In this document: positions 1 through 64,000 of the stretch, one piece after another
Numbering within the stretch: the stretch's first letter is position 1
Layout: each line of letters opens with the position of its first letter
Assembly: GCA_910587595.1 (NCBI GenBank)
Contig: CAJULQ010000005.1
Span: forward strand, 883 to 64,882
Length of the DNA: 64,000 nucleotides
Source of the DNA: an uncultured Christensenellaceae bacterium
Lineage (GTDB): Bacteria; Bacillota; Clostridia; Christensenellales; Pumilibacteraceae
Reading direction: 5' to 3'
Translations under genes and position numbers: made by a program
The notes under the pieces: model-generated
The model's input: only the letters and a program-made list of their open reading frames with translations
Database searches by the model: none
What the model was told of the DNA's origin: nothing

Positions 1-66
1 GTAAAGAAAAGGGGTGCGAACGATTTATATATACAACGTTTTTAACAAAAAGCAAACAATTCTGCG

Positions 67-89
67 GGGCGCGAGCGCGTCCGTTTTTT
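67..89 (+). terminator. possible intrinsic terminator of an off-window upstream gene
   Basis: Short GC stem around a GAGC loop (67-82), followed by TTTTTT (84-89). Confidence 0.35.
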
Positions 90-116
90 ATAGGGGCGGG
101 CGCCATGCGAAAGGGG

Positions 117-145
117 TTGACGGGGCGGCCGTTTTGTTGTATAAT
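117..145 (+). promoter_or_regulatory. sigma-70-type promoter ahead of the YbjN-like pair
   Basis: TTGACG (117-122), 17-nt spacer, TATAAT (140-145). A GAGGAG RBS precedes the ATG at 184. Confidence 0.55.
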
Positions 146-183
146 TTTTTTGTATAAGCTATCAAAAAAGAGGAGCGTGGCAT

Positions 184-651
184 ATGACGGCGGCAGAACG
201 GGCAGACAGCGTGTTCGGGTGCTATTGCGAGTATCTGGACGGCAAAGGCTTGCGGTATAAAAAAGACGCGGATGAGCGCAAGATCCTGTTGCAGATGACG
301 GGGGCGAATCTTCCCGTCACGCTTTTGTTGAGCGTGGAAGAGGACAACGAGCGAACGTTCGTGTTTGCCAAACTGCCGTTCGACGTATCGCGGGAAAAGC
401 GGGTGGATCTTGCCATGGCCGTTACGTATATCAATGCCGTGTTGGCTACGGGCACGTTTTGCGTAGACGCGGACGGCGGCTATGTCAGCTACGAATCCAA
501 CGAGCTGTATACGGGATTGCACGGCTTTACGGCCGCCTATGCCGAACGGGTGATTGTTTCGGCCTTTTCGGCGGTGGACATGTTTAACGACAAGCTGTTT
601 GCGGTAAACAAGGGATTGCTTACCGTAAAAGAGTTTGCGGCGCAAATGTAG
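184..651 (+). CDS. YbjN-like (T3SS-chaperone-like fold) protein, paralogue 1
   Basis: 155-aa ORF with RBS. The pattern resembles the YbjN family (conserved LPF..V..EK, N..L..G.F core). Paralogous to the next ORF. Confidence 0.6.
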   Translation: MTAAERADSVFGCYCEYLDGKGLRYKKDADERKILLQMTGANLPVTLLLSVEEDNERTFVFAKLPFDVSREKRVDLAMAVTYINAVLATGTFCVDADGGYVSYESNELYTGLHGFTAAYAERVIVSAFSAVDMFNDKLFAVNKGLLTVKEFAAQM

Positions 652-665
652 GAGGGATAACGGAA

Positions 666-1133
666 ATGACCGACGGCGAACGCGCCACGGCGGCTTACAA
701 CGCCATTGTGCGCTTTATGACGGAAGCAAAACTGCACTACGAAAGCAACGAGGACACGCGCGAGATCTTTGTGACCATCACGGGCGCAGACTTTCCCGTG
801 TCGTTGCTGTTTACGGTAAACGAGCCGCTGCAACGGGTGGAAACGTATTGCGAACTGCCCTTTGCCGTGCGCAAAGAAAAGGCGGTGGACATGGCCGTTG
901 CGTTGGCCGCCGTCAACGCGCGCATTGCCTACGGCAAGTTTTGTTTGTATTTCGATAAGGGATTGTGCACGTTTGAAAACACCGAGTATATTACCGATCT
1001 CGAAGGGTTTTCGGCCGCGTACGGCCGCGCGATCGTGGCGCCCGCCTATGCCATTGCAGACGAATACAACGACAAGCTGTATGCGCTCAACAAAGGGCTG
1101 TTGCCGCTGAAAGAGTTTGCCGCGAACGTTTGA
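666..1133 (+). CDS. YbjN-like protein, paralogue 2
   Basis: 155 aa, the same length as the upstream ORF. Clearly paralogous to it (shared ..NDKL[FY]A[VL]NKGLL..KEFAA.. C-terminus). Confidence 0.6.
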   Translation: MTDGERATAAYNAIVRFMTEAKLHYESNEDTREIFVTITGADFPVSLLFTVNEPLQRVETYCELPFAVRKEKAVDMAVALAAVNARIAYGKFCLYFDKGLCTFENTEYITDLEGFSAAYGRAIVAPAYAIADEYNDKLYALNKGLLPLKEFAANV

Positions 1134-1152
1134 CGGGCGGCAAACTTTTTTT
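1117..1152 (+). terminator. terminator/attenuator-like hairpin between the YbjN pair and the ESCRT-like genes
   Basis: 7-bp stem TTGCCGC/GCGGCAA (1117-1123 / 1137-1143), 13-nt loop, then T7 run (1146-1152). Overlaps the stop codon of the upstream CDS. Confidence 0.4.
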
Positions 1153-1251
1153 CACGGCGCAAAAATTTAATCGAATTTTTAACTTTCTTTTATGCGGGCG
1201 TAAAGTTTGCATTTTATAATGATTTGTCGAAAGAACGGGGAGGATCGCACG

Positions 1252-3072
1252 TTGTCGAAAAAGGATATCGAAAAGAAAATGGCGGTGCGACGCACGCGCA
1301 ACAGGCTGGCGTCTAATCTCGACACGTTGGAAGAGAACAAACAGCAATACATAGAAAAGGCCAAGGCGGCGCGCGCCAAGGGCGATAAGCACGTATACAG
1401 TTTGGCGCGGAGCGGGTTGGCCGCCACGGTGGCGCAAAGCAAACGCACGCGCGAAATGTTGTTGCACATAGACATCACCTCGCAAATGCGCGATACGGGC
1501 GCGGTCACCGAAGAATTTCTCACGGGCATGGAAACCATTTTCAAGCGCCTTTCCAAGATCAACAAAAGCGTGGATATCAAGAAGGCGCGAAAAGGCTTGC
1601 GCTCGGCCATCATGGGCATGGAAACGGTGCAAGCGCAATTGGACGGCATGCTGGAAGAATCGGAAGATACGTTTGCGGAATTGGCCGGGCAAACGGACAG
1701 CGTGACCGATAAAGAGATAGACCGCTTGCTCGGCCTCAGCGCCGCCATCGACGAAGAAGAGGCGGTGGGCGCGGCGGTAGACGAGATACTGCGCGAAAGC
1801 CAACCGAGCGAAACAAGCGAACGGGCGTTTGCGGCGGCAACGTCCGCGGGCGGCGCTACCCCCTTTTTCGACGATCGATCGGACGAACCCCGCACGGCAC
1901 CGCCGCAACGTTCGAGCGGGCGGCAATATGCATTGCCCGATATAGAACTGCTTAGCGAATACGGCCGCGACGAGAGCGCGCGCGAAACCAACGAATGCGC
2001 GCTCGAAGAGGACGCGGCGGCCGTGGAAAAGGTGTTGGCCGAGTTGGGCGTGCCGGCCAAAGTGTCCGAACGCGTAACAGGGCCTGCGTTCTCGCGGTTG
2101 GAAATGGCCATGCCGTCGGGGTTGTCGGTGCAAAAGATAGACGCGCTTTTATCCGACATTGCCATGCGGTTAGGTAAGCCCGCGCGGCTCGAAGTGCCAA
2201 TCCCCGGCAAAAACGCGTTCGGTATCGAGGTGCAAAACGTGCGCCGCGAAACGGTGGGGCTAAAAGAGTTGATCTTGTCCGAGGCGTTCGAAACGTCGGG
2301 CGACGGCATACGCTACTGCTTGGGCGCGGACATAGACCGAACGCCCGTTGTAAAAGACTTGACGGGCGCGCCGCACATGTTGGTGGCGGGGTGCACGGGC
2401 AGCGGCAAGAGTTGCTTTTTGCATGCCATGCTCGTGTCCATGCTGTATACATACACGCCCGACAAATTGCAGTTGGCCGTTGTGGATCTCAAGCGCGTGG
2501 AAATGGCGGCTTATAACGGTGTGCCCCATCTAACGGGCGGCAAAGTGGTAGACACGGACGAAGAGGCGCTCGCCTTGTTCGAACGGTTGGCCGACGAAAT
2601 GGAACGCCGATACACGCTTTTGTTGGGCGCGCATTGCCGCGATGTGAAAGAATACAACCGCACGGCGGCGCAACCGTTGCCGTATATCGTGGCGGTGGCC
2701 GACGAATACGCCGACATCTCCACGGGGCCGCTTTGCAAGCCGTTCGAGGCGGTGCTCAGAAAGCTCAGTCAAAAGTCGCGGGCGGCGGGCATCCATTTGG
2801 TGTTGGCCACCCAACGCCCCAGCGTAGACGTGGTGTCGGGCACGCTCAAAAGCAATTTCCCCACGCAAGCCGCTTTCCGCGTGGTGCGTAAAGAGGACAG
2901 CCGCACGGTGCTGGCGGGGCAAAGCGGCGCCGAACAGCTTTTGGGCAACGGCGATATGTTGTTTGCCGAGGCGGGCGTGGCGGGCTTGCGCCGACTGCAA
3001 GCGCCCTATGTTTCGAGCGAAGAAGTGCGGCGGGTGTGCGACTATTGGCGACGCGTCGCGGGGAGGGCGTAA
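1252..3072 (+). CDS. Snf7/ESCRT-III-like N-terminal domain fused to an FtsK/SpoIIIE-type DNA translocase motor (no TM segments, no gamma domain)
   Basis: ORF open from 1207. The likely start is TTG 1252, 8 nt after GGAGG, which matches the N-terminus of the paralogue at 3076. The N-terminal ~190 aa are paralogous to ORFs 3076 and 5493 (YSLARSGLAATVAQS vs YRLARSGLAMAVRQS). The C-terminal half carries FtsK motifs: YALPDIELL, GPAFSRLE, IPGKNAFGIEVQN, Walker A AGCTGSGKS, Walker B VAVADEYAD, AAGIHLVLATQRPSVDVVSG, GAEQLLGNGDMLF. Confidence 0.8.
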   Translation: MSKKDIEKKMAVRRTRNRLASNLDTLEENKQQYIEKAKAARAKGDKHVYSLARSGLAATVAQSKRTREMLLHIDITSQMRDTGAVTEEFLTGMETIFKRLSKINKSVDIKKARKGLRSAIMGMETVQAQLDGMLEESEDTFAELAGQTDSVTDKEIDRLLGLSAAIDEEEAVGAAVDEILRESQPSETSERAFAAATSAGGATPFFDDRSDEPRTAPPQRSSGRQYALPDIELLSEYGRDESARETNECALEEDAAAVEKVLAELGVPAKVSERVTGPAFSRLEMAMPSGLSVQKIDALLSDIAMRLGKPARLEVPIPGKNAFGIEVQNVRRETVGLKELILSEAFETSGDGIRYCLGADIDRTPVVKDLTGAPHMLVAGCTGSGKSCFLHAMLVSMLYTYTPDKLQLAVVDLKRVEMAAYNGVPHLTGGKVVDTDEEALALFERLADEMERRYTLLLGAHCRDVKEYNRTAAQPLPYIVAVADEYADISTGPLCKPFEAVLRKLSQKSRAAGIHLVLATQRPSVDVVSGTLKSNFPTQAAFRVVRKEDSRTVLAGQSGAEQLLGNGDMLFAEAGVAGLRRLQAPYVSSEEVRRVCDYWRRVAGRA

Positions 3073-3075
3073 CGC

Positions 3076-3648
3076 ATGGGACTTTTTAAGAGTGCGGAAG
3101 AAAAACGCATGGAAGAAAAGATGTTGGTAAAAAAGGCCGTGGGCAATATCAAGCGGTATATCGAGCGGTTGGAAGAGGCCAAGCAAAAGTATATAGAAGA
3201 GGCCAAGCAAGCCAAACAGCACGGCATACCGTCGCAATACCGTTTGGCGCGGAGCGGGTTGGCCATGGCGGTGCGACAAAGCCGCGTGGCGGAACAGTTG
3301 CTACTCAATCTCGAACTCAACCGCCAGACCAAAGACGCGGGCGAGGCCACGCGCGACTTTGTGGCGGGCATGCAAACGCTTGGCAAAGAGATCACGGCGC
3401 TCAACGGCCGCATACACGTGGCGCGGGCACAAAAGAACATGCGCACGGCGCTCAGCCAAAGCGGGCGCATGCAAGAAAATCTGGAAGGCTTTATGGAAGA
3501 GAGCGAGTTTTTGTTCGGCGAGGCGGCGAGCGACACGGGCTTGGAACGCGAGTTGGACGGCATGATCGACCGCGAGTTGCGGGCGGACGAGTCGGACACG
3601 GCGGCCATGGACGCCGAGATCGACGAAATGTTGGGACGGAATTTGTAA
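3076..3648 (+). CDS. Snf7/ESCRT-III-like protein (PspA/ESCRT-III superfamily)
   Basis: 190 aa, all-helical. It has an MGLFKS N-terminus, a basic helical-hairpin region, and an acidic C-terminus ending in the MIM-like DAEIDEMLGRNL. Starts 4 nt after the upstream stop. Confidence 0.6.
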   Translation: MGLFKSAEEKRMEEKMLVKKAVGNIKRYIERLEEAKQKYIEEAKQAKQHGIPSQYRLARSGLAMAVRQSRVAEQLLLNLELNRQTKDAGEATRDFVAGMQTLGKEITALNGRIHVARAQKNMRTALSQSGRMQENLEGFMEESEFLFGEAASDTGLERELDGMIDRELRADESDTAAMDAEIDEMLGRNL

Positions 3649-3692
3649 AGACCCCGCGCGGGGAGAACGGATAAGCAAGGAGAACGAGAAAA

Positions 3693-4454
3693 ATGGTGGA
3701 CTACAGAATAACCAAACGCGACGACGCAATGATCTGGAAGATCGACGTGCGCAAACCCGACAAGGACATGCGGCTCTTAGTAGACGACGGCTTGGTGGCG
3801 CTTGCCTTTGCGGACGGCACGATGTTGGGCGAATTTCGCGCGGGCGAGAAAAAGCTTTTCAACGAGGGCGGCAAAGCGGGCAAAGCGTATAAAAAAGCGC
3901 ATTTCGGCTTTTACGTTTTCAACCGCGAAAAGGCGGCGCCCGTTAAGTGGGGCGTGGGCAAAACGCCCGTGCCGTATGAAGACCGCAAGTTGGGCGGATT
4001 GGTGCTCAATGTGTGCGCCTACGGCCATTGCGACGTGATGATCCATGACGCGGTGCGACTGTGGGAAAAATTGCCCGCCGACTACACCGCCGACAACGTG
4101 GTGCAACCGCAAGAGATCGAGGCGTTTATCCAACGCGAAGTGATCGCGCGCATCACGCCCATACTTTCCAAAAAACTCAACGAGATAGGCGATTTCACGC
4201 GCGTGACGGCGGCGGCCGACACGCTGAGCAAGGGGCTGACGTATGCTTTGCCCGACCTCGAAAATTTGGGCTTGCACGTAGACAAAGCGGTGATCGAGGG
4301 CATAGACTTTACCGACGAATCCAAAGAGATCATTGAAAAGCACCGCGCCGGCAAGGTGGCCAAGATCGAATCGGAGATCGTGCGCGAGCAGTCGGAACAG
4401 ATCAAAAACATTCTTACGGCGCTGAACGCGGGCGACGGCAACAAGGAGGAATAA
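3693..4454 (+). CDS. SPFH/Band-7-like protein of the YdjI (COG4260) type
   Basis: 253 aa. The N-terminal beta-rich region (..DDAMIWK...LLVDDGLVALAF.DG..GEF..G...) and the ..VKWG.. segment resemble B. subtilis YdjI-family SPFH proteins. It lacks the C-terminal Zn ribbon. Confidence 0.55.
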   Translation: MVDYRITKRDDAMIWKIDVRKPDKDMRLLVDDGLVALAFADGTMLGEFRAGEKKLFNEGGKAGKAYKKAHFGFYVFNREKAAPVKWGVGKTPVPYEDRKLGGLVLNVCAYGHCDVMIHDAVRLWEKLPADYTADNVVQPQEIEAFIQREVIARITPILSKKLNEIGDFTRVTAAADTLSKGLTYALPDLENLGLHVDKAVIEGIDFTDESKEIIEKHRAGKVAKIESEIVREQSEQIKNILTALNAGDGNKEE

Positions 4455-4458
4455 AGCC

Positions 4459-5496
4459 ATGGCAACCTTTTCACCCGAATTCGTGCGCGAACAGTCGCGC
4501 CAGAACCTAAGCGACATGTCGCGGCTGGTAGACAGCTTGTATCAACGCGCCGACACCCCCGAAGCGCGCGAGGCGTTGGCCACGATGAGCAAAGCGGTTT
4601 CTTCGTTAAAGCCCGTGGGCAGCGTGCCGCAAGTGCTCGACGTGGAATCGCAGATCAAAAAAGTGCTTTCCGACTACAACGCCAATTTAGACGCCGACCG
4701 CGCCGAGGGCATAGACAAGGCCACCGTTTCCATTATTCGCGAGTTGGTGGCTACGCGCAAAAAAATGTGCAACTGCACGGTAGACGCCGACTTAAAACGC
4801 GGCTTTAAGTCGTATGCCAAAGCCAACAAGGGCACGGGCACCAAAAAGGAATTGAAGGCGGCGTATACGGTGCGCTACCAAGAGGCGATGGCCGAGGTGG
4901 ACGGCTACGTGCGCGAGGCCAAAACGCTCGACCAGTTGGTGAAAAGCTATCGACTGCGCACGCGCGAAATGGGCAAACAGCGCGAGCTGGACGAGCTGAA
5001 CAAAACGGTGCAGACGTTGGCCGCCCGTTACAAAAAGAGCACCGACCAAGCCGAGCGCGACCGCCTAAACGCCGAGTATCAAACCTTACTGCGCAAGAAG
5101 AACGCGCTGGACGCGGCGCTCATGGGTTACAAAGACGCCATGCGCAACGTGGAAACGGTGGAATCTTTGTTGAGTCAGCTTTCGGCACAAGCGGAAACGG
5201 CCGAGATCGACAGCATCTCCGCCGAGGATTTCACGGCGTTGGCGCAGTCGGTAACGGCGGGCATCAAAAAAGCGCGCGGCCGCAACGCCGCCATCGACGA
5301 GGCGTACGGCGCGGTGGAAAGCGCCAACCAAACCATGTTGCGTCGCGCGGGCGAGCGCATGCAAGCGGGCGAAACGTTAGACAGCGTGATCTTGGCCGAG
5401 CAAAACGCCGGCTTAGACGCCATAGAGGGCGTGGCCTCCGCGGCCGAGGCGCCCACCTTGGCGGCGCTGGCCGATAACCTCGACGGGGAGATGTGA
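4459..5496 (+). CDS. coiled-coil protein of unknown function
   Basis: 345 aa, long heptad-like Glu/Lys/Arg/Ala-rich helices, AAGGAGG RBS. Translationally coupled to both neighbours. No family recognised. Confidence 0.7.
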   Translation: MATFSPEFVREQSRQNLSDMSRLVDSLYQRADTPEAREALATMSKAVSSLKPVGSVPQVLDVESQIKKVLSDYNANLDADRAEGIDKATVSIIRELVATRKKMCNCTVDADLKRGFKSYAKANKGTGTKKELKAAYTVRYQEAMAEVDGYVREAKTLDQLVKSYRLRTREMGKQRELDELNKTVQTLAARYKKSTDQAERDRLNAEYQTLLRKKNALDAALMGYKDAMRNVETVESLLSQLSAQAETAEIDSISAEDFTALAQSVTAGIKKARGRNAAIDEAYGAVESANQTMLRRAGERMQAGETLDSVILAEQNAGLDAIEGVASAAEAPTLAALADNLDGEM

Positions 5497-5498
5497 AC

Positions 5499-6074
5499 AT
5501 GTTCGGAAGAAAGAAACGAAAACAGCCCGCCGTGGATCCGCGCGAGCAAGTGGAAAAAACGGTAGAGAATTTGGAGGCGTTCGTCAGAAAGGCCGAAACC
5601 AAGCGGCGCGAACTTCTTTCCAAAGCCAAAACGGCCAAAGCGCGCGGCGACAAAATGAGTTTCAATATGGCGGTCAACGCGCTGCGCATGGTCATGCAAC
5701 AGCAAAAGCAAGCCGAGCAAATGTCGCTCACCATGGGCATCGTAATGGACACGCGCGACGTGCAAGGCATGCTGGGCGAGTTTTTCACCAGCATGAAAAC
5801 GCTTTGCATGCAATTGGGCGAAGTACCCGATTTCAAAGAAATGCAAAAGGCGGCGTCCGAATTCAACCGCAACATGAACAAGATGAACGAACAAACCATG
5901 ATGATGGACGAGTTCATGACGGCCATGAGCGAAAGCATGGGTAATATGGATTTCGAGGGTGTTTCCACCAACGACGAGATCGGCAAGATGATCGAGCGCG
6001 AACTGGCCAACGAGCTGGACGCGGAAGAGATCGCCATCAACGAGCAGTTGGAGGCCGCCAAAAACAGACTGTAA
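5499..6074 (+). CDS. Snf7/ESCRT-III-like protein (CHMP2-like layout)
   Basis: The ORF track starts at GTG 5493. ATG 5499 gives MFGRKKRK, like the eukaryotic CHMP N-terminus (..LFGRRK). By eye the layout can be laid alongside my recollection of human CHMP2A along its length. Acidic C-terminus ends in the MIM1-like EEIAINEQLEAAKNRL. Confidence 0.65.
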   Translation: MFGRKKRKQPAVDPREQVEKTVENLEAFVRKAETKRRELLSKAKTAKARGDKMSFNMAVNALRMVMQQQKQAEQMSLTMGIVMDTRDVQGMLGEFFTSMKTLCMQLGEVPDFKEMQKAASEFNRNMNKMNEQTMMMDEFMTAMSESMGNMDFEGVSTNDEIGKMIERELANELDAEEIAINEQLEAAKNRL

Positions 6075-6107
6075 AAATAGTAGCAACGAGAGGGGACGCA
6101 AAAACAC

Positions 6108-7196
6108 ATGGCGAATAACCAAGCACTGCTGTACGACACCTACACCGATTATTACAACCGCGCCATGCGGGCCAAAAATGCGGGCGAAAACGACAAAGCG
6201 CGCAAGTATTTTCTATTGGCGGCCGAAACGTTGCGCGATCTGGCGCAAGTGAGCGAGGGCGAACTCAAAAAATCGCGCTACCGCACGGTGAAAAAGCTGA
6301 TTGCGGCGGCCGAAAGTTTGGCGCCGCAAGCGCGGGTGGCGCGGAGCGGTGCGGATCGCAGCGACAAAGCGGCGCGCGCGCCCGACGATCCCACCGACGA
6401 ATACGACCTCGACATAGCGTCGCCCAACGAAAAAGTATCGTTCGACGATATCATAGGGTTGCAAAATGCCAAAACGGCCATACGCCGCATGCTGATACAC
6501 CCGCTCAACAATCCGCAAGCCTACATAAAATACGGCCTAAAGCCGGGCGGCAACATTTTGTTGGAGGGGCCTCCCGGCACGGGCAAGACTACGTTTGCCA
6601 AGGCGGCGGCGTGCGAGATCCGCTTGCCCTTCGTGGTGGCGAACTGTTCGGCTTTGGTGGATTGCCTGATCGGCAACACCGCCAAAAATATCGACAAGCT
6701 GTTCGGCGAAGTGCGCCGCTTGGTGCGCAACCGCAAAACGGCGGCCATCGTGTTTTGCGACGAGTTCGACGAGATCGCCCGCTCGCGGGGCGGCGACAGC
6801 AAAACGGCCGACGAGGCGGTGCCCGCGCTCATTCGGCAGCTCGACGGGTTTAATACCGACAACGCCAACATCGTGGTGATCGCGGCCACCAACCGCAAAG
6901 ACACTTTAGATAAAGCGGTGCTCAGCCGATTTACAAAAAGCATATTTATTCCGCTACCTACCCGCGACGATCGCAAAAAGATCTTTGCGGCCAAGCTTAG
7001 GCGTATCGACGCCGAGGACTGCGCGGTCATCGATTTCGACGCGTTGGCCGACGAGAGCGAGGGCATGAGCGGGCGGGACATCACCCACGTGTGCGGCGAG
7101 TTCGTGAACGTGTTGGCCGAGCGCGACGCGGGGCTTACGCGAATAAACGGCACGCACACCGACGTTTTGCGCGAGTTTGTGGCGCAAAAACGCTGA
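6108..7196 (+). CDS. MIT-like domain + classical AAA ATPase (Vps4-like)
   Basis: The N-terminal ~75 aa form a helical, MIT-like segment (YYNRAMRAKNAGENDKARKYFLLAAETLRDLAQ). The AAA module has GPPGTGKT, IVFCDEFDEI, sensor-1 ATN and an SRH (LDKAVLSRF). The layout resembles Vps4. Confidence 0.7.
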   Translation: MANNQALLYDTYTDYYNRAMRAKNAGENDKARKYFLLAAETLRDLAQVSEGELKKSRYRTVKKLIAAAESLAPQARVARSGADRSDKAARAPDDPTDEYDLDIASPNEKVSFDDIIGLQNAKTAIRRMLIHPLNNPQAYIKYGLKPGGNILLEGPPGTGKTTFAKAAACEIRLPFVVANCSALVDCLIGNTAKNIDKLFGEVRRLVRNRKTAAIVFCDEFDEIARSRGGDSKTADEAVPALIRQLDGFNTDNANIVVIAATNRKDTLDKAVLSRFTKSIFIPLPTRDDRKKIFAAKLRRIDAEDCAVIDFDALADESEGMSGRDITHVCGEFVNVLAERDAGLTRINGTHTDVLREFVAQKR

Positions 7197-7209
7197 CCGA
7201 GAATAAGAC

Positions 7210-10200
7210 ATGATAGAATACGTTTCCAAAGCCTGTCCGTTTTGCGGCGGCACACAGATCGATCGCGCGGGCGACGCGTATATTTGCGCCTACTGTCTGC
7301 AACCGCTGGACGTTTCGAGCGGTGTTTTGAGCGACGGCTACAACAAGCTGGCGTCGTTTAACTTTGCGGGCGCGGCGGCGTTTTTCCGATCGATGACGGC
7401 GTCGGCGGGCGCGGAAGCGTTTTACGGCTTGTTTTTGGCCAAATATAAGATTGCGGAAAACAAGCAAGGTGGCCAAACGCGCCCCGTGGTGTTGGGATAT
7501 TATCCCGCCTCTTTCGAGCAAAACGAGGACTACCGACAAGTGCGGCGGCTTTGCGAGAGCAACGCGTCGCTGTTGACAAAATTGGATCGCATCGAACAGG
7601 CGCGGGCGCAGTCGACGGGATCGGAACCGCCCGTCGACGTGTTGGTGTTTTGCGACGGCGGGGGCAAAGAGGGGGCGCAACGTTTTGCCGACGCGGTCAG
7701 CGCGTGCGGACGAAAAGCGCTTGTATGCGAACAAACGCCCTCTTTGGCGGTGTTGCGCGCGGCGCAAGCGGCCTACGGCTTTTTTGACGACTTGCAAGCG
7801 ATAGAGCGATTGCTGTGCGGCAACGCGCGCTATTTTCCGCTGTTGGAAAACGCACGCACCGAGCTTACGGGCGCCAAGCGACCCATTAAAATAGAATGCT
7901 CTTTTGCCGTGCCAGACGCGCTCAAAGGGGGCGCGGCAACCTTTGCCGATATTTCCGCGGCGGCCGAAGTGCGGCGGTTGCACGCCCTATTGGGCGGCCG
8001 TACGGCCGTGCCCTCGTTGCCGTTGCGGTTTTTGTCTGCACCCGTCACCAAACGGCGGGCGAGCACGGCCCACGCGGCAACGGACGTAACGCGCTTGCAA
8101 CGGCTGCTATATAACGGCGATTTTGCGGGCGCTTTGCGGGAAACGGAACGGGCGGCCGACGGCACGGCGAGCGCGGCGGTGTTTTGGTGCGGCTTTTTGG
8201 CGTGCGCCCGCGCGCGCGACGACAGTGCGTTGGTAGCGTCGCCCAATGAGAACGCTTTCACGGCCGAGGCGCTCGGCTATGCGAGCGAGGCGTTGTATCG
8301 TTGCGCCGACCATGCCGCCGCGCAACCGTATTTGCGGGTGCTTACGGACACCGCGCTTCGTTGTATAGACCGCGGCTTTTTGGCATTTGCCGCCCGCGCC
8401 GTGGACACGGCGTTTTGCTACGACTATGCCGACGACTACGCCGACAAGCTGTTGGCGCGGTTGCATGCGGCGCACGGCGGACTGCCCGCCGCCGAGGCGT
8501 TCGCGCTGGGCAAAAAGATCATAGACAAACTTTCGGCCGAGCAAGACGCGTCGCGGTTGCGCTTTGCGTTGCAACTAACGGACGATGCCTTGCGTGCGGG
8601 CGAGTGGGCGCTGGCGGACGACTGCATAGAAAGCTTGCTCGACCGTTTCGGCACCGAAAAAGAATTGTATTTGCGCAAGTGGCTGATCTCCAACCGCGTG
8701 TGCGATACGGCCGCTTTGCGGGCGGTGCCCTATCCGCGCTTGGGCGAAAACTTTGCCTTTTGTTTGGCGGTGTTGCCGCCCGAATCGCGCGCAACGCTGC
8801 TGAAAGATACTTTTAACGGGTTGTGCCGCGCGGCGGCGGCCGACGGGTTCGCGCCGCGCGAGGCGGCTTTGGGCGAGGCGTTGGCGCTCGGCCGCGCCCT
8901 TTCGTTGTTTGCCGCGCCCGTGTTCGGCGCGACCGATTATTGCGCGGTGGGCGACCTTGCGTTGCGCGAAAAAGATTTCGAATCGGCGGCCGCCTATTTT
9001 GCGGGCGCTTTGCGGTGCGACGGCCGCAGTTACCGTGCGCATTGGGGCGCGCTGTGCGCCGCCTTGCAGTGCGAGAACGACCGCCGCTTGGAAGAATGCG
9101 CCACGCCTATCGACCGTGCGGGCGACTGTTTCGAAAACGCATATACCACGGCGTTGGGGCGCGACGAGGCGTTTATTGCGCGCATAGAGGGCGTGCGGGC
9201 GCGGCAACGCGAAACGGTGCGCAAAGACGGCCACGTGTTTCGCCCTTCCGATTTCGTGATCGACAACGGGTGCGTGCGAAAATATACGGGCGAGGGCACG
9301 CCTAACGTGTTCGTTTCGGGCGTTACGGCCATCGGCGACGGCGCGTTTCGCGGCGCGGACGCGGTTAGCGTGCTTGTGGACGAGGGTGTTACGGCTATCG
9401 GCGACGGCGCGTTTGCCCACAGCGCCTTGCGATCGTTGCGCTTGCCCGACAGTGTGGTGCGCTTGGGCGCCAATCCCTTTGTAGGGTGCGACGACTTGGT
9501 AAGTTTGACGGCGGCGGGCAAGATCCGCGTGGAAAACGGGGGCGTGTATCGGGGCGATCGCTTGGCGGCGTTCGTGCCCTCTTTGGCGCAAAGCGACGCG
9601 TTTATTGCGTTGCGTTCCACGTCTTCGATAGCCGACCGCGCTTTTTACGGGGTGCACGGCGGCAGCATAGATCTCGGCAACGCCGCGCTCGATCCGTGCG
9701 CGCTGTATGCGTGCGAGGGGGCGTCGATAAAGGCCGCTCGCGGTGCGGCCGCGGCGCGCACGGGCGAAAGCGTTACGGGGTGCGACCGCATAGAAAACGG
9801 CAAGATCGTGTCCGCCGGCAAGGCGCGCTGGGCGTCTTTATACGGCAACGGCGGCAACAACATGGCGGCGGACGGAAACGTGTTGCGCGACGGAAACGTG
9901 CGCGTGGAAAAGATCGCCGACACGCCCCGCTTGCAAAGCGGCATTTTGTGCAAAAACGATCGCCTCATTTACGCGCACGAAAACGCGCTGTATGTTGTGC
10001 CCGCGGCGGGCGGGCGCGCCGAGCGGTTGGCCGCGGTGGGCGAGTGCACGGGCACGGGCGTGCTGTGGAACGAGTATATCGTGCAACCGGTGGAAACGCA
10101 AACGGGCGCGGCGTTGTGCTTTGTGGCGCCCAACGGCAAAACGGAATACACGGTGTCTTTGCCCGAACGGCTCACCCGTCCGCTGTGCTTATCCGGCGAC

Positions 10201-10833
10201 ACGCTTTTGTGCGTGAGCGATCGGCTGGTCACGGCGGTGCATTTGCCCACGGGCAAAACGCGCGGCCGCGTCATGCCCGCGCGCGTTACGAGCGTGCCGT
10301 GCGCCGCGGGCAACGGGTTTGTGTTGGCCGACGAACAACATGTGTATGCGCTCGACACTCGCTTGCAAGGCGAGGCGGTGCACGCGTTAACGGGCGGCAA
10401 CTACGCGCAAGGGCAAGGCAAGATCTGCCGCAACCGTATCGTTGGCTACAAGGGCACGGCCTATTGGGTGGAGCGCACCGACGCCAACGTTTGTATCGGC
10501 ATGTATAACGGCGTTATGGCGGGCAAGGCGGCCGTGCCGCGGCGCATAGCCGACTTTTTGCAAACGCAACCCGTGCTGTACGGCGATACGCTGTACGCGG
10601 GCGGCAACACGCACGTGATCACGGCGCGCATTTCGTCGGTGTCGGGTGAATGGACGTTCGGTATAGGGGACGATGTGGGCGGCAAATACGCCGAGTTGGC
10701 GGTGATAGGCGGCGCGTGCTATATAAACGCCATGGAAGGCGCCTACGGGCGGCTTCGGTTGCGCGCCGTAGCGGACGGCAAGGCGATCGTAACGGATATA
10801 GACAGCGGAGGCATATATGCCGCAAGAATTTGA
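7210..10833 (+). CDS. large multidomain protein: N-terminal Zn-ribbon, helical (TPR-like) region, BspA-type LRRs, C-terminal beta-propeller-like region
   Basis: 1207 aa. CPFCGG...CAYC at the N-terminus. LRR_5-like repeats (VTAIGDGAFRGA..VTAIGDGAFAHS..LRLPDSVVRLGANPF). A Gly/Tyr/Val-rich, repetitive beta-strand region at the C-terminus. Confidence 0.6.
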   Translation: MIEYVSKACPFCGGTQIDRAGDAYICAYCLQPLDVSSGVLSDGYNKLASFNFAGAAAFFRSMTASAGAEAFYGLFLAKYKIAENKQGGQTRPVVLGYYPASFEQNEDYRQVRRLCESNASLLTKLDRIEQARAQSTGSEPPVDVLVFCDGGGKEGAQRFADAVSACGRKALVCEQTPSLAVLRAAQAAYGFFDDLQAIERLLCGNARYFPLLENARTELTGAKRPIKIECSFAVPDALKGGAATFADISAAAEVRRLHALLGGRTAVPSLPLRFLSAPVTKRRASTAHAATDVTRLQRLLYNGDFAGALRETERAADGTASAAVFWCGFLACARARDDSALVASPNENAFTAEALGYASEALYRCADHAAAQPYLRVLTDTALRCIDRGFLAFAARAVDTAFCYDYADDYADKLLARLHAAHGGLPAAEAFALGKKIIDKLSAEQDASRLRFALQLTDDALRAGEWALADDCIESLLDRFGTEKELYLRKWLISNRVCDTAALRAVPYPRLGENFAFCLAVLPPESRATLLKDTFNGLCRAAAADGFAPREAALGEALALGRALSLFAAPVFGATDYCAVGDLALREKDFESAAAYFAGALRCDGRSYRAHWGALCAALQCENDRRLEECATPIDRAGDCFENAYTTALGRDEAFIARIEGVRARQRETVRKDGHVFRPSDFVIDNGCVRKYTGEGTPNVFVSGVTAIGDGAFRGADAVSVLVDEGVTAIGDGAFAHSALRSLRLPDSVVRLGANPFVGCDDLVSLTAAGKIRVENGGVYRGDRLAAFVPSLAQSDAFIALRSTSSIADRAFYGVHGGSIDLGNAALDPCALYACEGASIKAARGAAAARTGESVTGCDRIENGKIVSAGKARWASLYGNGGNNMAADGNVLRDGNVRVEKIADTPRLQSGILCKNDRLIYAHENALYVVPAAGGRAERLAAVGECTGTGVLWNEYIVQPVETQTGAALCFVAPNGKTEYTVSLPERLTRPLCLSGDTLLCVSDRLVTAVHLPTGKTRGRVMPARVTSVPCAAGNGFVLADEQHVYALDTRLQGEAVHALTGGNYAQGQGKICRNRIVGYKGTAYWVERTDANVCIGMYNGVMAGKAAVPRRIADFLQTQPVLYGDTLYAGGNTHVITARISSVSGEWTFGIGDDVGGKYAELAVIGGACYINAMEGAYGRLRLRAVADGKAIVTDIDSGGIYAARI

Positions 10834-13150
10834 AATCAAATGCGTGATAAGCGAAGAAGGCGTGCCGGGCGGCTTGAAAATAGACGCCACGCCCAAAAGC
10901 TACGCCAAATACAAAGCGCTGTTCGAGGCGGCGCGCGAGGTGCGCAAGATCGACGATTTTCGCGAACTGCGCGTGCCCTTTTACCCCGCGTTTCGGCCGT
11001 TCGAGTACCAGCGCGAGGCAGTGCTCATGATGTTGTCGCGTTTTCGCGGCAAAGGCATTTTCGGCGATCAAGTGGGGCTTGGCAAAACGGTGGAAGTGGG
11101 CATGACGGTGGCCGAATACGCCGCCCGCGGCGCGGTGCAAAACGTGCTGTTGCTGTGCCCCGATAAATTGGATTTCCAGTGGGAACAAGAAATGCGCGAA
11201 AAATTTTCGACGCACTTTACCGCCCGCCACGTGCGCACGTTCCGCGAAATGGAAACGAGCCGAACAAACGGCGTTACCATGTTTTTGATGTCGTTTGGGG
11301 CGCTTTTATCCGAGATCCGCGGTTTGCGCGAACGTTTTTCGGACGACGTGCGCCGCGAGGAAGATTGGGTGCTTTCCGAGGGGTTCAAAGCAGAGCGCGC
11401 CGCCGACTACGAAAAGCGCAAACGCGCGTTAGCCAAAGATAAAAAATTGTGCGATCGGTTGGGCGCCGAGATCGACGCGCACTACTTGCAAGTGTTTGAT
11501 CGCTACAACCGTTTGTGGCCGTCTATCCACATGTTGGTGATCGACGAGGCGGACGCGTTGCTGTCGGTAGATCCTACCCGCACGTTGCAGATCTACACGG
11601 TGGCGGAGCACCTCGGCAAGCGCAGCGACTTGCCGTATAAAATACTTTTGTCGGCCACGCCCATTCGCCGACAGCTAGCCGACGTGTATAAACTCATGCG
11701 CATCGTGCGCCCCGAACAGTTTCGCGATAAGAACGATTTTATACGCAACTACTGTTTCGGCAAAGCGCGGCTCAATGATTTTTACGGCGAGGAGATCCGC
11801 CAGCTGAAAGGGCTGATCGATCAGCTGTTTACGCGCAACCGTTTAACGAGCGCCACGGTGCAACGGTCTTTGCAACCGCTCACGGTGGCCGAAGTGCTTG
11901 ACGTGAACCTCAAAAATTTTGCCGCGCCCGATATGGAAGAACGGGTGAAAGAGGCGGTGATCGACGGCGTGGCGTTCGGCGAGAGCGACCCCGCCCGCGT
12001 GCGCGCGCTGGTGCGTGAGAATATGGATGCCTATGCGCGCGATACGGGACAGTCTTGGACGGAATACGTGCGCACGGTGCTCATAGATCCCGACCGCTCG
12101 CCCGTGCGCATCACGCGGGAAAAAGACCGCGCGTTCGCGCAAAGTTTGTTGCAACGCGTGGGCGATCAAAAGGGCGCGGAGGCGGACGCCTTGCGGTTTA
12201 CGTGCGAGGACTACACCATTCCGTCTAAGCGCGGCCACCATATCCGCTACCGAGAGAGCAAGCGGGCGTATGCCGATAAAGACGCGTTGGAAGACGCGCT
12301 CACGGCGCGGTACATGCGCAAAGCGCGGCGCGAAAACGACTATGCGTATTCCGACGAGGGCACGATCGCCTACTACGATCGCGCGCAGATAGAGTGCGAG
12401 GGCAAGTATGCGGAGTTCGACCGCCTCGTTAACGAGTTGCTGATCGACCGCAAAGCGGTGGTGTTTTCGGCCGCCAAACAGCGCGACGTTCTCATGCGAT
12501 TGGTTAACGACGTGCAAAAGGGGCGGGCGCTGGCGGGCGGCGGCGACCATGCCGGTTATCTCAAATTTCGCAGCAACGACGCCGCCTATAAAAACGCGGT
12601 GTATTTTGCGGTGAACGGCGAAGAAAAGGGCTTTAACATGCAGTTTTGTTCGCACCTAATCATTACCGATCTGCCGCACGACCCCAACTTGGTAGAGCAG
12701 ATCGTGGGGCGCGTGTCGCGTATCGGTCAGCACGACCCCATGCACGTGTACGTGTTCACGCCCACGGGATCGCTCGAATACAGTTTGTATTTGTTTTACA
12801 ACGATATTTTGCATTTGTTTTCCGATTGGGACGGTGACAACACGTTTATCATCGGGGGCGCGGTGGCCGCCTTTTTGGAGGACGCGCCCGACGTGCACCG
12901 CGAACTGTTGCGCCGCTTGGGCGCGTCGCGCAACGCGTACGGCGAAACGGCCGAAGTGGGCTTTGCGCCATTGGCCGAGTATTTGTGGGAGCAATACCAA
13001 GCGGGATATGCCATCGGATCGTTCGAAGAATATGCGCCGTGGGCGGCGTTTTGCGAGCATGTGCGCGAGAGCATACGCTCGTTCAAAGAATTGGTAAAAG
13101 AGATGGGCGAGCAAGAAATGTTTGCCGCCGACGAACAAGAGTTGTTATAG
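10817..13150 (+). CDS. SNF2-family helicase/ATPase
   Basis: Motifs GDQVGLGKT (I), LLLCP (Ia), VIDEADAL (II), LLSATP (III) and QIVGRVSRIGQ (VI). Overlaps the upstream CDS by 17 nt. Confidence 0.85.
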   Translation: MPQEFEIKCVISEEGVPGGLKIDATPKSYAKYKALFEAAREVRKIDDFRELRVPFYPAFRPFEYQREAVLMMLSRFRGKGIFGDQVGLGKTVEVGMTVAEYAARGAVQNVLLLCPDKLDFQWEQEMREKFSTHFTARHVRTFREMETSRTNGVTMFLMSFGALLSEIRGLRERFSDDVRREEDWVLSEGFKAERAADYEKRKRALAKDKKLCDRLGAEIDAHYLQVFDRYNRLWPSIHMLVIDEADALLSVDPTRTLQIYTVAEHLGKRSDLPYKILLSATPIRRQLADVYKLMRIVRPEQFRDKNDFIRNYCFGKARLNDFYGEEIRQLKGLIDQLFTRNRLTSATVQRSLQPLTVAEVLDVNLKNFAAPDMEERVKEAVIDGVAFGESDPARVRALVRENMDAYARDTGQSWTEYVRTVLIDPDRSPVRITREKDRAFAQSLLQRVGDQKGAEADALRFTCEDYTIPSKRGHHIRYRESKRAYADKDALEDALTARYMRKARRENDYAYSDEGTIAYYDRAQIECEGKYAEFDRLVNELLIDRKAVVFSAAKQRDVLMRLVNDVQKGRALAGGGDHAGYLKFRSNDAAYKNAVYFAVNGEEKGFNMQFCSHLIITDLPHDPNLVEQIVGRVSRIGQHDPMHVYVFTPTGSLEYSLYLFYNDILHLFSDWDGDNTFIIGGAVAAFLEDAPDVHRELLRRLGASRNAYGETAEVGFAPLAEYLWEQYQAGYAIGSFEEYAPWAAFCEHVRESIRSFKELVKEMGEQEMFAADEQELL

Positions 13151-13160
13151 GAGTCAAGCG

Positions 13161-15233
13161 GTGTCCGACAAAGACAGAGTAAACGAACTGAATACGCGAT
13201 TGGGCGGCATGCGGGCGCGGCGCAACGTGTCTACGCTCGACAAGAACGTGCGCGCCATCGAACGGTTGGTGAACGCCGCGGCCGATCGGTCGGTGGGGCT
13301 TATTTCGGTGTACCGTCCGCTCGACGAGGAGGAAAAGCGCGCGCTGCAACCGCTTGAGCGCGACGAGATCGCCAACGCGTATCACGTGGAAACGGCGGGG
13401 GACAACCGCGTTCGCTACATAACCTATAAACCGCGGGTGGAGCAAGGCGCGGGCGGCGCGCTCGAGCACGTGAATCGCTCCACGCCGTTCGTGCAGTCGT
13501 TGCTCGAAAAGGTGAGCAACGAATATTCGTTTTTGTATTGCCACAGCAAAGTGCGTGCGTGCTCGGTGCCTTTGCCGCCCGCGGCAAGCGGATTTGCGGT
13601 GCAAGCGGGCGAAACGGAGCACCTCGAAGGCAAAAACAAATACGAGCTGTTTTTTCTCATAGAATGCAAAGACAACATAGACGCGGGCGAGCGTATCGGC
13701 AATATCATAGACAGCGTGCTGTTAGACGTAGACGGCGAGAGCGGCGACTTTTTCGCGCGCATGTCGTACGCCTCGCTCACGCACGAGGACGAAGAGGACG
13801 AGGAGGATATGCCGTTTGTGGAGCCCGCGGTGCAAAGCCAGCTCAACGACATTATTTTGCAGATCCGCGAATTGCCCAAGGTGCGCGAGCGCATCGTCGA
13901 CTTTTTGGCGGGATGCGAGCAGAGCGAACTGCACGCCTTTCTCGCCGCGCGCAACGAGGCGTTCGTGCGCATGCGCGAGGTGTCGCCCCAAGATATCAAC
14001 GCGTTCAATTCCACCGTTACGTGCAGAGTATTGCCCATCGGCGTGTTTTTGAACGCGATAGACAACGACCGCATTCCCTACACGGTAACGGGTAAAAACG
14101 GCGAACGCGCTGTGTTTTGCACCGAGCTAAATCCCGCCGCGCCCTTTTCGGCGCACGTGTGCCCGCACTGCGGCGCGGCGCTCACGCCCGACAACGGCGT
14201 GTTGGCGGCGTCTACGCGCGAGGGATACCGCGTGGGGTGCGAAAAGTGCGCGTCGCGTTGCGCGCACAAAAACTGCAAAACGTACGCTTTCGATTCGCAA
14301 GGTTGCGCGGTGTGCCACAAGATCTTGTGCCCTACGCATTCGTTGCCGAGCGCGGATTCGTTGCACTCGCTGTGCCGCGAGTGCGCGCGCGTGTTCCGCG
14401 ATCCGTCGGGCGCGCCGCTTGCGCCGTCGGATGCGGCGGTGCGCGGCGAAGAAGAGTTTTACGTGCGCGACAACGTGGAACGGCTTGGCAAAACGGGCGC
14501 GCTCAACATGTTCAAAACGGTCAAACTGCTACGCAAGTCGCTGTGCGTTTTGTGTAAGACGGCGGCCGATCGGCGCGCTTATTATCTCAAGAACGAAACG
14601 GCCGATTGCCCGACGTGCGGCGAACACTATTTGAAAACGGCGCTCAAAAAAACGCGCGACACGGGCGAGAAATTGTGCGATAACTGCCGCTTGGATTGCG
14701 CGTGCGGCAACGTGGTGGCCAAGAAAAACGCCCACATGTGCGCCGCCGACGGTTGCGATCGCGGCTTTTGCGAAAAGTGTTTTTCGGCGCGGCAAACGCC
14801 CAAGGGCTACGCGGCCGCGGTAAAAAGAATGGGTCAGCGCAAGGCGGCCACGCAAGCGGGCGACGCGTTGCTGTGCAACGAGCACGTGGCGGTGTGCAAA
14901 GTGTGCGGCGTTGCTCTGCCCAAAAACGAGTTGCGCGTTTGCCCCGATTGCGGGGGCGGATATTGCGCATCGTGCGAGCGCGACGGCAAATGCCGCACGT
15001 GCGCTGCGGCCGATACGGTCACGGTCGAAAACTACAAAAGCGTGTCGTCGCGCACGCGGCGCATGCGGTTGAACGCGTTGCCGCTGCGCGATCGCTTGGG
15101 CAAAACGGCGGTGATCGAAGACCACGAAACGGTGGTGTTCGTAACGCTGCCCACCGTGCCGCTGTTGCGCCTTTCGGCCGTAAAACGCGTGCACCATAAA
15201 CTCACGGGCAAAACGGAGGTGATCCGAAAATGA
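13161..15233 (+). CDS. cysteine-rich protein with multiple zinc-ribbon-like units
   Basis: ORF open from 13122. The likely start is GTG 13161, 7 nt after AGGAG. At least 12 CxxC dyads counted by eye in the C-terminal two thirds. No catalytic motif recognised. Confidence 0.65.
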   Translation: MSDKDRVNELNTRLGGMRARRNVSTLDKNVRAIERLVNAAADRSVGLISVYRPLDEEEKRALQPLERDEIANAYHVETAGDNRVRYITYKPRVEQGAGGALEHVNRSTPFVQSLLEKVSNEYSFLYCHSKVRACSVPLPPAASGFAVQAGETEHLEGKNKYELFFLIECKDNIDAGERIGNIIDSVLLDVDGESGDFFARMSYASLTHEDEEDEEDMPFVEPAVQSQLNDIILQIRELPKVRERIVDFLAGCEQSELHAFLAARNEAFVRMREVSPQDINAFNSTVTCRVLPIGVFLNAIDNDRIPYTVTGKNGERAVFCTELNPAAPFSAHVCPHCGAALTPDNGVLAASTREGYRVGCEKCASRCAHKNCKTYAFDSQGCAVCHKILCPTHSLPSADSLHSLCRECARVFRDPSGAPLAPSDAAVRGEEEFYVRDNVERLGKTGALNMFKTVKLLRKSLCVLCKTAADRRAYYLKNETADCPTCGEHYLKTALKKTRDTGEKLCDNCRLDCACGNVVAKKNAHMCAADGCDRGFCEKCFSARQTPKGYAAAVKRMGQRKAATQAGDALLCNEHVAVCKVCGVALPKNELRVCPDCGGGYCASCERDGKCRTCAAADTVTVENYKSVSSRTRRMRLNALPLRDRLGKTAVIEDHETVVFVTLPTVPLLRLSAVKRVHHKLTGKTEVIRK

Positions 15234-17638
15234 CGCTTCCTTTTGTGCGCAAACATACAAACGCCGCCGCGGCGGATGTGCACAATGCGGCCGATAAGCA
15301 TGCGGCGTATGTGAACGCTCGCTGTAAAACGGTGCTTTCCAACATTTCTTTTTACGCGGCGTTCGCGCTCGATATCGTGTTTTTCGCCATCATCTTGCAT
15401 GCGGGCTACACGCTGTTGTTGCAGTCCTTTTTCGGCACGGCGTTTGTGCTCGAATGCATTACCGTTCTCTTTTTGTTGCCCGTGCCGTTGTTGCAAGTGG
15501 GCATTGTAAAACGCAACGCGGTGCGGTGCGCGGTGTTTTCCGCCGCCACCGTGATCCAAACGGTGTGGGCGTTTTATATCGCGTCGTACGGCGGCTTGGG
15601 GCCGTTCGGTATGTTGGCGGCGGCGCGCGCTCTACTGTGGCTGTGTGCATTCTTTGTTTGCCGCGTTGGAGTGGGCAGCGTGTTCGTGGCGGCGGCGGGC
15701 GTTGCGTTGGCGCTATTGTCGCTTTTGGGCGCCAACGCGCTGTTCGGCTTTTCGTTTGCGGCGCGGCCGTTGCGGTTTACCTATGTGCAAGCCGACGGCA
15801 CGCACGGCGCGGGATATGCCGTCACGTCGGTGTTATACGGTTCGCGCGATAACGTGAAAATACCCGCCGTGTATCGAGGCAAACCGGTGGTGGCCATGCA
15901 AACGGGGCGCGAGGAAATCGTGTGCATGCAAACGCTTTGCTTGCCCGACCGCGTAACGTTTGTGGAGATACGCGCGCCGCATTTGCTCGACTGCACAGTG
16001 GCGGCCGACGGCGTGCGCTTTTCCGAAAATACGTTTTATTGCCCCAACTTGTGCAAACTGACGTTTGCGGGCAACGACTTGCCCATCGATCTGCCCCCGA
16101 ATATTCCCAATGCGTACGCCGCAGATTTCGTGTTGGCCGTGCCGCGCGATAAAATCGACGAGGCGTTGGCGCGCGACGATTTTGCGCACGTGCGCGAGCA
16201 TCTTGCGCCCGCGGTGGGCGATAACGAGGGGTATATTGTGTATTACACCGATTGCACGTTGCCCGAAGGCGGCGCGCCGCAAGAAGTGTTCACCCAGCCC
16301 GTAACGGTAACGCAAGGCGACGGCTTTGTCGCGTTGCCCGCGCCCGATCTGTCCGATCTCGGCTATGCGTTCGATGGGTGGTATACCGACCGCCTTTACA
16401 CCCACCGCGCCGAACGCGTGCCCGCCGCGGCCGGTACGCGGCTATATGCGCGCTATTATAAGCTGTATACCGTTTCGCTGTATGCCGACAAATACGCCGC
16501 CCAACCGCAAACGTCGTTTACCTATCATTACGCAAGCGGCGAAGTGCGTCTGCCTGCCGACGGCGTGGGCAAAAAAGAGGGGTATGCCTTTTGCGGTTGG
16601 TTTGCCAAAAGCGACTACACTGTGGAAGCGCCGTACACGGCAACGTGGTCGTTTCCGTCGGAAACGATGGGGCACCGCGCCTTTTATGCGGTGTATAAGA
16701 AAGAGTATGCCGTCACACTGTATACCGACGGCGGCCGCGTGAACGGGGATATCCCGTCTACGTATCACGAGTGGTCGGAAACGGCGGGTTTGGCGCCCGC
16801 CGAAAAAGAGGGGCACACGTTTATGGGTTGGTACACCGACCCGCAGTTCGATTTTCCCATTCATAGTTTGCCGCCCATAGACGAGGACGGAGAGGTGTGG
16901 CAAAGCGACGTGGACTTGTACGCCAAGTTCAATAAAAATTACGCCATAGCCTACGAAAACGCCTATACGTTGCCCTCCAACGCGCCCAAACAGTATCATT
17001 GCGACAGCAACCTAAAACTGCCCACGCCCGCGCGCCAAGGGTATCGGTTTGCGGGTTGGTTCGATAACAACGCGTATACGGGCGAGGCGTTGCAAGTAAC
17101 GCCCCGCGAGAATGCGCGCGATCTGCGCTTATACGCCAAGTGGGCGCCCGTTACCTACACGGTGCGCTACGATAAAGGCGATTATTGGGATCCCACGGGC
17201 AGCGTGCCCGACAGCGTACTTACGTTTAACGAGCACGGCGCGCTGGCTATGTGCGGGTATGAAAAAAAAGGGTACTCGTTTGTAGGCTGGGAGATCGACG
17301 GCAAGATCTATGCGGAAGGGCAAGAGGGCGTTTTCAATTTCGCGTCTACGCACGGCGCGGTGGTCAAGGCCAGCGCGCAATGGCGCGCGCATGAATTTAC
17401 GCTGGTGTTTGTGCCCGACTGCGACGACGCCGAGGGCGCCATGCCCGCCGTGCAGTGCTCGTATTTGCAGTATTACGTGATGCCGTCGTGCACCTTTACC
17501 CGCGAGGGCTACCGCTTTTTGTTTTGGTCGATATACGGCACGGTCTGTCGCGAGGGCGTTGGGTGCAGTTTGGCGTGGGAGGCCATGCAAGAAGACGGCG
17601 CGACCATAGAGGTGCGCGCCGTTTGGGAGAAAATATAA
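15230..17638 (+). CDS. polytopic membrane protein with extracytoplasmic LRR and Listeria-Bacteroides (Flg_new) repeats
   Basis: About 5-6 hydrophobic helices in the first ~190 aa. Six G[YH].F.GW repeat cores follow (GYAFDGWYTD, GYAFCGWF, GHTFMGWYTD, GYRFAGWF, GYSFVGWE, GYRFLFWS). ATGA overlap with the upstream stop. Confidence 0.7.
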   Translation: MTLPFVRKHTNAAAADVHNAADKHAAYVNARCKTVLSNISFYAAFALDIVFFAIILHAGYTLLLQSFFGTAFVLECITVLFLLPVPLLQVGIVKRNAVRCAVFSAATVIQTVWAFYIASYGGLGPFGMLAAARALLWLCAFFVCRVGVGSVFVAAAGVALALLSLLGANALFGFSFAARPLRFTYVQADGTHGAGYAVTSVLYGSRDNVKIPAVYRGKPVVAMQTGREEIVCMQTLCLPDRVTFVEIRAPHLLDCTVAADGVRFSENTFYCPNLCKLTFAGNDLPIDLPPNIPNAYAADFVLAVPRDKIDEALARDDFAHVREHLAPAVGDNEGYIVYYTDCTLPEGGAPQEVFTQPVTVTQGDGFVALPAPDLSDLGYAFDGWYTDRLYTHRAERVPAAAGTRLYARYYKLYTVSLYADKYAAQPQTSFTYHYASGEVRLPADGVGKKEGYAFCGWFAKSDYTVEAPYTATWSFPSETMGHRAFYAVYKKEYAVTLYTDGGRVNGDIPSTYHEWSETAGLAPAEKEGHTFMGWYTDPQFDFPIHSLPPIDEDGEVWQSDVDLYAKFNKNYAIAYENAYTLPSNAPKQYHCDSNLKLPTPARQGYRFAGWFDNNAYTGEALQVTPRENARDLRLYAKWAPVTYTVRYDKGDYWDPTGSVPDSVLTFNEHGALAMCGYEKKGYSFVGWEIDGKIYAEGQEGVFNFASTHGAVVKASAQWRAHEFTLVFVPDCDDAEGAMPAVQCSYLQYYVMPSCTFTREGYRFLFWSIYGTVCREGVGCSLAWEAMQEDGATIEVRAVWEKI

Positions 17639-17889
17639 CGCGTAGATTTTAGGGTTTCGTCATATGTTTATCACATTATATAGGTATACTTTGTGCATAC
17701 CAAATTCGATAAAACCTTTCGTAGCGGCGTTTCCTCCTTTGTAAACAAGAAAAAAACCAATCATCTTCCTTTTTTTTCAGACAAACGTCGCTACGGGTTT
17801 TATACAATTTTCAAAACGCGAAAAGGGGGATGGCGAGTATAAGAGAACATACTTTCGGTAAATATAAATTCTTCCTTTGTAAAACAAAA

Positions 17890-17916
17890 AGCGCTCCTAT
17901 CATGGGAGCGCTTTTT
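17890..17916. terminator. bidirectional intrinsic terminator
   Basis: AGCGCTCC-tatcatg-GGAGCGCT stem-loop, flanked by an A-rich run on the left and TTTTT on the right. It lies downstream of both the + operon and the - strand gene ending at 18023. Confidence 0.6.
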
Positions 17917-17920
17917 GCCG

Positions 17921-18013
17921 AAAGAGGTAGACCCCTCGACTGACGCTCGGGGTGACGGGCAACCGTGCGCGGGGCGACAAGACATGTCATTTCGAGCGAA
18001 GTCGAGAAATCTC
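17921..18013. repeat. dispersed hairpin repeat, two units in opposite orientation
   Basis: Unit A is TGTCATTTCGAGCGAAGTCGAGAAATCTC (17985-18013). Unit B, GACCCCTCGACTGACGCTCGGGGTGAC (17930-17956), is the reverse complement of the same consensus. Further copies lie at 28654-28830 and 33027-33087. Confidence 0.85.
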
Positions 18014-18022
18014 TTTAGTACA

Positions 18023-18697
18023 CTATCGATCGGACGACAGCATCATCTCCACGATATGCAACACCGTGTCGTGCTCGGGTACGTCCCATGCCGCTATATA
18101 GTATTTATATCCTTTATAGCGAAAGGCGCCGTAGCTGTTTGCAGTATCGTACCACCAATGCACCTTAACGCCTTGCACGTTGTCGATATAGGGTGCGTTC
18201 CAATTGTTTTCCAATAGATCTACATAGGTGTCTTCGCTTGTTATGGTTACATACACTTCGTCGTATATTTCGCCGTTCAAATATTCTTCTTGCATATAAA
18301 AGGCGTTTCTGCCGTCGTGCGGCGTTTTTTGCAAGGTGGTGATCTCGATTTCCTCCATGTCGTACCAATCGAGATACAGCAAAGGCCTATTGTGCTGTTG
18401 CCCGTATTCTTTGAGGGTGACGTCTAACACCGTGATTTTGAATTGGTTTTCGGTGTATGAAAAGCGTTCGTCGTCGGTCTTGCCGTCTGTGAGCAAAAAG
18501 GGCAACGCAATGGCCAAACATACGGCGCAAACGCATGCCGTTACCCAAGTGAAAACGGAGCGCCGTTTTTTGGGCGCGTCGGCACACGGCGCGGGCGCGG
18601 GGAATGCGGCCAATCGCGCGTCTAATTTTGCCTTAAGCGCTTGTTTTTTTTGGAGGTCTTGCATTTCTATTAGGCGGTGTATGTCTTTTTCTTTCAT
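18023..18697 (-). CDS. single-pass membrane protein, anti-sigma-factor-like by position
   Basis: 224 aa with a short cytoplasmic N-terminus, one TM helix (VFTWVTACVCAVCLAIALPFLL) and an extracytoplasmic domain. It is the last gene of the ECF sigma operon. Confidence 0.5.
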   Translation of the reverse strand: MKEKDIHRLIEMQDLQKKQALKAKLDARLAAFPAPAPCADAPKKRRSVFTWVTACVCAVCLAIALPFLLTDGKTDDERFSYTENQFKITVLDVTLKEYGQQHNRPLLYLDWYDMEEIEITTLQKTPHDGRNAFYMQEEYLNGEIYDEVYVTITSEDTYVDLLENNWNAPYIDNVQGVKVHWWYDTANSYGAFRYKGYKYYIAAWDVPEHDTVLHIVEMMLSSDR

Positions 18698-18712
18698 ACG
18701 GTTTTTTCCTCT

Positions 18713-19531
18713 TTACAAAAAGTTTACGGCATAGGCCGATAATAGATTGTGCGGGGTGATTTTATAATAGTACATGAAAGAATTATCTTCCGTTAATGCA
18801 ACTTGCAAGTAGGTGTCGGTGCGAAATAGGCCGCTTACATTGTAGTATTTTATTTGCAGATACCCGTAAGCCACCATTATGTGCGAGTCGCTTGCCGCAA
18901 CGGTGTCTAATATATCGCATTGCGTATCCGGCTTTATTTTATACACATTACCGGCATGCGCAAATAAAACGAGCACTTTTTTGTTGTCGATAGCTGCCTT
19001 GCAAGCGTTAAAGTCGAGTTGCGAACTGGTGGCCACGCGATCAAACGAGGCGGTATAATTACGGTTGGCGGCGTATAAACGCATGCCGTTCAAAAAGTCC
19101 GATTCGCTCACGCCCTTGCCGTCTACGTTGGTGCGCATATCCGAATATAACTGACGGATCACGGCGGGCACATGCGTGGCGTCTTGGTTGCGGTATTTGC
19201 CCGAAGAAAAGTGCGAGCTCCAATCGGCGATCAGATCGGGGGCGTATTTGTCATAGTATCCCACGATGACCGCGCCCGCCACCGCGCCGCACGCGTTGGA
19301 AAGCCCGTCGCGGTCTTGGTATTTGGGCACGTTGTTGGGCGTGGTATTTTTCACCGAATCGTCTTTTTTGGTGTACGAAATGGTTTCGGCCGCGTGGGCA
19401 GATAAAAGCGCTACGTCGCCGAACCGTTCGGGCGCGGCGTCCGCTCGTTGCGGGGCGCTCCACCCGCCCAACGTGCATAAACATACGACGAGTAAAGCGG
19501 CTATACATGTTTTTTTCCAACGGTTTTTCAT
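18713..19531 (-). CDS. secreted papain-fold cysteine-peptidase-like protein (C39-like)
   Basis: Signal peptide MKNRWKKTCIAALLVVCLCTLGG. Candidate catalytic Cys in SNACGAVAGA and His in SHIMVAYGY. Confidence 0.45.
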   Translation of the reverse strand: MKNRWKKTCIAALLVVCLCTLGGWSAPQRADAAPERFGDVALLSAHAAETISYTKKDDSVKNTTPNNVPKYQDRDGLSNACGAVAGAVIVGYYDKYAPDLIADWSSHFSSGKYRNQDATHVPAVIRQLYSDMRTNVDGKGVSESDFLNGMRLYAANRNYTASFDRVATSSQLDFNACKAAIDNKKVLVLFAHAGNVYKIKPDTQCDILDTVAASDSHIMVAYGYLQIKYYNVSGLFRTDTYLQVALTEDNSFMYYYKITPHNLLSAYAVNFL

Positions 19532-19579
19532 TTTGTTTTTACCTCCGAAATATGTTTCCTACCCATATATACCGAGATA

Positions 19580-20137
19580 TCACCGTTTTTGCTTACCGTT
19601 TTGCCAAAATATCTTTATAACTTTTTCTATTTTTTTCAATCGCTTATGCACGTTCGCCGCGCTCATGTCCACTTGATGCGCGATTTCCCGTTCGGACGCG
19701 TTTTCGTAAAACCGAAGATAAAATATCTGTTTGTCGGTTTTGTCCGTTTCGCGCATCGCTTGCGAAAAGCACATGCCTTGCAAAACGGCGTCTAATCTTT
19801 GGTCGTCGTCGTAAAGCACATTGGCTGTGTCGGCCAAAAACGTTTCGTGCGCTTGTTTTTTACGCAACGCGGCATTGGCCGTAAAGGCCGCGTTTTGCAC
19901 GATTTTGCACATCCAGTTGTAGCCGTCTTTGTGCGCGTCGAATGCGGATATACTGTTGTATATTCGCATGTATGCGTCTATCAGCACGTCGTCTACGTCC
20001 GCCTCGTTATACACATATCTTTTTGCCACGACACCCAAATGGTTGGCTGTAACGTTATATAGAACGTCGAACTTCTTTTTATCGCCTCGTTGCAGTTGTA
20101 ATAAATAGCGGTTTACTTTGCTTTTGTATCGTGACAT
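19580..20137 (-). CDS. ECF-type RNA polymerase sigma-70 factor
   Basis: 185 aa. Region 2-like (DVDDVLIDAYMRIY) and region 4 HTH (SEREIAHQVDMSAANVHKRLKK). Confidence 0.8.
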   Translation of the reverse strand: MSRYKSKVNRYLLQLQRGDKKKFDVLYNVTANHLGVVAKRYVYNEADVDDVLIDAYMRIYNSISAFDAHKDGYNWMCKIVQNAAFTANAALRKKQAHETFLADTANVLYDDDQRLDAVLQGMCFSQAMRETDKTDKQIFYLRFYENASEREIAHQVDMSAANVHKRLKKIEKVIKIFWQNGKQKR

Positions 20138-20397
20138 TCTTTTTTCCGTACCGTTGATTTACCGTGTTTTCTACAAGTATACCATACTTCTTCGCAACAA
20201 ACAATCGTAACGCTTTCAAAAAACTTTCTTTTTTTGTAAATTATTTTTGCAAAACGGTAAGCAAAACCGCTTAAATATCGGTATATATGGGTGAAAGCAC
20301 AAAAAGGAGGTGTATGTAGATGGGGCCTTAAATAAAAACAAGGTAAGAAGGTAGACAAACACGCAGAAAAAGAGTACAATAAAAGGAGTACGAAAGT

Positions 20398-20511
20398 ATG
20401 AAAACAAAGAAAAGTTTTGTGAAGTTTGTGTCCGCGTTTGTTATGGCGCTTATGCTGTGCGTGTCGTTCGGCGTTTGCAGCGGATTCACCGTAAAGGCCG
20501 ATACGCAATAA
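20398..20511 (+). other. orphan signal-peptide mini-ORF, in frame with the MACPF ORF and ended by TAA
   Basis: AGGAG RBS, then ATG 20398. Encodes MKTKKSFVKFVSAFVMALMLCVSFGVCSGFTVKADTQ, then TAA at 20509-20511. The frame stays open through to 21972. Confidence 0.7.
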
Positions 20512-20595
20512 GCGGCCGAGGCACAAACCGTTTCCGCAGAGAACGACGGGATCGCTCTGTATTCGGTTACGAGCAACGGCACCGATGTTACCGGC

Positions 20596-21972
20596 TTGGG
20601 GTATTCGGTAGACGCCGTGACCGCGCCGTATTTAGACGCAAAACACATGAAAGACGGCGCGCCCGTGTTTGAGGTGAATTGGTTGAAAGCGCAGATCGAA
20701 AAAGGAACGCACAATGCTACCAACACCACGAACACCGCAAGTTATTCGGGCAGTAACTATAACACCATGAAAAAGGCGTATGCCGACGAAATGCAATTCA
20801 GCAATTCGGTAACGGGCCAATGCGACGTTTTCACGGCGAGCTTGTCCTCGGGATACGAAACAAGCACAACTATGAACTATGCATCTACCGCCAGCCAATA
20901 CTACTTTCGGTTGCATTCGGAGTACGAAAAGTATACATATTCGTTGCCGGGTTACACGGCCGACAGAGCGCTGTACCAAGCAAATTTCGGCGCCAACTAC
21001 GTAAACGATATGGCAAAGCTTTTGAATAACCAAATGTCGGCGGACGCCTTTTTCGGGCGGTACGGTACGCACATCGTTATGAAAGGCATTTACGGCGGTA
21101 AGATCGAGTTGCACTACAGTGCGCTTTCCAATAAGATCGACGTAGGCAATACCTACAAAAACAAAATCGACAACGCGTTGAAAATCAGCAATACCGAGAT
21201 GGGTTCGGCAGACACCAAGTTTACGTTCGATTTGCAAACGGCGATCGGCAGATCTACCGAAAGCGTGTCCGAAATGTTCCGCGCAAAAGCGGTGGGCGGC
21301 AATGCGTTCGAGGGAGTCGGTATCCAAAATTTGAACAACCATTTTTCGTCTTGGATCCGTTCGGTGGGCGACAGACCCGCTTTGATCGGAGCGACGAGCG
21401 ACGGTTTGGTGCCGCTTTGGGACATTTTGCCCACGGCGTACGATACAAGCGCGAACGCTGCCAAAGTGAAAGCGCTGTATAACACGTATGCGCAAAATCA
21501 CTATCCCGATGCGGGCATAAACCGCAACTTTGCGGGGCTTACGGAAAACACCTACACCACCGAGCAAAAATTCATCAGATCTGCGGAATACACCATTAAG
21601 GATACCGGCAGTTATAAGCAACCTTACGATGAAATTAATTTGGATAGCTTGTCCGAATATTCGCATGCAATACTGCGTCATTACGGTTACAAGAATATGC
21701 AAGTTAATCTGACATTGGATATGAAACAAGTGGATAAAGGATACCAATGGTTTTTAATGTGTTTTGATGCGGGTTCTAAAGAAAATTCTCTTGTATTGGA
21801 ATACGAACATCCGTTTAGCAGTAAAAGTTATGTCACCGAACATATAACCATACCCACGATGTCTACGTCGCATTTTACCGATACGTTGGTGATCCGTTAC
21901 AGCGCATCCGGAAAATACGATGATACGTGGAAAAACAAAAATTTGTACGTATCCATAACGTACAGCAAATAA
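20596..21972 (+). CDS. MACPF (membrane-attack complex/perforin) domain protein, apparently separated from its signal peptide
   Basis: MACPF signature YGTHIVMKGIYGG, matching (Y/W)GTH(F/Y)x6GG apart from Ile at the F/Y position. The frame is open from 20512, and the ORF-track start at 20596 is an arbitrary internal Met. Confidence 0.7.
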   Translation: MGYSVDAVTAPYLDAKHMKDGAPVFEVNWLKAQIEKGTHNATNTTNTASYSGSNYNTMKKAYADEMQFSNSVTGQCDVFTASLSSGYETSTTMNYASTASQYYFRLHSEYEKYTYSLPGYTADRALYQANFGANYVNDMAKLLNNQMSADAFFGRYGTHIVMKGIYGGKIELHYSALSNKIDVGNTYKNKIDNALKISNTEMGSADTKFTFDLQTAIGRSTESVSEMFRAKAVGGNAFEGVGIQNLNNHFSSWIRSVGDRPALIGATSDGLVPLWDILPTAYDTSANAAKVKALYNTYAQNHYPDAGINRNFAGLTENTYTTEQKFIRSAEYTIKDTGSYKQPYDEINLDSLSEYSHAILRHYGYKNMQVNLTLDMKQVDKGYQWFLMCFDAGSKENSLVLEYEHPFSSKSYVTEHITIPTMSTSHFTDTLVIRYSASGKYDDTWKNKNLYVSITYSK

Positions 21973-22002
21973 ACAAAAAACGGCCCGTTGGGAGGTAAAG
22001 GT

Positions 22003-24177
22003 ATGATCGAACTGCAACACGTTACAAAATGGTATGTTAAAAGAAAAAAGATCACGTTGGCACTGCACGATATAAACCTAACGTTGGGTGAACGCGGTTT
22101 GGTGTGCCTTGTGGGCGAATCGGGATGCGGCAAAACAACGTTGCTTAATATGTTGGGCGCGCTCGATTCGCCCACCGACGGCGCTGTTTTCGTAAACGGC
22201 AAAAAGTTGGGGGATATGAACGGCAAAGAACGGCAAAACTATCACGCGGGCGGCGTGGGGTTCATTTTTCAAGAACTCAATTTGATAGAAAGCCTTTCGG
22301 TGCGCGACAATTTGTTGCTTGTGTGCGATAAAGAAGATTTTAACGGGAAATACGCCGCCGTATTGCAAAAACTGCAAATAGACGAATTTGCCGATAAACT
22401 GCCCAAAGAACTGTCGGGCGGACAGCGCCAGCGCGTGGCCATAGCGCGCGCGATCGTAAAGGGCAGCCGTGTATTGCTGTGCGACGAACCCACGGGGTCG
22501 CTCGACCCCGACAATGCCGTTATCATATTCGAAACGCTCAAAGAGATATCGCGCGAACGGTTGGTGGTGGTGGTGTCGCACGATATAGCCACGGCAAGCA
22601 AATATGCCGATCGCATGATCCGTTTGCACAGAGGAACGGTGCAGAGCGACACAGCGAACGAGCAAGAAAACGGCAAAGGGCAAGAAAGCGCGCCCCAAGC
22701 GCAAACGGCCGAAAAAGCGGCGCGCCCCAAAGTCAAACAGAGGGTGCGTGGCTTGTTCGGGCTGTCGCTGCGCTATATTAAATGCAAGCCGGGGCGGCTG
22801 ACCGTTATGACGGTGCTCATGGTGTTTATCTTTTTTGTGTTTTCGGTGGCAAGTTCGCTGTTTTTATATTCGCCGAGCCAAACGGTGGCGCGCGGTATGC
22901 ATAAGTACAACGTGCGCTGTTTCTCCGTATGGAACGGACTGAACGCCGCGCCCTTCCAATATCCCCAGTACGATCGGGATTTTTATATTCCTTTTACGGA
23001 AGAGGACGTGGAAGATCTGCGGCAAAAAACGGGGACGCAGCCGGATATTGTGTATGATTATTTTGTGAGCGACTACAGTAATTTGGGCGAAAAAACCGAA
23101 GCGTGCCGCAGTATGGTTTTATTTAATGTGGGGTATGAGAAGAATTGGGGCGTGTATGCGCTCACGCAAGACTTTATGGATCGCTACGGTTTCACCTTGC
23201 ACGGTGCGATGCCTACGGCCGCCGACCAAGTAGTGCTCACCACCTATGCGCTGAGCATGTATATGTACCGCGGCTATCGGCAAAGCGAAACCGAACTGTT
23301 GCCCGTGCGCACTGCCCAAGATCTGATCGGCAAACGTATTGTGATGCAAGACGAACAACTAGGCGAGCGCACCTTTACGGTGTCGGGCGTGTTGGATACC
23401 GGCTTTAAGACGGAACGGTATTTATACGAATGCGACGATAGAACGGGTACATTGTTAACGGAATACGATGAAGGGGTTGTATGCGGCAGCGTGCACACCG
23501 TGATGTATATCAGCGAACCGCTTATGCAAGAGGTGACGGCGGCGCGCGCAACGCAAGAGGCGTCTCGCATTCCTTATGTGTTGTTGCCCGCCAAAAAGAT
23601 GAAAACAGCGTTGCGCTATCTGCGCGCGTGCGAAAAGTCGTTCGCACCGCCACTCGGTATGACGCATCAGGAGCAAAGCGAAATTTTAACCGTAAACTAT
23701 CGATACTATCAACTGAAAAACGAGGTAACGTGTTCGTTTGAAGAAGAATCCGATACTCTATTGCGTATACTGAGTAAGATTTTGCACTGGGTGGTCTTGG
23801 GGCTATCCGTTATTGCGGTGCTCGTAATCTTTCAGTATTTCAGCGCGTTGCTGTCGGGTCGAGAAAAGGACGTGGGCGTGTTGCGCACCGGCGGGTATAC
23901 CAAAGGGGAAATTGCGCTGCTGTTTATTTTCGAGGCGTTACTTGTATCGGCGGGTATAATCGTTTTATCCACCGTTCTTTCGGCCATCGGCGTAACGGTG
24001 GGCGCGCGCATTTTTACAAAAGCGCACTACTTGTTATTTACGCCCATGCTTTTCGGCATAAAGCAAGTGGGGCTTATTGTGGGCGTGCAGTTGCTGTTTG
24101 CCGCCGTAGGCATACTGTTGCCGCTGTTGTTATTGCTCCGCAAAAAACCCATGCAGATCATCAATGCAAGCAAATAA
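22003..24177 (+). CDS. MacB-like ABC transporter, fused ATPase + FtsX-type permease (copy 1)
   Basis: GESGCGKTT, LSGGQRQRVAIARA and LLCDEPTGSLD in the ATPase. C-terminal FtsX-like TM bundle. ATG 22003 follows GGAGGT. Confidence 0.85.
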   Translation: MIELQHVTKWYVKRKKITLALHDINLTLGERGLVCLVGESGCGKTTLLNMLGALDSPTDGAVFVNGKKLGDMNGKERQNYHAGGVGFIFQELNLIESLSVRDNLLLVCDKEDFNGKYAAVLQKLQIDEFADKLPKELSGGQRQRVAIARAIVKGSRVLLCDEPTGSLDPDNAVIIFETLKEISRERLVVVVSHDIATASKYADRMIRLHRGTVQSDTANEQENGKGQESAPQAQTAEKAARPKVKQRVRGLFGLSLRYIKCKPGRLTVMTVLMVFIFFVFSVASSLFLYSPSQTVARGMHKYNVRCFSVWNGLNAAPFQYPQYDRDFYIPFTEEDVEDLRQKTGTQPDIVYDYFVSDYSNLGEKTEACRSMVLFNVGYEKNWGVYALTQDFMDRYGFTLHGAMPTAADQVVLTTYALSMYMYRGYRQSETELLPVRTAQDLIGKRIVMQDEQLGERTFTVSGVLDTGFKTERYLYECDDRTGTLLTEYDEGVVCGSVHTVMYISEPLMQEVTAARATQEASRIPYVLLPAKKMKTALRYLRACEKSFAPPLGMTHQEQSEILTVNYRYYQLKNEVTCSFEEESDTLLRILSKILHWVVLGLSVIAVLVIFQYFSALLSGREKDVGVLRTGGYTKGEIALLFIFEALLVSAGIIVLSTVLSAIGVTVGARIFTKAHYLLFTPMLFGIKQVGLIVGVQLLFAAVGILLPLLLLLRKKPMQIINASK

Positions 24178-24235
24178 AGTAAGGCGACTATACAACGCAT
24201 TGCGTGCAACTAATACGATACGATGAGGGCATGCC

Positions 24236-26422
24236 ATGATCGAATTGAAAAACATATGCAAAGAATACGTATCGCGCAAAAAGAAAATGCGTGCGTTACA
24301 TAACGTAAACCTAACGTTAGGGGAAAACGGTCTGGTGTGCCTTGTGGGCGAATCGGGTTGCGGTAAAACCACATTGCTCAATTTGCTGGGCACACTCGAT
24401 TCGCCGTCCTACGGTGATATTTTAATAGACGGCAAAAGCATTATTAAAATGCGTGAAAGCGAGATAAACGCGTATCGCGCCACGCAAATAGGCTTTATTT
24501 TTCAAGACCTCAATTTGATCGAGGATTTAACGGTGCGCGACAATTTGTTGCTTGTGTGCAATAAAGACGAGTTGGAAAGTAAGCACCGAGCAACGTTGCA
24601 AAAATTGAAAATAGACGAATTTGCCGATAAACTGCCCAAAGAACTGTCGGGCGGACAGCGCCAGCGCGTGGCCATAGCGCGCGCGATCGTAAAGGGCAGC
24701 CGTGTATTGCTGTGCGACGAACCCACGGGGTCGCTCGATCCCGACAATGCCGTTATCATATTCGAAACGCTCAAAGAGATCTCGCACGAACGGTTGGTGG
24801 TGGTGGTTTCGCACGATATAGCCACGGCAAGTAAATATGCCGACCGCATGATCCGTTTGCACAACGGCGAAGTGCAAAGCGACACGGCGAGCGAGCAAGA
24901 ATATAGCAAGGAACAAGAAAATGCGCCCTACGCGCAAACGGCCGAAGTATCGTCGCGCCCCAAAGCCAAACAGCGGTTGCGCGGGTTGTTCGGTCTGTCG
25001 GTGCGCTATCTTAAATGCAAACCCGCACGGCTCACGATCATGGCGGTGATCTCCGTGCTTATTTTCACGTTGCTGTCGATAGTCAGCGCTGTTTCGTCGT
25101 ACGATCGCAATTCGATGATCAGACGCGCTATGGATAAAAACGATGTGCGGTATTTTACGGTAGAGCAGACCTTTAACGGAAGAATCGTGGCGTTGGGAGA
25201 AAATGCATTGGGCGGTGAGATCGGTCAAAAAGTGCACTATCCGATGCATCCATGGAGCCGAGAGGATATTGGTTGGTTTTCCGAAATCGCACAATGCACT
25301 GTGGATCCGATTTATAACCAATATGTTTGGCAACTAGATAATTTGGGCGAAAAAGAGAAGGACTATACGGTAACATACTTGTATGACAATATGCAAAATG
25401 CGGGTGTTGTGCATTATACTTCCGACTTTGCCGCGCGATACGGATTTACCTTATACGGTAGCGCGCCCGAGAAAGAGTTTGATATTGTGTTGGGCGGGCA
25501 CGCTTTTAATTTGTTCAAAACATTCGGCTATCATAACGGCGAACAAACCATAGATATCCGTGAACCGGCCGATTTGATAGGTAGAACGATTAAAGTGAAA
25601 GATTATGAAAGTATTTTTACGGTAACGGGCATATTGGATACCCGTTTCAATGCCGAACGATATGATCCTACAAGAAAGTTTAAGGATTCGGAAAGATTAA
25701 AATTGCGCACGTATACAAAAGAATTCAATGCTATCGAAAAAGGTAGCGTACATAATGTTTTCTATGTGAGCGATGCATATTATACCGATATTTTGTTAAA
25801 CGGTGCGTTTCTCGGCGCGCCCGTATATCGAGTTTTGGTTCCTACGCTTAATAAAAAGATAACAAGTCAATTGATAAGTTTTGACAATGACCGTTTGTTG
25901 CGCGACGGAACATATTTGGATTTTAACAACGAATGTGCTTACGAGTCGGTGCAGTTTGGATTTAATAACGAAGTTGTAGCTGCCGTGGAACGGGCAGACG
26001 CCGTATTCAGCGCATTGGCAAAATATATGCGGTATGTGTTTATTGGTGTGGCTGTGATTGCCGTACTTGTTGTCTATTTGTATTTCAGTGCGCTTTTGAA
26101 CAGTCGCGAAAAAGACGTAGGCGTGTTGCGCACCAATGGTTACACAAAAGGCGAGATGGTGTTGCCCTTTATCTTCGAGGCGCTTATCCTTTCGGCGGGA
26201 TTTATTGTGTTGTCGGTAATTGTGTCGGCAATTGCTATCCCCGTGTTTGTCAAACTATTCAATGCACAATACAGTCTTTTGTTTACGCCCATATCGTTTA
26301 CCTTTGCGCAAGTGGGGCTTATTGTGGGCGTGCAGTTGCTGTTTGCCGCCGTAGGCATACTGTTGCCGCTGTTGTTATTGCTCCGCAAAAAACCCATGCA
26401 GATCATCAACGCGGGCAAATAG
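24236..26422 (+). CDS. MacB-like ABC ATPase-permease fusion (copy 2)
   Basis: Paralogue of copy 1, with patches that are identical or nearly identical at nucleotide level. Confidence 0.85.
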   Translation: MIELKNICKEYVSRKKKMRALHNVNLTLGENGLVCLVGESGCGKTTLLNLLGTLDSPSYGDILIDGKSIIKMRESEINAYRATQIGFIFQDLNLIEDLTVRDNLLLVCNKDELESKHRATLQKLKIDEFADKLPKELSGGQRQRVAIARAIVKGSRVLLCDEPTGSLDPDNAVIIFETLKEISHERLVVVVSHDIATASKYADRMIRLHNGEVQSDTASEQEYSKEQENAPYAQTAEVSSRPKAKQRLRGLFGLSVRYLKCKPARLTIMAVISVLIFTLLSIVSAVSSYDRNSMIRRAMDKNDVRYFTVEQTFNGRIVALGENALGGEIGQKVHYPMHPWSREDIGWFSEIAQCTVDPIYNQYVWQLDNLGEKEKDYTVTYLYDNMQNAGVVHYTSDFAARYGFTLYGSAPEKEFDIVLGGHAFNLFKTFGYHNGEQTIDIREPADLIGRTIKVKDYESIFTVTGILDTRFNAERYDPTRKFKDSERLKLRTYTKEFNAIEKGSVHNVFYVSDAYYTDILLNGAFLGAPVYRVLVPTLNKKITSQLISFDNDRLLRDGTYLDFNNECAYESVQFGFNNEVVAAVERADAVFSALAKYMRYVFIGVAVIAVLVVYLYFSALLNSREKDVGVLRTNGYTKGEMVLPFIFEALILSAGFIVLSVIVSAIAIPVFVKLFNAQYSLLFTPISFTFAQVGLIVGVQLLFAAVGILLPLLLLLRKKPMQIINAGK

Positions 26423-26435
26423 GGAGAAAACTATA

Positions 26436-28631
26436 TTGGTGCGATTGAACAATGTGACCAAGATATACGGCAAGGGCGGCGCGAGCTGCGTCGCCTTAAA
26501 CCGTATTGATTTGGAACTACCCGATAAAGGGTTGGTGTTTATAGAGGGGCGGAGCGGCTCGGGCAAAACCACGTTGCTCAATATTATTGCGGGGTTCGAT
26601 CGTCCTACGAGCGGCACGGTGCAAACCGCATACGGTAAAAACCATTGCGCCATGATCTTTCAAGATTTTCAGCTGATCGACATGCTTACGGTACGGCAAA
26701 ATCTCGAATTGGTGCAAGACATTATGCCGCAAGCCAAACAAGACATGGCCGCATGGGCGGAAAAGTACGGATTGGGAGAATTGTTGCACAAATACCCCAA
26801 TCAAATATCGGGCGGCCAAAAACAGCGGGTGGCGATCGCGCGCGCCGTGTTGGAAAATCGCCCCATGATAGCGTGCGACGAGCCTACGGGCAATTTAGAC
26901 GAAGAAAACGCGCAAATGATCGCCGAACTGTTGGCAAACGAGGCTAAAGAACGTTTGGTGCTTGTTGTATCGCACGACAAAGAGTTGTTTGCGGATATTT
27001 GCGATCGGCATATTTATATCAAAGGCGGCGAGATCGTGCAAGACAGCGCGCCGCAAGAAACGGTTGATAAGGTATCGGCAGACGGCGGGCAAACGCGGAC
27101 AAACCCCGTAAGAGTGGGCGCGCGGTCGCAGTGTTTGCTTTCCTATCGGTGCTTTTGCAAAAATGCAGGCAAAAATATATTCTTGGCGATCGCGCTGTTT
27201 TTGTCTTTTACCGTTTTGCTGTCGGCGATCAACGGGTTGTTGAACACGGAAGGGCGCGTAATCTATAACGTGCACCGCGCGCATGGCAGTAACGCGGAAT
27301 TTGTTTTGCAAGATCCGAAATATGCGGACGAGTGGTTTGCCATGGCGGAAGAAGATTTTTCGTATGTTGCCGAAAAGGGCGAGGCGGAAGCGCGATTTGT
27401 AGACAATTCGTTTGGTATTTGGAACGGGGAAGAAATGGCTTGCACCATCGAACGGTTGTATGTGGCGCAAAGCTGTGCGCGCGAAATGGTGTGCGGCTCG
27501 AACAGCACGGAAAACAACAAAATACTTTTGTCCGATTATCTTGCCGAACGGTTGGCGGATAGTCTCGGCGTTGCCGACGTTTCCCAACTGTTGGGTGCGC
27601 CGATCGCATGGGGTTGCACGTTGGGCGGGGTGTACGCCACAAAATATTCGGACAATAAAACCGCCGCGCCGAGCGACGAAATATTGGCGCGCGAGTACCA
27701 AACGGCGTATGTTTCGATGCAAACGATCGTATCGGTGCAACCCGATAGTGCGAGCATGTGCGTGGTGGCCAATGGGCAAGCGCTTACGCCGTATAACGAA
27801 ATAAAAAAATCGTCTGCCGTAAGCAATGCGGTGTATGGTGAAAAGAGCGAGTTGGCGGCGGGCGAGATCGCGTTGTCGGTAGGCGTTGCGCAAGCGTATG
27901 CCGCGGATCCGAAAGACTTGATCGGGCAAACGGTGGAGATCGCGTTTGCCAATTATCGCAATTCGCAAAGCAGACAGCCTTACGCCGAAGTGACGGTGGC
28001 GCGCACGGTAAAATATATAGTTTCGGGTATTGATGTGATCGTATTGTCCGAAGAAGATTTTGCCGCGATCGTGCCGTTGCGCAACGGTAGGTTTTTCGGG
28101 ACGAATATTTGGGGCGTGCGCATGGCGTCTTGCTCTAAGGGGGCAACGCAGAAGTTGATTGCCGCGGGGTATACCGACGCATCGTATTGGGCGGAAAGCA
28201 TTGGCGAGGGGATCGGCTGGCAACGCACGCTCTCTTTTATAGAACTTGCGGTGGGCGCCGTGCTCTTGATCGTTTGTATCATCATTCTGTGCAATCACGT
28301 GGCCGCGCTGATCGACAAAGAAAAGCGCGCGCTCGGTGTGTTGGTGTCGTTGGGCATTCCCGTGCGGCGCACGGTGCTGCTGTTCTTGGCAAGCGTAATG
28401 CTGTCGGTGTTGTTGTGTTTGGGGCTGTCGGCCGTGGCGGGTTTTGCCACGACGGCGGGTATCAATGCGATCATGGCAACTATGGGCATGGGCGTGCATA
28501 CGTTCTTTTACGAACCGCTTTCGGTCTTGTGTCTGTTCGCCGTGTTCGTTGTGCTTGCGGCGCTGTTGTATGCGATCGTAACCATCAAACTTTCCAAAAA
28601 ACAAGTTATAGATATTATCTATGAACGTTGA
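26436..28631 (+). CDS. MacB-like ABC ATPase-permease fusion (copy 3, divergent)
   Basis: GRSGSGKTT, ISGGQKQRVAIARA and IACDEPTGNLD in the ATPase. C-terminal FtsX-like helices. TTG/GTG start. Confidence 0.8.
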   Translation: MVRLNNVTKIYGKGGASCVALNRIDLELPDKGLVFIEGRSGSGKTTLLNIIAGFDRPTSGTVQTAYGKNHCAMIFQDFQLIDMLTVRQNLELVQDIMPQAKQDMAAWAEKYGLGELLHKYPNQISGGQKQRVAIARAVLENRPMIACDEPTGNLDEENAQMIAELLANEAKERLVLVVSHDKELFADICDRHIYIKGGEIVQDSAPQETVDKVSADGGQTRTNPVRVGARSQCLLSYRCFCKNAGKNIFLAIALFLSFTVLLSAINGLLNTEGRVIYNVHRAHGSNAEFVLQDPKYADEWFAMAEEDFSYVAEKGEAEARFVDNSFGIWNGEEMACTIERLYVAQSCAREMVCGSNSTENNKILLSDYLAERLADSLGVADVSQLLGAPIAWGCTLGGVYATKYSDNKTAAPSDEILAREYQTAYVSMQTIVSVQPDSASMCVVANGQALTPYNEIKKSSAVSNAVYGEKSELAAGEIALSVGVAQAYAADPKDLIGQTVEIAFANYRNSQSRQPYAEVTVARTVKYIVSGIDVIVLSEEDFAAIVPLRNGRFFGTNIWGVRMASCSKGATQKLIAAGYTDASYWAESIGEGIGWQRTLSFIELAVGAVLLIVCIIILCNHVAALIDKEKRALGVLVSLGIPVRRTVLLFLASVMLSVLLCLGLSAVAGFATTAGINAIMATMGMGVHTFFYEPLSVLCLFAVFVVLAALLYAIVTIKLSKKQVIDIIYER

Positions 28632-28653
28632 GAAACAGAAAGATTATAAAAGG

Positions 28654-28830
28654 GTCATTTCGACCGAGCGAAAAAATCTCCTACTGCTTTTGTCATTTCG
28701 AGCGAAGTCGAGAAATCTTTCACTGTCGAAAGAGGCAGACCCCTCGACTAACGCTCGGGGTGACACAAATGGGATACTATGCTCGGGGGCAAGGGTGTGG
28801 GGTTGTCACCTCGACCGAAGCGGAGAGGCC
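28654..28830. repeat. cluster of four units of the dispersed hairpin repeat
   Basis: Four units: GTCATTTCGACCGAGCGAAAAAATCTC (28654-28680), TGTCATTTCGAGCGAAGTCGAGAAATCT (28691-28718), GAAAGAGGCAGACCCCTCGACTAACGCTCGGGGTGAC (28728-28764) and TGTCACCTCGACCGAAGCGGAGAGGCC (28804-28830). Confidence 0.85.
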
Positions 28831-28897
28831 TTTACTTCTATGAAAGTATTGGCGCGGAGATATTGCCTTTTGCATAAAAGCGTGCTATACTATATCC

Positions 28898-29407
28898 ATG
28901 ATCGGATATTATGTGGCATATCCGCCCGCGGCGGAAGAATGGGCGGAAAAGGTAAACGAGGCGTTTGCGGCGGCGGGGCTATGCAACACGCAAGACGCGG
29001 CGCATAGCGGCAAAGAGGCGTTGCGCCTTGCCGATTTTTTGTTGTTGGTGGTGACCGAGCGCGCGCAAGCGGAACTGCCCGATATGCGCAATGCGTGGGA
29101 GTTTTTCGAAAACGAGATCCGCTGGCGGCGCAAACCGCACGGCGAAATTTTGTTTATCGCGCCCGACGAGAGCGTGCTGGTTAATCTGCCGTTGCGCCTT
29201 AAAAAATACGGCTACTATTTAATGACCGAGGCGGGCGACGCGGCCGCCTACTGCAAAGACGCTTACCAAACGGCGCAAGAGAGTGCGGCGCGCGAAAAGA
29301 AAGAAATGCCGCCCGTCAAAGAGATCAAGTATTCGCCCGCGGCGGAGTCGGTGCCGCAGATAAAATTTTCGGTGCGGGCGCCCGCGATCAAATCGTTCGA
29401 CAAATAA
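28898..29407 (+). CDS. hypothetical protein, possibly TIR-like/flavodoxin-like fold
   Basis: 169 aa. Alternating beta/alpha pattern (YYVAY..EEWAEKVNEAFAAAG..FLLLVVTE..W.FFENEI..ILFIAP). Weak resemblance only. Confidence 0.5.
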   Translation: MIGYYVAYPPAAEEWAEKVNEAFAAAGLCNTQDAAHSGKEALRLADFLLLVVTERAQAELPDMRNAWEFFENEIRWRRKPHGEILFIAPDESVLVNLPLRLKKYGYYLMTEAGDAAAYCKDAYQTAQESAAREKKEMPPVKEIKYSPAAESVPQIKFSVRAPAIKSFDK

Positions 29408-29412
29408 AACGC

Positions 29413-29442
29413 TTTACAATGGGCGAGCGGGTGTGCTATAAT
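29413..29442 (+). promoter_or_regulatory. candidate promoter for pheA-secA
   Basis: TTTACA (29413-29418), 18-nt spacer, TGcTATAAT extended -10 (TATAAT at 29437-29442). Confidence 0.5.
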
Positions 29443-29484
29443 CTACGTTGAGCAATCCAAACCGTAGGAGCATGCAACGCAGCC

Positions 29485-30306
29485 GTGAAGATCAGCTATT
29501 TCGGAGATACGCGTAGCCATACGCATGCCGCCGCTCTCGCGCTGTTGCGCGACGGTGGCGTTTGCGCGTGCGCGGAAAAAGGATACGACACGGTGTTCGA
29601 AACGTTGCGGGCGGTGGCAAGCGGCGCGGCCGATTGGGGCGTGGTGCCCATGGAAAACAGCTTGGAGGGCACGGTGTCGGTGTCGGTAGACGCGCTGAGC
29701 GAGCACAAGCTGTATATCGTGCGCGAGATCGTGTTGCCCGTGCGGCAAAGTCTTATCGTGCGCGAGGGCGTGCAACTAAAAGACGTGCGCACGGTGTATT
29801 CGCACCCGCAAGCGTTGGCGCAGTGTCGCCATTCGCTGTTAAAGCTGTTGCCCCATGCCGCGGCGCAACAAGTGCCCTACACGTCGGCGGCGCTCGGCAT
29901 GTTAGACGGGCACAGCGCGGCCATTGCGCGCGAGGCGGGCGACGGACAAGCCGTGCTCATACAAGATCTGGCCGATTCGCCCGACAACTGCACGCGGTTC
30001 GTGGCGGCGGCGGCCAAGCCGAATGATGCGGGCAACAAAGTGAGTTTGCTGTTTGCCACGCGCAACGAGGCGGGCGCGCTTGTCCGCGCGTTGGCCGAGA
30101 TCGCGTCGCGCGGGTGGAACATGACCAAAATAGAATCGCGCCCCTCCGGCAAACGCATGGGGCAATACGTGTTTTACGTGGACTTTTTGTTCGACGGGTC
30201 CGACGCGTCGTTGCGATCGTTTACGGAAGCGCTCGGTAAATACACCGAAGAATGGCAGTTTTTGGGAAAGTACGACCCCTACGGATATGGGGAAAAAGGC
30301 AAATAA
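29485..30306 (+). CDS. pheA: prephenate dehydratase
   Basis: PDT domain with a TRF motif (NCTRFV). C-terminal ACT domain with ESRP (TKIESRPSGK). GTG start. Confidence 0.9.
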   Translation: MKISYFGDTRSHTHAAALALLRDGGVCACAEKGYDTVFETLRAVASGAADWGVVPMENSLEGTVSVSVDALSEHKLYIVREIVLPVRQSLIVREGVQLKDVRTVYSHPQALAQCRHSLLKLLPHAAAQQVPYTSAALGMLDGHSAAIAREAGDGQAVLIQDLADSPDNCTRFVAAAAKPNDAGNKVSLLFATRNEAGALVRALAEIASRGWNMTKIESRPSGKRMGQYVFYVDFLFDGSDASLRSFTEALGKYTEEWQFLGKYDPYGYGEKGK

Positions 30307-30318
30307 AAAGGAGCAAAT

Positions 30319-33021
30319 ATGGGACTCATCAGTTTTATCACGGGTAGCGACAACCGCAAGCACCTCAAAAAGCTGGAGGCGATCGCCCTCAAGGTGGAGG
30401 AATACGACGAGGCGTACCGTCAACTGACGGACGAGCAACTCAAGGCCAAGACCGAGGAGTTTAAGCATCGGCTCAAAGACAACTACGAAACGTTGGACGA
30501 CATCTTGCCCGAAGCGTTCGCCACGGTGCGCGAGGCGAGCGCGCGCGTTTTGGGTATGCGGCACTTCCACGTGCAGATCTTGGGCGGCATCACGTTGCAC
30601 CAAGGCCGTATCGCCGAAATGCGTACGGGCGAAGGCAAAACGCTTGTGTCTACCTTGCCCGCCTATCTCAACGCATTGTCGGGCGAGGGAGTGCATATCG
30701 TTACCGTGAACGACTACCTCGCCAAGCGCGACGCCGAGTGGATGGGCAAAGTGCACCGTTTCTTGGGGCTTACCGTGGGCGTGGCCGTGTCGGGCATGAC
30801 GCCGGAGGCCAAACGCGCCGCCTATAATTGCGATATCACATATGCCACCAACAACGAGTTGGGTTTCGATTACTTGCGCGACAACATGGTCATCTACAAA
30901 GAAGAAATGGTGCAGCGCAAATTGAGCTACGCCATTATCGACGAGGTGGACTCCATCTTGATCGACGAGGCGCGCACGCCTTTGATCATATCGGGGCGGG
31001 GCGAAAAGTCCAGCGATCTGTATGTTCGCGCCAACCAATTCGTTAAGCGCGAGATCAAAGAGGACGATTTCGAATACGACGAGAAGAAAAAGGGTATCAA
31101 CCTTACCGAGTCGGGCGCCCGCAAGGCCGAGCTGTTTTTCGGCATAGACAATCTGGCCGACATCGAAAACAGCGAGATCTCGCACCATGTAGACAACGCT
31201 TTGCGCGCGCACAAGATCATGAAACGCGACCAAGACTACATCGTGTCGGACGGCGAAGTGGTGATCGTGGACGAGTTCACGGGGCGCTTGATGGTGGGGC
31301 GTAGGTATTCCGACGGCTTGCACCAAGCCATAGAGGCCAAAGAAAACGTTACCATTCGCAACGAAAACAAAACGCTGGCCACCATAACGTTTCAAAACTA
31401 CTTCCGCTTATACGATAAGTTGGGCGGCATGACGGGTACGGCCAAAACCGAAGAAACGGAGTTTAAGGGCATTTACGGCTTAGACGTGGTGGAGATCCCC
31501 ACCAACGTGCCCAGCCAACGCGTGGACGAAAACGACGTGATCTATACCACGGTGAACGGCAAATTGCGCGCCGTGATCGCCGACATAAAAGAGTGTACCG
31601 ACCGCGGTCAGCCCGTTTTGGTGGGCACTACCAACGTGGAAAAGAGCGAGGAGCTTTCCCGCTTGTTGCAAGGCCAGCGCATTCAGCACAACGTGCTCAA
31701 CGCCAAAAACCACGAGAAAGAGGCGGAGATCATCGCGCAAGCCGGCCGCGTGAGCGCGGTGACCATAGCCACCAACATGGCGGGTCGCGGCACCGATATT
31801 TTGTTGGGCGGCAATCCCGAATACCTTGCCAAAAAGCGCATGCGCGATCTGGGCGTAGACGAAAAGCTCGTGTCGGCGGCCACGGCGTATTTTACCACCC
31901 AAGACCCCGATATTTTGGCCGCGCGGCAACAGTATAAAAAGTTCTACGAGGAATACAAAAAAGAGGCCGACGAAGAAAAAGCAAAGGTGATCGCGGTGGG
32001 CGGCTTGCGCATTATCGGCACCGAACGCCACGAATCGCGCCGTATCGACAACCAGTTGCGCGGCCGTGCCGGTCGGCAAGGCGATATCGGCTCGTCTATC
32101 TTCTATCTTTCCATGGAAGACGATTTGTTGCGCTTGTTCGGCGGCGACAGAATGAAACGCATTGCCGAAATGTTCCGCGCCGACGAGGACACGCCTTTTT
32201 CCATGAAAATGCTGACGCGTCAGATCGCCAACGCGCAACGCAACGTGGAGGGTCGCAACTACTCCATTCGTAAACAAGTGCTTGAATACGACAACGTAAT
32301 GAACACGCAACGCACCATTATCTATAAAGAGCGCAACAAGGTGTTGCAGGGCGAGAGCGTGCACGAGCAGATCGACACCATGATGCACGAGCAGATCGAC
32401 GCCATCGTGGACACCTACACCGACCCCAAAACCGATTGGAACGAATGGGAATACGAGGATCTCAACAAAGAGATCGAGCGCAAGCTCATTCCCGGAGACA
32501 CCACGTTCCTCACCGAAGATCGCATGGAAAAATGGGCGCTCGAAGAGATCAAAGAGCAGATCTATACCGCCATGCAAACATACTACACGCAAAAGATAGA
32601 GAACGCCAAGGAATTGGGCGTGGACTTCGAGGAGATCGAGCGCGTTATATTGCTCAAAGTGGTGGATAGGCAGTGGATGGACCACATCGACGCCATGGAC
32701 GCCTTGCGTCGCGGTATCGGACTGAAAGCCTACGGCCAGCAAGATCCTGTGATCGCCTACAAGCAAGAAGGCTTTGCCATGTTCGACGACATGATCGGCC
32801 GTATCCACGAGGACACGGTGGCGCTACTCATGCGCGTGAACGTGGAGCGCGCGCCCAAACGTGAGGGACAAAACCTCGACTTGGTGGTTTCGAGCGGCGG
32901 CAGTAAACAAGCCAAAGCCCCCCAAGTCAACGAAAAGAAAAACGTGGGACGTAACGACGCATGCCCGTGCGGCAGCGGCAAAAAATATAAAAACTGCTGC
33001 TGGGAGAAAGACCACAAATAA
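30319..33021 (+). CDS. secA: preprotein translocase ATPase SecA
   Basis: 900 aa with the canonical SecA sequence ([29 protein letters not shown]) and the C-terminal Zn motif [13 protein letters not shown]. Confidence 0.98.
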
Positions 33022-33026
33022 TTCTT

Positions 33027-33087
33027 TGTCATTTCGACCGACGCCCCTTCTGTGTCATTTCGACCGAGCGTAGCGAGCGGAGAAATC
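33027..33087. repeat. dispersed hairpin repeat, one truncated and one longer unit
   Basis: TGTCATTTCGACCGACGCCCCT (33027-33048) and TGTCATTTCGACCGAGCGTAGCGAGCGGAGAAATC (33053-33087). Confidence 0.8.
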
Positions 33088-33155
33088 TTTTGCCCGTAGG
33101 TCTTGCTTTTTTACAAAAATTCCCGCAAAAAGTTTGTAAAGTTATGCATAATTGT

Positions 33156-33185
33156 TTGACATTATTGATTTGCTTGTGTTAAAAT
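33156..33185 (+). promoter_or_regulatory. strong sigma-70-type promoter upstream of the S10 operon
   Basis: TTGACA (33156-33161), 18-nt spacer, TGtTAAAAT extended -10 (33177-33185). Confidence 0.6.
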
Positions 33186-33189
33186 AATA

Positions 33190-33217
33190 GGGCTGTGCGT
33201 CTGCGCAGCCCTTTTTT
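33190..33217 (+). terminator. hairpin + T-run: secA terminator and/or leader attenuator
   Basis: GGGCTGTGC-gtct-GCGCAGCCC (9-bp stem) followed by TTTTTT (33212-33217). It begins only about 5 nt after the -10 box. Confidence 0.55.
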
Positions 33218-33511
33218 GCAAGGAGAAATAGGTAAGAAACCGGAGGTTACCCGTAAAAATTTAGCGAAGTACGGGAGAACTTCGGCGGACCGAGTGCGGC
33301 GACGGCATGCCGTGCGGCGAAGGGAACGGCAAAAAACGGAAAACACGCGAGGTGCGCGAACCGACGGACGGGTTGTTCGTTAGGCGCACGGTCAAATAGG
33401 GAAAACGAACGGCGCCGTAAGCGCCGCAAAACTTTACCCCAAAGTAGACCCACCCGACAGCGTTGTTACTTAAGCTTCGCAAAAGCTAAACGGAGGTAAA
33501 CAAAAGTAAGT
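33218..33511 (+). promoter_or_regulatory. long, GC-rich, probably structured 5' leader of the S10 operon
   Basis: About 290 nt with no plausible ORF. Several stems are visible: CCCGTA/TACGGG (33250-33275), the ACGGCATGCCGT palindrome, and CGGCGC-cgtaa-GCGCCG. Confidence 0.3.
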
Positions 33512-33820
33512 ATGGCAAGTCAGAAGATTCGTATTAAGTTGAAAGCGTACGATCACGACCTTATCGACCAGTCGGCGGCGCGTATCGTGGAAACGGCCAA
33601 GAAAACGGGCACCAAAGTGTCCGGCCCCATTCCGCTGCCCACCGACAAAGAAGTGGTAACGATCTTGCGCGCGGTGCACAAATATAAAGACAGCCGCGAG
33701 CAGTTCGAACTCCGCACGCATAAGCGTTTGATCGATATATATAGCCCTTCGGCAAAAACGGTCGATTCCCTCATGAAACTCGATCTCCCCGCGGGCGTAG
33801 ATATTCAAATCAAGCTGTAA
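33512..33820 (+). CDS. rpsJ: 30S ribosomal protein S10
   Basis: Sequence [17 protein letters not shown] is canonical S10. Confidence 0.98.
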
Positions 33821-33844
33821 GAGGGAGCGAGGAGGTAACGACAA

Positions 33845-34477
33845 ATGGAAAAGGCAATATTAGGCAGAAAGTTGGGCATGACCTCTATTTTCGACGAAAC
33901 GGGACTTAGCATTCCCGTAACGGTGGTAGAGGCGGGACCCATGAAAGTAGTGCGCAAAAAGACCCCCGAACGCGACGGTTACAGCGCGGTGCTCGTATCG
34001 TTCGAAGAGGCGGGCAAGCACCAAAACAAAGCGGAAGCGGGCGTATATAAGAAAGCGGGCGTGGACGCGGGCAAGATCTTGCGCGAGTTCAAGTTCGGCA
34101 ACCCCGACAAATTCGAGATCGGCAGCACCATCACGTGCGATATTTTCGCGGGCGGCGATATGGTGGACGTGTCGGCGGTGAGCAAGGGCCACGGCTTTTC
34201 GGGCGTTATCAAGCGTTGGAACCAACGCCGCTTGAAGATGTCGCACGGTACCGGCCCCGTGCATCGCAGCGTGGGTTCCACGGGTGCGAACAGCACGCCC
34301 AGCAAGGTGATAAAGGGCTTGCACATGCCCGGTCACTTCGGGCACGACAACGTGACCATTCAAAATCTCAAGATCGTGAAAGTGGACGCAAACCGCGGCG
34401 TGCTTTTGATCCGCGGCGCGATCCCCGGCCCCAAGGGCGGACTGGTAACGGTGAAAGAAACCGTGAAATCGAAGTAA
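33845..34477 (+). CDS. rplC: 50S ribosomal protein L3
   Basis: ILGRKLGMTSIFDE.. is canonical L3, and the operon position fits. Confidence 0.98.
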   Translation: MEKAILGRKLGMTSIFDETGLSIPVTVVEAGPMKVVRKKTPERDGYSAVLVSFEEAGKHQNKAEAGVYKKAGVDAGKILREFKFGNPDKFEIGSTITCDIFAGGDMVDVSAVSKGHGFSGVIKRWNQRRLKMSHGTGPVHRSVGSTGANSTPSKVIKGLHMPGHFGHDNVTIQNLKIVKVDANRGVLLIRGAIPGPKGGLVTVKETVKSK

Positions 34478-34492
34478 GGCGGAGGAAGGATT

Positions 34493-35116
34493 ATGCCAAG
34501 CGTAAAAGTATACAAACAGACAGGCGAAGAGGCAGGCAACTTGCAACTTGACGACAGCGTATTCGCCGCGGAATATAACGAAGCGCTCGTGCACCAAGCG
34601 GTGGTGGCACAGCGCAACAATGCGCGGCAAGGCACCAAATGCGCGCTTACCCGCACCGAAGTGCGCGGCGGCGGCATCAAGCCTTGGCGTCAGAAGGGAA
34701 CGGGCCGTGCGCGGCAAGGCTCCATCCGTTCGCCCCAATGGACGGGCGGCGGCGTGGTGTTCGCGCCCAAGCCCCGCGACTTCTCGCAAAAAATGAACAA
34801 GCAAGCCAAGCGCGGCGCGCTTTGCTCGGCGCTCAGCGAAAAACTGCGGGCCGAAGAGCTCACTGTGGTAGACGAGATCAAGATAGAGCCCAAAACCAAA
34901 GAGATGGTGAAAGTGCTCGACGCGCTCAAAATCGATAAGCGCGTGCTCGTTGTAGTGACCGACGCCGACGAGGCGGTGGTGCGCGCGGCCGGCAATCTGC
35001 AAAACGTGTACACCGTGAACAGCCGTCAGATCAGCGTATACGATCTGGTAGCCAACGCCAAGTGCGTGATGACGCGCGACGCGGTCAAGAAAATCGAGGA
35101 GGCCTACAAAGCATGA
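34493..35116 (+). CDS. rplD: 50S ribosomal protein L4
   Basis: KPWRQKGTGRARQGSIRSPQW motif. Confidence 0.98.
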   Translation: MPSVKVYKQTGEEAGNLQLDDSVFAAEYNEALVHQAVVAQRNNARQGTKCALTRTEVRGGGIKPWRQKGTGRARQGSIRSPQWTGGGVVFAPKPRDFSQKMNKQAKRGALCSALSEKLRAEELTVVDEIKIEPKTKEMVKVLDALKIDKRVLVVVTDADEAVVRAAGNLQNVYTVNSRQISVYDLVANAKCVMTRDAVKKIEEAYKA

Positions 35117-35403
35117 ACGCCTACGACATTATATTAAAGCCCATACGCAGCGAAAAAGCGTATGCGGGCATTGCCGATAAAAAATATGCTTTCGTGGTGG
35201 ATCGCCGTGCCGACAAGACGCAGATCAAAGCGGCCGTGGAAGAGATCTTCAAAGTGAAAGTGGCAAAAGTAAACACGGTGAACGTTCGCGGCAAGTACAA
35301 GCGCCAAGGCAGATCGGAAGGCTACACCTCCCGTTTCAAAAAGGCGTATGTGCAACTCACGGCGGGCAGCAAGTCTATCGAGTTCTTCGATAGCTTAACC
35401 TAA
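35113..35403 (+). CDS. rplW: 50S ribosomal protein L23
   Basis: The real start is [15 protein letters not shown], with an ATGA overlap onto the rplD stop. The ORF-track 5' extension is spurious. Confidence 0.95.
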
Positions 35404-35414
35404 GGGAGGCAACC

Positions 35415-36242
35415 ATGGCTATTAAAAGATATAAACCCATTACGGCGGGCACGCGCTTTAAAACCGTTTCGAGTTTTAGCGAGATCACAACGAACACGCC
35501 CGAAAAATCGTTGTTGGACGTATCGTTCCGTTCGGGCGGCCGCAACAACACCGGCCGTATCACCGTTCGCCACATCGGCGGCGGCAACCGTATCAAATAC
35601 CGTATCATCGATTTCAAGCGCAACAAAGACGGCATTCCCGCCAAAGTGGCCGAGATCGAATACGACCCCAACCGCACGGCGTATATCGCGCTGTTGCACT
35701 ACGCCGACGGCGAAAAGAGATACATTCTGGCGCCTTTGGGGCTTAACAAGGGCGACACCGTGCTGAGCGGCGAAAACGCCGACATCAAGGCGGGCAACGC
35801 GTTGCCGCTTGCCAACATTCCCGTGGGCACCATGGTGCACAACGTGGAAATGCAACCCGGTCGCGGCGGCCAAATGGTGAAAGCGGCGGGCACGGCGGCC
35901 CAGCTGATGGCCAAAGAAGGCAAGTACGCCACGCTCCGACTTCCCAGCGGCGAAATGCGCATGATCCCGCTTGCGTGCAAAGCCACCATCGGTCAGGTGG
36001 GCAACCTCGACCACGAGTTGGTGTCTTTGGGTAAGGCGGGCAGAAAGCGCCACATGGGCGTGAAACCCACCGTCCGCGGCGTTGTTATGAACCCTTGTGA
36101 TCACCCGCACGGCGGCGGCGAAGGCAAATCGCCCATCGGTCGTCCCGGCCCCGTATCGCCTTGGGGTCAGCCGGCGCTCGGTTACAAGACGCGTAAAAAG
36201 CACAAAAACAGCGATCGCTTTATCGTAAAGCGCATTAACTGA
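35415..36242 (+). CDS. rplB: 50S ribosomal protein L2
   Basis: [15 protein letters not shown] and [10 protein letters not shown] motifs. Confidence 0.98.
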
Positions 36243-36257
36243 GAGGTGTAGAAAGGT

Positions 36258-36536
36258 ATGAGCAGAAGTGTAAAAAAAGGCCCTTACGTAGAAGAAAGGC
36301 TGTATGAAAGAGTGAAAGCGCAAGCGAACACCACCGATAAAAAGGTGATCAAAACTTGGTCGCGTTCGAGCACGATATTCCCCGAATTCGTGGGGTGCAC
36401 CATTGCCGTGCACGACGGCCGCAAGCACGTGCCCGTTTACTGCACCGAAGAAATGGTGGGGCATAAGTTGGGCGAATTCGCCCCCACCCGCACGTTCCGC
36501 GGGCATGCCGGCGAGAAAACCACGAAGGGTAAATAA
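36258..36536 (+). CDS. rpsS: 30S ribosomal protein S19
   Basis: [23 protein letters not shown]. Confidence 0.98.
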
Positions 36537-36547
36537 GGAGTAGCACG

Positions 36548-36943
36548 ATGGCTAAGAGAATGAAAGAAAAGGCGCTCGCGCGGAAAGAGAACAAAGACAC
36601 CCGCCCTTGCGCCCAAGCAAAATATATCCGCATTGCACCCACCAAGGTGCGCGTGGTGCTCGACACCGTGCGCGGCAAGTCGGTGAACGAGGCGCTCGCC
36701 ATGCTCATGGCAACGCCCAAGGCGGCCTCCGATCCCATCCGCAAAGTGATCGAATCGGCCACCGCCAACGCCGAACACAACCAAGGTCTCAGCCGCGCCG
36801 ATCTGTATGTGGCGGAGATCTTCGCCGACGGCGGCCCTATCTTAAAGCGCGTGAACCCCGTTTCCAAGGGCAGAGCGTATCGCATCAATAAAAGAACCAG
36901 TCATATCACGGTGATCCTCGATACCGTTAAGGAGGGCAAGTAA
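36548..36943 (+). CDS. rplV: 50S ribosomal protein L22
   Basis: Operon position and an L22-like sequence ([19 protein letters not shown]). Confidence 0.96.
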
Positions 36944-36945
36944 GT

Positions 36946-37608
36946 ATGGGACAGAAAGTGAATCCGCACGGACTGAGAGTGGGCGTTATTGCCGATTGGA
37001 ATGCCAACTGGTATGCCGGCAAAAAGGATTTTTCGGCCAACCTCTACGAGGATTACAAGATCCGTGAGTTTATCAAAAAGAAGTATTATGCCTACGGCGT
37101 GAGCAAAGTAGTGATTAAGCGCGCGCAAGGCAACGTGAGCATCGATATCTACACCTCCAAGCCGGGCATGATCATCGGCATGAAGGGCGCGGGCATCGAG
37201 GAGCTTAAAAAGCAATTGGCCAAAGTGGTGCCTAATAAGCAGTTCCACATCAACATCATGGAAGTGAAACGCCCCGATATGGACGCCGTTTTGGTAGCCG
37301 AAAGCATTGCCGCACAGCTCGAAAAGCGCAGTTCGTTCCGTCGCACCATGAAACAAGCCATGGGTCGCGTTATGCGCAGCGGCGCCAAGGGCGTGAAGAT
37401 CAAGGTGTCCGGCCGTTTGGACGGCGCGGAGATCGCGCGCAGCGAGGCGTATCACGAGGGGAGCATTCCTCTGCAAACGCTTCGGGCGGACATCGACTAC
37501 GGCGTGGCCACCGCCCGCACCACGTTCGGCGCCATCGGCGTGAAAGTTTGGGTGTATAAGGGCGAAATTCTGCCCAAGGCGAAAGAGCCGCAAGGAGGTC
37601 AGGAATAA
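36946..37608 (+). CDS. rpsC: 30S ribosomal protein S3
   Basis: [13 protein letters not shown].. is canonical S3. Confidence 0.98.
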
Positions 37609-37609
37609 C

Positions 37610-38050
37610 ATGTTACTTCCCAAGAGAGTAAAACACCGCAAACAACAACGCGGCAGAATGAAAGGCAGCGCCCACAAGGGCAACGAGATCGCTTACGGCG
37701 AATTCGGCTTGGTGGCGCTCGATCCGGCATGGATCACGTCTAACCAGATAGAGGCCGCCCGTATCGCCATGACGCGTTATATCAAGCGCGGCGGTCAGGT
37801 TTGGATCGATATTTTCCCGCATAAGCCCATCACCAAAAAGCCCGCCGAAACCCGCATGGGCAGCGGCAAAGGCTCGCCCGAATATTGGGCGGCGGTGGTG
37901 AAACCGGGCAGAGTTATGTTCGAAATGGCGGGAGTGAGCGAGGAAGTGGCCCGCGAGGCGCTCCGTCTTGCCTCCCATAAATTGCCCGTGCGTTGCAAGA
38001 TCTGCAAGCGCGGCGAGCTTGTGTCCGCCGACAAGGAGGAGAAAGCGTAA
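37610..38050 (+). CDS. rplP: 50S ribosomal protein L16
   Basis: [19 protein letters not shown].. is canonical L16. Confidence 0.98.
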
Positions 38051-38250
38051 TGAAAGCGAAACAGATTCACGAAATGAAAGACGACGAGCTGGTGCAAAAG
38101 CTTAGCGAACTCAAGCAGGAACTGTTCAATTTGCGGTTCAGCAACGCTACGGGACAGCTTAACAACCCCATGCAAATGGTGGTTTGCAAGAGAGATATCG
38201 CGCGCATCAAAACCGTTCTCAGACAGCGCGAACTCGCGAAAAAGGCGTAG
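38050..38250 (+). CDS. rpmC: 50S ribosomal protein L29
   Basis: The real start MKAKQIHEM shares one base with the rplP stop. ELFNLRF motif present. Confidence 0.95.
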
Positions 38251-38264
38251 GCGCGGAGGAAATC

Positions 38265-38528
38265 ATGGAAACATTGGAAAGAAACAATAGAAAGGTGCGC
38301 GAAGGGATCGTGGTGTCCGACAAAATGGACAAGACCATCGTGGTAGCCATCAAAGACAAGGCAAAGCACCCTCTGTATAAAAAGACCATCAACAAGACCA
38401 AAAAGCTCAAAGCGCACGACGAAAACAACGAAGCGGGCATCGGCGACAAGGTAGAGGTTATGGAGACCCGTCACCTTTCGCGCGATAAGTGCTGGCGCCT
38501 CGTGAAGATCGTCGAGAAGGCGAAGTAA
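38265..38528 (+). CDS. rpsQ: 30S ribosomal protein S17
   Basis: The real start is [27 protein letters not shown]. The upstream part of the track ORF is spurious. Confidence 0.95.
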
Positions 38529-38541
38529 GGAGAGGTGAATT

Positions 38542-38910
38542 ATGATACAACCACAAACCTATCTTAAAGTTGCCGACAACAGCGGCGCCAAAGAGATCAT
38601 GTGTATTCGCGTGCTCGGCGGCTCGTTCCGTCGTAGCGGCAACATAGGCGACGTTATCATCGCTTCGGTAAAGAGCGCATCTACCGGCGGCGCCGTGAAA
38701 AAGGGCGACGTTGTAAAAGCGGTCATCGTGCGCACGTGCAAGGGCGTAGGCCGCCCCGACGGTTCGTTTATCCGTTTCGACGATAACGCCGCCGTCATCA
38801 TCGACAACCAAAAGCAACCGCGCGGCACCCGTATCTTCGGACCCATTGCCCGCGAACTGCGCGAGAAAGACTATATGAAGATCATCTCGCTGGCACCCGA
38901 AGTACTGTAA
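38542..38910 (+). CDS. rplN: 50S ribosomal protein L14
   Basis: [18 protein letters not shown].. is canonical L14. Confidence 0.98.
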
Positions 38911-38923
38911 GGAGGCGACGGAA

Positions 38924-39430
38924 ATGAGTTTGAATGTGAAGAAAGGCGATACCGTCGTTATGATCGCGGGAAAAGACAAGGGCAAGACCGGCAAGGTCAC
39001 CGCGTGCGATCCGCGCAGCGGACGTGTGGTGGTGGAAGGTTGCAACATCGTGACCAAACACACCAAGCCCCGCGGCGCCAATCAACCGGGCGGCAAAAAC
39101 AAAATGGCCGGCCCCGTAGACGTGAGCAACGTGCAGATCATCTGCCCCGCTTGCAACAAGGCTACCCGCGTGGCCAACAAGATCGAGGGCGACAAGAAGT
39201 TGCGCGTTTGCCATAAGTGCGGCGCGTCGCTCGAACCCAAAAAGGTAGAGAAAAAGGCCAAAAAAGCCAAGGCGGATAAGGCGGAAACGCCCGTAGCCGA
39301 AGAGGCCAAAGAGAAGAAAACGGCCAAGAAAGCGCCCGCCAAGAAAACGAGCAAGAAAGCCGAGGCGCCCGTAACGGAGCCGACGGCTACCGAAACGACC
39401 GAGCAAGCCGAAAACGGCGGCGAGAACTAA
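38924..39430 (+). CDS. rplX: 50S ribosomal protein L24 with an internal CxxC..CxxC pair and a Lys/Ala/Glu-rich C-terminal extension
   Basis: KOW core VKKGDTVVMIAGKDKGKTGKV. The Cys pair is CPAC...CHKC. About 65 extra low-complexity residues follow. Confidence 0.93.
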   Translation: MSLNVKKGDTVVMIAGKDKGKTGKVTACDPRSGRVVVEGCNIVTKHTKPRGANQPGGKNKMAGPVDVSNVQIICPACNKATRVANKIEGDKKLRVCHKCGASLEPKKVEKKAKKAKADKAETPVAEEAKEKKTAKKAPAKKTSKKAEAPVTEPTATETTEQAENGGEN

Positions 39431-39442
39431 TCGGAGGAAAGT

Positions 39443-40036
39443 ATGGCAGAAAAGAAGAATCAGGTTGCGGCAAAGGCGGCAACCGATAACAGCGCCCGCT
39501 ACCGCTTGCGGAAACGGTATGTTTCGGAGATCGTGCCCGCGCTGATGAGCGAAAGAGGGTATAAAAACATCAACGAAGTTCCCAAGATCGAAAAGATCAC
39601 GTTGAACATGCGTTTGGGCGACATCAAAGACAACAACAAGAGCATTCAGCTTGCCCAAGCCGAGCTCGAATCGATCTGCGGCCAAAAGACCGTGATCGCC
39701 AAAGCCAAAAAGAGCGTGGCGAACTTCAAACTCCGCGAGAACCAACCCATCGGCGTGAAAGCAACGCTCCGCGGCGACAAGATGTATGAGTTTTTCGATA
39801 AGCTCGTTTCCATTGCGTTGCCCCGCGTGCGCGACTTCCGCGGCATTTCCGGCAAGTCGTTCGACGGCCGCGGCAATTTCTCGATGGGCGTGAAAGAGCA
39901 AATCATTTTCCCCGAAATTGCCTACGAGCAAGTGGAAAAAGTGCGCGGTTTCGACGTTTGCATAGTAACTACCGCTAAGTCGGACGACGAAGCGAAGGCG
40001 TTGCTCACCAAAATGGGCATGCCGTTCCGTAACTAG
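39443..40036 (+). CDS. rplE: 50S ribosomal protein L5
   Basis: [11 protein letters not shown].. and [20 protein letters not shown] motifs. Short N-terminal extension. Confidence 0.96.
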
Positions 40037-40056
40037 CGGAGGAATAGGAGAACATT

Positions 40057-40242
40057 ATGGCTAAGAAAGCAATGATCAACAAGCAGCAAAGACCTGCGAA
40101 GTTTTCGACGCGCGCCTACACGCGTTGCAGCATATGCGGTCGTCCGCACGCCGTGCTCAAAAAGTTCGGCATTTGCAGAATTTGCTTCCGCGAGCTTGCC
40201 TACAAGGGCGAGATTCCCGGTGTGAAAAAGTCGAGCTGGTAA
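40057..40242 (+). CDS. rpsN: 30S ribosomal protein S14 type Z (zinc form)
   Basis: 61 aa with CSICGRP...CRIC. Confidence 0.97.
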
Positions 40243-40257
40243 GGAGGAGAGCGAGAA

Positions 40258-40656
40258 ATGGTTACAACGGATCCCATTGCAGATTTGCTGACGAGAATTC
40301 GGAACGCGCTCACCGCGCGGCACGACACCGTTTCGGTGCCCGCCTCCAAGATGAAAAAGGCGATCGCCGACATCTTGGTGGAAGAAGGGTATATAAAGAG
40401 CGCCGAGGCGGGCGACGATAACGGACACCCCGTGATCAACATAACGCTCAAGTACGGCGCCAAATACGAGCGGGTCATCACCAACCTCAAGCGCATCAGC
40501 AAGCCCGGCTTGCGCGTGTATTGCGGTTACGAAGATCTACCCAAGGTGTTGGGCGGCTTGGGCATTGCCATTATTTCCACGTCCAAAGGCGTGATGACAG
40601 ACAAGCAAGCGCGCGCGCAGAAAGTGGGCGGCGAAGTGCTTGCCTACGTGTGGTAA
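40258..40656 (+). CDS. rpsH: 30S ribosomal protein S8
   Basis: [14 protein letters not shown] is canonical S8. Confidence 0.98.
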
Positions 40657-40673
40657 GAGGAGGGCAACAGAGT

Positions 40674-41216
40674 ATGTCGAGAATAGGAAGAATGCCCATT
40701 GCTATCCCCGCCGGCGTGAACGTGGAAGTGAACGGCAACACAGTGAAAGTGAGCGGTCCCAAAGGCACGCTTACCCAAGAGATAGCAAGCAACAAGATCG
40801 AAGTGAAAATAGAGGGCGCCGAGGTGCACGTTACCCGCGCCGACGACAAGAAAGAAACGCGTTCGAAACACGGCCTTTACCGTCAGCTCATCGCCAACAT
40901 GGTGGCGGGCGTGGTAACGCCGTTTACCCGCACGCTGATCATTCAAGGCGTTGGTTACAAAGCGGCGGTGGCGGGCAGCAAACTCACGCTGAACATCGGG
41001 TACAGCCACCCCGTGGAGTTTACCGCTCCCGAGGGTATCACCCTTTCTTGCCCCGATATCACCACCGTGGTGGTTTCGGGCATCAGCAAGGAATTGGTGG
41101 GGCAGACGGCCGCCACGATCCGCAGCAAGCGTCCCGTGGAACCCTACCACAACTACGGACTCCATTATTCGGACGAAGTGCTTGTGAAGAAAGAGGGCAA
41201 AACGGCAGGTAAGTAA
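40674..41216 (+). CDS. rplF: 50S ribosomal protein L6
   Basis: The real start is [15 protein letters not shown] at ATG 40674. The track ORF is extended 5' over rpsH. Confidence 0.96.
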
Positions 41217-41230
41217 GGAGCGATAGAAAA

Positions 41231-41593
41231 ATGATAAACAAGCAGAATAAAAACCAAGTGCGCTTAAAACGCCATATGCGCGTTCGCAATAAGGTTTCGG
41301 GCACCGCCGAGTGCCCCCGCCTGAACGTATACCGCTCCACCGTCCACATCTACGCGCAAGTGATAGACGACGTGGCGGGCGTGACCATCGCGTCTTCCTC
41401 CACGGTTGCCAAAGATATGAACGTGAAAGGCAAGACCAAGACGGAAGCGGCGGCTTTGGTGGGCGCCTCCGTGGCCAAAAAGGCAATGGAAAAAGGTGTG
41501 CAGACCGTGGTGTTCGACCGCGGCGGCTACCTCTACACGGGCAGAGTGAAAGCTCTTGCCGACGGCGCACGCGATGCGGGCCTTAAATTTTAG
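41231..41593 (+). CDS. rplR: 50S ribosomal protein L18
   Basis: [18 protein letters not shown] and [27 protein letters not shown]. Confidence 0.98.
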
Positions 41594-41607
41594 CGGAGGA
41601 AACGGAA

Positions 41608-42120
41608 ATGGCAAGACGTGAACGTGAAGAAATGAAGCCGGACGACGGCTTTAAGAGCAAACTCGTAGCGGTTAACCGTATCACCAAGGTCGTAAAGGGC
41701 GGCCGCAACATGCGTTTTTCGGCGCTTGTTGTGGTGGGCGACTCCAACGGCAAGGTGGGTATCGGAACGGCCAAAGCGGCCGAAGTGCCCGAAGCTATCA
41801 AAAAGGCGGAGAACGTGGCGCGCCGTAGTTTGGTGACCATCGCTTTGCGCGACGGCACTATTCCCCACGAGATCATCGGCGTGTTCGGCACCTCGCAAGT
41901 GCTTTTGCGCCCCGCGCCCGAAGGTACCGGCGTTATCGCCGGCGGCAGCGTGCGTGCGGTGGTGGAGTTGGCGGGCATCAAGAACATCACTACCAAAAGT
42001 TACGGTAGCCGCAATCCCATCAACAGCGTTAAAGCTACGTTCGAAGGACTTACCGCTCTTCGCTCGCCCGAACAAGTGGCGGCACTGCGCGGCAAGACCG
42101 TGGAAGAAATCTTAGGATAG
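41608..42120 (+). CDS. rpsE: 30S ribosomal protein S5
   Basis: [24 protein letters not shown] is canonical S5. Confidence 0.98.
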
Positions 42121-42133
42121 GGAGAGGCGATAA

Positions 42134-42349
42134 ATGGCTACGAAAAAGACGGAAAACGCCGCCGAAAAGCAGCTCAAAGTAACGCTTGTAAAGAGCACGA
42201 TCGGCAGCTTGGAAAAGCATAAAAGAACGGTGCAAGCGCTCGGTTTGAAAAAGATCGGATCGAACGTTGTGGTGCGCGACAATCCCGCCATGCGCGGCAT
42301 GATCTTCGCGGTAAAACACCTTGTGACCGTTGAGGAGGTACAGGGTTAA
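42134..42349 (+). CDS. rpmD: 50S ribosomal protein L30
   Basis: [20 protein letters not shown], plus operon position. Confidence 0.95.
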
Positions 42350-42792
42350 TGAAAATGCACGATCTTTCTCCCGCCGCGGGCGCCAGAAAAGCGCCCAAAC
42401 GGTTGGGTCGCGGTATCGGTTCGGGTACCGGCAAAACGAGCGGCAAGGGTCATAAGGGGCAATGGGCGCGTAGCGGCGGCGGTGTTCGCCCCGGTTTCGA
42501 GGGCGGCCAAATGCCGCTTGCCCGTCGACTTCCCAAAACGGGTTTTGACAACCGCTACAAAAAAGTTTATTCCATTGTGAATCTCGACGATCTCAACAAG
42601 TTCGACGACGGCGCCGTGGTGAACGCCGAGGCGCTCAAAGCGGCGGGGATCTTAAGCAAGATCGAGCCGTACGGCCTCAAAGTGTTGGGAGACGGCGAGC
42701 TCACCAAAAAAGTTACCGTTCAGGCAAAGAAGTTCTCGAAGTCCGCGACGGAAAAAATCGAGAAAGCCGGCGGTAAAGCAGAGGTGCTCTGA
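42349..42792 (+). CDS. rplO: 50S ribosomal protein L15
   Basis: [21 protein letters not shown] motif. Confidence 0.97.
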
Positions 42793-44102
42793 TGTTTCAA
42801 ACACTCGTTAACGCGTTCAAGAATAAGGACGTACGAAAGAAAATCCTTATAACATTGGCGCTGATGTTTGTTTACCGCTTGGGGTGTTGGCTACCCGTTC
42901 CCGGCATTAACGGCGAAACGTATTCGGGTTCGTTCAACAGCGGCAGCATTCTGGACTTGCTGAGCATGATCACCGGCGGTGCGCTCAGCAACGGCGCGTT
43001 TTTGGCGATCGGTATATCGCCGTATATCAACGCGTCCATTATCATCCAGTTGCTCACTGTTGCCATCCCCGCGTTGGAGCGGCTCAGCAAACAGGGCGAC
43101 GAGGGCAGAAAGAAACTGAGTAAGATCACTCGCTATTTCACGCTCGTATTGGCGGCGGCGCAAGCCACCGGCATCGTGATCAACTTTTCGCGCGGCGGCA
43201 ACATCAGCTCGGATATCTTCGGCGCCAAAGTGCCCAACGCGTTGGTGTGCGCTTTTGTGGGCGCCATCTTGGTGGCCGGCTCCATGTTCACCATGTGGCT
43301 GGGCGAACGTATCACCGAAGTGGGCGTGGGCAACGGTATTTCCCTTTTGATCTTCGTGGGTATCCTTTCCACGGCGGGCATCAGCATCGTTTCGGTGTTC
43401 ACCGCGTGGGCGGACGGCGACGAAACCGCGCCTTGGCTGTTGTTGGTGTTCTTCTTGCTCGTTATCTTGATCTTCGCTTTCATCGTGTTTGTCGATCTGG
43501 CGGAACGCAAGATACAAGTGCACTACGCCAAACAGATCAAAGGCCGCAAGCAGTACGGCGGACAAACCACCTATATCCCCATCAAAGTGAATGCATCGGG
43601 CGTGTTGCCCATCATTTTCTCCACGGCCATCCTTTCGTTCCCGCAATTGATATGCTCCATGTTTTTGAGCGAAACCAATGCGTTTTACGTTTGGTGGTCT
43701 AAGTGGTTGGGCGTAGGACAACCTATCTATTCGGTGCTTGTGGGCGTGCTCATTCTGTTCTTCTCGTTCTTCTACGCGCAGATACAGTTTAACGCCGAAG
43801 AGGTGGCGCGCAACATTCAGCAATACGGCGGCAACATCACGGGATTGCGCCCCGGCAAGCAGACCAGCGACTATCTCAAAAAGATCAACAAGCGGCTCAC
43901 GCTGTTCGGCGCCATTTTCTTGGCGATCATCGCCATCGTGCCGTCTATCATCTTCAACTTCGTATTCAGCGGCGCGACCACGGCGCTCGTGAGCGCGTTC
44001 AGCTCCACGGGTATGCTCATTGTGGTATCGGTGGCGCTCGAGTTCCAAAAGCAAGTGGAAAGCCAGTTGATGATGAAACAGTACCGCGGGTTCTTAAAGT
44101 AA
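42792..44102 (+). CDS. secY: preprotein translocase subunit SecY
   Basis: 436 aa, 10-TM layout, canonical SecY sequence and position. Confidence 0.98.
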   Translation: MFQTLVNAFKNKDVRKKILITLALMFVYRLGCWLPVPGINGETYSGSFNSGSILDLLSMITGGALSNGAFLAIGISPYINASIIIQLLTVAIPALERLSKQGDEGRKKLSKITRYFTLVLAAAQATGIVINFSRGGNISSDIFGAKVPNALVCAFVGAILVAGSMFTMWLGERITEVGVGNGISLLIFVGILSTAGISIVSVFTAWADGDETAPWLLLVFFLLVILIFAFIVFVDLAERKIQVHYAKQIKGRKQYGGQTTYIPIKVNASGVLPIIFSTAILSFPQLICSMFLSETNAFYVWWSKWLGVGQPIYSVLVGVLILFFSFFYAQIQFNAEEVARNIQQYGGNITGLRPGKQTSDYLKKINKRLTLFGAIFLAIIAIVPSIIFNFVFSGATTALVSAFSSTGMLIVVSVALEFQKQVESQLMMKQYRGFLK

Positions 44103-44150
44103 CGACGGCGCAAACGCGAAGAGCGTTGCAATAGCGGATAGGAGAAAAAC

Positions 44151-44777
44151 ATGAAACTTGTTTTATTGGGCGCTCCGGGCGCGGGCAAAGGCACGCAGGC
44201 CGTGAAGATCGCCGAAAAGTACGGTATCGTGCACATTTCCACGGGCGACATCTTTCGTAAAAATCTGAAAGAGGGCACGCCGGTGGGGCTGAAAGCCAAA
44301 GCGTATATCGATAAAGGGCAGTTGGTGCCCGACGAAGTGACTTGCGAGATCGTGGCGGAGCGGCTCAAAGAGGCCGATTGCCAAAAGGGCTTTATGCTCG
44401 ATGGGTTCCCGCGCAACGTTTACCAAGCGCAAGCGCTCGAAAAAATGACCGACATAGACGTGGTGCTCAATATCGCCGTGGATCTTAACAAGCTCATGGC
44501 GCGCCTTACGGGGCGCCGCGTGTGCGCGGCTTGCGGCGAGAGCTATCACGTTTCCACCTTTACGCAAAGCAAATGCCTTAAGTGCGGCGGCGACGTGATC
44601 CAACGCGCCGACGACACCGAGGAAACGGTGGGTAAGCGTTTGCAGGTGTATACCGAACAAACGCAACCGCTCATCGATTTCTACCAAAAGAAAGGCAAAC
44701 TGCAAAGCGTGGACGGCATGGCGGCTATCGACGACGTGTTCGCCGACGTAGTCAAAGTGCTGGACGCCGTACGCTGA
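44151..44777 (+). CDS. adk: adenylate kinase (Zn-lid form)
   Basis: GAPGAGKGTQA P-loop. Lid with CAACG...CLKCG. Confidence 0.98.
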   Translation: MKLVLLGAPGAGKGTQAVKIAEKYGIVHISTGDIFRKNLKEGTPVGLKAKAYIDKGQLVPDEVTCEIVAERLKEADCQKGFMLDGFPRNVYQAQALEKMTDIDVVLNIAVDLNKLMARLTGRRVCAACGESYHVSTFTQSKCLKCGGDVIQRADDTEETVGKRLQVYTEQTQPLIDFYQKKGKLQSVDGMAAIDDVFADVVKVLDAVR

Positions 44778-44784
44778 GCGAATC

Positions 44785-45531
44785 ATGATCACCGTAAAAA
44801 AGCCAAACGAGATCGCAAAGATGCGCGCGGCGGGTAGGCTGACGGGCGAGGCGCTGGCGTATGCCGAGGAGCGCATCCGTCCGGGCGTGACCACCGCGCA
44901 GATCAATGCGGCCGTTCACGAATATATCACGTCGCACGGCGCCGTTCCGTCGTTTTTGGGGTATCACGGATATCCCGCCTCGGCTTGCGTGTCGGTGAAC
45001 GACGTGGTGGTGCACGGCATACCGGGCGGATACGTTCTCAAAGAGGGCGATATCGTGTCGGTAGACGTGGGCGTTATAAAAGACGGTTGGCAAGGCGATG
45101 CGGCGCGAACGTTTGCCGTGGGCAAGATCTCGCCCGATGCGCAAAAGCTCATCGACGTAACGCGCGAAAGCTTTTTCGAGGGCATCAAGCAAGCGCGCGC
45201 GGGGCGACGGTTGGGCGACGTGTCGGCGGCCATTCAGCAACATGCCGAGCGGTTCGGTTTCGGTGTGGTGCGCGAAATGGTGGGGCACGGCATAGGACGC
45301 CAAATGCATGAAGACCCTTCGGTGCCCAACTTCGGCACGGCGGGCACGGGCGTGCTCTTAAAGGCGGGTTACACCCTTGCGGTGGAACCCATGATCAACG
45401 CGGGCACGTTCAAAATAAAGTTCGATGCCGACGGGTGGACCACGCGCACGGCGGACGGCAGCCTATCGGCGCACTATGAAAACACCATCTGTATTTGCGA
45501 CGGCGAACCCGAAATATTAACGCTTATTTAG
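44785..45531 (+). CDS. map: type I methionine aminopeptidase
   Basis: HGIPG.., DVGV..DGWQGD and HGIGRQMHE metal-ligand motifs. Confidence 0.97.
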   Translation: MITVKKPNEIAKMRAAGRLTGEALAYAEERIRPGVTTAQINAAVHEYITSHGAVPSFLGYHGYPASACVSVNDVVVHGIPGGYVLKEGDIVSVDVGVIKDGWQGDAARTFAVGKISPDAQKLIDVTRESFFEGIKQARAGRRLGDVSAAIQQHAERFGFGVVREMVGHGIGRQMHEDPSVPNFGTAGTGVLLKAGYTLAVEPMINAGTFKIKFDADGWTTRTADGSLSAHYENTICICDGEPEILTLI

Positions 45532-45601
45532 CCTAACGCGTCAAAAAAAACAGTGCGGTTGTTTAAGATAGGTGCTATGGTTGCTTTACAAAAAGGAAAT
45601 T

Positions 45602-45877
45602 ATGTGCTATAATAAAACGTACGCCCTTAAAGAGCCCGCTGTCGGGCAGATCGTTGTGAGCAGCAAAGGGCACGATACAAACCGACTGTATGTGATCGTG
45701 GCGGTGCTCGGCGGCGATTTCGTACTTTGCGTAGACGGTCGCTACCGTACGATAGACAAGCCCAAACAAAAGCGCGTAAAGCACTTGCGGTGGGCGGGCA
45801 TGTCGGAACAAGCAGCCCAAGAGGTCGGAAACGGGCGTTTGACCGACGCGGCGGTGCGCAAGATATTGCAACCGTAA
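45602..45877 (+). CDS. small KOW-domain RNA-binding-like protein (map-infA spacer gene typical of Clostridia)
   Basis: ATG 45602 follows AAAGGAAA. KOW-like segment GQIVVSSKGHDTNRLYVIVAV. Conserved position. Confidence 0.7.
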   Translation: MCYNKTYALKEPAVGQIVVSSKGHDTNRLYVIVAVLGGDFVLCVDGRYRTIDKPKQKRVKHLRWAGMSEQAAQEVGNGRLTDAAVRKILQP

Positions 45878-45937
45878 AGCGGCGCAAGACCCGTTGGTTC
45901 GCAAAAACAGTTACAACCATGCCAAAAGGAGATGTGT

Positions 45938-46159
45938 ATGCCGAAGGACGATAATATCGAAGCAGAAGGCATTGTGGTAGAGTGCCTGCGCAACGCTATG
46001 TTCAAGGTAAAACTCAGCAACGGTCATATTGTGACGTGTACGATATCGGGCAAGATACGTATGCATTATATCAAGATATTGGAGGGCGATACCGTGAAGA
46101 TCGAGATGTCGCCGTACGATATCACCAAGGGTAGGATAACCTACCGCAACAAAAATTAA
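45938..46159 (+). CDS. infA: translation initiation factor IF-1
   Basis: [37 protein letters not shown]. Confidence 0.97.
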
Positions 46160-46185
46160 ACGCAGACAAAAAGAGGACGGATAGT

Positions 46186-46302
46186 ATGAAAGTTAGAGCT
46201 TCGGTTAAACCCATGTGCGACAGATGCAAAGTGATCAAACGCCATGGCAAAGTGATGGTGATCTGCTCCAAGTACGCCAGCCACAAGCAACGGCAAGGCT
46301 GA
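46186..46302 (+). CDS. rpmJ: 50S ribosomal protein L36 (zinc form)
   Basis: Hand-translated 38 aa: [38 protein letters not shown]. Absent from the ORF track because it is shorter than 60 aa. Confidence 0.95.
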
Positions 46303-46496
46303 TCGCCTCGGTTCCCGTTTGTGCGTGCGGACTCCCCGATCGGGGAGAAACTCCGTGCGCTGTTTTGGCGTATTGGCGCTTAACATCGGTAATAATCGCG
46401 TGCGCCGCATTTTCTACCATTCCATAGAAAATACGGATAACGCCCGCGTGTTCATATAAAAAAGAAAAAGACAAAAAAAAGCAAGGAGAAAAAACC

Positions 46497-46868
46497 GTGG
46501 CAAGAATAGCCGGCATTGATCTGCCCCGCGAAAAGCGCGTGGAGATCGGATTAACGTATATTTACGGCATCGGCAAACCCACCGCGCAAAAGATTTTGGC
46601 GGATACGGGCGTGAACCCCGATACCAGAGTGAAAGACCTCAGCGAAGAAGAAGTTAACAAGATACGTTCCTACGTGGAGCACAACTTGCGTGTGGAAGGC
46701 GACTTGCACCGCGAAGTGGCGCTCAACATCAAACGTTTGATGGAAATCGGATGCTATCGCGGCGTTCGTCACCGCAAGGGACTTCCCGTTCGCGGGCAGA
46801 ACACCAAGCAGAACGCGCGCACCCGCAAAGGCCCCAAGCGCACCGTGGGCAGATCCAAGAAAAAGTAG
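46497..46868 (+). CDS. rpsM: 30S ribosomal protein S13
   Basis: [28 protein letters not shown] start after AAGGAG. Confidence 0.98.
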
Positions 46869-46882
46869 GGAGAGCATAAGAT

Positions 46883-47275
46883 ATGGCAGTGAAAAAGACC
46901 TCTTCGAGAAAGAGCAGAGTAACCAAAAATATAGATAAAGGGCAAGTGCATATCCACGCTTCGTTCAACAACACGATCATCACCGTGACCGACGAGCAAG
47001 GCAATGCCATCTCCGCCTGCAGCGCGGGCGCGCTCAACTTCCGCGGCAGCCGTAAAAGCACGCCGTTCGCGGCGCAACAAGCGTCTGAAAAAGCGGCGTT
47101 GGCGGCCAAAGATCACGGCCTCAAAACGGTGGACGTGTTTGTAAAGGGTCCCGGCAGCGGCCGCGAATCGGCCATTCGCGCTTTGGAAGTGGTGGGGCTT
47201 TCGGTAACCAGCATTACCGACGTGTCGCCCATTCCGCACAACGGATGCCGTCCGCCCAAACGCAGAAGAGTTTAA
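46883..47275 (+). CDS. rpsK: 30S ribosomal protein S11
   Basis: [16 protein letters not shown] and [13 protein letters not shown]. Confidence 0.98.
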
Positions 47276-47293
47276 TAGGAGAAAGAGAGTAAA

Positions 47294-47914
47294 ATGGCTA
47301 AATATACATGTGCAGATTGTCGTCAGTGCCGCCGCGAGGGGCAGAAACTGTTTCTCAAGGGCGAGCGTTGCACCAGTAAAAAATGCGCCATGGAGCGTAG
47401 ACCCGTTCCTCCCGGACAGCACGGCATGGGCAGAAAGAAAGCGAGCGAATACAGCTTGCAGCTCAGAGAAAAGCAAAAAGCCAAACGCGCGTACGGCCTT
47501 TTGGAAAAGCAGTTCCACGGCTACTACGAAGAAGCCGAGCGCATGCGCGGCGTTACGGGCGAGAACATGCTGTCGCTTATCGAGCGCAGATTGGACAATG
47601 TGGTATACCGCATGGGTATCGGCGCCAGCCGCGCCCAATGCCGCCAGATCGTGAATCACGGCCACATCACCGTGAACGGCACGCGCGTAGACATTCCGTC
47701 GTATCAAGTAAAGATCGGCGACGTGATCGCGGTGCACGAGTCGAGCAAAGACAACGCCATCTTCAAAGAGTTGCGCGGCGCCCGTATCGTTATGCCCAAA
47801 TGGTTGGAGTTCGACACCGAGTCGCTTGTGGGTAAGATCACAGACAGTCCCAAGCGCGAAGATATCGACCTGAATATCAACGAACAGCTCATCGTAGAAT
47901 TGTACTCCAAGTAA
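47294..47914 (+). CDS. rpsD: 30S ribosomal protein S4 (Cys-rich N-terminus)
   Basis: [21 protein letters not shown], with an S4 domain in the C-terminal half. Confidence 0.97.
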
Positions 47915-47976
47915 ATTCGATAATCAGGTAAACCGTATTGCAATCATAGTGGCGGTAAGCCACATAGGAGAATTGA

Positions 47977-48936
47977 ATGAATATGATGGAAATCGAAAAG
48001 CCACGGATCACGCTGGAGGAAAGCCCCGATTTGCGGGTAGGAAAGTTCGTTGTGGAACCTCTCGAGCGTGGCTATGGCATCACGCTCGGCAATGCGCTCC
48101 GCAGAGTGTTGCTGTCTGCTCTGCCCGGCACGGCCGTGGTGGGCATTCGCATCGAGGGAGCCAGCCACGAGTTTACCACCATCAAGGGCGTTAAAGAGGA
48201 CGTTGCCGAGATCATCCTCAATTTGAAAGGGCTCAATCTCAAAGCAAATTATTCGGACAAGACGCTTAAAAAGACGCTCAAGATCGAGCGCACAACGCCG
48301 GGTATCGTTACGGCCAAAGATATAGAGATCGATCCCGAAATCGAGATCCTCAACCCCGATATGTATATCTGCACGTTGGACGACGGCGGCAAGCTCAACA
48401 TGGAGATGACCGTTGCGCGCGGCAGAGGGTATGTGGTGGCGGTGAACCATAAAGACGACACCCAGCCTATCGGCTATATTCCCATCGACGCGATCTTCAC
48501 GCCCGTGAAAGCCGCCAGCTATTCGGTGGAAAGCACCCGCGTGGGGCAGAGCATCGACTACGACAAACTTACGCTCGAAGTGAAAACGGACGGCAGTCTT
48601 ACCGCGAAAGACGTTTTGAGCCTTGCGGCCAAAGCGATCGAGGATCATATCCGCTTGTTCGTAAACCTTTCGGACGTGATCTCCGGCATGGACATTTTGG
48701 TGTCGCGCGAGGAAGACAAGCAACAAAAAGTTCTCGAAATGAACATCGAAGACATGGACTTGAGCGTGCGCAGTTACAACTGCTTAAAGCGCGCCGCCAT
48801 TCACACGGTGGAAGATCTCACCAAGAGAACGGAAGAAGACATGCTCAAGGTGCGTAACCTCGGGCGCAAGTCGCTGGACGAAGTGATCGGCAAGTTGCGC
48901 AGTTACGGGTTGGACTTAAAGAGCAGCGAAGAATAA
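47977..48936 (+). CDS. rpoA: DNA-directed RNA polymerase alpha subunit
   Basis: GYGITLGNALRRVLLS.. in the NTD and SVRSYNCLKRA in the CTD. The exact start Met is ambiguous (47977-47986). Confidence 0.97.
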   Translation: MNMMEIEKPRITLEESPDLRVGKFVVEPLERGYGITLGNALRRVLLSALPGTAVVGIRIEGASHEFTTIKGVKEDVAEIILNLKGLNLKANYSDKTLKKTLKIERTTPGIVTAKDIEIDPEIEILNPDMYICTLDDGGKLNMEMTVARGRGYVVAVNHKDDTQPIGYIPIDAIFTPVKAASYSVESTRVGQSIDYDKLTLEVKTDGSLTAKDVLSLAAKAIEDHIRLFVNLSDVISGMDILVSREEDKQQKVLEMNIEDMDLSVRSYNCLKRAAIHTVEDLTKRTEEDMLKVRNLGRKSLDEVIGKLRSYGLDLKSSEE

Positions 48937-49028
48937 GAGAATGCGCCGAGCGTGAGAGCGGCTTGCAATAAGCGCGCGTCGCGCAACGGACGGACAACGA
49001 ACAATACGACTATCCGAGAGGTAAAGAA

Positions 49029-49535
49029 ATGGAACAGAGAAAATTGGGGAAACCCACCGACCAAAGAATGGCGCTACTTAGAAACCAAGTGACCGAACTT
49101 CTTTGGAACGGCAAGATAGAAACCACCTACGACCGCGCCAAAGAAGTGAGCCGTATGGCGGAAAAAGTGCTTACCATGGCTATCAATACTTACACCGACA
49201 CCTATAAAAAGGTGGAAACCCGCAAAACGGACAAGGGCGAGGTGAAAGTGGAGCTTGTGAACGACGGCCCCAAGAAATTGGCGGCGCGCCGTAGGATCAT
49301 GAGCATTGTGTACGATCGCCAAGAACAACGCGGCGACAAGGAATCGGCGCTTGCTTTCAAGCAACGCACCGAGCATATCCAACACCCGCTCGTGGAAAAG
49401 ATCTTCAACGAGTATGCGCCCAAGTATACCAAGCGCGCCGCCGATCTCGGCCAAAAGGGCGGCTATACCCGCGTGCTCAAAATGGGATTCCGCCGCGGCG
49501 ACAGCGCCGAGGCCGCGCTGATCGAATTGGTGTAA
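49029..49535 (+). CDS. rplQ: 50S ribosomal protein L17 (with internal insertion)
   Basis: RKLGKPTDQRMALLRN... and GGYTRVLKMGFRRGD. 168 aa. Confidence 0.96.
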   Translation: MEQRKLGKPTDQRMALLRNQVTELLWNGKIETTYDRAKEVSRMAEKVLTMAINTYTDTYKKVETRKTDKGEVKVELVNDGPKKLAARRRIMSIVYDRQEQRGDKESALAFKQRTEHIQHPLVEKIFNEYAPKYTKRAADLGQKGGYTRVLKMGFRRGDSAEAALIELV

Positions 49536-49550
49536 TTAGAAACAAAACAA

Positions 49551-49588
49551 AAAGGCTACGAACGTTTGTATGTTCGTAGCCTTTTTTT
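49551..49588 (+). terminator. intrinsic terminator of the ribosomal superoperon
   Basis: AAAGGCTACGAAC-gtttgtat-GTTCGTAGCCTTT followed by a T run. Confidence 0.85.
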
Positions 49589-49591
49589 GTG

Positions 49592-49798
49592 CTATATGTC
49601 TGATAAACCCAACAAATAGTCGGCAGATACATCAAAGATCTTACACAATCGCCGTATATTTTCAATCGAGGGCTGACTTCTTCCTTTTTCCCATGAAAAA
49701 ATACTGTCGTCGGTAGTTTGCACTTCCTTCGCCAACGTTTGCTGTGTCATTTTGTTCGCTGTCCGCAACTCTTTTAATCTTATAGCAAATATATCCAT
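49592..49798 (-). CDS. XRE-family HTH transcriptional regulator
   Basis: 68 aa. RLKELR...MTQQTLAKEV......I..WEKG...P is typical Cro/CI HTH. Confidence 0.85.
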   Translation of the reverse strand: MDIFAIRLKELRTANKMTQQTLAKEVQTTDDSIFSWEKGRSQPSIENIRRLCKIFDVSADYLLGLSDI

Positions 49799-49810
49799 AA
49801 GTAAATTATA

Positions 49811-49860
49811 CGTAAAAATTACGGAAAAGTCTTGACTTCCGTAAAAATTACGGTTATACT
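49811..49860 (+). promoter_or_regulatory. promoter with two palindromic operator sites
   Basis: TTGACT (49832-49837), 17-nt spacer, TATACT (49855-49860). Palindrome CGTAAAAATTACG sits at 49811-49823. CCGTAAAAATTACGG sits at 49839-49853 and fills the spacer. Confidence 0.6.
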
Positions 49861-49890
49861 ATTGGTATACTTTTTATTAGGAGAGTTCTT

Positions 49891-50154
49891 ATGTCGGCTT
49901 TAGAAGATTTGATTTACGGTAACCGCGGTACGTTGGAGAGCACGCCCACCACAAAAGAATACAAGGCGTTGTTTTCCGTTGTGGCGGATAAGAATGAAAA
50001 AATGCGCGAATTGCTTGCATCGTCACCCGATTTGCTCGCGCATTTTGACAGCACTATCGATTCCATAGTGCAAGCAGACGCACAACTCGGCGTCGACTAT
50101 TTTGCAGAGGGTTTGCGGTTTGGCATACTGCTCGGCATCGATATTGCCGATTAA
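49891..50154 (+). CDS. small hypothetical protein, divergent partner of the XRE regulator
   Basis: 87-aa helical ORF with an AGGAG RBS. No family recognised. Confidence 0.5.
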   Translation: MSALEDLIYGNRGTLESTPTTKEYKALFSVVADKNEKMRELLASSPDLLAHFDSTIDSIVQADAQLGVDYFAEGLRFGILLGIDIAD

Positions 50155-50456
50155 AGATTTGCCAACTTCGTCAAATTGTCTATAGACTGCACGCCCACGG
50201 CTTTGTTTACGGGTTGACCGTTGGCAAATACCATGATGGTGGGAATGCTCATAATGCCGAACTGCATGGCGAGTTCTTGGTTTTCGTCCACGTTCACTTT
50301 GCACACCTTTACTTTGTCGGCGTATTTTTGGGCGAATTGTTCCAAAATGGGGGTTTGGCTACGGCAAGGTCCGCACCAAGGCGCCCAAAAGTCCACCACC
50401 ACGGGCAGACTGCCGCTCGTTTCTTTGGCAAAATCGTTTGCGTTCAATTCTTTCAT
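50151..50456 (-). CDS. trxA: thioredoxin
   Basis: WCGPC active site. The real start is MKELNANDF, preceded by AAGGAG. The track ORF is 5'-extended. Confidence 0.93.
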   Translation of the reverse strand: MKELNANDFAKETSGSLPVVVDFWAPWCGPCRSQTPILEQFAQKYADKVKVCKVNVDENQELAMQFGIMSIPTIMVFANGQPVNKAVGVQSIDNLTKLANL

Positions 50457-50521
50457 GTTTATATGCTCCTTATTGTGTTTTTTGTTTGCTATGTGATCGT
50501 GTAAAAAGCGGGGCGCGTATA

Positions 50522-51907
50522 TCAAAACGCTTTATCCAACTTGCGAATGGCGGCCTCGTAAATGGCGGGCAGTTTGTCGAACAACTCGATGGGGAAACAT
50601 TCGTCTATGTTGTGTATGTTGGTTTCCAGATCGGGGAACGTGGGGCCGAACGCCACGGCATTGGGCAGTTCGCGCGCATACGTGCCGCCCCCGCAGTATA
50701 GGCATTTTTTTTCGCCGCCCGTGGTTTCACCGTAGGCCTCTAACAATGCTTGCACGAGTTTGTCGCTTTCGGGGATATAAAGGTTGGGCGACCAGCGCAA
50801 AACAGTCAGTTTGCCGTCGGGGAACAGACGGGCAATGTCTTGTTGCACTTTTTCGTGGTCGGCGCACACGGGCAAGCGGCAGTCTAGCGTGAGCGAAAGC
50901 GTGTTGTTTTTATACGACACAACGCCCAAGTTGACGGTCAGTTCGCCCGATACGTCGTCTTTGGCCGTAATGCCCAGCGAGTTGGCGGCGTTGTATTCGC
51001 CCAAATACCGTCGCACGTTGCGCAAGGCGGGGGATGCGTCCCCGTATACACCGTCTAACAGCCGTAACAGTTTTACGGCGGCGTTCTCGCCTTTTTCGGG
51101 CGCCATGGCATGTCCCGCCACGCCGCGCGATTCGAGCACCAATTCGTTTTCAAAGTAGTGCGCCGAAAAGTCCTCTATCCGTAGCCCCGCGTCGGCGATC
51201 GTTGCGGCGATCTGCGGTTTGTAAAACAGCGAGTTGTCGCGGCCGTACAGCGCGAAAATGTTGTATAGCGCGCTGCCTTTGGGAATACGCGCTACGCATG
51301 CGTCAGGCACAACGTTGGGTCGATCGCCCGCCGTAAACGCCGATATGTTTTGTTGCCACACTTGGTCGACGGGCAGTTGCAAGAGTAGGTGCAGAATGCC
51401 TTTCTCGCTGTTGATGAGCGGAAAGTCGGCGTCGGGCACAAAACTTGCTTGCGGGATCTCGCAGTGCGCGCGGTAGTATTCGATACACTCCGAACCGTTT
51501 TCTTCGTTGCAACCCACAATGAGCCGTATGCGGTGGTTGCATTTTTCGCCGCTCTCGGCAATATGCTTGAGCGCGTGCAACGCCGCCACGGTGGGGCCTT
51601 TGTCGTCGGCCACGCCGCGACCGTACAGCATGCCGTTTTCGCACACCAACGTAAACGGGTCGTGGCTCCAACCGTCGCCGGCGGGCACCACGTCGAGATG
51701 TCCCAAAATGCCTATAAGCCCGTCGCCTTGGCCGATCTCCGCCCAACCGCAGTACCCTTTTTCGCAGTGGGTGCGCATTCCGTAGTTTGCCGCAATGGCC
51801 AAAAAAGTATCCAATGCTTGGCGCGGCCCCGTGCCGAACGGCGCGTCTGCGGCGGGCGTTCCCATCACCGAGGGAACGGCTATCAGTTTTTTCAGATCAT
51901 TGAGCAT
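50522..51907 (-). CDS. M20-family dipeptidase (PepV/Sapep-like)
   Basis: HLDVVPAGDGW and GRGVADDKGP motifs. 461 aa. Confidence 0.85.
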   Translation of the reverse strand: MLNDLKKLIAVPSVMGTPAADAPFGTGPRQALDTFLAIAANYGMRTHCEKGYCGWAEIGQGDGLIGILGHLDVVPAGDGWSHDPFTLVCENGMLYGRGVADDKGPTVAALHALKHIAESGEKCNHRIRLIVGCNEENGSECIEYYRAHCEIPQASFVPDADFPLINSEKGILHLLLQLPVDQVWQQNISAFTAGDRPNVVPDACVARIPKGSALYNIFALYGRDNSLFYKPQIAATIADAGLRIEDFSAHYFENELVLESRGVAGHAMAPEKGENAAVKLLRLLDGVYGDASPALRNVRRYLGEYNAANSLGITAKDDVSGELTVNLGVVSYKNNTLSLTLDCRLPVCADHEKVQQDIARLFPDGKLTVLRWSPNLYIPESDKLVQALLEAYGETTGGEKKCLYCGGGTYARELPNAVAFGPTFPDLETNIHNIDECFPIELFDKLPAIYEAAIRKLDKAF

Positions 51908-52005
51908 TTTTCACTCTCCGTGCAAATTCGGTTGCGTTTCTTTGCGTTTTTCGTTATAATTATCTTACTACATCGGATATGTTTTGTCAAGGAGAGCACA
52001 TAACA

Positions 52006-53424
52006 ATGGTAAGAACGAGATTTGCGCCCAGCCCCACCGGATTTTTGCACGTGGGCGGTTTGCGTACCGCGCTGTATGCATATTTGTATGCCAAAAAGGC
52101 GGGCGGAAAATTCATACTGCGCATAGAGGACACCGACCTCGAGCGCACCGTGCCGGGGGCGGTGGAACTGATTTACCGCACGTTGCACGAAACGGGTCTG
52201 CACTACGACGAAGGCCCCGACGTGGGCGGCGCTTACGGGCCGTATGTGCAAACCGAGCGCAAGCAATTATATCTCGACTACGCGCAACAGCTCATTAAAA
52301 GCGGCGACGCGTACTATTGTTTTTGCTCCAAAGAGCGGCTGGGGCAACTGCACGAAAACGGCGCCACCAAGTACGACAAGCACTGTTTGCACAACGTGCC
52401 GCTCAAAGAAGCCGAGCGGCGCATTGCGGCGGGCGAAAAATACGTGATTCGTCAGAACATTCCCGCCGAGGGCGTTTCGTCCTATGTGGATCTGGTGTTC
52501 GGCGAGATCCGCGTGGATTATAACGATCTCGAAGATAATATACTCATAAAATCGGACGGCTATCCCACCTACAACTTTGCCAACGTGATCGACGATCACC
52601 TCATGGGGATCACCCACGTGATCCGCGGGGTGGAATATTTGTCGTCTACGCCCAAATACAACCTTTTATACGATGCGCTGGGGTGGGAGCGTCCGCAGTA
52701 TATCCATTTGCAACCTATCATGCGCGATGCGCACCAAAAACTGTCCAAGCGGCACGGCGACGCCAACTACGAAGATTTTATTGCCAAAGGCTACCTGAAA
52801 GACGCGATCGTAAACTATATTGCGCTTTTGGGGTGGAGCCCCAAAGACAACCGCGAAAAAATGACGCTGGCCGAAATGGAAGAACTGTTTTCGTTGGACG
52901 GCGTGAGCAAGTCGGCCTCTATCTTCGACGAGGCAAAAATGCGGTGGCTCAACTCGTTGTATGTGAAAGAGTTGTCGCCGCAAGAGTTCCACGCCAAAGT
53001 TTTGCCGTTTTATGCGCCGTATGCGTATTTGCAAGGATTGGACCTTGCGTATTTGAGCACGCTGTTACACGGCCGCACCGAGGTGTTTACCGACGTTGGA
53101 AAGCTCACGGCGTTTATCGGTGCGTTCGACGATTTCGACACCACTCTGTATACGAATGCCAAGTGGAAAACGGACGCGGCGCTTGCCAAGCAAATGTTGC
53201 CCGCGCTGATCGATATAGCCGACAAGCAGTGGGAAAGTTTGCACGAGGCGTTGCCCGCTTATGCCGAGAGCGCCGGCTACAAAAAAGGGCAGGTGCTGTG
53301 GATCTTCCGCATAGCTCTCACCAACGCGGCGTCTACGCCGGGCGGCGCCACCGAAATGGCAACGTTGTTCGGAAAAGCGGAAAGCTTGCGGCGCTTGCGG
53401 TATGCGCTGTCCCGCCTTGGGTGA
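52006..53424 (+). CDS. gltX: glutamate--tRNA ligase
   Basis: The real start is MVRTRFAPSPTGFLHVGGLRTALY (HIGH-type motif). KLSKR (KMSKS-type) motif present. Confidence 0.96.
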   Translation: MVRTRFAPSPTGFLHVGGLRTALYAYLYAKKAGGKFILRIEDTDLERTVPGAVELIYRTLHETGLHYDEGPDVGGAYGPYVQTERKQLYLDYAQQLIKSGDAYYCFCSKERLGQLHENGATKYDKHCLHNVPLKEAERRIAAGEKYVIRQNIPAEGVSSYVDLVFGEIRVDYNDLEDNILIKSDGYPTYNFANVIDDHLMGITHVIRGVEYLSSTPKYNLLYDALGWERPQYIHLQPIMRDAHQKLSKRHGDANYEDFIAKGYLKDAIVNYIALLGWSPKDNREKMTLAEMEELFSLDGVSKSASIFDEAKMRWLNSLYVKELSPQEFHAKVLPFYAPYAYLQGLDLAYLSTLLHGRTEVFTDVGKLTAFIGAFDDFDTTLYTNAKWKTDAALAKQMLPALIDIADKQWESLHEALPAYAESAGYKKGQVLWIFRIALTNAASTPGGATEMATLFGKAESLRRLRYALSRLG

Positions 53425-53452
53425 GCCGTTGCCGCGCCGATTTCATTGCATG

Positions 53453-53484
53453 AAAAAAAAGCCTTTGCACGCAAAGGCTTTTTT
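53453..53484. terminator. bidirectional terminator between convergent gltX and the glycosidase-like gene
   Basis: A8, then GCCTTTGC-ac-GCAAAGGC, then T6. Confidence 0.8.
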
Positions 53485-53497
53485 CTATCGGGGTTAA

Positions 53498-56350
53498 TCA
53501 AAAACTTGTTTTTACGAGCGAGTAGGAGGGGCGCAACAACGCGTTGCAACCCTCTTTCCAGTGTCCCGAAAGGTCGAACGTTTCCGGCCCTACGGCGGTG
53601 GGTTCGTCGCACAAAGCAAAGTGGTGCGGTCCCATCAGATTGCGGAGCGACGTGGTGAGCGTAACGCGCACGGTGTTCTTTCCTTTTTTCACCATATCCG
53701 AAATGTCGGCGGCGGTGTCGAACAGCAACGTTTTGCGTTTGCCGTTGCATTCTATTTCCGCCGTCTGCCAGCGTCCGCCGATCTCCAACACGCAACCGTC
53801 TTTGCCGCACTCTAACTCGTGTTCGAGCGTGATTTCACCGGCGAACATGGCGTAGCCGTCGCGGAGAAAGTCGCGCACGTTCGGTTGGGGCGCGTCTATC
53901 ACAAAGCCGTCGCATACCGCCGTGGCGTCCGTTTGGCCGTCGCGAAGACCCACGGGGTATACGCCGAACCCGCCCGCCAAATACACGCTTTCGAGCGCGG
54001 TGTTATACACCATGCAGTTGCGCAAACTTTCGGTAACGCCCTCGCCGAACAGCGCGAAATACACGCTTTCGTCTTGGTAATAGTGCAAGGTGATAACCAC
54101 CTTATTCACGCCCTTTTGCACGTGTTCGGCCACGTCGTACACACCCACTTTGGGTTCGTGTTCGAGCGTGCTTTGCTTTTGCACCGTTACGCCGTTTATT
54201 TCCACCGAGTAGGTATTCATATCTTCGGCATACAGTTTGCAATCGGAGGGCGTTATGCGGCTTTCGAATTCGTATTGCAACCGCAATTTGCCCGCATACC
54301 GTTCTTCGAGCAGCTCGGCAAAGATCTGAATAAGCGGCTTGCTTTCGCCGAAGTCCTCGCCCTCGCGCGCGACCCGCGCGGCGTCGATGGCCATGGTGTT
54401 GGCGGTAGAGCGCACCACGCGCATGTCGCCTTGCCAAGGCACAACGGGCGGTTGCGGTTGGGGCTTGGCCTTTTTATCGCAAGGATACAACAGCACGCTT
54501 TGCCCGCCGCGCAACGTTTGGGTGAGCGGACGGGGCTTGGAAAGGGTGAGCGCGTCGGTATCCAAAACGCGCGCGCTGCGGGATAGACCTGCGTGCAACG
54601 TGAACGTTTGCGCCTCGGCCGTGGGGTTTATCACAAACACGAACGCGCCTTCTTCGCTCATGCGCATGCACGAGCGAAGCGCGGGGTTGTCGATGGCGTA
54701 CGGTTGGGTGGATTTGATCTCTTCCATCGTGGCGGTGGAAGTGAGCTCGCACGTAAACGGCACGCCGTCGAGATAGGCGGGCGCGTCGCCCGTAATAAGC
54801 AGTTTGCCGCCCGCCGCCGCAAATTCTTGCAACAGCGCATAGGTAGAGGCGGTCAGATTTTTGCAAGACGGCAATATGCAGTAGCGATACGCGCACCGGC
54901 CGCATACCAGTTTGCCGTTTTCCGTTTTGCCGTGTTTGGCCAAAAGCGTTTCGTCCACATAGTGGTGGCCGATGTGCGCCTCGCCCAAACCCTCCACCGT
55001 TTCGCGCAAAAACGTTTCGGTAGCTTCCACGCCGAAGTGCGGCTCGTTGCGCCGAAAATCGATATAGGCGGCCGTTACGGGCAACAACACGCACACGTCG
55101 GCAAGTTCCGTGCTGTTGCCGATGAGCGCGCCCAATCGCGTGTAGCAATCGTTGAACCGCCTAAAGTGTCGGTTGATCCACGGGTTGAGCGGGGTATAGT
55201 GCTGGGGATAATCGCGCTTGCGTTGGCCGTATTCGGCATAGGGCAACAAGTGGTGGCACATCACGTTCACGCCGCCCACGTATTGATAGTCGAGCAGTTT
55301 TTTGAGTTCGCGGGGGGTAACGTCCCACCCGCAACAGCCGAACGTTTCGGTGATCACGCGTTTTTTGCCGCACTGCGCCGCCGCGCTGCCCACTTGTTTG
55401 ACGGCCAATTCGCCGTAGGTATCTCTGCCCAGCCAGTCGATGCCGGGGATATGTTCGTATTCGTAAAAGGGCATCACGCCGCCGCAACAAGCGATCTGAT
55501 AGCCGATAGAGCTTTCTTCCACGTAATGGCCGGTGAGCGACATGTTGTTTTCTTGGCAAAAGTCATACAGCTTTTTGGCAAAGTTTTGCAAAAACAGCGC
55601 GCGCATGCCGCTCCAATACCGAAAGCGGAACGTTTCGTATCCTTGCTTTTCCGCGAACAAAAGCCCCAAGCCGTCCAGCACGTCTTGGCCGTAGTGCTCT
55701 TGGAAATAGCGCTCGATCATGGGCGTGTAAGCGGTGTCCCACCGAAAGTATTGCGGTTCGTCGGTGAAAAATCCTTTGATCTTTTGCGAAAACCGTTCGC
55801 CGTAGCGCGCTTTATACGCGCGGTGCGTGCTGTTTAGGAATTTTTCCACCACGTCGGGATTTAATATGTCCACCGTGGATACGGCGGTGTGGCAATACAC
55901 GTTGAGGTAGCGGCTCGTTTTATCCCCTTTATCCGCCCGTTGCAACGTTTGGCCGTCTATTTTATAGCTGACCATGGCGGCTTTGTCGAACGCGCCCACG
56001 TTGTGCGTGAGGTAGCGGTCGCGGTTATTTTCGTCCGATAGCAGCTTGCCGCCAGCAAATCCGCTCGGCCAACCGTTTTCGTCGTACATGTAGGCGTCCA
56101 TGTCGAGCGCCGCCGCTTTTTCGCAACAAGCGTCGCAACACTGCATCCATTCTTCGCCCAAATATTCGGTGAGCAATCCGCCGCGGGCGTGCATGAAAAA
56201 CCCGCCGATGCCGTTTCGGTGCATCCATTCTATTTGTTGTACCAATCTGTCCGGTTCCAATTTATCGTTCCAACTCCAAAACGGAATGGGGCGGTAGTCG
56301 CGTATATAGCGGGCATCGGACAGCTTTTTGATGATGTTGTTTTTTTGCAT
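53498..56350 (-). CDS. large putative glycoside hydrolase (family not assignable by eye)
   Basis: 950 aa. N-terminal motif PFWSWNDKL...NGIGGFFMHARGGL..EY...W as seen in uncharacterised glycosidase-like proteins. No signal peptide. Confidence 0.5.
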   Translation of the reverse strand: MQKNNIIKKLSDARYIRDYRPIPFWSWNDKLEPDRLVQQIEWMHRNGIGGFFMHARGGLLTEYLGEEWMQCCDACCEKAAALDMDAYMYDENGWPSGFAGGKLLSDENNRDRYLTHNVGAFDKAAMVSYKIDGQTLQRADKGDKTSRYLNVYCHTAVSTVDILNPDVVEKFLNSTHRAYKARYGERFSQKIKGFFTDEPQYFRWDTAYTPMIERYFQEHYGQDVLDGLGLLFAEKQGYETFRFRYWSGMRALFLQNFAKKLYDFCQENNMSLTGHYVEESSIGYQIACCGGVMPFYEYEHIPGIDWLGRDTYGELAVKQVGSAAAQCGKKRVITETFGCCGWDVTPRELKKLLDYQYVGGVNVMCHHLLPYAEYGQRKRDYPQHYTPLNPWINRHFRRFNDCYTRLGALIGNSTELADVCVLLPVTAAYIDFRRNEPHFGVEATETFLRETVEGLGEAHIGHHYVDETLLAKHGKTENGKLVCGRCAYRYCILPSCKNLTASTYALLQEFAAAGGKLLITGDAPAYLDGVPFTCELTSTATMEEIKSTQPYAIDNPALRSCMRMSEEGAFVFVINPTAEAQTFTLHAGLSRSARVLDTDALTLSKPRPLTQTLRGGQSVLLYPCDKKAKPQPQPPVVPWQGDMRVVRSTANTMAIDAARVAREGEDFGESKPLIQIFAELLEERYAGKLRLQYEFESRITPSDCKLYAEDMNTYSVEINGVTVQKQSTLEHEPKVGVYDVAEHVQKGVNKVVITLHYYQDESVYFALFGEGVTESLRNCMVYNTALESVYLAGGFGVYPVGLRDGQTDATAVCDGFVIDAPQPNVRDFLRDGYAMFAGEITLEHELECGKDGCVLEIGGRWQTAEIECNGKRKTLLFDTAADISDMVKKGKNTVRVTLTTSLRNLMGPHHFALCDEPTAVGPETFDLSGHWKEGCNALLRPSYSLVKTSF

Positions 56351-56415
56351 GAACGGTGTTTCCTTTTGTTAAAATGGCGTTCGTAAAAACAAAACTGCAC
56401 GCAAATTGCGTGCAT

Positions 56416-56441
56416 TCGTTAAATGGAGCGGAAGACGGGAC
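56416..56441 (-). repeat. 26-nt duplicate of the tRNA-Gly 3' end plus its 8-nt downstream flank
   Basis: TCGTTAAATGGAGCGGAAGACGGGAC occurs identically at 56416-56441 and at 56598-56623. Confidence 0.9.
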
Positions 56442-56497
56442 GCATATCGCTACGCGATCTGCCGACTTCGCAAGGCAAGCTTGCTCGTCCGCTTGCT

Positions 56498-56522
56498 GAA
56501 AACAGTGCACTGCACTGTTTTC
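56498..56522. terminator. perfect palindromic hairpin, possible terminator of the tRNA transcript
   Basis: GAAAACAGTGCA-c-TGCACTGTTTTC. Confidence 0.35.
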
Positions 56523-56605
56523 TTAACGCGCGCGCTCCCTCGGTGTTCGAGTCCCGTCATGCCTTGTACGGAAAACAACGCCGTTACGGGTGCGAGATCG
56601 TTAAA

Positions 56606-56680
56606 TGGAGCGGAAGACGGGACTCGAACCCGCAACGTTCAGCTTGGGAAGCTGACGCTCTACCATTGAGCCACTTCCGC
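56606..56680 (-). tRNA. tRNA-Gly (anticodon CCC), CCA encoded
   Basis: The reverse complement is GCGGAAGTGGCTCAATGGTAGAGCGTCAGCTTCCCAAGCTGAACGTTGCGGGTTCGAGTCCCGTCTTCCGCTCCA. It folds as a cloverleaf with anticodon loop TTCCCAA. Confidence 0.9.
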
Positions 56681-56795
56681 ACAATGTGGTTTCAGTATAG
56701 CATACTCGCGCCCGCCCGTCAAGCACCCGCAACCTATCGGCAAAAAATTTTATGCGTAAGCAGAGCGTAGGGCGGCGCAAAAAGGCATATATATA

Positions 56796-56822
56796 GAAAA
56801 AGCCCGTCCGATGTCGGCGGGC
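56796..56822 (-). terminator. intrinsic terminator downstream of veg
   Basis: GCCCGTCCG/CGGCGGGC stem, preceded on the + strand by AAAAA (a U-run on the - strand transcript). Confidence 0.55.
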
Positions 56823-56839
56823 GGGCAACGCGGCGGCAT

Positions 56840-57082
56840 TTACCGCACTTCGCTCAGTTTGATGTCGCCGCATATGATGTCGGAATACGAGCAGGCGAGC
56901 AATTCGAGATTTTTGTTGTCGGCGATCTTGAGCGTGAACACTTGCGGATACACGGCCAAAACGCTGCCGCAATAGCGCAATATCTTTTTGCGCCCTTTGT
57001 TTACCGAGATGCGCAAGGGGCGGCCGGTAAGCTCGCGCACGTAGGCTTTCACTTCTTCCATGGTTTTGGCGCACTTTCTCAT
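56840..57082 (-). CDS. veg: Veg family protein
   Basis: 80 aa. ..GRPLRISVNKGRKKILRYCGSVLAVYPQVFTLK... aligns with B. subtilis Veg. Confidence 0.85.
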   Translation of the reverse strand: MRKCAKTMEEVKAYVRELTGRPLRISVNKGRKKILRYCGSVLAVYPQVFTLKIADNKNLELLACSYSDIICGDIKLSEVR

Positions 57083-57213
57083 GGAGTAAGTTTGCCCGCG
57101 CCGCCAAACAAATATACCGCATTGTAAAAAAATGTGTTCTAAACAAAAAGGACGGGTTATATAATATACTGTTATTTAGGACAAAACATCTTTTTTAGGA
57201 GGCAAGGACACTT

Positions 57214-58719
57214 ATGGCATTCGAACCTGTTTATTCGCTCTTATCGCCGTCGTACCCCAAGCGGTTGGCGGCGGGGCAAGCGGTAATAGAGGCGCGGCTG
57301 TTGCCGGCGGGCTTTACCGTGGGCAAGGTATTGTCTGCTTCGGCGGACGTGAGCGTAACGGCGGGGGAGGTATTCACCGGCGAAGCGCGGTACGGCGGCA
57401 AAGCAAATTTCCGCGTGCTCGTGTTGGACGGCGACGGGATCTGCCGCAGTTTGGACTATGTGGCGGAATTTTCCGACAAGCTGACGGGCGACGGGATCAC
57501 GGCGAACACCCAACCGCAACTGTCGGCGTGCGTGCTCGATACCGATATTGTGCTTGCCACCGAAAACGAGATCAAGTTGGCGTGCGTGGCGGAGGTATAC
57601 CTCACGGGCATTGGGGGCGAGTCGGTGAATTGCTTGACGGGCGGCGGCGACGGGATATATACCCACGACGATCGCTTGGACTTTGCGCGGCTGAGCGGCC
57701 GCGGCACCGAGAGCCATTCTTTTTCGGAAACGGTGGCCGTTTCGGAGATGGACGAATTGCTGTTTATAGAGCCGCGTTGCGTGGTGATGAAGCGTTCGTC
57801 CGACAGCGACTGCGTGCGCGTGGAAGGGCTTATTATTACCGACGTGGTGGGGCGCAGCGGCGACGCGGCGATATCGGTGCGGCAAGAAACGCCGTTTAGC
57901 GCCGAGCTTTCGGCCATAGGGGCGCACAGCGGCGATATCTGCTCGGTGCGCGCCTCGGTGCAGTCGGCGCACGCCGAACTGACGCATGGCGAAAGCTGTG
58001 TCGTAGCTTGCGACTTTACGTTGGAATTTACCTATTGCACGTTTACCGAAGACGTGATAAATCCCGTGTGCGACGCGTTCAGCGTGACCAACGAATTGCT
58101 CATTGCGGGCGCATCGGTTTCGGTGCCCATGCCGCTTGAAGACGAAACGTTTTTCGAGCGCGTGGAAGGCAAAGTAACGTTAGACGACAACATGCCGCCC
58201 GCCGATAGGATTTTGTCGGCTTGCGGTTGCCGTCTTAGCATTACCGACGCCGCGGCGGGCGACGGCAAACTCACCGTGGAGGGCATGGCGGCCAGCAATA
58301 TCGTGTATTGCACGGAAGACGGGCAAAAATCGTCGGCCACCGTGGAATTGCCTTTCTCGCTGACGGTGCCCGCACCGCTCAAAAAAGGCGACACGGTGTC
58401 GGCGCACGGCGTTGTTACCAACGTGTCGGTCAAAGTGCGTCGCGACGGCGATTTGGAGATCAAGGCGGATATTGCGGTGGAATATTCGGCGTGCCGCGAA
58501 GAAGTGAAATACGTGATCAACGAACTCACCGTGGGCGAGGAGCGCGCGTTGCCTACCGGCGCGGTGGCCATTCACATTGCCCGCAAAGGCGAAACGCTGT
58601 GGGACGCGGCCAAAGCATTGGGCACCACGCCCGAAACGGTGCTGTTGCAAAACCCCGGTATCTCTCTGCCGCTGTCGGGCGGCGAACGGGTGATCACCTA
58701 CCGTTGCCTCAGTAAATAA
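57214..58719 (+). CDS. DUF3794-like repeat protein with C-terminal LysM domain
   Basis: C-terminal LysM (IHIARKGETLWDAAKALGTTPETVLLQNPG). The N-terminal beta-rich region resembles DUF3794 proteins of spore-forming Firmicutes. Confidence 0.55.
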   Translation: MAFEPVYSLLSPSYPKRLAAGQAVIEARLLPAGFTVGKVLSASADVSVTAGEVFTGEARYGGKANFRVLVLDGDGICRSLDYVAEFSDKLTGDGITANTQPQLSACVLDTDIVLATENEIKLACVAEVYLTGIGGESVNCLTGGGDGIYTHDDRLDFARLSGRGTESHSFSETVAVSEMDELLFIEPRCVVMKRSSDSDCVRVEGLIITDVVGRSGDAAISVRQETPFSAELSAIGAHSGDICSVRASVQSAHAELTHGESCVVACDFTLEFTYCTFTEDVINPVCDAFSVTNELLIAGASVSVPMPLEDETFFERVEGKVTLDDNMPPADRILSACGCRLSITDAAAGDGKLTVEGMAASNIVYCTEDGQKSSATVELPFSLTVPAPLKKGDTVSAHGVVTNVSVKVRRDGDLEIKADIAVEYSACREEVKYVINELTVGEERALPTGAVAIHIARKGETLWDAAKALGTTPETVLLQNPGISLPLSGGERVITYRCLSK

Positions 58720-58760
58720 AAAAGAGCGTTTTTGCCGCCAAAGAGAACGAACGCGAGCGG

Positions 58761-58789
58761 TTGACAAGCCAAGGGCGTTGGGCTATAAT
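58761..58789 (+). promoter_or_regulatory. consensus sigma-70 promoter immediately upstream of the HAD phosphatase start codon
   Basis: TTGACA (58761-58766), 17-nt spacer, TATAAT (58784-58789). Confidence 0.6.
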
Positions 58790-58796
58790 GGAAAGC

Positions 58797-59444
58797 ATGA
58801 TAGATACCATACTTTTCGATCTGGACGGCACGCTCTTAAATACATTGGACGATCTATGCGACAGCACCAATTTCGCGCTGTCGCATTTCGGCTATCCCGC
58901 CCGCACCTTGGAAGAAGTGCGCGGCTTTGTGGGCGAGGGCGTTCGGCTACTTATAGAGCGCGCGTTGCCCGACGGCGCCAAAGATCGCACCGACGAGGTG
59001 CTCAAGGTGTTTTCGGCGCATTACGACGTGAACAAAGAGAACAAAACCAAGCCGTATGACGGCATTGCGGAAATGTTAAAAGAGGTGTGCCCGCGGTACC
59101 GCACGGCCATTGTTTCCAACAAATACGATAAAGCGGTGGCCGATCTGCGCAACAAGCTGTTTGCCGACGTGACGGTGGCGGTGGGCGAGCGCGCGGGACT
59201 GCGTAAAAAACCCGCGCCCGATATGGTGGAATACGCCTTGCAACAGTTGCATGCCGACAAGCGTTCGGCGGTGTATGTGGGCGACAGCGACGTGGACGTG
59301 CAAACGGCGCGCAACGCGGGGTTGCCTATCGTAGCGGTGAGCTGGGGCTTTCGCGACCGCGCCTTGTTGGAACGGTTGGGCGCCGACGCGATCATCGACC
59401 GTCCGCAACAGTTGGCGGCCGCCGTGCAAAAACTCAACGGGTAG
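58797..59444 (+). CDS. HAD-superfamily hydrolase (phosphoglycolate phosphatase-like)
   Basis: MIDTILFDLDGTLLNT (motif I), SNK (motif II), GDSDVDV (motif IV). The track start, TTG 58761, coincides with the -35 box and is rejected. Confidence 0.85.
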   Translation: MIDTILFDLDGTLLNTLDDLCDSTNFALSHFGYPARTLEEVRGFVGEGVRLLIERALPDGAKDRTDEVLKVFSAHYDVNKENKTKPYDGIAEMLKEVCPRYRTAIVSNKYDKAVADLRNKLFADVTVAVGERAGLRKKPAPDMVEYALQQLHADKRSAVYVGDSDVDVQTARNAGLPIVAVSWGFRDRALLERLGADAIIDRPQQLAAAVQKLNG

Positions 59445-59561
59445 CGCCCGCCTAATTTAGAATAACGGGATACAAACGGCTTTTTCAAAAAAGTCGTTTT
59501 TTTATAAAAAAATAAGAAATATTAAAATCGGATTAAATGCAAAAAACTATTGACAAAAACG

Positions 59562-59591
59562 TTGACAATACTATGTATCATATAGTATTAT
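59562..59591 (+). promoter_or_regulatory. candidate padR promoter with overlapping inverted repeat
   Basis: TTGACA (59562-59567), 18-nt spacer, TATTAT (59586-59591). Inverted repeat ATACTAT-N7-ATAGTAT at 59568-59588. Confidence 0.4.
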
Positions 59592-59672
59592 GTATTCAAC
59601 AGTATGAACGCCGCGCGGCGCGACTGCGTAAGGAGCAAACATGACGAAAAGGACCCGAAAAGGAGGGAACAA

Positions 59673-59984
59673 GTGGATGCACAATTAAAAAAAGGACTTC
59701 TCGAAGTGTGCGTGTTGGTTTCTCTCAAAAAAGAGGAAAGCTACGGTTACAAGATCATAAGCGACATTTCGCCGTATATCGAGATCAGCGAAAGCACGCT
59801 GTATCCCATACTCAAGCGGCTGGAAGCCACGGGATGTTTGACCACGCGAACCAAGGAGCACAACGGACGACTGCGCAAGTATTACATGATCACCGAGGCG
59901 GGCAAGCGCAAGATCCGAGAATCGATAGTCGATCTCAACGATCTCAAGCGAGTATACGACTATATATATCGGGAGGGTATTTGA
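59673..59984 (+). CDS. PadR-family transcriptional regulator
   Basis: LEVCVLVSLKKEESYGYKI......S.STLYPILKRLE..G......E..GR.RKYY.IT..G. GTG 59673 follows AGGAGG. Confidence 0.88.
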   Translation: MDAQLKKGLLEVCVLVSLKKEESYGYKIISDISPYIEISESTLYPILKRLEATGCLTTRTKEHNGRLRKYYMITEAGKRKIRESIVDLNDLKRVYDYIYREGI

Positions 59985-60006
59985 ATGAAGACGGAGGAGA
60001 AAAACC

Positions 60007-60708
60007 ATGACAAAATATGAATGGGAATCGGAGCTGAAAAAGAATATACACCGATTGCCCGTCGACGAGATCAGCCGCATCATGGAATATTACGACGAAT
60101 TGTTTGCCGATAAGATCGAGCGGGGCTATAACGAGTGTGAGATCATCGGGCAGTTCGGCAATCCCGTGGACGTGGCAGACAAGATCTTGGCCGACTACGA
60201 GGGCGCGACGGCGCAAGCGCCGCAAACGCCCACGCCCGCGCCCGCGCTTGCGGACACACCGGCCGAGCCCATACAAAAAGGGCAAGAAACGCCCGTGCCT
60301 ACGCCCGTGCCCGCGGCGGTCGCCGTGCCACCGCCCGCCAAACAGAGCGGCGGTTTGCGAAGCGAACGCGCCATCATTTTGGCCGTTGTAACGGTGTTTA
60401 CCGGATTTTTGCCTATTATTTTGTTCGGCACGGTATGGATCGTGGCGGCGGCTTTGGTGGTAAGCGGCGCGGCGTGCGCCTTGGGCGGCGTGGCCGGATC
60501 CATTCTTACCGTTATCACCGTGTTTCGTGAAACGCTGGGCGTAGGACTTGCGCAAATAGGCATGTGTTTGGCGGTGGCCGGCATGGGCGTGGTGCTCACG
60601 ACGGCATGCGTGGCGGGCATGCGACTGTTGGCCAAAGGCACGGCATGGATATTCCGCGCCGCAAAGCGGTGGCTGTATCCCGTGCAAAAATCGGAGGTGA
60701 AAGCATGA
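60007..60708 (+). CDS. DUF1700 (HAAS-type) membrane protein, PadR-associated
   Basis: N-terminus MTKYEWESELKKNIHRLPVDEISRIMEYYDELF is typical of DUF1700. A Pro/Ala linker and C-terminal TM helices follow. Confidence 0.75.
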   Translation: MTKYEWESELKKNIHRLPVDEISRIMEYYDELFADKIERGYNECEIIGQFGNPVDVADKILADYEGATAQAPQTPTPAPALADTPAEPIQKGQETPVPTPVPAAVAVPPPAKQSGGLRSERAIILAVVTVFTGFLPIILFGTVWIVAAALVVSGAACALGGVAGSILTVITVFRETLGVGLAQIGMCLAVAGMGVVLTTACVAGMRLLAKGTAWIFRAAKRWLYPVQKSEVKA

Positions 60709-61655
60709 GTGCGAACAATAACGAGCCGACCAAAACGGCAAACGATAAAAAGAAGATGCGTATAAAAAAAGGGCTGTTTGCGGGCGGTATGGTATTTTTG
60801 TTGGGCGTTTTGCTGTTCGTGGCGGGCATGAGCGCTTTGGATTGGGACTTTTATAAATTAGACACCACCACGTACACGGCCAAGAGTTTTGCGCCCGCGC
60901 CCGAACAAACGGTGACGCGCGTGGAACTCGACGTGGATTCTTTCCCCGTAACGGTGACGGTGGGCGATGCGTTGGCGCTATCTTACTTCGAGGCCGGCGA
61001 TTCGAACGTATCCGTTACGTGCGAGGACGGCGTGCTGAAAGTAAAAGAAGATTACACGTATCGCTTTATGAAAAACAGTTGGTTCAACTTCGGACGCTTA
61101 AAGCGCAAATACGAACTTACGTTGCCGCAAGGCGTGGAGATCGTTTTGGTGGGATCGAGCGGTGACGTAACGCTGAACGGCTTGCAATTGGGCGATCTGG
61201 CGGTAAATTCGGCCAACCTCGATCTCATACTTCGTGATTGCACGTTTCAAAGCTTGACGGTCGAATCGGCCAATGCCGACATAGAACTGTATAACTGCAC
61301 GGGCGGCAAGGTGTCGGCAGAGGGCGTCAATCTCGATTTCGAGGCGCAAGGGTGCGCGTTTGCCTCGCTGTATGTTAAGGGCACCAACGCCGACGTGGAA
61401 TTGGTGGACGTGACGGCGCCCGCTATGGAAATACGGGGTACCAACGCCGACTTTGCGCTCGAAAACATTCGCACGGACGCGCTCACCGTGCACGGCACCA
61501 ACTTGGACGCCGACATTTTTATCGACGGCGCCAAAGCGGACTACACCATCGAAACGAGCGGGCGGGACTTGCCTGCCGAACAGACGGGCGCCACCGACAA
61601 ACGCATCAAGCTGTCGGGCACCAACAACGACGTGAAGCTCAAGTTTGCGGCCTAA
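60705..61655 (+). CDS. DUF4097-like (putative adhesin/beta-helix) membrane-anchored protein
   Basis: ATGA overlap with the upstream stop, one TM helix, then a repetitive beta-strand region (..GTNADVELV..GTNADFALE..GTNLDADIF..). Confidence 0.7.
   Translation: MSANNNEPTKTANDKKKMRIKKGLFAGGMVFLLGVLLFVAGMSALDWDFYKLDTTTYTAKSFAPAPEQTVTRVELDVDSFPVTVTVGDALALSYFEAGDSNVSVTCEDGVLKVKEDYTYRFMKNSWFNFGRLKRKYELTLPQGVEIVLVGSSGDVTLNGLQLGDLAVNSANLDLILRDCTFQSLTVESANADIELYNCTGGKVSAEGVNLDFEAQGCAFASLYVKGTNADVELVDVTAPAMEIRGTNADFALENIRTDALTVHGTNLDADIFIDGAKADYTIETSGRDLPAEQTGATDKRIKLSGTNNDVKLKFAA

Positions 61656-64000: not shown

Follow-up and report, generated by a model that had tools for sequence, protein, structure and literature searches.

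A candidate bacterial ESCRT-III-like system in Clostridia, with an MIT-like AAA ATPase and an FtsK-type DNA motor

A twelve-gene operon from a gut Clostridia bacterium encodes three ESCRT-III-like domains, one of them fused to an FtsK-type DNA motor, together with an AAA ATPase that bears an MIT-like N-terminal domain. We think it probable, with some room for doubt, that this operon specifies a bacterial ESCRT-III-like machine in which a membrane copolymer would tether a DNA translocase and the MIT-AAA protein would remodel the polymer; a role in damage or defence is the one that we favour.

Results

Organization of the operon

The operon lies within a 64,000-nucleotide stretch of DNA (hereafter the window) and consists of 12 co-directional genes on the + strand (184-17638), numbered here g1 to g12. 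An earlier note, made from the sequence alone, had placed twelve + strand open reading frames in this region, and all of them are present where it put them. They are preceded by one sigma-70-like promoter candidate (117-145, + strand; TTGACG-17-TATAAT), identified only as a consensus match at 11 of 12 positions, about 40 nt 5' of g1. A divergent XRE regulator is found upstream of the operon. From g1 to g12 the intergenic gaps are 14, 118, 3, 44, 4, 2, 33, 13, -17, 10 and -4 nt, and this spacing alone suggests that the genes are translationally coupled; the 118 nt between g2 and g3 falls outside the range of 3-45 nt or overlaps that had been described. The start of g3 is a TTG codon at 1252 with GGAGG 8 nt upstream, in agreement with the gene calls of other assemblies (606 aa), and g11 is called from a GTG at 13161 (690 aa) rather than from 13122.

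Three ESCRT-III-like domains of the Snf7 branch

Two genes encode free ESCRT-III-like (Snf7-family) subunits: g4 (3076-3648, + strand; 190 aa), recognized by AF2, Foldseek, the family profile and hhalign, and the more divergent g7 (5499-6074, + strand; 191 aa), matched by the family HMM at E 1e-45. A third such domain forms the N-terminus of g3 (about 1252-1806, + strand; family HMM E 4e-53). The earlier note had described three paralogous helical proteins of ~190 aa, and the identities bear this out: g4 is 35% identical to the g3 N-terminus (E 7e-33) and 26% identical to g7 (E 1e-10). Its description of a basic N-terminus and an acidic C-terminal tail also agrees with the charge counts. The N-termini of g4 and g7 read MGLFKS and MFGRKKRK, and the three domains carry +6 to +9 in residues 1-60 and -11 to -16 after residue 125 (net charge by segment: g4 +6, +4, -14; g7 +9, -1, -11; family means +7.4, +2.2, -11.4).

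Pfam Snf7 matches to g4 and g7 are near full-length but weak (E 0.03), with residues 15-177 of g7 aligning to model positions 3-157. The helical family to which they belong comprises 529 clusters at 50% identity; Snf7 ranks first in all 18 close members (best E 1.8e-5) and in 19 of 105 diverse members (best E 1.4e-9), and PspA_IM30 is absent among the Pfam families listed for those 105. When the family profile was searched against PDB sequences it matched CHMP2A (1.3e-5), CHMP3 (3.6e-3) and also CHMP1B, and neither PspA nor Vipp1; the CHMP2A alignment is collinear (profile 9-142 against CHMP2A 6-142). Comparison by hhalign gave a probability of 96.6% with CHMP/Snf7 (E 6e-10, 144 columns) versus only 0.8% with PspA/Vipp1. 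The AF2 model of g4, with a pLDDT of only 70, predicts helices at residues 7-49, 52-109, 115-150, 155-172 and 176-189, a layout that fits the Snf7 pattern of a long alpha1-alpha2/3 hairpin, alpha4, alpha5 and a C-terminal helix. Its top Foldseek matches were CHMP2A/3, Vipp1, Asgard ESCRT-IIIB, CHMP1B, CdvB and Snf7, with weak E-values (0.025 or worse); 22 of the 23 best matches are ESCRT-III-superfamily structures.

The Pfam, PDB-profile and hhalign results uphold the proposed Snf7/CHMP-type identity against membership of unrelated coiled-coil families. By sequence, all three domains are members of the Snf7/ESCRT-III branch and not of the PspA branch, and we reject a PspA/IM30 identity on the same hhalign, Pfam and PDB comparisons. 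A MIM1-like pattern, h-x3-h-x2-h-[KR], occurs in 35 of 108 C-terminal tails of the family, as against 5.4 +/- 2.3 in shuffled tails, and the C-terminal amphipathic helix of g4, AMDAEIDEMLGRNL, is a near variant of it.

An ESCRT-III-like domain in place of the FtsK membrane anchor

The g3 protein (1252-3072, + strand) joins its ESCRT-III-like domain to an FtsK alpha/beta DNA-translocase motor, with Pfam matches to FtsK_alpha (1933-2238, + strand; E 6e-16) and FtsK_SpoIIIE (2260-2826, + strand; E 3.5e-41), and with Walker A and B motifs readable in the translation. It is a motor-domain relative rather than a canonical FtsK: the NCBIfam model for the DNA translocase FtsK gives 252 bits against a cut-off of 1566. 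The septal translocases FtsK and SpoIIIE have the same alpha/beta motor domains, from which we infer that g3 may also act at a closing membrane. They differ in possessing an N-terminal transmembrane anchor and a gamma (KOPS-reading) domain; g3 has no transmembrane domain and no gamma-domain match, and the ESCRT-III-like domain stands in place of the anchor. An assignment of g3 as EssC/EccC was rejected, given its one ATPase domain, a score of 94 bits against the EssC cut-off of 778, and no Pfam match to type VII partner families on the twelve products.

An ATPase with Vps4-like architecture

According to AF2, profiles and Pfam, g8 (6108-7196, + strand; 362 aa) consists of an MIT-like three-helix bundle (about 6108-6323, + strand), a disordered linker and a classical AAA cassette (about 6420-7196, + strand; Pfam AAA, PF00004, E 5e-33). 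The AF2 model has a pLDDT of 89.6, with helices at residues 2-24, 28-47 and 52-70 reaching 95-98. The best natural PDB matches of the N-terminal profile were Sulfolobus Vps4 MIT (E 0.002) and CdvC (0.0028), and hhalign aligned the N-terminus with Vps4/CdvC MIT at 81.7% (E 1e-5); Pfam MIT was matched in only 6 of 29 members. With moderate confidence, from profiles and model together, we assign the N-terminus as an MIT-like domain. Walker A, Walker B and sensor 1 show no variation, nor does the one Arg finger, and judging from these motifs the cassette is catalytically intact. An aromatic pore loop 1 (Y/F-I/V-G) is shared by 83 of 105 relatives; the subclade of the window's operon has L-I-G in its place.

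The earlier note had likened g8 to Vps4. The likeness stands for architecture, but not for orthology, the Vps4_C helix or a place in the meiotic clade. Vps4_C is not matched in g8, whereas it is in Vps4, CdvC, spastin and katanin controls; no beta-domain is present, the Pfam AAA_lid_3 match is weak, and one Arg finger is kept versus two in Vps4. The match to the NCBIfam CdvC model covers residues 5-329, and with them the N-terminus, at 147 bits against a cut-off of 650, and it stops at model position 315 of 370. In a distance-based neighbour-joining tree with few references, which does not fix deeper positions, the g8 family forms its own clade (89% bootstrap) outside the Vps4/katanin/spastin 'meiotic' group. 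The top Foldseek matches were p97, FtsH, PAN, Rpt and Msp1, of which p97, FtsH, PAN and Msp1 rank equally high. We therefore reject g8 as a Vps4/CdvC orthologue on the missing Vps4_C and beta-domain, the separate clade and the CdvC score: it is Vps4-like in architecture. With SpoVK scoring only 2e-6 and the CdvC model covering the N-terminus, the evidence favours an MIT-like plus classical AAA partner over a SpoVK/CbbX-type protein.

The other operon genes

The FtsK, SPFH, YbjN-like and SNF2 genes recognized earlier are all borne out by Pfam. The first two genes are paralogues of 155 aa, 41% identical (E 2e-45): g1 (184-651, + strand) is a YbjN-family protein (Pfam YbjN E 6e-7) and g2 occupies 666-1133 (+ strand). 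The YbjN fold resembles type III secretion chaperones, and g1 is proposed to be a chaperone for the ESCRT-III-like subunits. g5 (3693-4454, + strand; 253 aa) is an SPFH protein of the Band_7_1 type (Pfam E 2e-8) with no predicted transmembrane or hydrophobic segment. It is followed by g6 (4459-5496, + strand; 345 aa), a coiled-coil protein with no significant Pfam family; in related loci a coiled-coil protein of ~500 aa fills the slot after the SPFH gene, a positional analogy. An ESCRT-III-like identity for g6 was rejected (hhalign probability 0.2%).

Downstream of g8, g9 (7210-10833, + strand; 1207 aa) has a Cys4 zinc-ribbon-like N-terminal motif, a helical region, BspA-type LRR_5 repeats (Pfam E 9e-8) and a beta-rich C-terminus, with no transmembrane segment. 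Its relatives adjoin the ESCRT-III-like system in four related loci (L001, L014, L017, L088), and an LRR_5 protein in another (L089) also bears TIR_2. g10 (10817-13150, + strand; 777 aa) is an SNF2-family helicase/translocase (Pfam SNF2-rel_dom E 1e-16) whose similarity to DrmD, BrxH and DpdE is sub-threshold; SNF2 genes are also found in L011, L088 and L091. g11 (13161-15233, + strand) is a Cys-rich protein with several zinc-ribbon-like motifs and only a weak zf-AN1 match. g12 (15230-17638, + strand; 802 aa) is a membrane protein with about five hydrophobic segments in residues 34-163 and extracellular Listeria-Bacteroides (Flg_new) repeats in four stretches (Pfam E 1e-29). The zinc-ribbon-like motifs of g9 and g11 and the repeats of g12 match the large Zn-ribbon and surface-repeat proteins that had been noted.

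A conserved three-gene core

A three-gene core recurs across Clostridia: one gene fuses an ESCRT-III-like domain to a DNA motor, the second encodes an ESCRT-III-like protein on its own, and the third encodes an MIT-AAA. Of 19 distinct loci, with four same-species loci (L004-L007) counted as one, 15 have the MIT-AAA gene beside ESCRT-III-like genes. In its minimal form the trio lies between der-plsY on one side and either spoIVA (L003, L009, L010) or murA-ftsQ-ftsA-ftsZ (L093) on the other; expanded loci add SPFH, coiled-coil, protease and SNF2 genes. Among the carriers of the trio, Anaerocaecibacter muris CLA-AA-M11 can be grown in culture. All 12 genes, g1, g11 and g12 among them, are kept in another species (L088) with different flanks. 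The neighbourhood is thus conserved, as the core trio across Clostridia and as the full block in L088: the 12-gene block is kept only in close relatives, and the widely conserved unit is the three-gene core.

Across the related loci, the fusion partner of the ESCRT-III-like domain is FtsK, RuvB (in some cases accompanied by NERD or TnsA-like nucleases) or an AAA domain with a Vps4_C helix, the last in L012 and L013 (25 bits against a cut-off of 21.3). L016 combines an MIT-like domain with a SpoVK-like AAA and FtsK in one fusion. As read from these fusions, the link of the ESCRT-III-like domain to DNA motors is repeated and modular. Relatives of the operon carry several domains characteristic of conflict systems (trypsin-like, TIR, NERD and TnsA-like).

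Discussion

A model for the machine

These data suggest how the machine might work. The g3 N-terminus, g4 and g7 would co-polymerize at the cytoplasmic membrane, binding its inner face by way of their basic, amphipathic N-termini, with the YbjN-like pair g1 and g2 keeping subunits in solution. Recruitment or scaffolding of the polymer may fall to the SPFH protein g5 and the coiled-coil g6, by analogy with the reported localization of PspA by YdjI. Incorporation of g3 would bring a hexameric dsDNA translocase to the polymer, which could then constrict or seal a membrane neck or lesion as the motor pumps DNA through or out of it. The MIT domain of g8 would dock on the C-terminal MIM1-like helices, a contact that we infer, and g8 would then work as Vps4 does, remodelling and recycling the polymer by threading subunits through the ATPase pore.

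Relation to known systems

We found no description in the literature of a bacterial ESCRT-III-like plus MIT-AAA system. The earlier note's remark that bacteria do not normally carry a Vps4 partner agrees with a 2025 review, according to which bacteria seem to lack a Vps4-like ATPase (PMC7619361), and is qualified by MIT+Vps4-like ATPases that have been noted, with no Snf7 partner, in Verrucomicrobia and some other bacterial phyla (PMC11237479). Those too are bacterial MIT-AAA proteins thought to act near the membrane, but in their loci an unrelated TPR-6TM protein replaces snf7 and the ATPase is described as an archaeal transfer (PMC11237479); the present system does have Snf7-like partners, and its AAA belongs to a Clostridia clade of its own. 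Subunits of the archaeal Cdv (CdvB/CdvC) and Asgard/eukaryotic ESCRT-III+Vps4 systems are likewise basic in their N-terminal and acidic in their C-terminal half, and the candidate MIM1-like helix at the C-terminus would be a further likeness; an SPFH protein accompanies some archaeal ESCRT loci (PMC10936438). They differ in that the present host is bacterial and that g8 has neither the Vps4_C helix and beta-domain nor a place within the Vps4/katanin/spastin clade. CdvA, ESCRT-I/II and ubiquitin components were not seen with the Clostridia system, and we found no description of an ESCRT-III-like fusion to FtsK or RuvB for the archaeal or eukaryotic systems.

Among defence systems, the best library matches are IetA of IetAS (IteA) for g8 and DrmD/BrxH/DpdE (DISARM, BREX, Dpd) for g10. 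The scores are far under the cut-offs (IteA 123 versus 510 bits; DrmD 111 versus 610), and partner genes of these systems are absent. PADLOC 2.0/NCBIfam gave no system-level match, only generic ATPase/helicase similarity to IetA, DrmD, BrxH, DpdE and SspH.

Alternative explanations

The same molecular machine could instead be an abscission device for division or sporulation, carrying out septal or engulfment membrane fission while the FtsK motor clears or pumps the chromosome, with the accessory genes as regulators or adaptors. The minimal trios beside division and sporulation genes in several Clostridia lineages point this way, as do the sporulating host (SipL is encoded at 57214-58719 of the window), the sigma-A-like character of the promoter candidate and the work of FtsK and SpoIIIE at closing septa; a preprint has linked DNA pumping with engulfment fission (bioRxiv 10.1101/2021.10.08.463650). 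However, the window's operon lies outside that housekeeping context, its flanks vary between species, it includes SNF2, LRR and Cys-rich genes, and its relatives carry the conflict-type domains; moreover, neighbourhood alone is weak evidence of function. For this operon we regard abscission as possible but rather doubtful.

A PspA-type envelope-stress module, in which a helical polymer would act with SPFH and chaperone-like proteins and have no relation to the adjoining FtsK, AAA, SNF2 and later genes, is very unlikely. PspA/Vipp1 (IM30) belongs to the same ESCRT-III superfamily, membrane repair is plausible for both, PspA associates with Band-7 and CesT/Tir-like chaperone proteins (PMC11237479), and the SPFH protein YdjI is reported to bring PspA to the membrane (PMC10936438); g5 and g1 would be the counterparts here. 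Yet the helical proteins match Snf7 and not PspA_IM30, one is covalently joined to the g3 motor, the MIT-AAA is a dedicated partner, and RuvB or AAA motor fusions recur.

Type VII secretion systems combine an FtsK/EssC-type ATPase, an EccA-like AAA with a helical-repeat N-terminus, chaperones and small helical-hairpin substrates. A type VII-like or conjugation-like exporter, with g3 as coupling ATPase, YbjN chaperones and helical-hairpin substrates, would account for the mix of FtsK-family, helical and chaperone-like proteins, the surface repeats of g12 and weak NCBIfam matches to EssC/EccC (94-95 bits) and EccA (29.5 bits), but is the least credible reading: g3 scores far better as FtsK, with FtsK_alpha and a single ATPase domain, Pfam matched none of EssA/EssB/EsaA or EccB/D/E on all twelve products, the helical proteins are ~190 aa and match Snf7, and sister systems use RuvB, a DNA motor.

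Biological role

We return to the ESCRT-III-like machine that tethers a DNA translocase. Its role in the expanded operon is the least certain part of our model; our preference is for a damage or defence response directed at membrane and DNA, because of the SNF2 helicase, the Zn-ribbon/LRR and Cys-rich proteins, the divergent XRE regulator and the variable flanks. There was no PADLOC match, and copies looked for on plasmids or phages were not found, so it is context only that speaks for defence. For the minimal three-gene form beside ftsQAZ or spoIVA, a part in division or sporulation is more likely. Overall, this Clostridia operon pairs Snf7-family proteins with an MIT-AAA ATPase, a pairing that current reviews confine to archaea and eukaryotes.

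The 12-gene operon

The operon occupies 184-17638 of the window and comprises 12 ORFs (g1 to g12), all on the + strand and separated, from g1 to g12, by 14, 118, 3, 44, 4, 2, 33, 13, -17, 10 and -4 nt. A strong sigma-70-like promoter candidate (TTGACG-17-TATAAT) lies at 117-145. The 12 ORFs are those claimed in the earlier note, with two corrections: the 118-nt gap falls between g2 and g3, and g11 starts at 13161. Pfam assigned YbjN to g1, FtsK_alpha and FtsK_SpoIIIE to g3, Band_7_1 to g5, AAA to g8, LRR_5 to g9, SNF2 to g10 and Flg_new repeats to g12. Two sets of paralogues are present: g1 with g2, and the N-terminal ~190 residues of g3 (g3N) with g4 and g7 (g3N-g4, 35% identity, E 7e-33; g4-g7, 26%, E 1e-10). 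The coiled-coil protein g6 was ruled out as a fourth member of the latter set (hhalign, 0.2%).

Elsewhere in the window, 20596-21972 encodes a MACPF/perforin-domain protein (Pfam, 7e-13), followed by three tandem paralogous transporters in which ABC_tran and FtsX are fused (21988-24177, 24236-26422 and 26436-28631); the GC content of 20596-28631 is 0.45-0.51, below the operon's 0.54-0.64. SecA and SecY (30319-33021 and 42792-44102) lie between the operon and a gene for the SPOCS-domain protein SipL (57214-58719), whose presence shows that the host is an endospore-former. Three independent assemblies of the window's species (L005, L006, L007) end 0.5-4 kb upstream of g1, and these breaks may be due to a repeat or a variable stretch adjoining the operon.

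The helical proteins are Snf7-branch ESCRT-III homologues

Taken singly, g4 and g7 gave weak Snf7 matches in Pfam (E 0.03) that spanned nearly the full model, and Snf7 was the top Pfam family in 18 of 18 close relatives. An exhaustive HMMER search with this ESCRT-III-like family recovered 529 clusters at 50% identity, including free ~190-aa proteins as well as N-terminal domains of larger proteins; the exhaustive search was required, a word-indexed homologue search having recovered close g4 relatives only. Among 105 diverse members, Snf7 was the sole recurrent Pfam family (19 at E<=0.01, best 1.4e-9), and PspA_IM30 was absent from the Pfam families listed for them. Against PDB sequences, the 105-member profile matched CHMP2A (1.3e-5, collinear), CHMP3, CHMP1B and CHMP1A and no PspA or Vipp1 chain. 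These CHMP matches were reached solely by the diverse profile; single-sequence and close-family profiles of g4 and g7 returned nothing useful from the PDB sequences. Profile-profile comparison by hhalign gave a probability of 96.6% (E 6e-10, 144 columns) against five CHMP/Snf7 sequences and 0.8% against PspA plus Vipp1, the identities of the reference sequences being confirmed by Pfam.

Structural and compositional features point the same way. The AF2 model of g4 (pLDDT 70) has the helices expected for ESCRT-III, and nearly all of its top fold matches in the PDB belong to the ESCRT-III superfamily, with weak E-values. A basic N-terminus and an acidic C-terminus are common to the whole family, and 35 of 108 C-terminal tails carry a MIM1-like amphipathic pattern, compared with 5.4 +/- 2.3 in shuffles. 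We conclude that g3N, g4 and g7 are ESCRT-III homologues of the Snf7 branch, as the proposal of ESCRT-III-type helical proteins had it.

The partner ATPase combines an MIT-like bundle with a classical AAA cassette

The g8 protein (6108-7196) was modeled by AF2 (pLDDT 89.6) as an N-terminal three-helix bundle (pLDDT 95-98) joined by a disordered linker to an AAA cassette. In the PDB, the best natural matches of a g8-family N-terminal profile were the Sulfolobus Vps4 MIT domain and CdvC (E 2-3e-3), with the human VPS4B MIT domain lower in the same list. Comparison by hhalign of these N-termini against Vps4/CdvC MIT domains gave 81.7% (E 1e-5) with all three helices covered, and the NCBIfam CdvC model aligned to g8 residues 5-329. 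Within the g8 family the catalytic residues are invariant. Pore loop 1 reads L-I-G in the window operon's subclade (22 sequences, among them 6108-7196 and the close orthologues P0024-P0037) and is aromatic, Y/F-I/V-G, in 83 other family members.

No Vps4_C helix was found in g8, whereas all the controls (Vps4, CdvC, spastin and katanin) had one. A neighbour-joining tree placed the g8 family in a clade of its own (bootstrap 89%) without settling that clade's deeper position. Judged from sequence, g8 is Vps4-like in architecture and not a Vps4 orthologue: the MIT plus classical AAA arrangement suggested earlier is retained, and orthology is given up because of the missing Vps4_C and the separate clade. 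Two further discriminators proved uninformative. Full-length g8 in Foldseek showed no preference for Vps4 over p97, FtsH, PAN or Msp1, and absence of the 'PG' insertion from the second region of homology was abandoned as a diagnostic feature for Vps4/katanin/spastin because the SpoVK outgroup lacks it too. Membership of SpoVK/CbbX (g8, 2e-6) and of the T7SS families EccA/EssC was ruled out on score, and g8 fell below the IetA threshold.

A three-gene core is conserved across Clostridia

Of 19 distinct loci in other Clostridia, with the four same-species loci L004-L007 taken as one, 15 have the MIT-AAA gene adjoining ESCRT-III-like genes. A locus search with the AAA alignment returned 80 loci, most of them unrelated actinobacterial or methanogen AAA genes; the informative ones were L008-L018. 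The loci fall into three types. In type 1, der and plsY precede a fusion of an ESCRT-III-like domain to FtsK, a free ESCRT-III-like gene and the MIT-AAA gene, followed by spoIVA (L003, L009, L010), by murA-ftsQ-ftsA-ftsZ (L093, 8017-15962) or by neither (L001); in L009 the first protein lacks the FtsK part. Several Clostridia lineages share this insertion site, a conserved neighbourhood of division/sporulation genes. Type 2 loci (L011-L013, L015-L017, L091, L092) have the trio with RuvB, a Vps4_C-bearing AAA or FtsK as the motor. Alongside it they encode an HTH regulator, a trypsin-Sel1 protease, a Band_7 protein, a coiled-coil protein of ~500 aa and a SpoVK-type AAA bearing a second MIT-like domain; an SNF2 helicase is often present as well. 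Type 3 is the 12-gene form, found in the window and in L088, which keeps all 12 genes with an AAA 85% identical to the window's and different flanking genes. The broadly conserved unit is thus the three-gene core, not the full set of 12, so the expectation of a conserved neighbourhood holds for the trio across Clostridia and for the 12-gene block in these two loci. No g4 homologues were found on plasmids or phages by tblastn.

A related module in L089 (1-11140) encodes TIR_2/Sel1 and Zn-ribbon+TIR_2+LRR_5 proteins, then HTH, trypsin-Sel1, Band_7, a 538-aa coiled-coil protein with a basic N-terminus (MWFFNRKKK) and MIT-AAA; no ESCRT-III-like gene was detected in it. Comparison of the coiled-coil proteins (~500 aa) of L014 and L089 with ESCRT-III-like proteins and with g6 detected no similarity.

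DNA motors are repeatedly joined to the system, some being fused to the ESCRT-III-like domain and others attached via an MIT-like domain. Four homologues (P0159, P0181, P0214, P0241) combine the ESCRT-III-like domain with a RuvB-like motor and a NERD or TnsA-like nuclease. The 906-aa product of L016 8811-11531 joins an MIT-like domain and an AAA to a full FtsK alpha/beta motor; its MIT-like N-terminus on a SpoVK/CbbX-type AAA (AAA_lid_6) recurs at L011 10461-11663, L012 6483-7643, L015 15176-16438 and L017 15808-16938. The protein at L012 8257-9927 joins an ESCRT-III-like domain to a classical AAA whose Vps4_C-type helix scores above the Pfam threshold, and therefore unites substrate-like and Vps4-like parts; at L013 7142-8952 the two are encoded side by side. 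Of the contextual arguments that MIT domains and ESCRT-III-like proteins cooperate and that the function includes DNA handling, the recurrence of DNA motors on either part is the strongest.

Proposed mechanism and biological role

From the observed domain identities, fusions and gene linkage, we infer the following mechanism. The paralogues g3N, g4 and g7 would form a membrane-bound copolymer, into which g3 would carry a dsDNA pump, replacing the transmembrane anchor usual for FtsK/SpoIIIE. The ATPase g8 would dock on the C-terminal helices and remodel the copolymer, with the SPFH protein g5 and g6 as a putative assembly scaffold and g1/g2 as putative chaperones; these last two roles have parallels in reported PspA partners (PMC11237479; PMC10936438).

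For the 12-gene operon, we incline to a damage or defence response directed at membrane and DNA, because flanks differ between species, a divergent XRE regulator sits upstream, the g10 SNF2 helicase is closest to defence helicases, another LRR_5 protein, beside the L089 module, also has TIR_2, and sister loci bear proteases and nucleases. The operon matched none of the known defence systems in PADLOC. For the minimal trio, the type 1 gene context argues for a role in division or sporulation, and the host, as its SipL gene indicates, forms spores.

According to recent papers, ESCRT components beyond the distant PspA/Vipp1 branch can be recognised in archaea and not among bacteria (PMC10936438). 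A 2025 review considered a Vps4-like ATPase seemingly absent from bacteria (PMC7619361), and FisB has been described as the sole dedicated machinery for membrane fission known in bacteria (PMC8274934). The closest prior notes (PMC11237479 and its supplement) concern bacterial MIT plus Vps4-like ATPases in which a TPR-6TM protein replaces the Snf7 partner, a Clostridium PspA accompanied by a double AAA protein, and a divergent Snf7 that is anchored in the membrane. In agreement with the earlier note, which could match the operon to no described system, a full-text literature search covering part of the journals turned up no account of this gene set. Overall, these data support a real and conserved feature, and uphold the original interpretation as to both family (Snf7-type ESCRT-III) and architecture (MIT plus classical AAA).

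It is possible, if somewhat doubtful, that Clostridia have a true ESCRT-III machine of the Snf7 type, served by an MIT-AAA disassemblase of its own, in which DNA translocation by FtsK or RuvB motors fused to an ESCRT-III domain is physically coupled to the scission or sealing of membrane. The minimal form, beside ftsQAZ or spoIVA, would then be a second dedicated bacterial membrane-fission system in division or sporulation, and expanded forms such as the 12-gene operon would be derived defence or repair systems. If this is true, the pairing of ESCRT-III with an MIT-AAA would not be an archaeal or eukaryotic invention, and would either have arisen earlier than supposed or have passed from one domain to another; widespread Snf7-type proteins with an MIT-AAA partner in Clostridia would revise the published picture. 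The recurrent fusions to DNA pumps would point to a direct mechanical link between DNA movement and membrane cutting or sealing, and the system would offer simple bacterial material for ESCRT-III mechanics. Abundant gut anaerobes would then also hold new candidate sporulation or division factors, or candidate defence systems.

Follow-up and report, generated by a model that had tools for sequence, protein, structure and literature searches.

The window studied here, a stretch of 64,000 nt from contig CAJULQ010000005.1 of an uncultured Christensenellaceae bacterium (metagenome-assembled, GCA_910587595.1), encodes a protein in which a flexible linker joins an N-terminal Snf7-family domain to an intact FtsK alpha-beta motor, with neither a transmembrane (TM) helix nor a gamma domain. 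The fusion gene is co-transcribed, with tight gene spacing, with genes for two Snf7 paralogues, an MIT-like + AAA ATPase, an SPFH protein and two YbjN-like proteins. On balance, we think it slightly more probable than otherwise that the fusion is the DNA-translocase-bearing subunit of a bacterial ESCRT-III/Vps4-like machine, with a conflict setting favored. The core mechanism taken alone is likely, even though it rests on inference, without experimental support, for polymerization, membrane binding, MIT-MIM binding and DNA translocation alike.

A Snf7 domain fused to an FtsK alpha-beta motor

The fusion gene and its parts are as follows.

1252..3072, forward strand: Snf7-FtsK fusion gene, 606 aa; frame open from 1207
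1252..1791, forward strand: Snf7/ESCRT-III-like domain, about aa 1-180 (~165-180 aa), from paralogy to 3076..3648 and family HMM matches
1792..1932, forward strand: variable A/E/P-rich linker, pairwise identity 0.30
1933..2241, forward strand: FtsK alpha domain (Pfam FtsK_alpha, 6.3e-16)
2242..3069, forward strand: FtsK beta (RecA-like) motor domain (Pfam FtsK_SpoIIIE, 3.5e-41; PDB 2iuu, 3.2e-72)
2398..2412, forward strand: Walker A, GSGKS at aa 383, intact
2701..2715, forward strand: Walker B, DEYAD at aa 484, intact

The open reading frame 1207..3072 is a real gene with the architecture first described. Its start is probably the TTG at 1252, which has a GGGGAGG ribosome-binding site 7 nt upstream; the resulting 606-aa form is record MCI8458561.1 ('MAG: DNA translocase FtsK [Clostridia bacterium]'). 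That the genome is metagenome-assembled was our sole reason to consider that a frameshift or mis-assembly had joined two genes, and this explanation is all but excluded. No evidence for it was found, and three observations speak against it: 44 contigs from several sources encode an identical 606-aa protein (95 index blocks list MCI8458561.1), 18 independent and diverged orthologue clusters (49-66% identity) keep the fusion in one frame, and more distant Snf7-FtsK and Snf7-RuvB fusions exist. Averaged over pairs of orthologues, identity reaches 0.67 for the N-domain and 0.67-0.70 for the motor but falls to 0.30 for the linker, whose length, counted from aa 165, varies from 61 to 97 aa.

The motor half scores far above the Pfam cut-offs for both FtsK_SpoIIIE (141.5 bits vs. 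24) and FtsK_alpha (58.9 bits vs. 22.9). Its best solved relatives are true FtsK motors, with the type VII secretion (T7SS) ATPases EccC and EssC far lower. The C-terminus lies only about 20 aa past the beta domain, and Pfam detected no Ftsk_gamma in the fusion or in its 18 orthologue clusters, while canonical FtsK matches carry gamma. No TM helix was found in the fusion, where the highest Kyte-Doolittle 19-residue window (1.18) falls at Walker A, and Pfam detected no FtsK_4TM (PF13491). ATP-driven, hexameric translocation of dsDNA is what the family and the intact motifs lead one to expect of this motor; it is inferred from sequence alone.

An alternative reading is protein secretion, in which the FtsK-like ATPase would be a T7SS-type (EssC/EccC-like) translocase, the AAA protein of the operon, with its TPR-like N-terminus, an EccA, and the YbjN-like proteins chaperones. 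In its favor are weak NCBIfam matches to EssC/EccC (about 3e-27) and EccA (2.9e-7) and the place of YbjN in a T3SS-chaperone-like family. Against it, true FtsK is matched much better (9e-75 in NCBIfam, 3.2e-72 in PDB), with the FtsK alpha domain included; the protein has a single ATPase domain without an FHA domain or TM helix; WXG100-like proteins and other T7SS components were not noticed; and sister operons swap FtsK for RuvB. We regard this reading as very unlikely.

The N-terminal half of the fusion is 36% identical to the product of ORF 3076..3648 (over 179 aa, E 8e-30) and 29% identical to the second stand-alone protein (ORF 5493..6074, E 2e-12). Its Snf7 domain has the conserved EIDxLLG and AxxDxxL helices; the N-terminal MGLF-type motif is absent from it, as it is from all FtsK-type fusions.

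Most of what the initial annotation had claimed of this protein was upheld. Its C-terminal FtsK alpha/beta motor was confirmed by Pfam and PDB, with all quoted motifs present in the translation; the absence of a gamma/KOPS-recognition domain held for the fusion and for the 18 clusters; the absence of TM helices held (maximum hydrophobic window 1.18); and the N-terminus is indeed paralogous to the two stand-alone Snf7-like proteins, at the identities given above. The suspicion that a frameshift had merged two genes could be set aside, as the fusion recurs on many independent assemblies and has no internal stop. One proposal failed: DKEIDRLLG of the fusion and DAEIDEMLG of ORF 3076 had been paired, and these are similar sequences that are not positional equivalents. 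In the alignment, DKEIDRLLG lies opposite ERELDGMID of ORF 3076 (predicted helix 5), and the C-terminal DAEIDEML of ORF 3076 lies opposite AAVDEIL of the fusion. None of the observations that would have refuted the annotation (an assembly error or stop between the halves, TM helices, or no similarity to Snf7) was made.

Stand-alone Snf7-like proteins and their probable AAA partner

Two further Snf7-like proteins and an ATPase are encoded downstream of the fusion.

3076..3648, forward strand: stand-alone Snf7-like protein a, 190 aa; N-terminal MGLFKS, C-terminal DAEIDEMLGRNL
5499..6074, forward strand: stand-alone Snf7-like protein b, 191 aa; N-terminal MFGRKKRK, C-terminal MIM1-like helix
6108..7196, forward strand: MIT-like three-helix bundle, linker and single classical AAA domain, 362 aa; Vps4/CdvC-like architecture

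The ribosome-binding site of 3076..3648 sits within the end of the fusion gene. Protein b would have 193 aa if it started at GTG 5493; the gene call in the related locus L015 gives 191 aa.

The paralogues likely represent a bacterial branch of the Snf7/ESCRT-III family, with the caveat that the window proteins themselves fall below the Pfam threshold for Snf7 (PF03357; E 0.034, 14.2 bits, under the gathering threshold of 27.3). Pfam Snf7 was the recurrent match in all 20 of 20 close family members (best 1.8e-5), and 13 of 108 diverse members matched it at E<=1e-3 (best 1.4e-9). In PDB, the family profile matched CHMP3 and CHMP1B as well as CHMP2A, the last at 1.5e-5 over positions 8-142; a narrow profile gave no match there. 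An AF2 model of ORF 3076, of moderate confidence (pLDDT 68.7), has helices at 7-49, 52-109, 115-150, 155-172 and 175-188, and fits the ESCRT-III fold, in which helices 1 and 2/3 form a long hairpin and helices 4, 5 and a tail helix come after it. When this model was searched with Foldseek, ranks 1-23 all belonged to the ESCRT-III superfamily, the best being CHMP2A (7zcg_B; E 8.4e-3, probability 1.0), and Vipp1 appeared only among lower-ranked matches.

Motifs at both ends of the proteins were tallied as well. Stand-alone members begin with MGLFKS or MFGKKK motifs, and an xLF-type N-terminal motif occurs in 55 of 114. The window's own MGLFKS and MFGRKKRK N-termini are ones that we take to be like those of CHMP3 and CHMP2A, in the absence of membrane-binding data. 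A strict MIM1-like pattern was present in the last 40 aa of 18/114 stand-alone members (0.3 expected in shuffles); the window paralogues match it only in part (DAEIDEMLGRNL; EEIAINEQLEAAKNRL). Because of the CHMP profile matches, the N-terminal motifs, the MIM1-like tails and the nearby MIT-like + AAA ATPase, we call these proteins Snf7-type rather than PspA-type. That they polymerize and bind membranes is an inference without experimental support.

A PspA-type identity was tried and rejected: none of the 108 members matched Pfam PspA_IM30 at E<=1e-3, PspA or Vipp1 chains were absent from the PDB matches of the family profile, and hhalign against an E. coli PspA sequence gave E 0.4. The initial annotation had named a lack of similarity to Snf7/PspA families as a ground for refutation; profile and fold tools detected similarity to Snf7/ESCRT-III, and the profiles detected no PspA.

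In the model of the ATPase (pLDDT 87), a three-helix bundle (helices 2-24, 28-48 and 52-70, pLDDT above 90) is followed by a disordered linker and one AAA domain. The N-terminal profile matched MIT domains (2mpk, 8.7e-4; calpain-7, 1.2e-3; Sulfolobus Vps4 2v6y, 2e-3; VPS4A, 0.19), at E-values that are modest, and consensus TPR designs matched too. Pfam MIT was found in 5/19 members of the ATPase family (best 4.6e-5), and Pfam AAA matched the window protein at 5.3e-33. The NCBIfam CdvC model aligned to residues 5-329, scoring 147 bits against a cut-off of 650, with PAN, FtsH and CDC48 similar. Foldseek on the AAA domain returned AFG3L2, p97, Msp1 and PAN, without telling Vps4 apart from other classical AAA proteins. 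No Vps4_C or Vps4 beta-domain was detected in the window ATPase, and a faint Vps4_C match was seen in L011 only. The 'AVLSRF' motif, which lacks the PG of Cdc48-type proteins and aligns with a 2-residue gap, we take to be consistent with the Vps4/spastin/Msp1 group. The ATPase therefore has a Vps4-like architecture, and membership of the Vps4 clade is not met by score or by Vps4_C. Across the 15 loci with enough downstream sequence, Snf7-like genes share the locus with the MIT-AAA gene in 14, lying directly upstream of it in most. Binding between the MIT-like bundle and the Snf7 tails is inferred, without binding data.

A soluble scaffold is an alternative. Here, the N-domain would be a coiled-coil module for oligomerization or regulation, and a soluble complex would regulate the DNA motor without any membrane polymer. 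For it are the sub-threshold Pfam scores of the window Snf7-like proteins, the lack of an N-terminal hydrophobic motif in the fusion, the lack of a TM partner encoded beside it, and the ability of CHMP1B/IST1 polymers to bind nucleic acid directly (PDB 6e8g and 8v2q, both among the Foldseek matches). Against it, the paralogues have ESCRT-III-type N-terminal motifs and MIM1-like tails, as well as a dedicated MIT-AAA partner and SPFH linkage. We consider it unlikely.

Operon, relatives and proposed role

The remaining features of the operon are listed below.

67..82: terminator-like hairpin upstream of the operon
117..145, forward strand: promoter-like site TTGACG-17-TATAAT (11/12 consensus matches only, not evidence of function)
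184..651, forward strand: YbjN-like protein 1 (T3SS-chaperone-like family), 155 aa; Pfam YbjN 6.3e-7
666..1133, forward strand: YbjN-like protein 2, paralogue of 184..651 (41% identity, E 2e-45)
3693..4454, forward strand: cytoplasmic SPFH protein, Band_7_1 family (Pfam 2.1e-8); no TM helix
4459..5496, forward strand: 345-aa conserved protein without a family; a 344-345-aa gene occupies the equivalent place in L001 and L007
7210..10833, forward strand: 1207-aa cytoplasmic protein with BspA-type LRR_5 repeats (Pfam LRR_5 8.8e-8); no TM helix
10817..13150, forward strand: SNF2-family helicase (Pfam SNF2-rel_dom 1.1e-16); same position in L001 and L015
13122..15233, forward strand: 703-aa protein without a family, overlapping both neighbors
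15230..17638, forward strand: 802-aa membrane protein with Flg_new / InlB B-repeats (Pfam Flg_new 1.4e-29)

A YbjN-like gene ahead of the fusion gene is conserved in L001-L003 and L015-L017, and the SPFH gene in L001-L003, L007/L008 and L011. The 1207-aa protein, whose gene is conserved in L001, has an N-terminal CxxC...CxxC Zn-ribbon-like motif (by eye), and the start of the SNF2 helicase overlaps the end of its gene. The 802-aa protein, with 69 hydrophobic windows >= 1.6, is the sole operon product with TM segments. The 345-aa protein gave no significant Pfam or NCBIfam family or fold and is unlike the Snf7 profile; the 703-aa protein had no match in Pfam, NCBIfam, PADLOC or PDB. No described anti-phage system in PADLOC-DB 2.0 matched the operon. 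Generic domain matches there linked the FtsK motor to the SspH C-terminus, the AAA protein to IetA and SNF2 to BrxH/DrmD, and the Snf7-like, SPFH, 345-aa, LRR, 703-aa and 802-aa proteins had none. The operon sits among core genes, with rRNA upstream and SecA and a ribosomal protein cluster downstream, and no mobile-element genes were noticed nearby. The organism is a spore-former, judging by a SipL/SPOCS gene at 57214..58719.

The single case of the initial annotation proved to be one instance of a wider family of Snf7-DNA-motor fusions. The locus is part of a family that numbers several hundred protein clusters or more. Where the window operon has Snf7-FtsK, sister operons built on a common skeleton have a Snf7-RuvB fusion, with or without a NERD nuclease. 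Hexameric dsDNA translocation is a feature common to FtsK and RuvB. Because RuvB takes the place of FtsK in related operons, an ESCRT-III domain must have been fused to hexameric dsDNA motors more than once, and the coupling of membrane remodeling to DNA pumping, proposed in the initial annotation, gains weight; it is supported but remains an inference. From the same exchange we infer, without translocation data, that the substrate is DNA. Related loci have TIR, NERD, TnsA-like, trypsin-Sel1 and SNF2 partners, and the position of the operon varies between relatives. A minimal module (Snf7-FtsK + Snf7, sometimes with MIT-AAA) lies directly after der-plsY on five independent Clostridia contigs, before or near spoIVA in L012, L014 and L018, with spoIIGA-sigE-sigG upstream in L012. 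The Walker motifs of the FtsK-like domain are often degenerate in this plsY-spoIVA class; therefore, DNA pumping is not universal in the wider family.

In the mechanism that we propose, the stand-alone paralogues, whose MGLF or basic N-termini resemble ESCRT-III insertion motifs, would polymerize on the cytoplasmic face of the membrane. The fusion, lacking such a motif, would join the polymer through its Snf7 domain, so that FtsK motors would be concentrated on the polymer, hexamerize on dsDNA at that membrane site, and pump. As there is no gamma domain, geometry and not sequence would determine which way the DNA is pumped. The MIT-AAA ATPase would bind the MIM-like C-terminal helices and remodel or disassemble the polymer, as Vps4 does. 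The net effect would be to move or clear DNA at a membrane neck or lesion while the polymer seals or cuts it. There is precedent for such partners: in B. subtilis, PspA works together with the SPFH protein YdjI/SamI, and PspA with CesT-like and Band-7 partners forms recurrent neighborhoods (PMC11237479).

For the 12-gene version, we favor a stress or conflict response to DNA at the membrane, while conceding that this setting may well prove wrong. The partners in related loci (TIR, NERD, TnsA-like, trypsin-Sel1, SNF2) and the non-conserved operon position support it; it is weakened because the operon lies among core genes with no mobile-element genes noticed nearby.

A developmental or division role remains possible. 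In this alternative, the machine would act inside a closing septum, in asymmetric sporulation or vegetative division: an ESCRT-III ring would constrict or seal the membrane, and the FtsK motor tethered to it would meanwhile clear chromosome caught there, a covalent version of the work of SpoIIIE, FtsK or SftA at the divisome. It is supported by the minimal module near der-plsY and spoIVA, by the spore-forming nature of the organism, by a motor nearest to true FtsK, by the operon's location among core genes, and by the reported link between SpoIIIE DNA pumping and membrane fission in B. subtilis spore development (bioRxiv 10.1101/2021.10.08.463650). However, the window operon belongs to the expanded class and not to the plsY-spoIVA class, with TIR/NERD/trypsin partners in its relatives and an unconserved position; without gamma the motor would not be oriented by sequence, an ability that efficient sporulation demands of SpoIIIE (PMC4744071); many minimal-class motors seem catalytically dead; and the spoIVA synteny may be mere insertion into a stable block.

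DNA export is a less plausible setting, and we consider it unlikely. Modeled on the ESCRT-dependent, DNA-carrying vesicles of Sulfolobus, it would have an ESCRT-III/Vps4-like machine bud vesicles outward and the tethered motor fill them with DNA. ESCRT-III together with Vps4 drives budding directed away from the cytoplasm, crenarchaeal vesicles contain chromosomal and plasmid DNA (PMC7619361), a gamma-less motor would pump any DNA, and the product of the final gene of the operon is a membrane or surface protein. Against this, the locus has no vesicle-specific feature, a presumed Gram-positive wall would hinder budding, and the versions of the fusion with a NERD nuclease suit DNA destruction more than delivery.

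Relation to known systems and significance

The fusion shares with canonical FtsK/SpoIIIE the alpha and beta domains, intact Walker A/B motifs and 38-47% motor identity, and with FtsK the order of N-terminal localization module, low-complexity linker and motor. It differs in lacking the 4TM region and the gamma domain that reads KOPS/SRS, and in having a Snf7 module instead. The claim that the Snf7 domain stands in place of the membrane anchor is thus supported by a layout that mirrors FtsK with Snf7 for 4TM. The canonical FtsK available for comparison, in L004, has 870 aa. Like the fusion, SftA of B. subtilis is an FtsK-family translocase without TM helices. SftA reaches its site peripherally, through an amphipathic helix and SepF or FtsA (PMC9320952); its recruitment to the FtsZ divisome is non-covalent, whereas the fusion is covalently an ESCRT-III-type subunit. 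The initial annotation needs a qualification here, as this TM-less, division-recruited homologue was already known.

Archaeal and eukaryotic ESCRT-III + Vps4 systems (CdvB/CdvC; CHMP2A/CHMP3/CHMP1B + VPS4) resemble the operon in having several paralogues of the Snf7 family, each built of five to six helices, with MGLF or basic N-termini and MIM1-like C-terminal helices (a partial match in the window), and an adjacent MIT-like bundle + one AAA domain whose second region of homology has the Vps4/spastin-type 'xRF'. Some archaeal ESCRT loci likewise include an SPFH partner (PMC11188069). In contrast to those systems, the operon is bacterial (Clostridia) and bears a DNA motor on one subunit; no ESCRT-I, ESCRT-II or CdvA was seen in it. 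CdvA filaments contain DNA and bind CdvB (PMC3132758), which is similar in concept in that ESCRT-III machinery is coupled to DNA at the division neck, but that link is non-covalent and includes no ESCRT-III subunit that bears a fused DNA translocase. PspA/Vipp1 systems (pspA-ydjGHI; PMC11237479) likewise combine an ESCRT-III-superfamily protein with Band_7_1 SPFH, Zn-ribbon, CesT/YbjN-like and sometimes AAA+ proteins; unlike them, the operon has Snf7-type subunits with MIM-like tails, a MIT-AAA partner, and an FtsK or RuvB fusion. No such fusion is mentioned in PMC11237479 or its one text supplement, and no published description of an ESCRT-III-FtsK fusion with a Vps4-like operon was found in the literature searched.

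According to current overviews, ESCRT components beyond PspA/Vipp1 have not been found in bacteria (PMC11188069), and a Vps4-like ATPase is seemingly absent from them (PMC7619361). This locus has Snf7-type proteins, MIM-like tails and an adjoining MIT-like AAA ATPase in Clostridia. If the proposed mechanism is correct, the operon would offer a compact bacterial model of ESCRT-III/Vps4 mechanics and a new mode of anchoring a DNA pump, as well as a handle on how membrane fission or repair is coordinated with DNA across a membrane in sporulation, division or conflict with invading DNA; it would also bear on the evolutionary history of ESCRT-III and Vps4. A bolder reading, which we raise only as a possibility, is that Clostridia have a complete, functional ESCRT-III/Vps4-type scission machine, one subunit of which is a DNA translocase (FtsK or RuvB), so that cutting or sealing of the membrane is mechanically coupled to pumping within a single assembly, with the spoIVA-linked minimal form acting in endospore development. 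Were this so, the view that bacteria lack Vps4-driven ESCRT machinery would be overturned, and bacteria would have a second solution, besides FtsK/SpoIIIE, for closing a membrane around DNA.

The fusion gene and its motor half

The fusion gene lies in an open reading frame at 1207..3072 (+ strand), as initially annotated, and a GGGGAGG ribosome-binding site 7 nt upstream of the probable start, TTG 1252, gives a 606-aa product. This product is identical to MCI8458561.1 ('MAG: DNA translocase FtsK [Clostridia bacterium]'), which is present on 44 contigs in NCBI, ENA and Logan assemblies (95 index blocks). The motor half matched FtsK_alpha (6.3e-16) and FtsK_SpoIIIE (3.5e-41) in Pfam, with Walker A (GSGKS) and Walker B (DEYAD) both intact; Pfam found no gamma domain in the protein. 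The closest solved structures in a PDB search were true FtsK motors (2iuu, 3.2e-72), and T7SS ATPases scored far lower. We rejected a T7SS-type protein translocase, because the motor is far closer to true FtsK and because RuvB stands at the place of FtsK in related operons. A Kyte-Doolittle scan found no TM helix, the highest 19-residue window being 1.18. Thus, the initial annotation's claims of an FtsK alpha/beta motor without gamma, and of no TM helices, both held.

The fusion belongs by its motor to the FtsK/SpoIIIE family, without two of the usual family modules. In contrast, the canonical FtsK (870 aa) in locus L004 has both: segments near its N-terminus are hydrophobic (putative TM), and a gamma domain stands at its C-terminus. 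SftA, which is recruited by division proteins, is a known FtsK that is likewise TM-less. No canonical ftsK/spoIIIE is encoded within the 64-kb window.

The full architecture is kept in 18 protein clusters (49-66% identity), none of which has gamma (0/18). Mean pairwise identity among the orthologues is similar in the N-domain (0.67), alpha (0.70) and beta (0.67) domains, and only 0.30 in the A/E/P-rich linker, with linker lengths of 61-97 aa. Since the domains are conserved and the linker is variable across 18 clusters, a frameshift-merged pair, a possibility raised in the initial annotation, is excluded; both independent assemblies and diverged clusters uphold the fusion, and the identical protein on so many contigs likewise speaks against an assembly artefact. 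The identity pattern is what would be expected of two functional domains on a flexible tether; the fusion is genuine and under selection.

Identity of the Snf7-like domain

The first ~180 residues of the fusion align with two stand-alone proteins of the window, Snf7-a (ORF 3076..3648; 36% identity, E 8e-30) and Snf7-b (ORF 5493..6074; 29% identity, E 2e-12). Two starts are possible for Snf7-b, GTG 5493, which overlaps the stop of the preceding gene, and ATG 5499; the latter (191 aa, N-terminus MFGRKKRK) is the one called in L015, a contig of the window's own species. Taken alone, the two stand-alone paralogues matched Pfam Snf7 only marginally (E 0.034, under the gathering score). At the family level, Snf7 was the recurrent Pfam match in 20/20 close members, including the fusion N-domain (best 1.8e-5). 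An exhaustive profile search returned 545 representative clusters at E<=1e-3. Of 108 diverse stand-alone members, Pfam Snf7 was matched by 13 (E<=1e-3; best 1.4e-9) and PspA_IM30 by none.

Searched against PDB sequences, a broad profile (A7) built from these 108 members matched CHMP2A over almost the full length (1.5e-5), as well as CHMP3 and CHMP1B, and PspA/Vipp1 was absent from its matches. We rejected PspA membership on these two null results. A narrower family profile (A2) gave no ESCRT-III match among PDB sequences, so that the broader one was required; the hhalign comparison of A2 with single sequences (CHMP3 N-terminus, E 0.0037; PspA, 0.4) was barely informative. The AF2 model of ORF 3076 (pLDDT 68.7) has a long hairpin (7-49/52-109) followed by helices at 115-150, 155-172 and 175-188, and its top 23 Foldseek matches all belong to the ESCRT-III superfamily, led by CHMP2A/CHMP3 and Asgard ESCRT-IIIB. 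The paralogy and the Snf7-type similarity proposed in the initial annotation were therefore both upheld, the latter by family-level profile and fold evidence. Although the window members alone are marginal, the family-level evidence is consistent, and the domain is very likely of the Snf7/ESCRT-III type.

The N-termini of stand-alone members read MGLFKS, MFGKKK or MDLFGRKK and resemble those of CHMP3 and CHMP2A. This N-terminal hydrophobic motif is missing from all FtsK-type fusions. A strict MIM1-like C-terminal pattern occurs in 18/114 stand-alone members, vs. 0.3 expected in shuffled sequences.

The operon and its MIT-AAA ATPase

Twelve genes, all on the + strand and either closely spaced or overlapping, run from a promoter-like site to 17638.

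Features of the operon
117..145: promoter-like site (consensus match only), preceded by a terminator-like hairpin
Genes 1-2, + strand: two paralogous YbjN-like proteins
Genes 3-4, + strand: the fusion gene (1252..3072), then Snf7-a (3076..3648), with its ribosome-binding site within the last part of the fusion gene
Genes 5-7, + strand: cytoplasmic Band_7_1 SPFH protein, 345-aa protein of unknown family, Snf7-b
Gene 8, 6108..7196, + strand: MIT-AAA ATPase
Genes 9-10, + strand: 1207-aa Zn-ribbon/LRR_5 protein, SNF2 helicase
Genes 11-12, + strand: 703-aa protein of unknown family, 802-aa membrane protein with Flg_new repeats

In its SPFH, Zn-ribbon and YbjN-like partners, the operon resembles the PspA-YdjGHI and PspA/CesT/Band-7 neighbourhoods. 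The 345-aa protein was considered as a diverged Snf7/PspA and rejected on comparison. Neither the 703-aa protein nor the N-terminal 697 aa of the 1207-aa protein had a PDB match; the latter protein shares only LRR repeats with an LRR protein of locus L010 and only a marginal N-terminal motif with the TIR protein of locus L006. A relative (L001-L003, ~65% identity) keeps the gene order but differs in what lies upstream, and it additionally has a trypsin-Sel1 gene.

ORF 6108..7196 encodes a classical AAA protein. In its AF2 model (pLDDT 87.3), three helices form a bundle at the N-terminus, and a disordered linker separates this bundle from a single AAA domain. A profile built on the first 75 residues matched the MIT domains of chitin synthase (8.7e-4), calpain-7 (1.2e-3), Sulfolobus Vps4 (2e-3) and VPS4A (0.19), and 5/19 family members matched Pfam MIT. 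Among NCBIfam models, only CdvC aligned from residue 5; the CdvC, PAN, FtsH and CDC48 models scored the protein alike. Foldseek returned AFG3L2, p97, Msp1 and PAN, and did not single out Vps4 within the classical AAA group. The second region of homology (aa ~268-285, AVLSRFTKSIFIPLP) is without two residues present in Cdc48/FtsH/PAN-type AAA proteins. Absence of these residues is the Vps4/spastin/Msp1 pattern. An MIT-like N-terminus is thus supported and likely, if with modest E-values; membership of the Vps4 clade is not established. Pore loop 1 (aa ~183-190) reads C-L-I-G, vs. S-Y-I-G in the family consensus. Fifteen of the loci examined extend far enough downstream to score this neighbour, and in 14 of them an MIT-AAA gene of this kind adjoins Snf7-like genes.

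Immediately upstream of the operon, the window's species has 23S-5S rRNA (L015 5084..8244) and a divergent 73-aa XRE-type HTH regulator (8420..8641). Downstream lie SecA and the S10/spc/alpha ribosomal protein cluster (30319..49000; L3, L2, S3, L6, SecY, RpoA) and a SipL/SPOCS-domain sporulation protein (57214..58719). Because rRNA, SecA, the ribosomal cluster and SipL flank it, we place the locus on the chromosome of a spore-former, and with core genes on both sides a prophage or plasmid origin was rejected. The window also carries a minus-strand tRNA (56609..56680) and, at 20596..28631, a gene for a MACPF/perforin-domain protein and, after it, three tandem genes for ABC ATPase-FtsX-type permease fusions (MacB-like), a stretch with a GC of 0.45-0.51 vs. 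0.54-0.64 in the operon.

Related modules, proposed mechanism and setting

The Snf7-like domain was N-terminal in a longer protein in 25 of the best 150 representatives; 12 of these continue into FtsK_SpoIIIE and 12 into RuvB (RuvB_N, lid, RuvB_C). Long Snf7-like proteins additionally carry a NERD nuclease (3) or a TnsA-like domain (2). In loci L007 (10001..12403) and L008 (7251..9653), a Snf7-RuvB protein with a C-terminal NERD is the sole Snf7-motor fusion seen in the operon, whose core of trypsin, Band_7_1, a 344-aa protein, Snf7 and AAA is common to the window operon. Locus L011, which abuts a TerD cluster, has TIR first, then Band_7_1, Snf7, two MIT-AAA, Sel1-trypsin and Snf7-RuvB (8024..9835). 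Locus L006 (56..7203) encodes a double-Zn-ribbon protein and two candidate Snf7-like proteins, of which the family HMM recognised the second alone. Next comes a 1006-aa Zn-ribbon-TPR-TIR-TM protein with a ribosomal L7/L12 C-terminal domain at its end, and after it an MIT-AAA with two AAA domains; the record label of L006, 'uncultured Acidiphilium sp.', looks like a binning error. Hexameric dsDNA translocation is common to FtsK and RuvB, which is the best argument for DNA as the substrate.

A minimal class (e.g. L012 10001..13127; L018 5945..9080) comprises Snf7-FtsK with the beta domain alone, Snf7 and usually MIT-AAA, and degenerate Walker motifs are frequent in it. On five other Clostridia contigs (L009, L010, L012, L014 and L018), the class follows der-plsY directly; in L012, L014 and L018, spoIVA is adjacent or nearby, with spoIIGA-sigE-sigG upstream in L012. 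The setting is a conserved sporulation-gene neighbourhood. When GTDB genomes were scanned with the fusion protein, a search restricted by the peptide patterns it uses, only 3 loci came back: one canonical Bacteroidales FtsK and two Snf7-like genes.

The domain architecture, paralogy, operon and operon conservation are shown; each functional step that follows is inferred. The stand-alone Snf7 paralogues would polymerise on the membrane, and the fusion would join the polymer and display FtsK motors on its flexible tether. The motors would hexamerise on DNA at the polymer site and pump without sequence-directed orientation, and MIT-AAA may remodel the polymer via MIM-like helices.

The biological setting is undecided between two possible roles. 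A conflict or stress role is suggested by partners that resemble effectors (TIR, NERD, trypsin, SNF2), by the swapping of modules and by a position that is not conserved. The operon matched no known defence system (PADLOC), and no relatives were found on the viral contigs scanned. A developmental role is suggested by the core chromosomal context and by the linkage of the minimal class to spoIVA.

One paper (PMC11237479) notes Snf7 homologues and Vps4-like ATPases in bacteria, each on its own; it mentions neither FtsK nor RuvB, and nor does its one text supplement. Recent overviews describe ESCRT components as not found in bacteria, or a Vps4-like ATPase as apparently absent from them. In the literature searched, which did not cover subscription-only papers, no paper contained both 'Snf7' and 'FtsK', and a Clostridial ESCRT-III/Vps4 system was nowhere described. 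We regard the system as joining two kinds that are already known, ESCRT-III/Vps4 and FtsK. Although every functional step remains inference, the combination of an ESCRT-III-type subunit with an FtsK motor is of high interest.

Follow-up and report, generated by a model that had tools for sequence, protein, structure and literature searches.

A candidate ESCRT-III/Vps4-type gene set with an ESCRT-III–FtsK fusion in a gut Clostridia genome

Results

The window, that is, the whole stretch of DNA analyzed here, covers 64,000 nt from a gut Clostridia genome (an uncultured Christensenellaceae bacterium; GCA_910587595.1, contig CAJULQ010000005.1), with the interval 3076–7196 in focus. Its gene row (Table 1) is headed by a YbjN-like pair, whose placement is kept in two of the further loci described below (L001 and L002). 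An ORF that joins an ESCRT-III-like domain to an FtsK translocase follows, and then the genes for SnfA, an SPFH protein, a coiled-coil protein, SnfB, and an AAA ATPase. The LRR_5 protein and the SNF2 helicase encoded downstream are probably accessory; both genes are kept in L001 and L002, and LRR_5 giants appear again in L004, L006, and L013. The ESCRT-III-like domain joined to FtsK, a third paralogue beside SnfA and SnfB, had been overlooked in the first-pass annotation.

The start of SnfB at its ATG is also the one in the public annotation. The coiled-coil protein was not recognized as ESCRT-III by the family HMM, and in L013 and L014 proteins of comparable size, likewise without a family, are encoded at the corresponding place, with the SPFH gene on one side and the Snf7-like gene on the other.

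Table 1 Features of the locus, in window coordinates.
Feature	Coordinates	Strand	Remarks
Two tandem YbjN-like paralogues	184..1133 (184-651, 666-1133)	+	First: Pfam YbjN E 6.3e-7
ESCRT-III-like N-terminal domain (~aa 17-197) and FtsK alpha/beta translocase module, one ORF	1207..3072	+	Pfam FtsK_alpha 6.3e-16, FtsK_SpoIIIE 3.5e-41; true start likely near 1252
FtsK fusion, alpha5-like TDKEIDRLLGL	1705-1737		
FtsK fusion, second helix AVGAAVDEILRES	1762-1800		
FtsK fusion, Walker A GCTGSGKS	2389-2412		
SnfA, predicted ESCRT-III paralogue, 190 aa	3076..3648	+	N-terminal MGLFKS motif
SnfA alpha5-like acidic motif LERELDGMIDREL	3541..3579	+	E159, D161, I164, R166 invariant in 20 orthologues
SnfA terminal helix AAMDAEIDEMLGRNL	3601..3645	+	Degenerate MIM1-like element; net charge -3
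SPFH/Band_7_1 protein, 253 aa	3693..4454	+	Pfam Band_7_1 E 2.1e-8
Predicted coiled-coil protein, 345 aa	4459..5496	+	No significant Pfam match
SnfB, predicted ESCRT-III paralogue, 191 aa from ATG 5499	5499..6074	+	N-terminal MFGRKKRK
SnfB alpha5-like motif NDEIGKMIEREL	5970-6005	+	
SnfB terminal helix EEIAINEQLEAAKNRL	6024..6071	+	Net charge -2
AAA ATPase, 362 aa, start MANNQALLYDTYTDYYNRAMRAKNAGENDKARKYFLLAAETLRDLAQVSEGELKKSRYRTVKKLIAAAESL	6108..7196	+	MIT-like bundle, linker, one AAA cassette
MIT-like three-helix bundle (aa 2-71)	6111..6320	+	AlphaFold2, Foldseek, profile matches
Disordered linker (~aa 74-100) and single classical AAA cassette	6321..7196	+	Pfam AAA 5.3e-33
ATPase Walker A GPPGTGKT	6567-6590		
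ATPase pore loop 1 DCLIGNT	6660-6680		
ATPase Walker B DEFDE	6750-6773		
ATPase SRH DKAVLSRFTKSIFIPLP	6909-6959		
1207-aa protein, N-terminal Cys-rich stretch and LRR_5 repeats	7210-10833	+	Pfam LRR_5
SNF2 helicase, overlaps LRR_5 gene	10817-13150	+	Pfam SNF2-rel_dom

Taken singly, the window's small proteins score 14.2 bits against Pfam Snf7, below the gathering score of 27.3, with SnfA and SnfB each matching at E 0.034 (over residues 18–171 and 17–179, respectively). The family HMM gives 187.6 bits for SnfA, 150.6 bits for SnfB, and 169 bits for the FtsK fusion (aa 17–197), and the N-terminus of the latter matches SnfA orthologues at about 1e-27 by BLASTP. At E ≤ 1e-3, the family comprises 542 clusters out of 1.84 billion representatives. 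Of 18 members searched, 15 have Snf7 (PF03357) as their top Pfam match (best E 1.8e-5), and PspA_IM30 is absent among the families listed for these 18.

A narrow family profile found nothing in the PDB. The 105-sequence profile retrieved CHMP2A (E 7.6e-6) and CHMP3 (E 0.0034), then CHMP1B and CdvB, with no match to PspA or Vipp1 in this search. Comparison of the family by hhalign with six eukaryotic ESCRT-III sequences, all checked against Pfam, yielded a probability of 96.4% (E 1.4e-9), and in a control comparison CHMP2A alone reached E 3.1e-7 over 133 columns, where PspA alone reached 0.083 over 20 columns. The alignment to CHMP2A and CHMP3 covers the entire core and places the motif D-E-I-D-x-L-I opposite EIDRIL of CHMP3. 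The profile searches uphold the first-pass reading of the small proteins as Snf7-like. SnfA, SnfB, and the N-terminus of the FtsK fusion are mutual paralogues, and their sequences place them within ESCRT-III on the Snf7 side rather than with PspA.

In each paralogue, a short hydrophobic or basic N-terminus (MGLFK or MFGRKK) leads into a helical core; the acidic alpha5 motif (D-E-I-D-x-L-I) comes next, and a short acidic linker connects it to the amphipathic helix with which the domain closes. The MGLFKS and MFGRKKRK N-termini resemble the MGLFGK that opens the CHMP3 sequence used for comparison (its Snf7 membership was checked with Pfam), and they give a hint of possible membrane binding.

The tail and ATPase sequences quoted in the first-pass annotation were found where it had placed them, and the tails are acidic, as it had claimed. 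They are also conserved among homologues: xMDAEIDALLKK is kept across SnfA orthologues and EEIAI[DN][KR][EQ]LExAK across 14 SnfB orthologues, whereas the linker that precedes each tail is variable. That annotation passed over an acidic motif upstream of each tail (LERELDGMIDREL and NDEIGKMIEREL), which corresponds to the ESCRT-III alpha5 element and is the better conserved of the two.

The same annotation had proposed that the tails approximate MIM1, for which it gave the consensus (D/E)xxLxxRLxxL(K/R). This stands for the family. The core [LIVM]xx[KR][LIVM]xx[LIVM] occurs within the last 32 aa of 48 of the 109 family representatives, against a background of 3.4% of body windows and, for shuffled tails, a mean of 4.2 and a maximum of 10. 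The family tail has hydrophobic residues at positions 0, +4, and +7, K/R at +3 in 50% (13% in the background), and D/E at -3 in 58%, and its consensus, D-x-[DE]-I-[DE]-x-[KR]-L-x-x-L-[KR], is the MIM1 consensus as cited. Hydrophobic residues at i, i+4, and i+7 with flanking charges are shown by any amphipathic helix, but the K/R enrichment at +3 exceeds that.

For the window's own tails the proposal does not stand: none of the three has K/R at +3, and in a core-pattern scan the SnfA and SnfB tails lack the MIM1 core because this basic residue is absent. SnfA reads I-D-E-M-L-G-R-N (Met for Arg at +3, Asn in place of a hydrophobic residue at +7), SnfB reads I-N-E-Q-L-E-A-A-K (Gln at +3, Ala at +7), and the FtsK fusion reads V-G-A-A-V-D-E-I. 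We describe the window's tails as conserved, acidic helices with a loose MIM1 match only, and "MIM1-like" as a family property that has degenerated in the window's lineage.

For the ATPase N-terminus, two agreeing AlphaFold2 runs predicted helices at residues 2–24, 28–47, and 51–71 with pLDDT above 90. In a Foldseek search with the 82-aa domain, the top three matches were Sulfolobus Vps4 MIT domains (2w2u, 2v6y), no match reached E 0.001 or better, and ribosomal protein S20, FliS, and designed bundles were interspersed with MIT domains in the list. Superposition on the VPS4A/B MIT domains gave 1.2–1.8 Å over about 65 residues (VPS4A: rmsd 1.2–1.4 Å, TM 0.76–0.80). A family profile matched 2w2u and 2v6y at E about 0.01, CdvC at 0.08, and also 4lcb. 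Pfam MIT (PF04212) was found in 5 of 32 N-terminal homologues (best 5.1e-5); the sole Pfam match of the window's own domain is a weak one to TPR_2 (E 0.045), not to MIT. The model, like the first-pass annotation, points to an MIT-like three-helix bundle, with the MIT domains of Sulfolobus Vps4/CdvC as its best PDB matches. The charges of tails and bundle are complementary, the tails carrying -3 and -2 and helix 3 of the bundle +4.

The AAA module has sensor 1 (TN) and R274 in addition to the motifs of Table 1. At the aromatic position of pore loop 1 it carries Leu (CLIG), where the family consensus has Tyr (SYIG), and it has one Arg, in LSRF, where Vps4 has RRRF. The beta-domain inserted in the small AAA subdomain defines Vps4; the AlphaFold2 model has none, showing helices only, without inserted strands, beyond residue 286. 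The CdvC model of NCBIfam can be aligned over its full length (residues 5–329) and scores 147 bits, where its cut-off is 650; PAN reaches 161, FtsH 148, and CDC48 144. CdvC is also the top NCBIfam model for three related ATPases. Scores against it run from 130 to 206 bits, far short of the same equivalog cut-off. Cdc48/p97, AFG3L2, Msp1, and PAN lead the PDB sequence and fold searches with the module.

Vps4 orthology of the ATPase was rejected, the AAA module lying no nearer to Vps4/CdvC than to Cdc48, PAN, or FtsH. The protein is Vps4-like only in architecture, with one AAA cassette preceded by an MIT-like domain and a linker.

A Snf7-like gene adjoins an AAA gene with the MIT-like N-terminal pattern in ten other loci (L001, L002, L004/L005, L007, L008, L011, L012, L013, L014, and L015). 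At least eight of these are independent, and the loci differ in flanking genes and gene orders. The Band_7_1 gene adjoins the pair again in L011, L013, and L014. The smallest conserved cassette consists of the FtsK fusion, a Snf7-like gene, and the AAA gene, without SPFH, LRR, or TIR genes (L004, L005, L007). In L006 and L009, a related AAA gene follows HTH, trypsin, and Band_7 genes and a family-less gene of ~500 aa, and no recognizable Snf7-like gene lies near it; the Band_7_1 gene of L006 stands beside this AAA gene. As the first-pass annotation had surmised, the Snf7-like/AAA pair does not reflect chance proximity.

Discussion

The Vps2/24/46-class ESCRT-III proteins and Vps4 of eukaryotes and Asgard archaea are among the known systems that come close to the window's. 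In profile searches the family matches CHMP2A, CHMP3, and CHMP1B best; the layout of MGLF-type N-terminus, core, acidic alpha5, and terminal amphipathic helix is shared, as is the ATPase plan of MIT-like domain, linker, and one AAA cassette. The window's host, however, is bacterial (Clostridia), its tails lack the MIM1 basic residue, and its ATPase lacks the beta-domain. A linker of about 8–12 aa separates alpha5 from the terminal helix here; in the CHMP3 sequence compared, it measures about 35 aa. The window system has no ESCRT-I/II, and its partners are instead the FtsK fusion, SPFH, coiled-coil, and LRR giant proteins and a SNF2 helicase. MIM1–MIT recognition has been reported for eukaryotic and Asgard Vps2/24/46-class subunits, not for crenarchaeal CdvB (PMC7240154).

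The crenarchaeal Cdv system (CdvB with CdvC/Vps4) is likewise a prokaryotic operon that unites ESCRT-III paralogues with an MIT–AAA ATPase, and the Sulfolobus Vps4 MIT is the nearest solved structure to the window's N-terminal domain. CdvB carries a proline-rich MIM2 and no MIM1 (PMC7240154), whereas the family tail studied here is helical and MIM1-like; CdvA is also missing from the window system, and nothing points to a function in cell division.

With bacterial PspA/Vipp1 the locus shares an SPFH/Band-7 partner, described for PspA loci (PMC10936438, PMC7619361). It differs in that the family lies on the Snf7 branch without a PspA/Vipp1 profile match, and in that the ATPase is a classical AAA of MIT type rather than the sigma-54 activator PspF. 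Recent papers state that bacteria lack a pairing of ESCRT-III with a Vps4-like disassembly ATPase. A survey of the PSP system reported occasional bacterial Snf7/PspA genes beside classical AAA+ ATPases and the transfer of VPS4-like ATPases to bacteria (PMC11237479). The cases it describes are either a membrane-anchored (SIG+TM) Snf7 paired with a double AAA, the N-terminal copy of which is inactive, or a VPS4-like ATPase that has a TPR+6TM protein in place of its Snf7 partner. None of them combines, in Clostridia, a soluble Snf7 whose tail is MIM1-like with a neighboring single MIT–AAA and with FtsK fusions, and the supplement searched mentions neither FtsK nor Clostridia.

From the homology and fold, the conserved motifs, and the linkage of the genes, we propose with moderate confidence that the interval encodes the central part of a bacterial machine of the ESCRT-III/Vps4 type. 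Its components would be three Snf7-branch, CHMP2/3-like paralogues (one FtsK-fused), an SPFH scaffold protein, a coiled-coil protein, and the AAA+ ATPase. By analogy, the ESCRT-III subunits would copolymerize on a membrane, their exposed acidic terminal helices (degenerate MIM1 in this lineage) would bind the basic MIT-like domain, and the bound hexameric ATPase would draw subunits through its pore, so that the polymer would be remodeled or disassembled.

The ATPase could also act on the ESCRT-III proteins by way of a different element, for instance the alpha5 motif, or of another MIT groove or mode, in which case the terminal helix would serve autoinhibition or subunit packing in the polymer. 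The stricter conservation of the alpha5-like motif, with its four invariant residues, speaks for this, as do the missing MIM1 core of the window's tails and the at least seven known MIT–MIM binding modes, which use either groove (PMC9477494); the nearest structure, the Sulfolobus Vps4 MIT (2w2u), binds a proline-rich MIM2 and no helix (PMC7240154). We nevertheless consider this route unlikely, as the family tail bears the specific MIM1 charges at +3 and -3 and a proline-rich, MIM2-like stretch is not evident in the tails listed.

An adaptor role of the N-terminal domain, as a generic TPR-like module for another operon partner (the SPFH, coiled-coil, LRR giant, TIR, or protease proteins) that the AAA would unfold or regulate, would make the ESCRT-III tails irrelevant. 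TPR_2 is found in 10 of the 32 N-terminal homologues against 5 for MIT, designed TPR proteins head the profile search, the related AAA genes of L006 and L009 lack a recognizable Snf7-like neighbor, and in PADLOC the AAA module finds its best match in IetA, an anti-phage ATPase. Given that the minimal cassette dispenses with SPFH, LRR, and TIR genes and that the best natural matches in structure and profile are MIT domains, such a role is distinctly improbable. A chance resemblance, in which the small proteins would be generic coiled coils and the neighboring ATPase a housekeeping AAA without relation to them, is hardly credible: the sub-threshold Pfam scores of the single proteins and the empty PDB search with the narrow profile would fit it, but the broad-profile and profile–profile results are specific to ESCRT-III with PspA as negative control, and the adjacency kept in ten further loci with varied flanks and orders already contradicts it.

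The proposed ESCRT-III/Vps4-type machine would be a new, bacterial variant of this system. Read jointly, the findings raise the possibility, which we put forward tentatively, that Clostridia possess a widespread, genuine ESCRT-III/Vps4-type machine (more than 500 clusters) with a MIM1–MIT code and ESCRT-III–FtsK fusions. If so, the FtsK fusion present in many members would couple membrane remodeling to the clearance or pumping of DNA, and the partnership of ESCRT-III with an unfoldase would either predate the archaeal ancestor or have passed between Asgard-like archaea and Firmicutes.

A bacterial family of Snf7-like proteins

Two small proteins encoded in the window, SnfA and SnfB, and the N-terminus of an FtsK-like protein encoded upstream of them are mutually homologous by BLASTP and, from profile comparisons, very probably belong to a family of the Snf7 branch of ESCRT-III. 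They lie in a compact gene row on the plus strand (184-13150; ORF calls with Pfam, NCBIfam, and PADLOC scans), which also encodes an AAA ATPase. The close gene spacing across 5499-7196 and its neighbours is consistent with a single operon.

Features of the window and of related loci from other sequences
Sequence	Feature	Position	Strand
Window	YbjN-like protein	184-651	+
Window	YbjN-like protein	666-1133	+
Window	621-aa fusion protein with FtsK_alpha and FtsK_SpoIIIE domains, ESCRT-III-like N-terminus without Pfam family	1207-3072	+
Window	SnfA, 190 aa	3076-3648	+
Window	SPFH/Band_7_1 protein	3693-4454	+
Window	345-aa coiled-coil protein, no family assignment	4459-5496	+
Window	SnfB, 191 aa	5499-6074	+
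Window	AAA ATPase, 362 aa	6108-7196	+
Window	Pore loop 1 of the ATPase	6660-6680	+
Window	LRR_5 protein, 1207 aa	7210-10833	+
Window	SNF2 helicase	10817-13150	+
Window	MACPF/perforin-domain protein	20596-21972	
Window	ABC-ATPase/FtsX-permease protein	21988-24177	
Window	ABC-ATPase/FtsX-permease protein	24236-26422	
Window	ABC-ATPase/FtsX-permease protein	26436-28631	
L001	ESCRT-III-domain fusion	5096-6958	
L002	ESCRT-III-domain fusion	3869-5770	
L004	ESCRT-III-domain fusion	8095-9426	
L007	ESCRT-III-domain fusion	7912-9435	
L008	ESCRT-III-domain fusion	7418-9991	
L006	Related ATPase with the genes before it	6006-11140	
L009	Related ATPase with the genes before it	3028-8121	

Taken singly, SnfA and SnfB give sub-threshold matches to Pfam Snf7 (E 0.034) that are in register with each other and extend over the full model. 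Searched against 1.84 billion representatives, a profile built from the three paralogue groups matched 542 clusters at E <= 1e-3, of which 281 reached E <= 1e-10; most are 185-230 aa long. For 18 family members tested against Pfam, Snf7 was the commonest family (15 of the 18, best 1.8e-5), and PspA_IM30 was absent from the families listed. Homology to ESCRT-III is clear from the 105-sequence family alignment, which matched CHMP2A among PDB sequences at 7.6e-6 over 136 columns, then CHMP3, CHMP1B, CdvB, and CHMP1A, with no match to PspA or Vipp1. The family profile also aligned with six eukaryotic ESCRT-III sequences, checked against Pfam (60-198 bits), at 96.4% probability (hhalign, E 1.4e-9). 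As a control, CHMP2A alone gave 3.1e-7 over 133 columns, and E. coli PspA 0.083 over 20 columns. We therefore rejected a PspA/Vipp1 identity of the small proteins, given this short, weak hhalign alignment and the lack of a PDB profile match. No ESCRT-III protein of the PDB was matched by a narrow SnfA profile, which also scored weakly against single sequences in hhalign; the narrow-profile, single-sequence hhalign, and N-terminal phmmer comparisons improved only with the 105-sequence alignment.

The third paralogue exemplifies a recurrent architecture, as about one in six of the 150 top-ranking family representatives (~25) are N-terminal ESCRT-III fusions of 430-940 aa. The FtsK alpha/beta translocase of these fusions apparently misses its usual membrane anchor, and its Walker A motif looks degenerate by eye in L004 (VCGEGSERAAF). 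In L008, FtsK is replaced by a RuvB-like AAA partner carrying a long C-terminal extension.

Several further features of the window were recorded. A protein identical to SnfA is annotated as hypothetical in a Clostridia bacterium MAG, and the annotation of one homologue assigns it to a Roseburia sp. MAG. The coiled-coil protein was considered as a fourth ESCRT-III paralogue and rejected, as the family HMM does not detect it. The YbjN-like tandem paralogues share ~40% identity, and their position at the head of the row is kept in L001 and L002. SnfB and the ATPase are in one reading frame, and the 33-nt gap between them contains three stop codons as well as, ahead of the ATPase start, the purine-rich stretch GAGAGGGG. 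The gaps at 3072/3076 and 4454/4459 are of a few bases only, and the overlap at 5493/5496 exists only if SnfB starts at GTG 5493. The LRR_5 protein has an N-terminal Cys-rich stretch with a zinc-ribbon look by eye; its end is overlapped by 17 nt by the start of the SNF2 helicase, whose top matches in PADLOC and NCBIfam resemble BrxH, DrmD, and DpdE. Further along, a stretch of lower GC content (20596-28631; 0.45-0.51 vs 0.54-0.64 across the first 18 kb) encodes a MACPF/perforin-domain protein and, after it, three paralogues that each fuse an ABC-ATPase to an FtsX permease; these may be a pore-forming toxin and pumps for its export or for immunity.

C-terminal tails

Past the core, the C-terminus consists of a first motif, an acidic linker of 8-12 residues, and a second motif, the terminal helix noticed in the first-pass annotation. 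The first motif is the most conserved C-terminal part (LERELDGMIDREL in SnfA, NDEIGKMIEREL in SnfB, and TDKEIDRLLGL in the FtsK fusion) and, because it overlies EIDRIL of CHMP3 in the PDB alignment, is probably the ESCRT-III alpha5 helix and not a MIM.

Across the family, the terminal helix carries the MIM1 consensus as that annotation had quoted it, (D/E)xxLxxRLxxL(K/R). Of the 109 stand-alone representatives, 48 have the MIM1 core [LIVM]xx[KR][LIVM]xx[LIVM] within their last 32 aa, whereas it matches 3.4% of body windows, and shuffled tails gave a mean of 4.2 and a maximum of 10. When sites were chosen blind to charge, as the last set of positions with hydrophobic residues at 0, +4, and +7 (present in 86 of 105), the 86 sites showed D/E at -3 in 58%, K/R at +3 in 50% (background 13%), and K/R at +8 in 40%. 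Examples of the pattern are DEDIERRLQEIR (L011), DKSIERKLDKLK (L013), and SEIDRRLANLR (P0228, a fusion among the family representatives), and canonical tails end in ...LDKSIERKLDKLKN in L013 and ...DEDIERRLQEIRGRR in L011. MIM1 characterises the Vps2/24/46 class of eukaryotes and Asgard archaea, while crenarchaeal CdvB is without it (PMC7240154); the best PDB matches of the family, CHMP2A, CHMP3, and CHMP1B, are members of this MIM1-bearing class.

In the lineage of the window, the tails are degenerate. SnfA ends in I-D-E-M-L-G-R-N (MDAEIDALLKK in its orthologues) and SnfB in I-N-E-Q-L-E-A-A-K (I-[DN]-[KR]-[EQ]-L-E-x-A-K in its orthologues, where the basic residue comes one position before that of MIM1), and the second helix of the FtsK fusion is AVGAAVDEILRES. 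No match to the MIM1 core was found in any of these three tails. The first-pass annotation had quoted the SnfA and SnfB tails and the ATPase N-terminus exactly as encoded and had described the tails as approximating MIM1; this description is strongly supported for the family, but applies to the proteins of the window in the loosest sense only, since all three miss the core. It had also made its proposal depend on conservation of the terminal motifs, and both tails are indeed conserved among orthologues. They are acidic (net -3 for SnfA and -2 for SnfB), whereas helix 3 of the ATPase N-terminal domain is basic (+4).

The adjacent ATPase

The ATPase is Vps4-like by architecture and is not a Vps4 orthologue. 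Its NCBIfam scores are 161 bits for PAN, 148 for FtsH, 147 for CdvC (residues 5-329 aligned, cut-off 650), and 144 for CDC48, and CdvC is the top model for 3 of 8 related ATPases, aligned end to end at 130-206 bits. Searches of PDB sequences and folds with the whole protein were headed by Cdc48/p97, AFG3L2, Msp1, and PAN; the full-length Foldseek search is uninformative on the N-terminus because the AAA module dominates it. The AlphaFold2 model contains no beta-domain. Among the ATPase motifs, Walker A and Walker B could be identified, as could sensor 1 and a single arginine of the SRH, and pore loop 1 reads D-C-L-I-G-N-T compared to D-S-Y-I-G-x-T in the 62-sequence family consensus. The usual pore-loop aromatic is thus replaced by Leu in the lineage of the window, the same lineage in which the MIM1 basic residue is lost from all three tails.

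The MIT-like three-helix bundle proposed from the sequence of the ATPase N-terminus was recovered by AlphaFold2 with a 62-sequence alignment (helices 2-24, 28-48, and 52-71, pLDDT above 90), followed by a disordered linker (74-85, below 50) and a classical AAA fold; residues 1-82 modelled separately agreed (mean pLDDT 89.7). The top three Foldseek matches in the PDB were the MIT domains of Sulfolobus Vps4/CdvC (2w2u A/B, E 0.012-0.013; 2v6y, 0.049), and next came those of VPS4B, VPS4A, MITD1, NRBF2, and spartin, with an rmsd of 1.2-1.4 Å over 65-66 residues (TM 0.76-0.80) for the VPS4A MIT. Interspersed among these matches were designed bundles, FliS, and ribosomal protein S20, and none reached E 0.001; a helical bundle of 70 residues can yield no more than this.

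Profile searches gave both MIT and TPR matches. With a 32-sequence domain profile, designed TPRs ranked first among PDB sequences because repeats inflate the score, and the first natural single-domain matches, after one TPR (ERCC6L, 5jno_B), were 2w2u and 2v6y at about 0.01, a chitin synthase 1 chain (2mpk, 0.023), and CdvC (4lcb, 0.08). Among the 32 N-terminal homologues, Pfam assigned MIT to 5 (best 5.1e-5) and TPR_2 to 10, and the ATPase of the window matched only TPR_2, at 0.045. A phmmer search of the PDB with its N-terminal 101 aa gave no useful match. The family pattern, A..A...G[DN]...A...[FY]..AA......A ... R...A.KL...AE.L, can be matched by eye to the VPS4 MIT, and we take I65 and E69 to correspond to VPS4A L64 and E68 from this manual alignment.

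Linkage across loci

In every Snf7-bearing related locus with enough flank, a Snf7-like gene adjoins an AAA gene whose product shares the N-terminal pattern. The gene order of the window is kept in L001 and L002. L004/L005 and L007 carry a minimal cassette, in which FtsK-fusion, Snf7-like, and AAA genes lie between plsY and other genes, with spoIVA as the next gene in L007. Other orders are SPFH, a 237-aa protein, Snf7-like, AAA, TIR-FHA, PP2C, and kinase (L011); trypsin, SPFH, coiled-coil protein, Snf7-like, AAA, TIR, LRR giant, and a second Snf7-like (L013); HTH, trypsin, SPFH, coiled-coil protein, Snf7-like, AAA, and Snf7-like (L014); and AAA, Snf7-like, and AAA (L015). In L012, a downstream fragment begins with the MIT-like pattern. 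The recurrence of the partner set in differing orders argues for one functional system, and the arrangement in the window resembles a combination of the minimal cassette with a module of SPFH, coiled-coil, Snf7, and LRR genes, the two sharing one ATPase.

The ATPase could possibly serve other clients, since relatives of it occur in L006 and L009, where the family HMM recognised no Snf7-like gene. Their AAA modules are 47-62% identical and their helical N-termini similar; they follow an HTH gene, a trypsin-like protease gene, a third gene (Band_7 in L006, a 290-aa gene without family assignment in L009), and a ~500-aa gene without family assignment. These two loci may represent a sister system with a different client.

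A genome scan with the ATPase found two close loci only, and a metagenome scan with the SnfA alignment one short locus. The SnfA alignment had no match in a viral sequence scan, nor did SnfA by tblastn against plasmids and phages. A plasmid or phage origin was rejected on these grounds and because the related loci are flanked by chromosomal genes, der/plsY on one side and spoIVA or others on the other.

Mechanism and implications

By analogy with Vps4 and CdvC, the Snf7-like subunits would polymerise on a membrane, their terminal helices would recruit the ATPase via its N-terminal bundle, and the ATPase would extract subunits. More speculatively, the fused FtsK motor might bring DNA translocation to the polymer, and the SPFH protein might scaffold a membrane patch. 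A functional partnership of some kind between the ESCRT-III proteins and the ATPase is likely; for the specific recruitment of the MIT-like domain by the tails, which follows the Vps4 analogy, we judge the odds only slightly better than even.

Genes for LRR_5 giants, TIR, trypsin-like protease, HTH, and FHA/PP2C/kinase proteins recur around the Snf7-AAA pair elsewhere. Speculatively, a setting of conflict, defence, or stress is suggested by the TIR, protease, LRR, SNF2, and kinase genes nearby, and a link to sporulation by the position of the minimal form near der, plsY, and spoIVA.

According to a 2025 review, a Vps4-like ATPase appears to be absent in bacteria (PMC7619361). A survey of PSP systems reported bacterial cases of membrane-anchored Snf7 with a double AAA and of VPS4-like ATPases with a TPR+6TM protein in place of the Snf7 partner (PMC11237479), which differ from the system of the window. 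We found no description of a Snf7-like/MIT-AAA system of Clostridia in the full-text literature, mostly outside subscription journals, and an earlier description may exist. A large bacterial Snf7-branch family with MIM1-like tails beside an MIT-type AAA ATPase would change the picture of Vps4 as absent from bacteria, and the origin of ESCRT-III/Vps4 coupling becomes testable through the phylogeny of both partners. The three-gene minimal form offers a simple model system, and possible roles in sporulation, membrane repair, or defence against phages are suggested by the FtsK fusions, the SPFH partners, and the neighbouring TIR, protease, and LRR genes.
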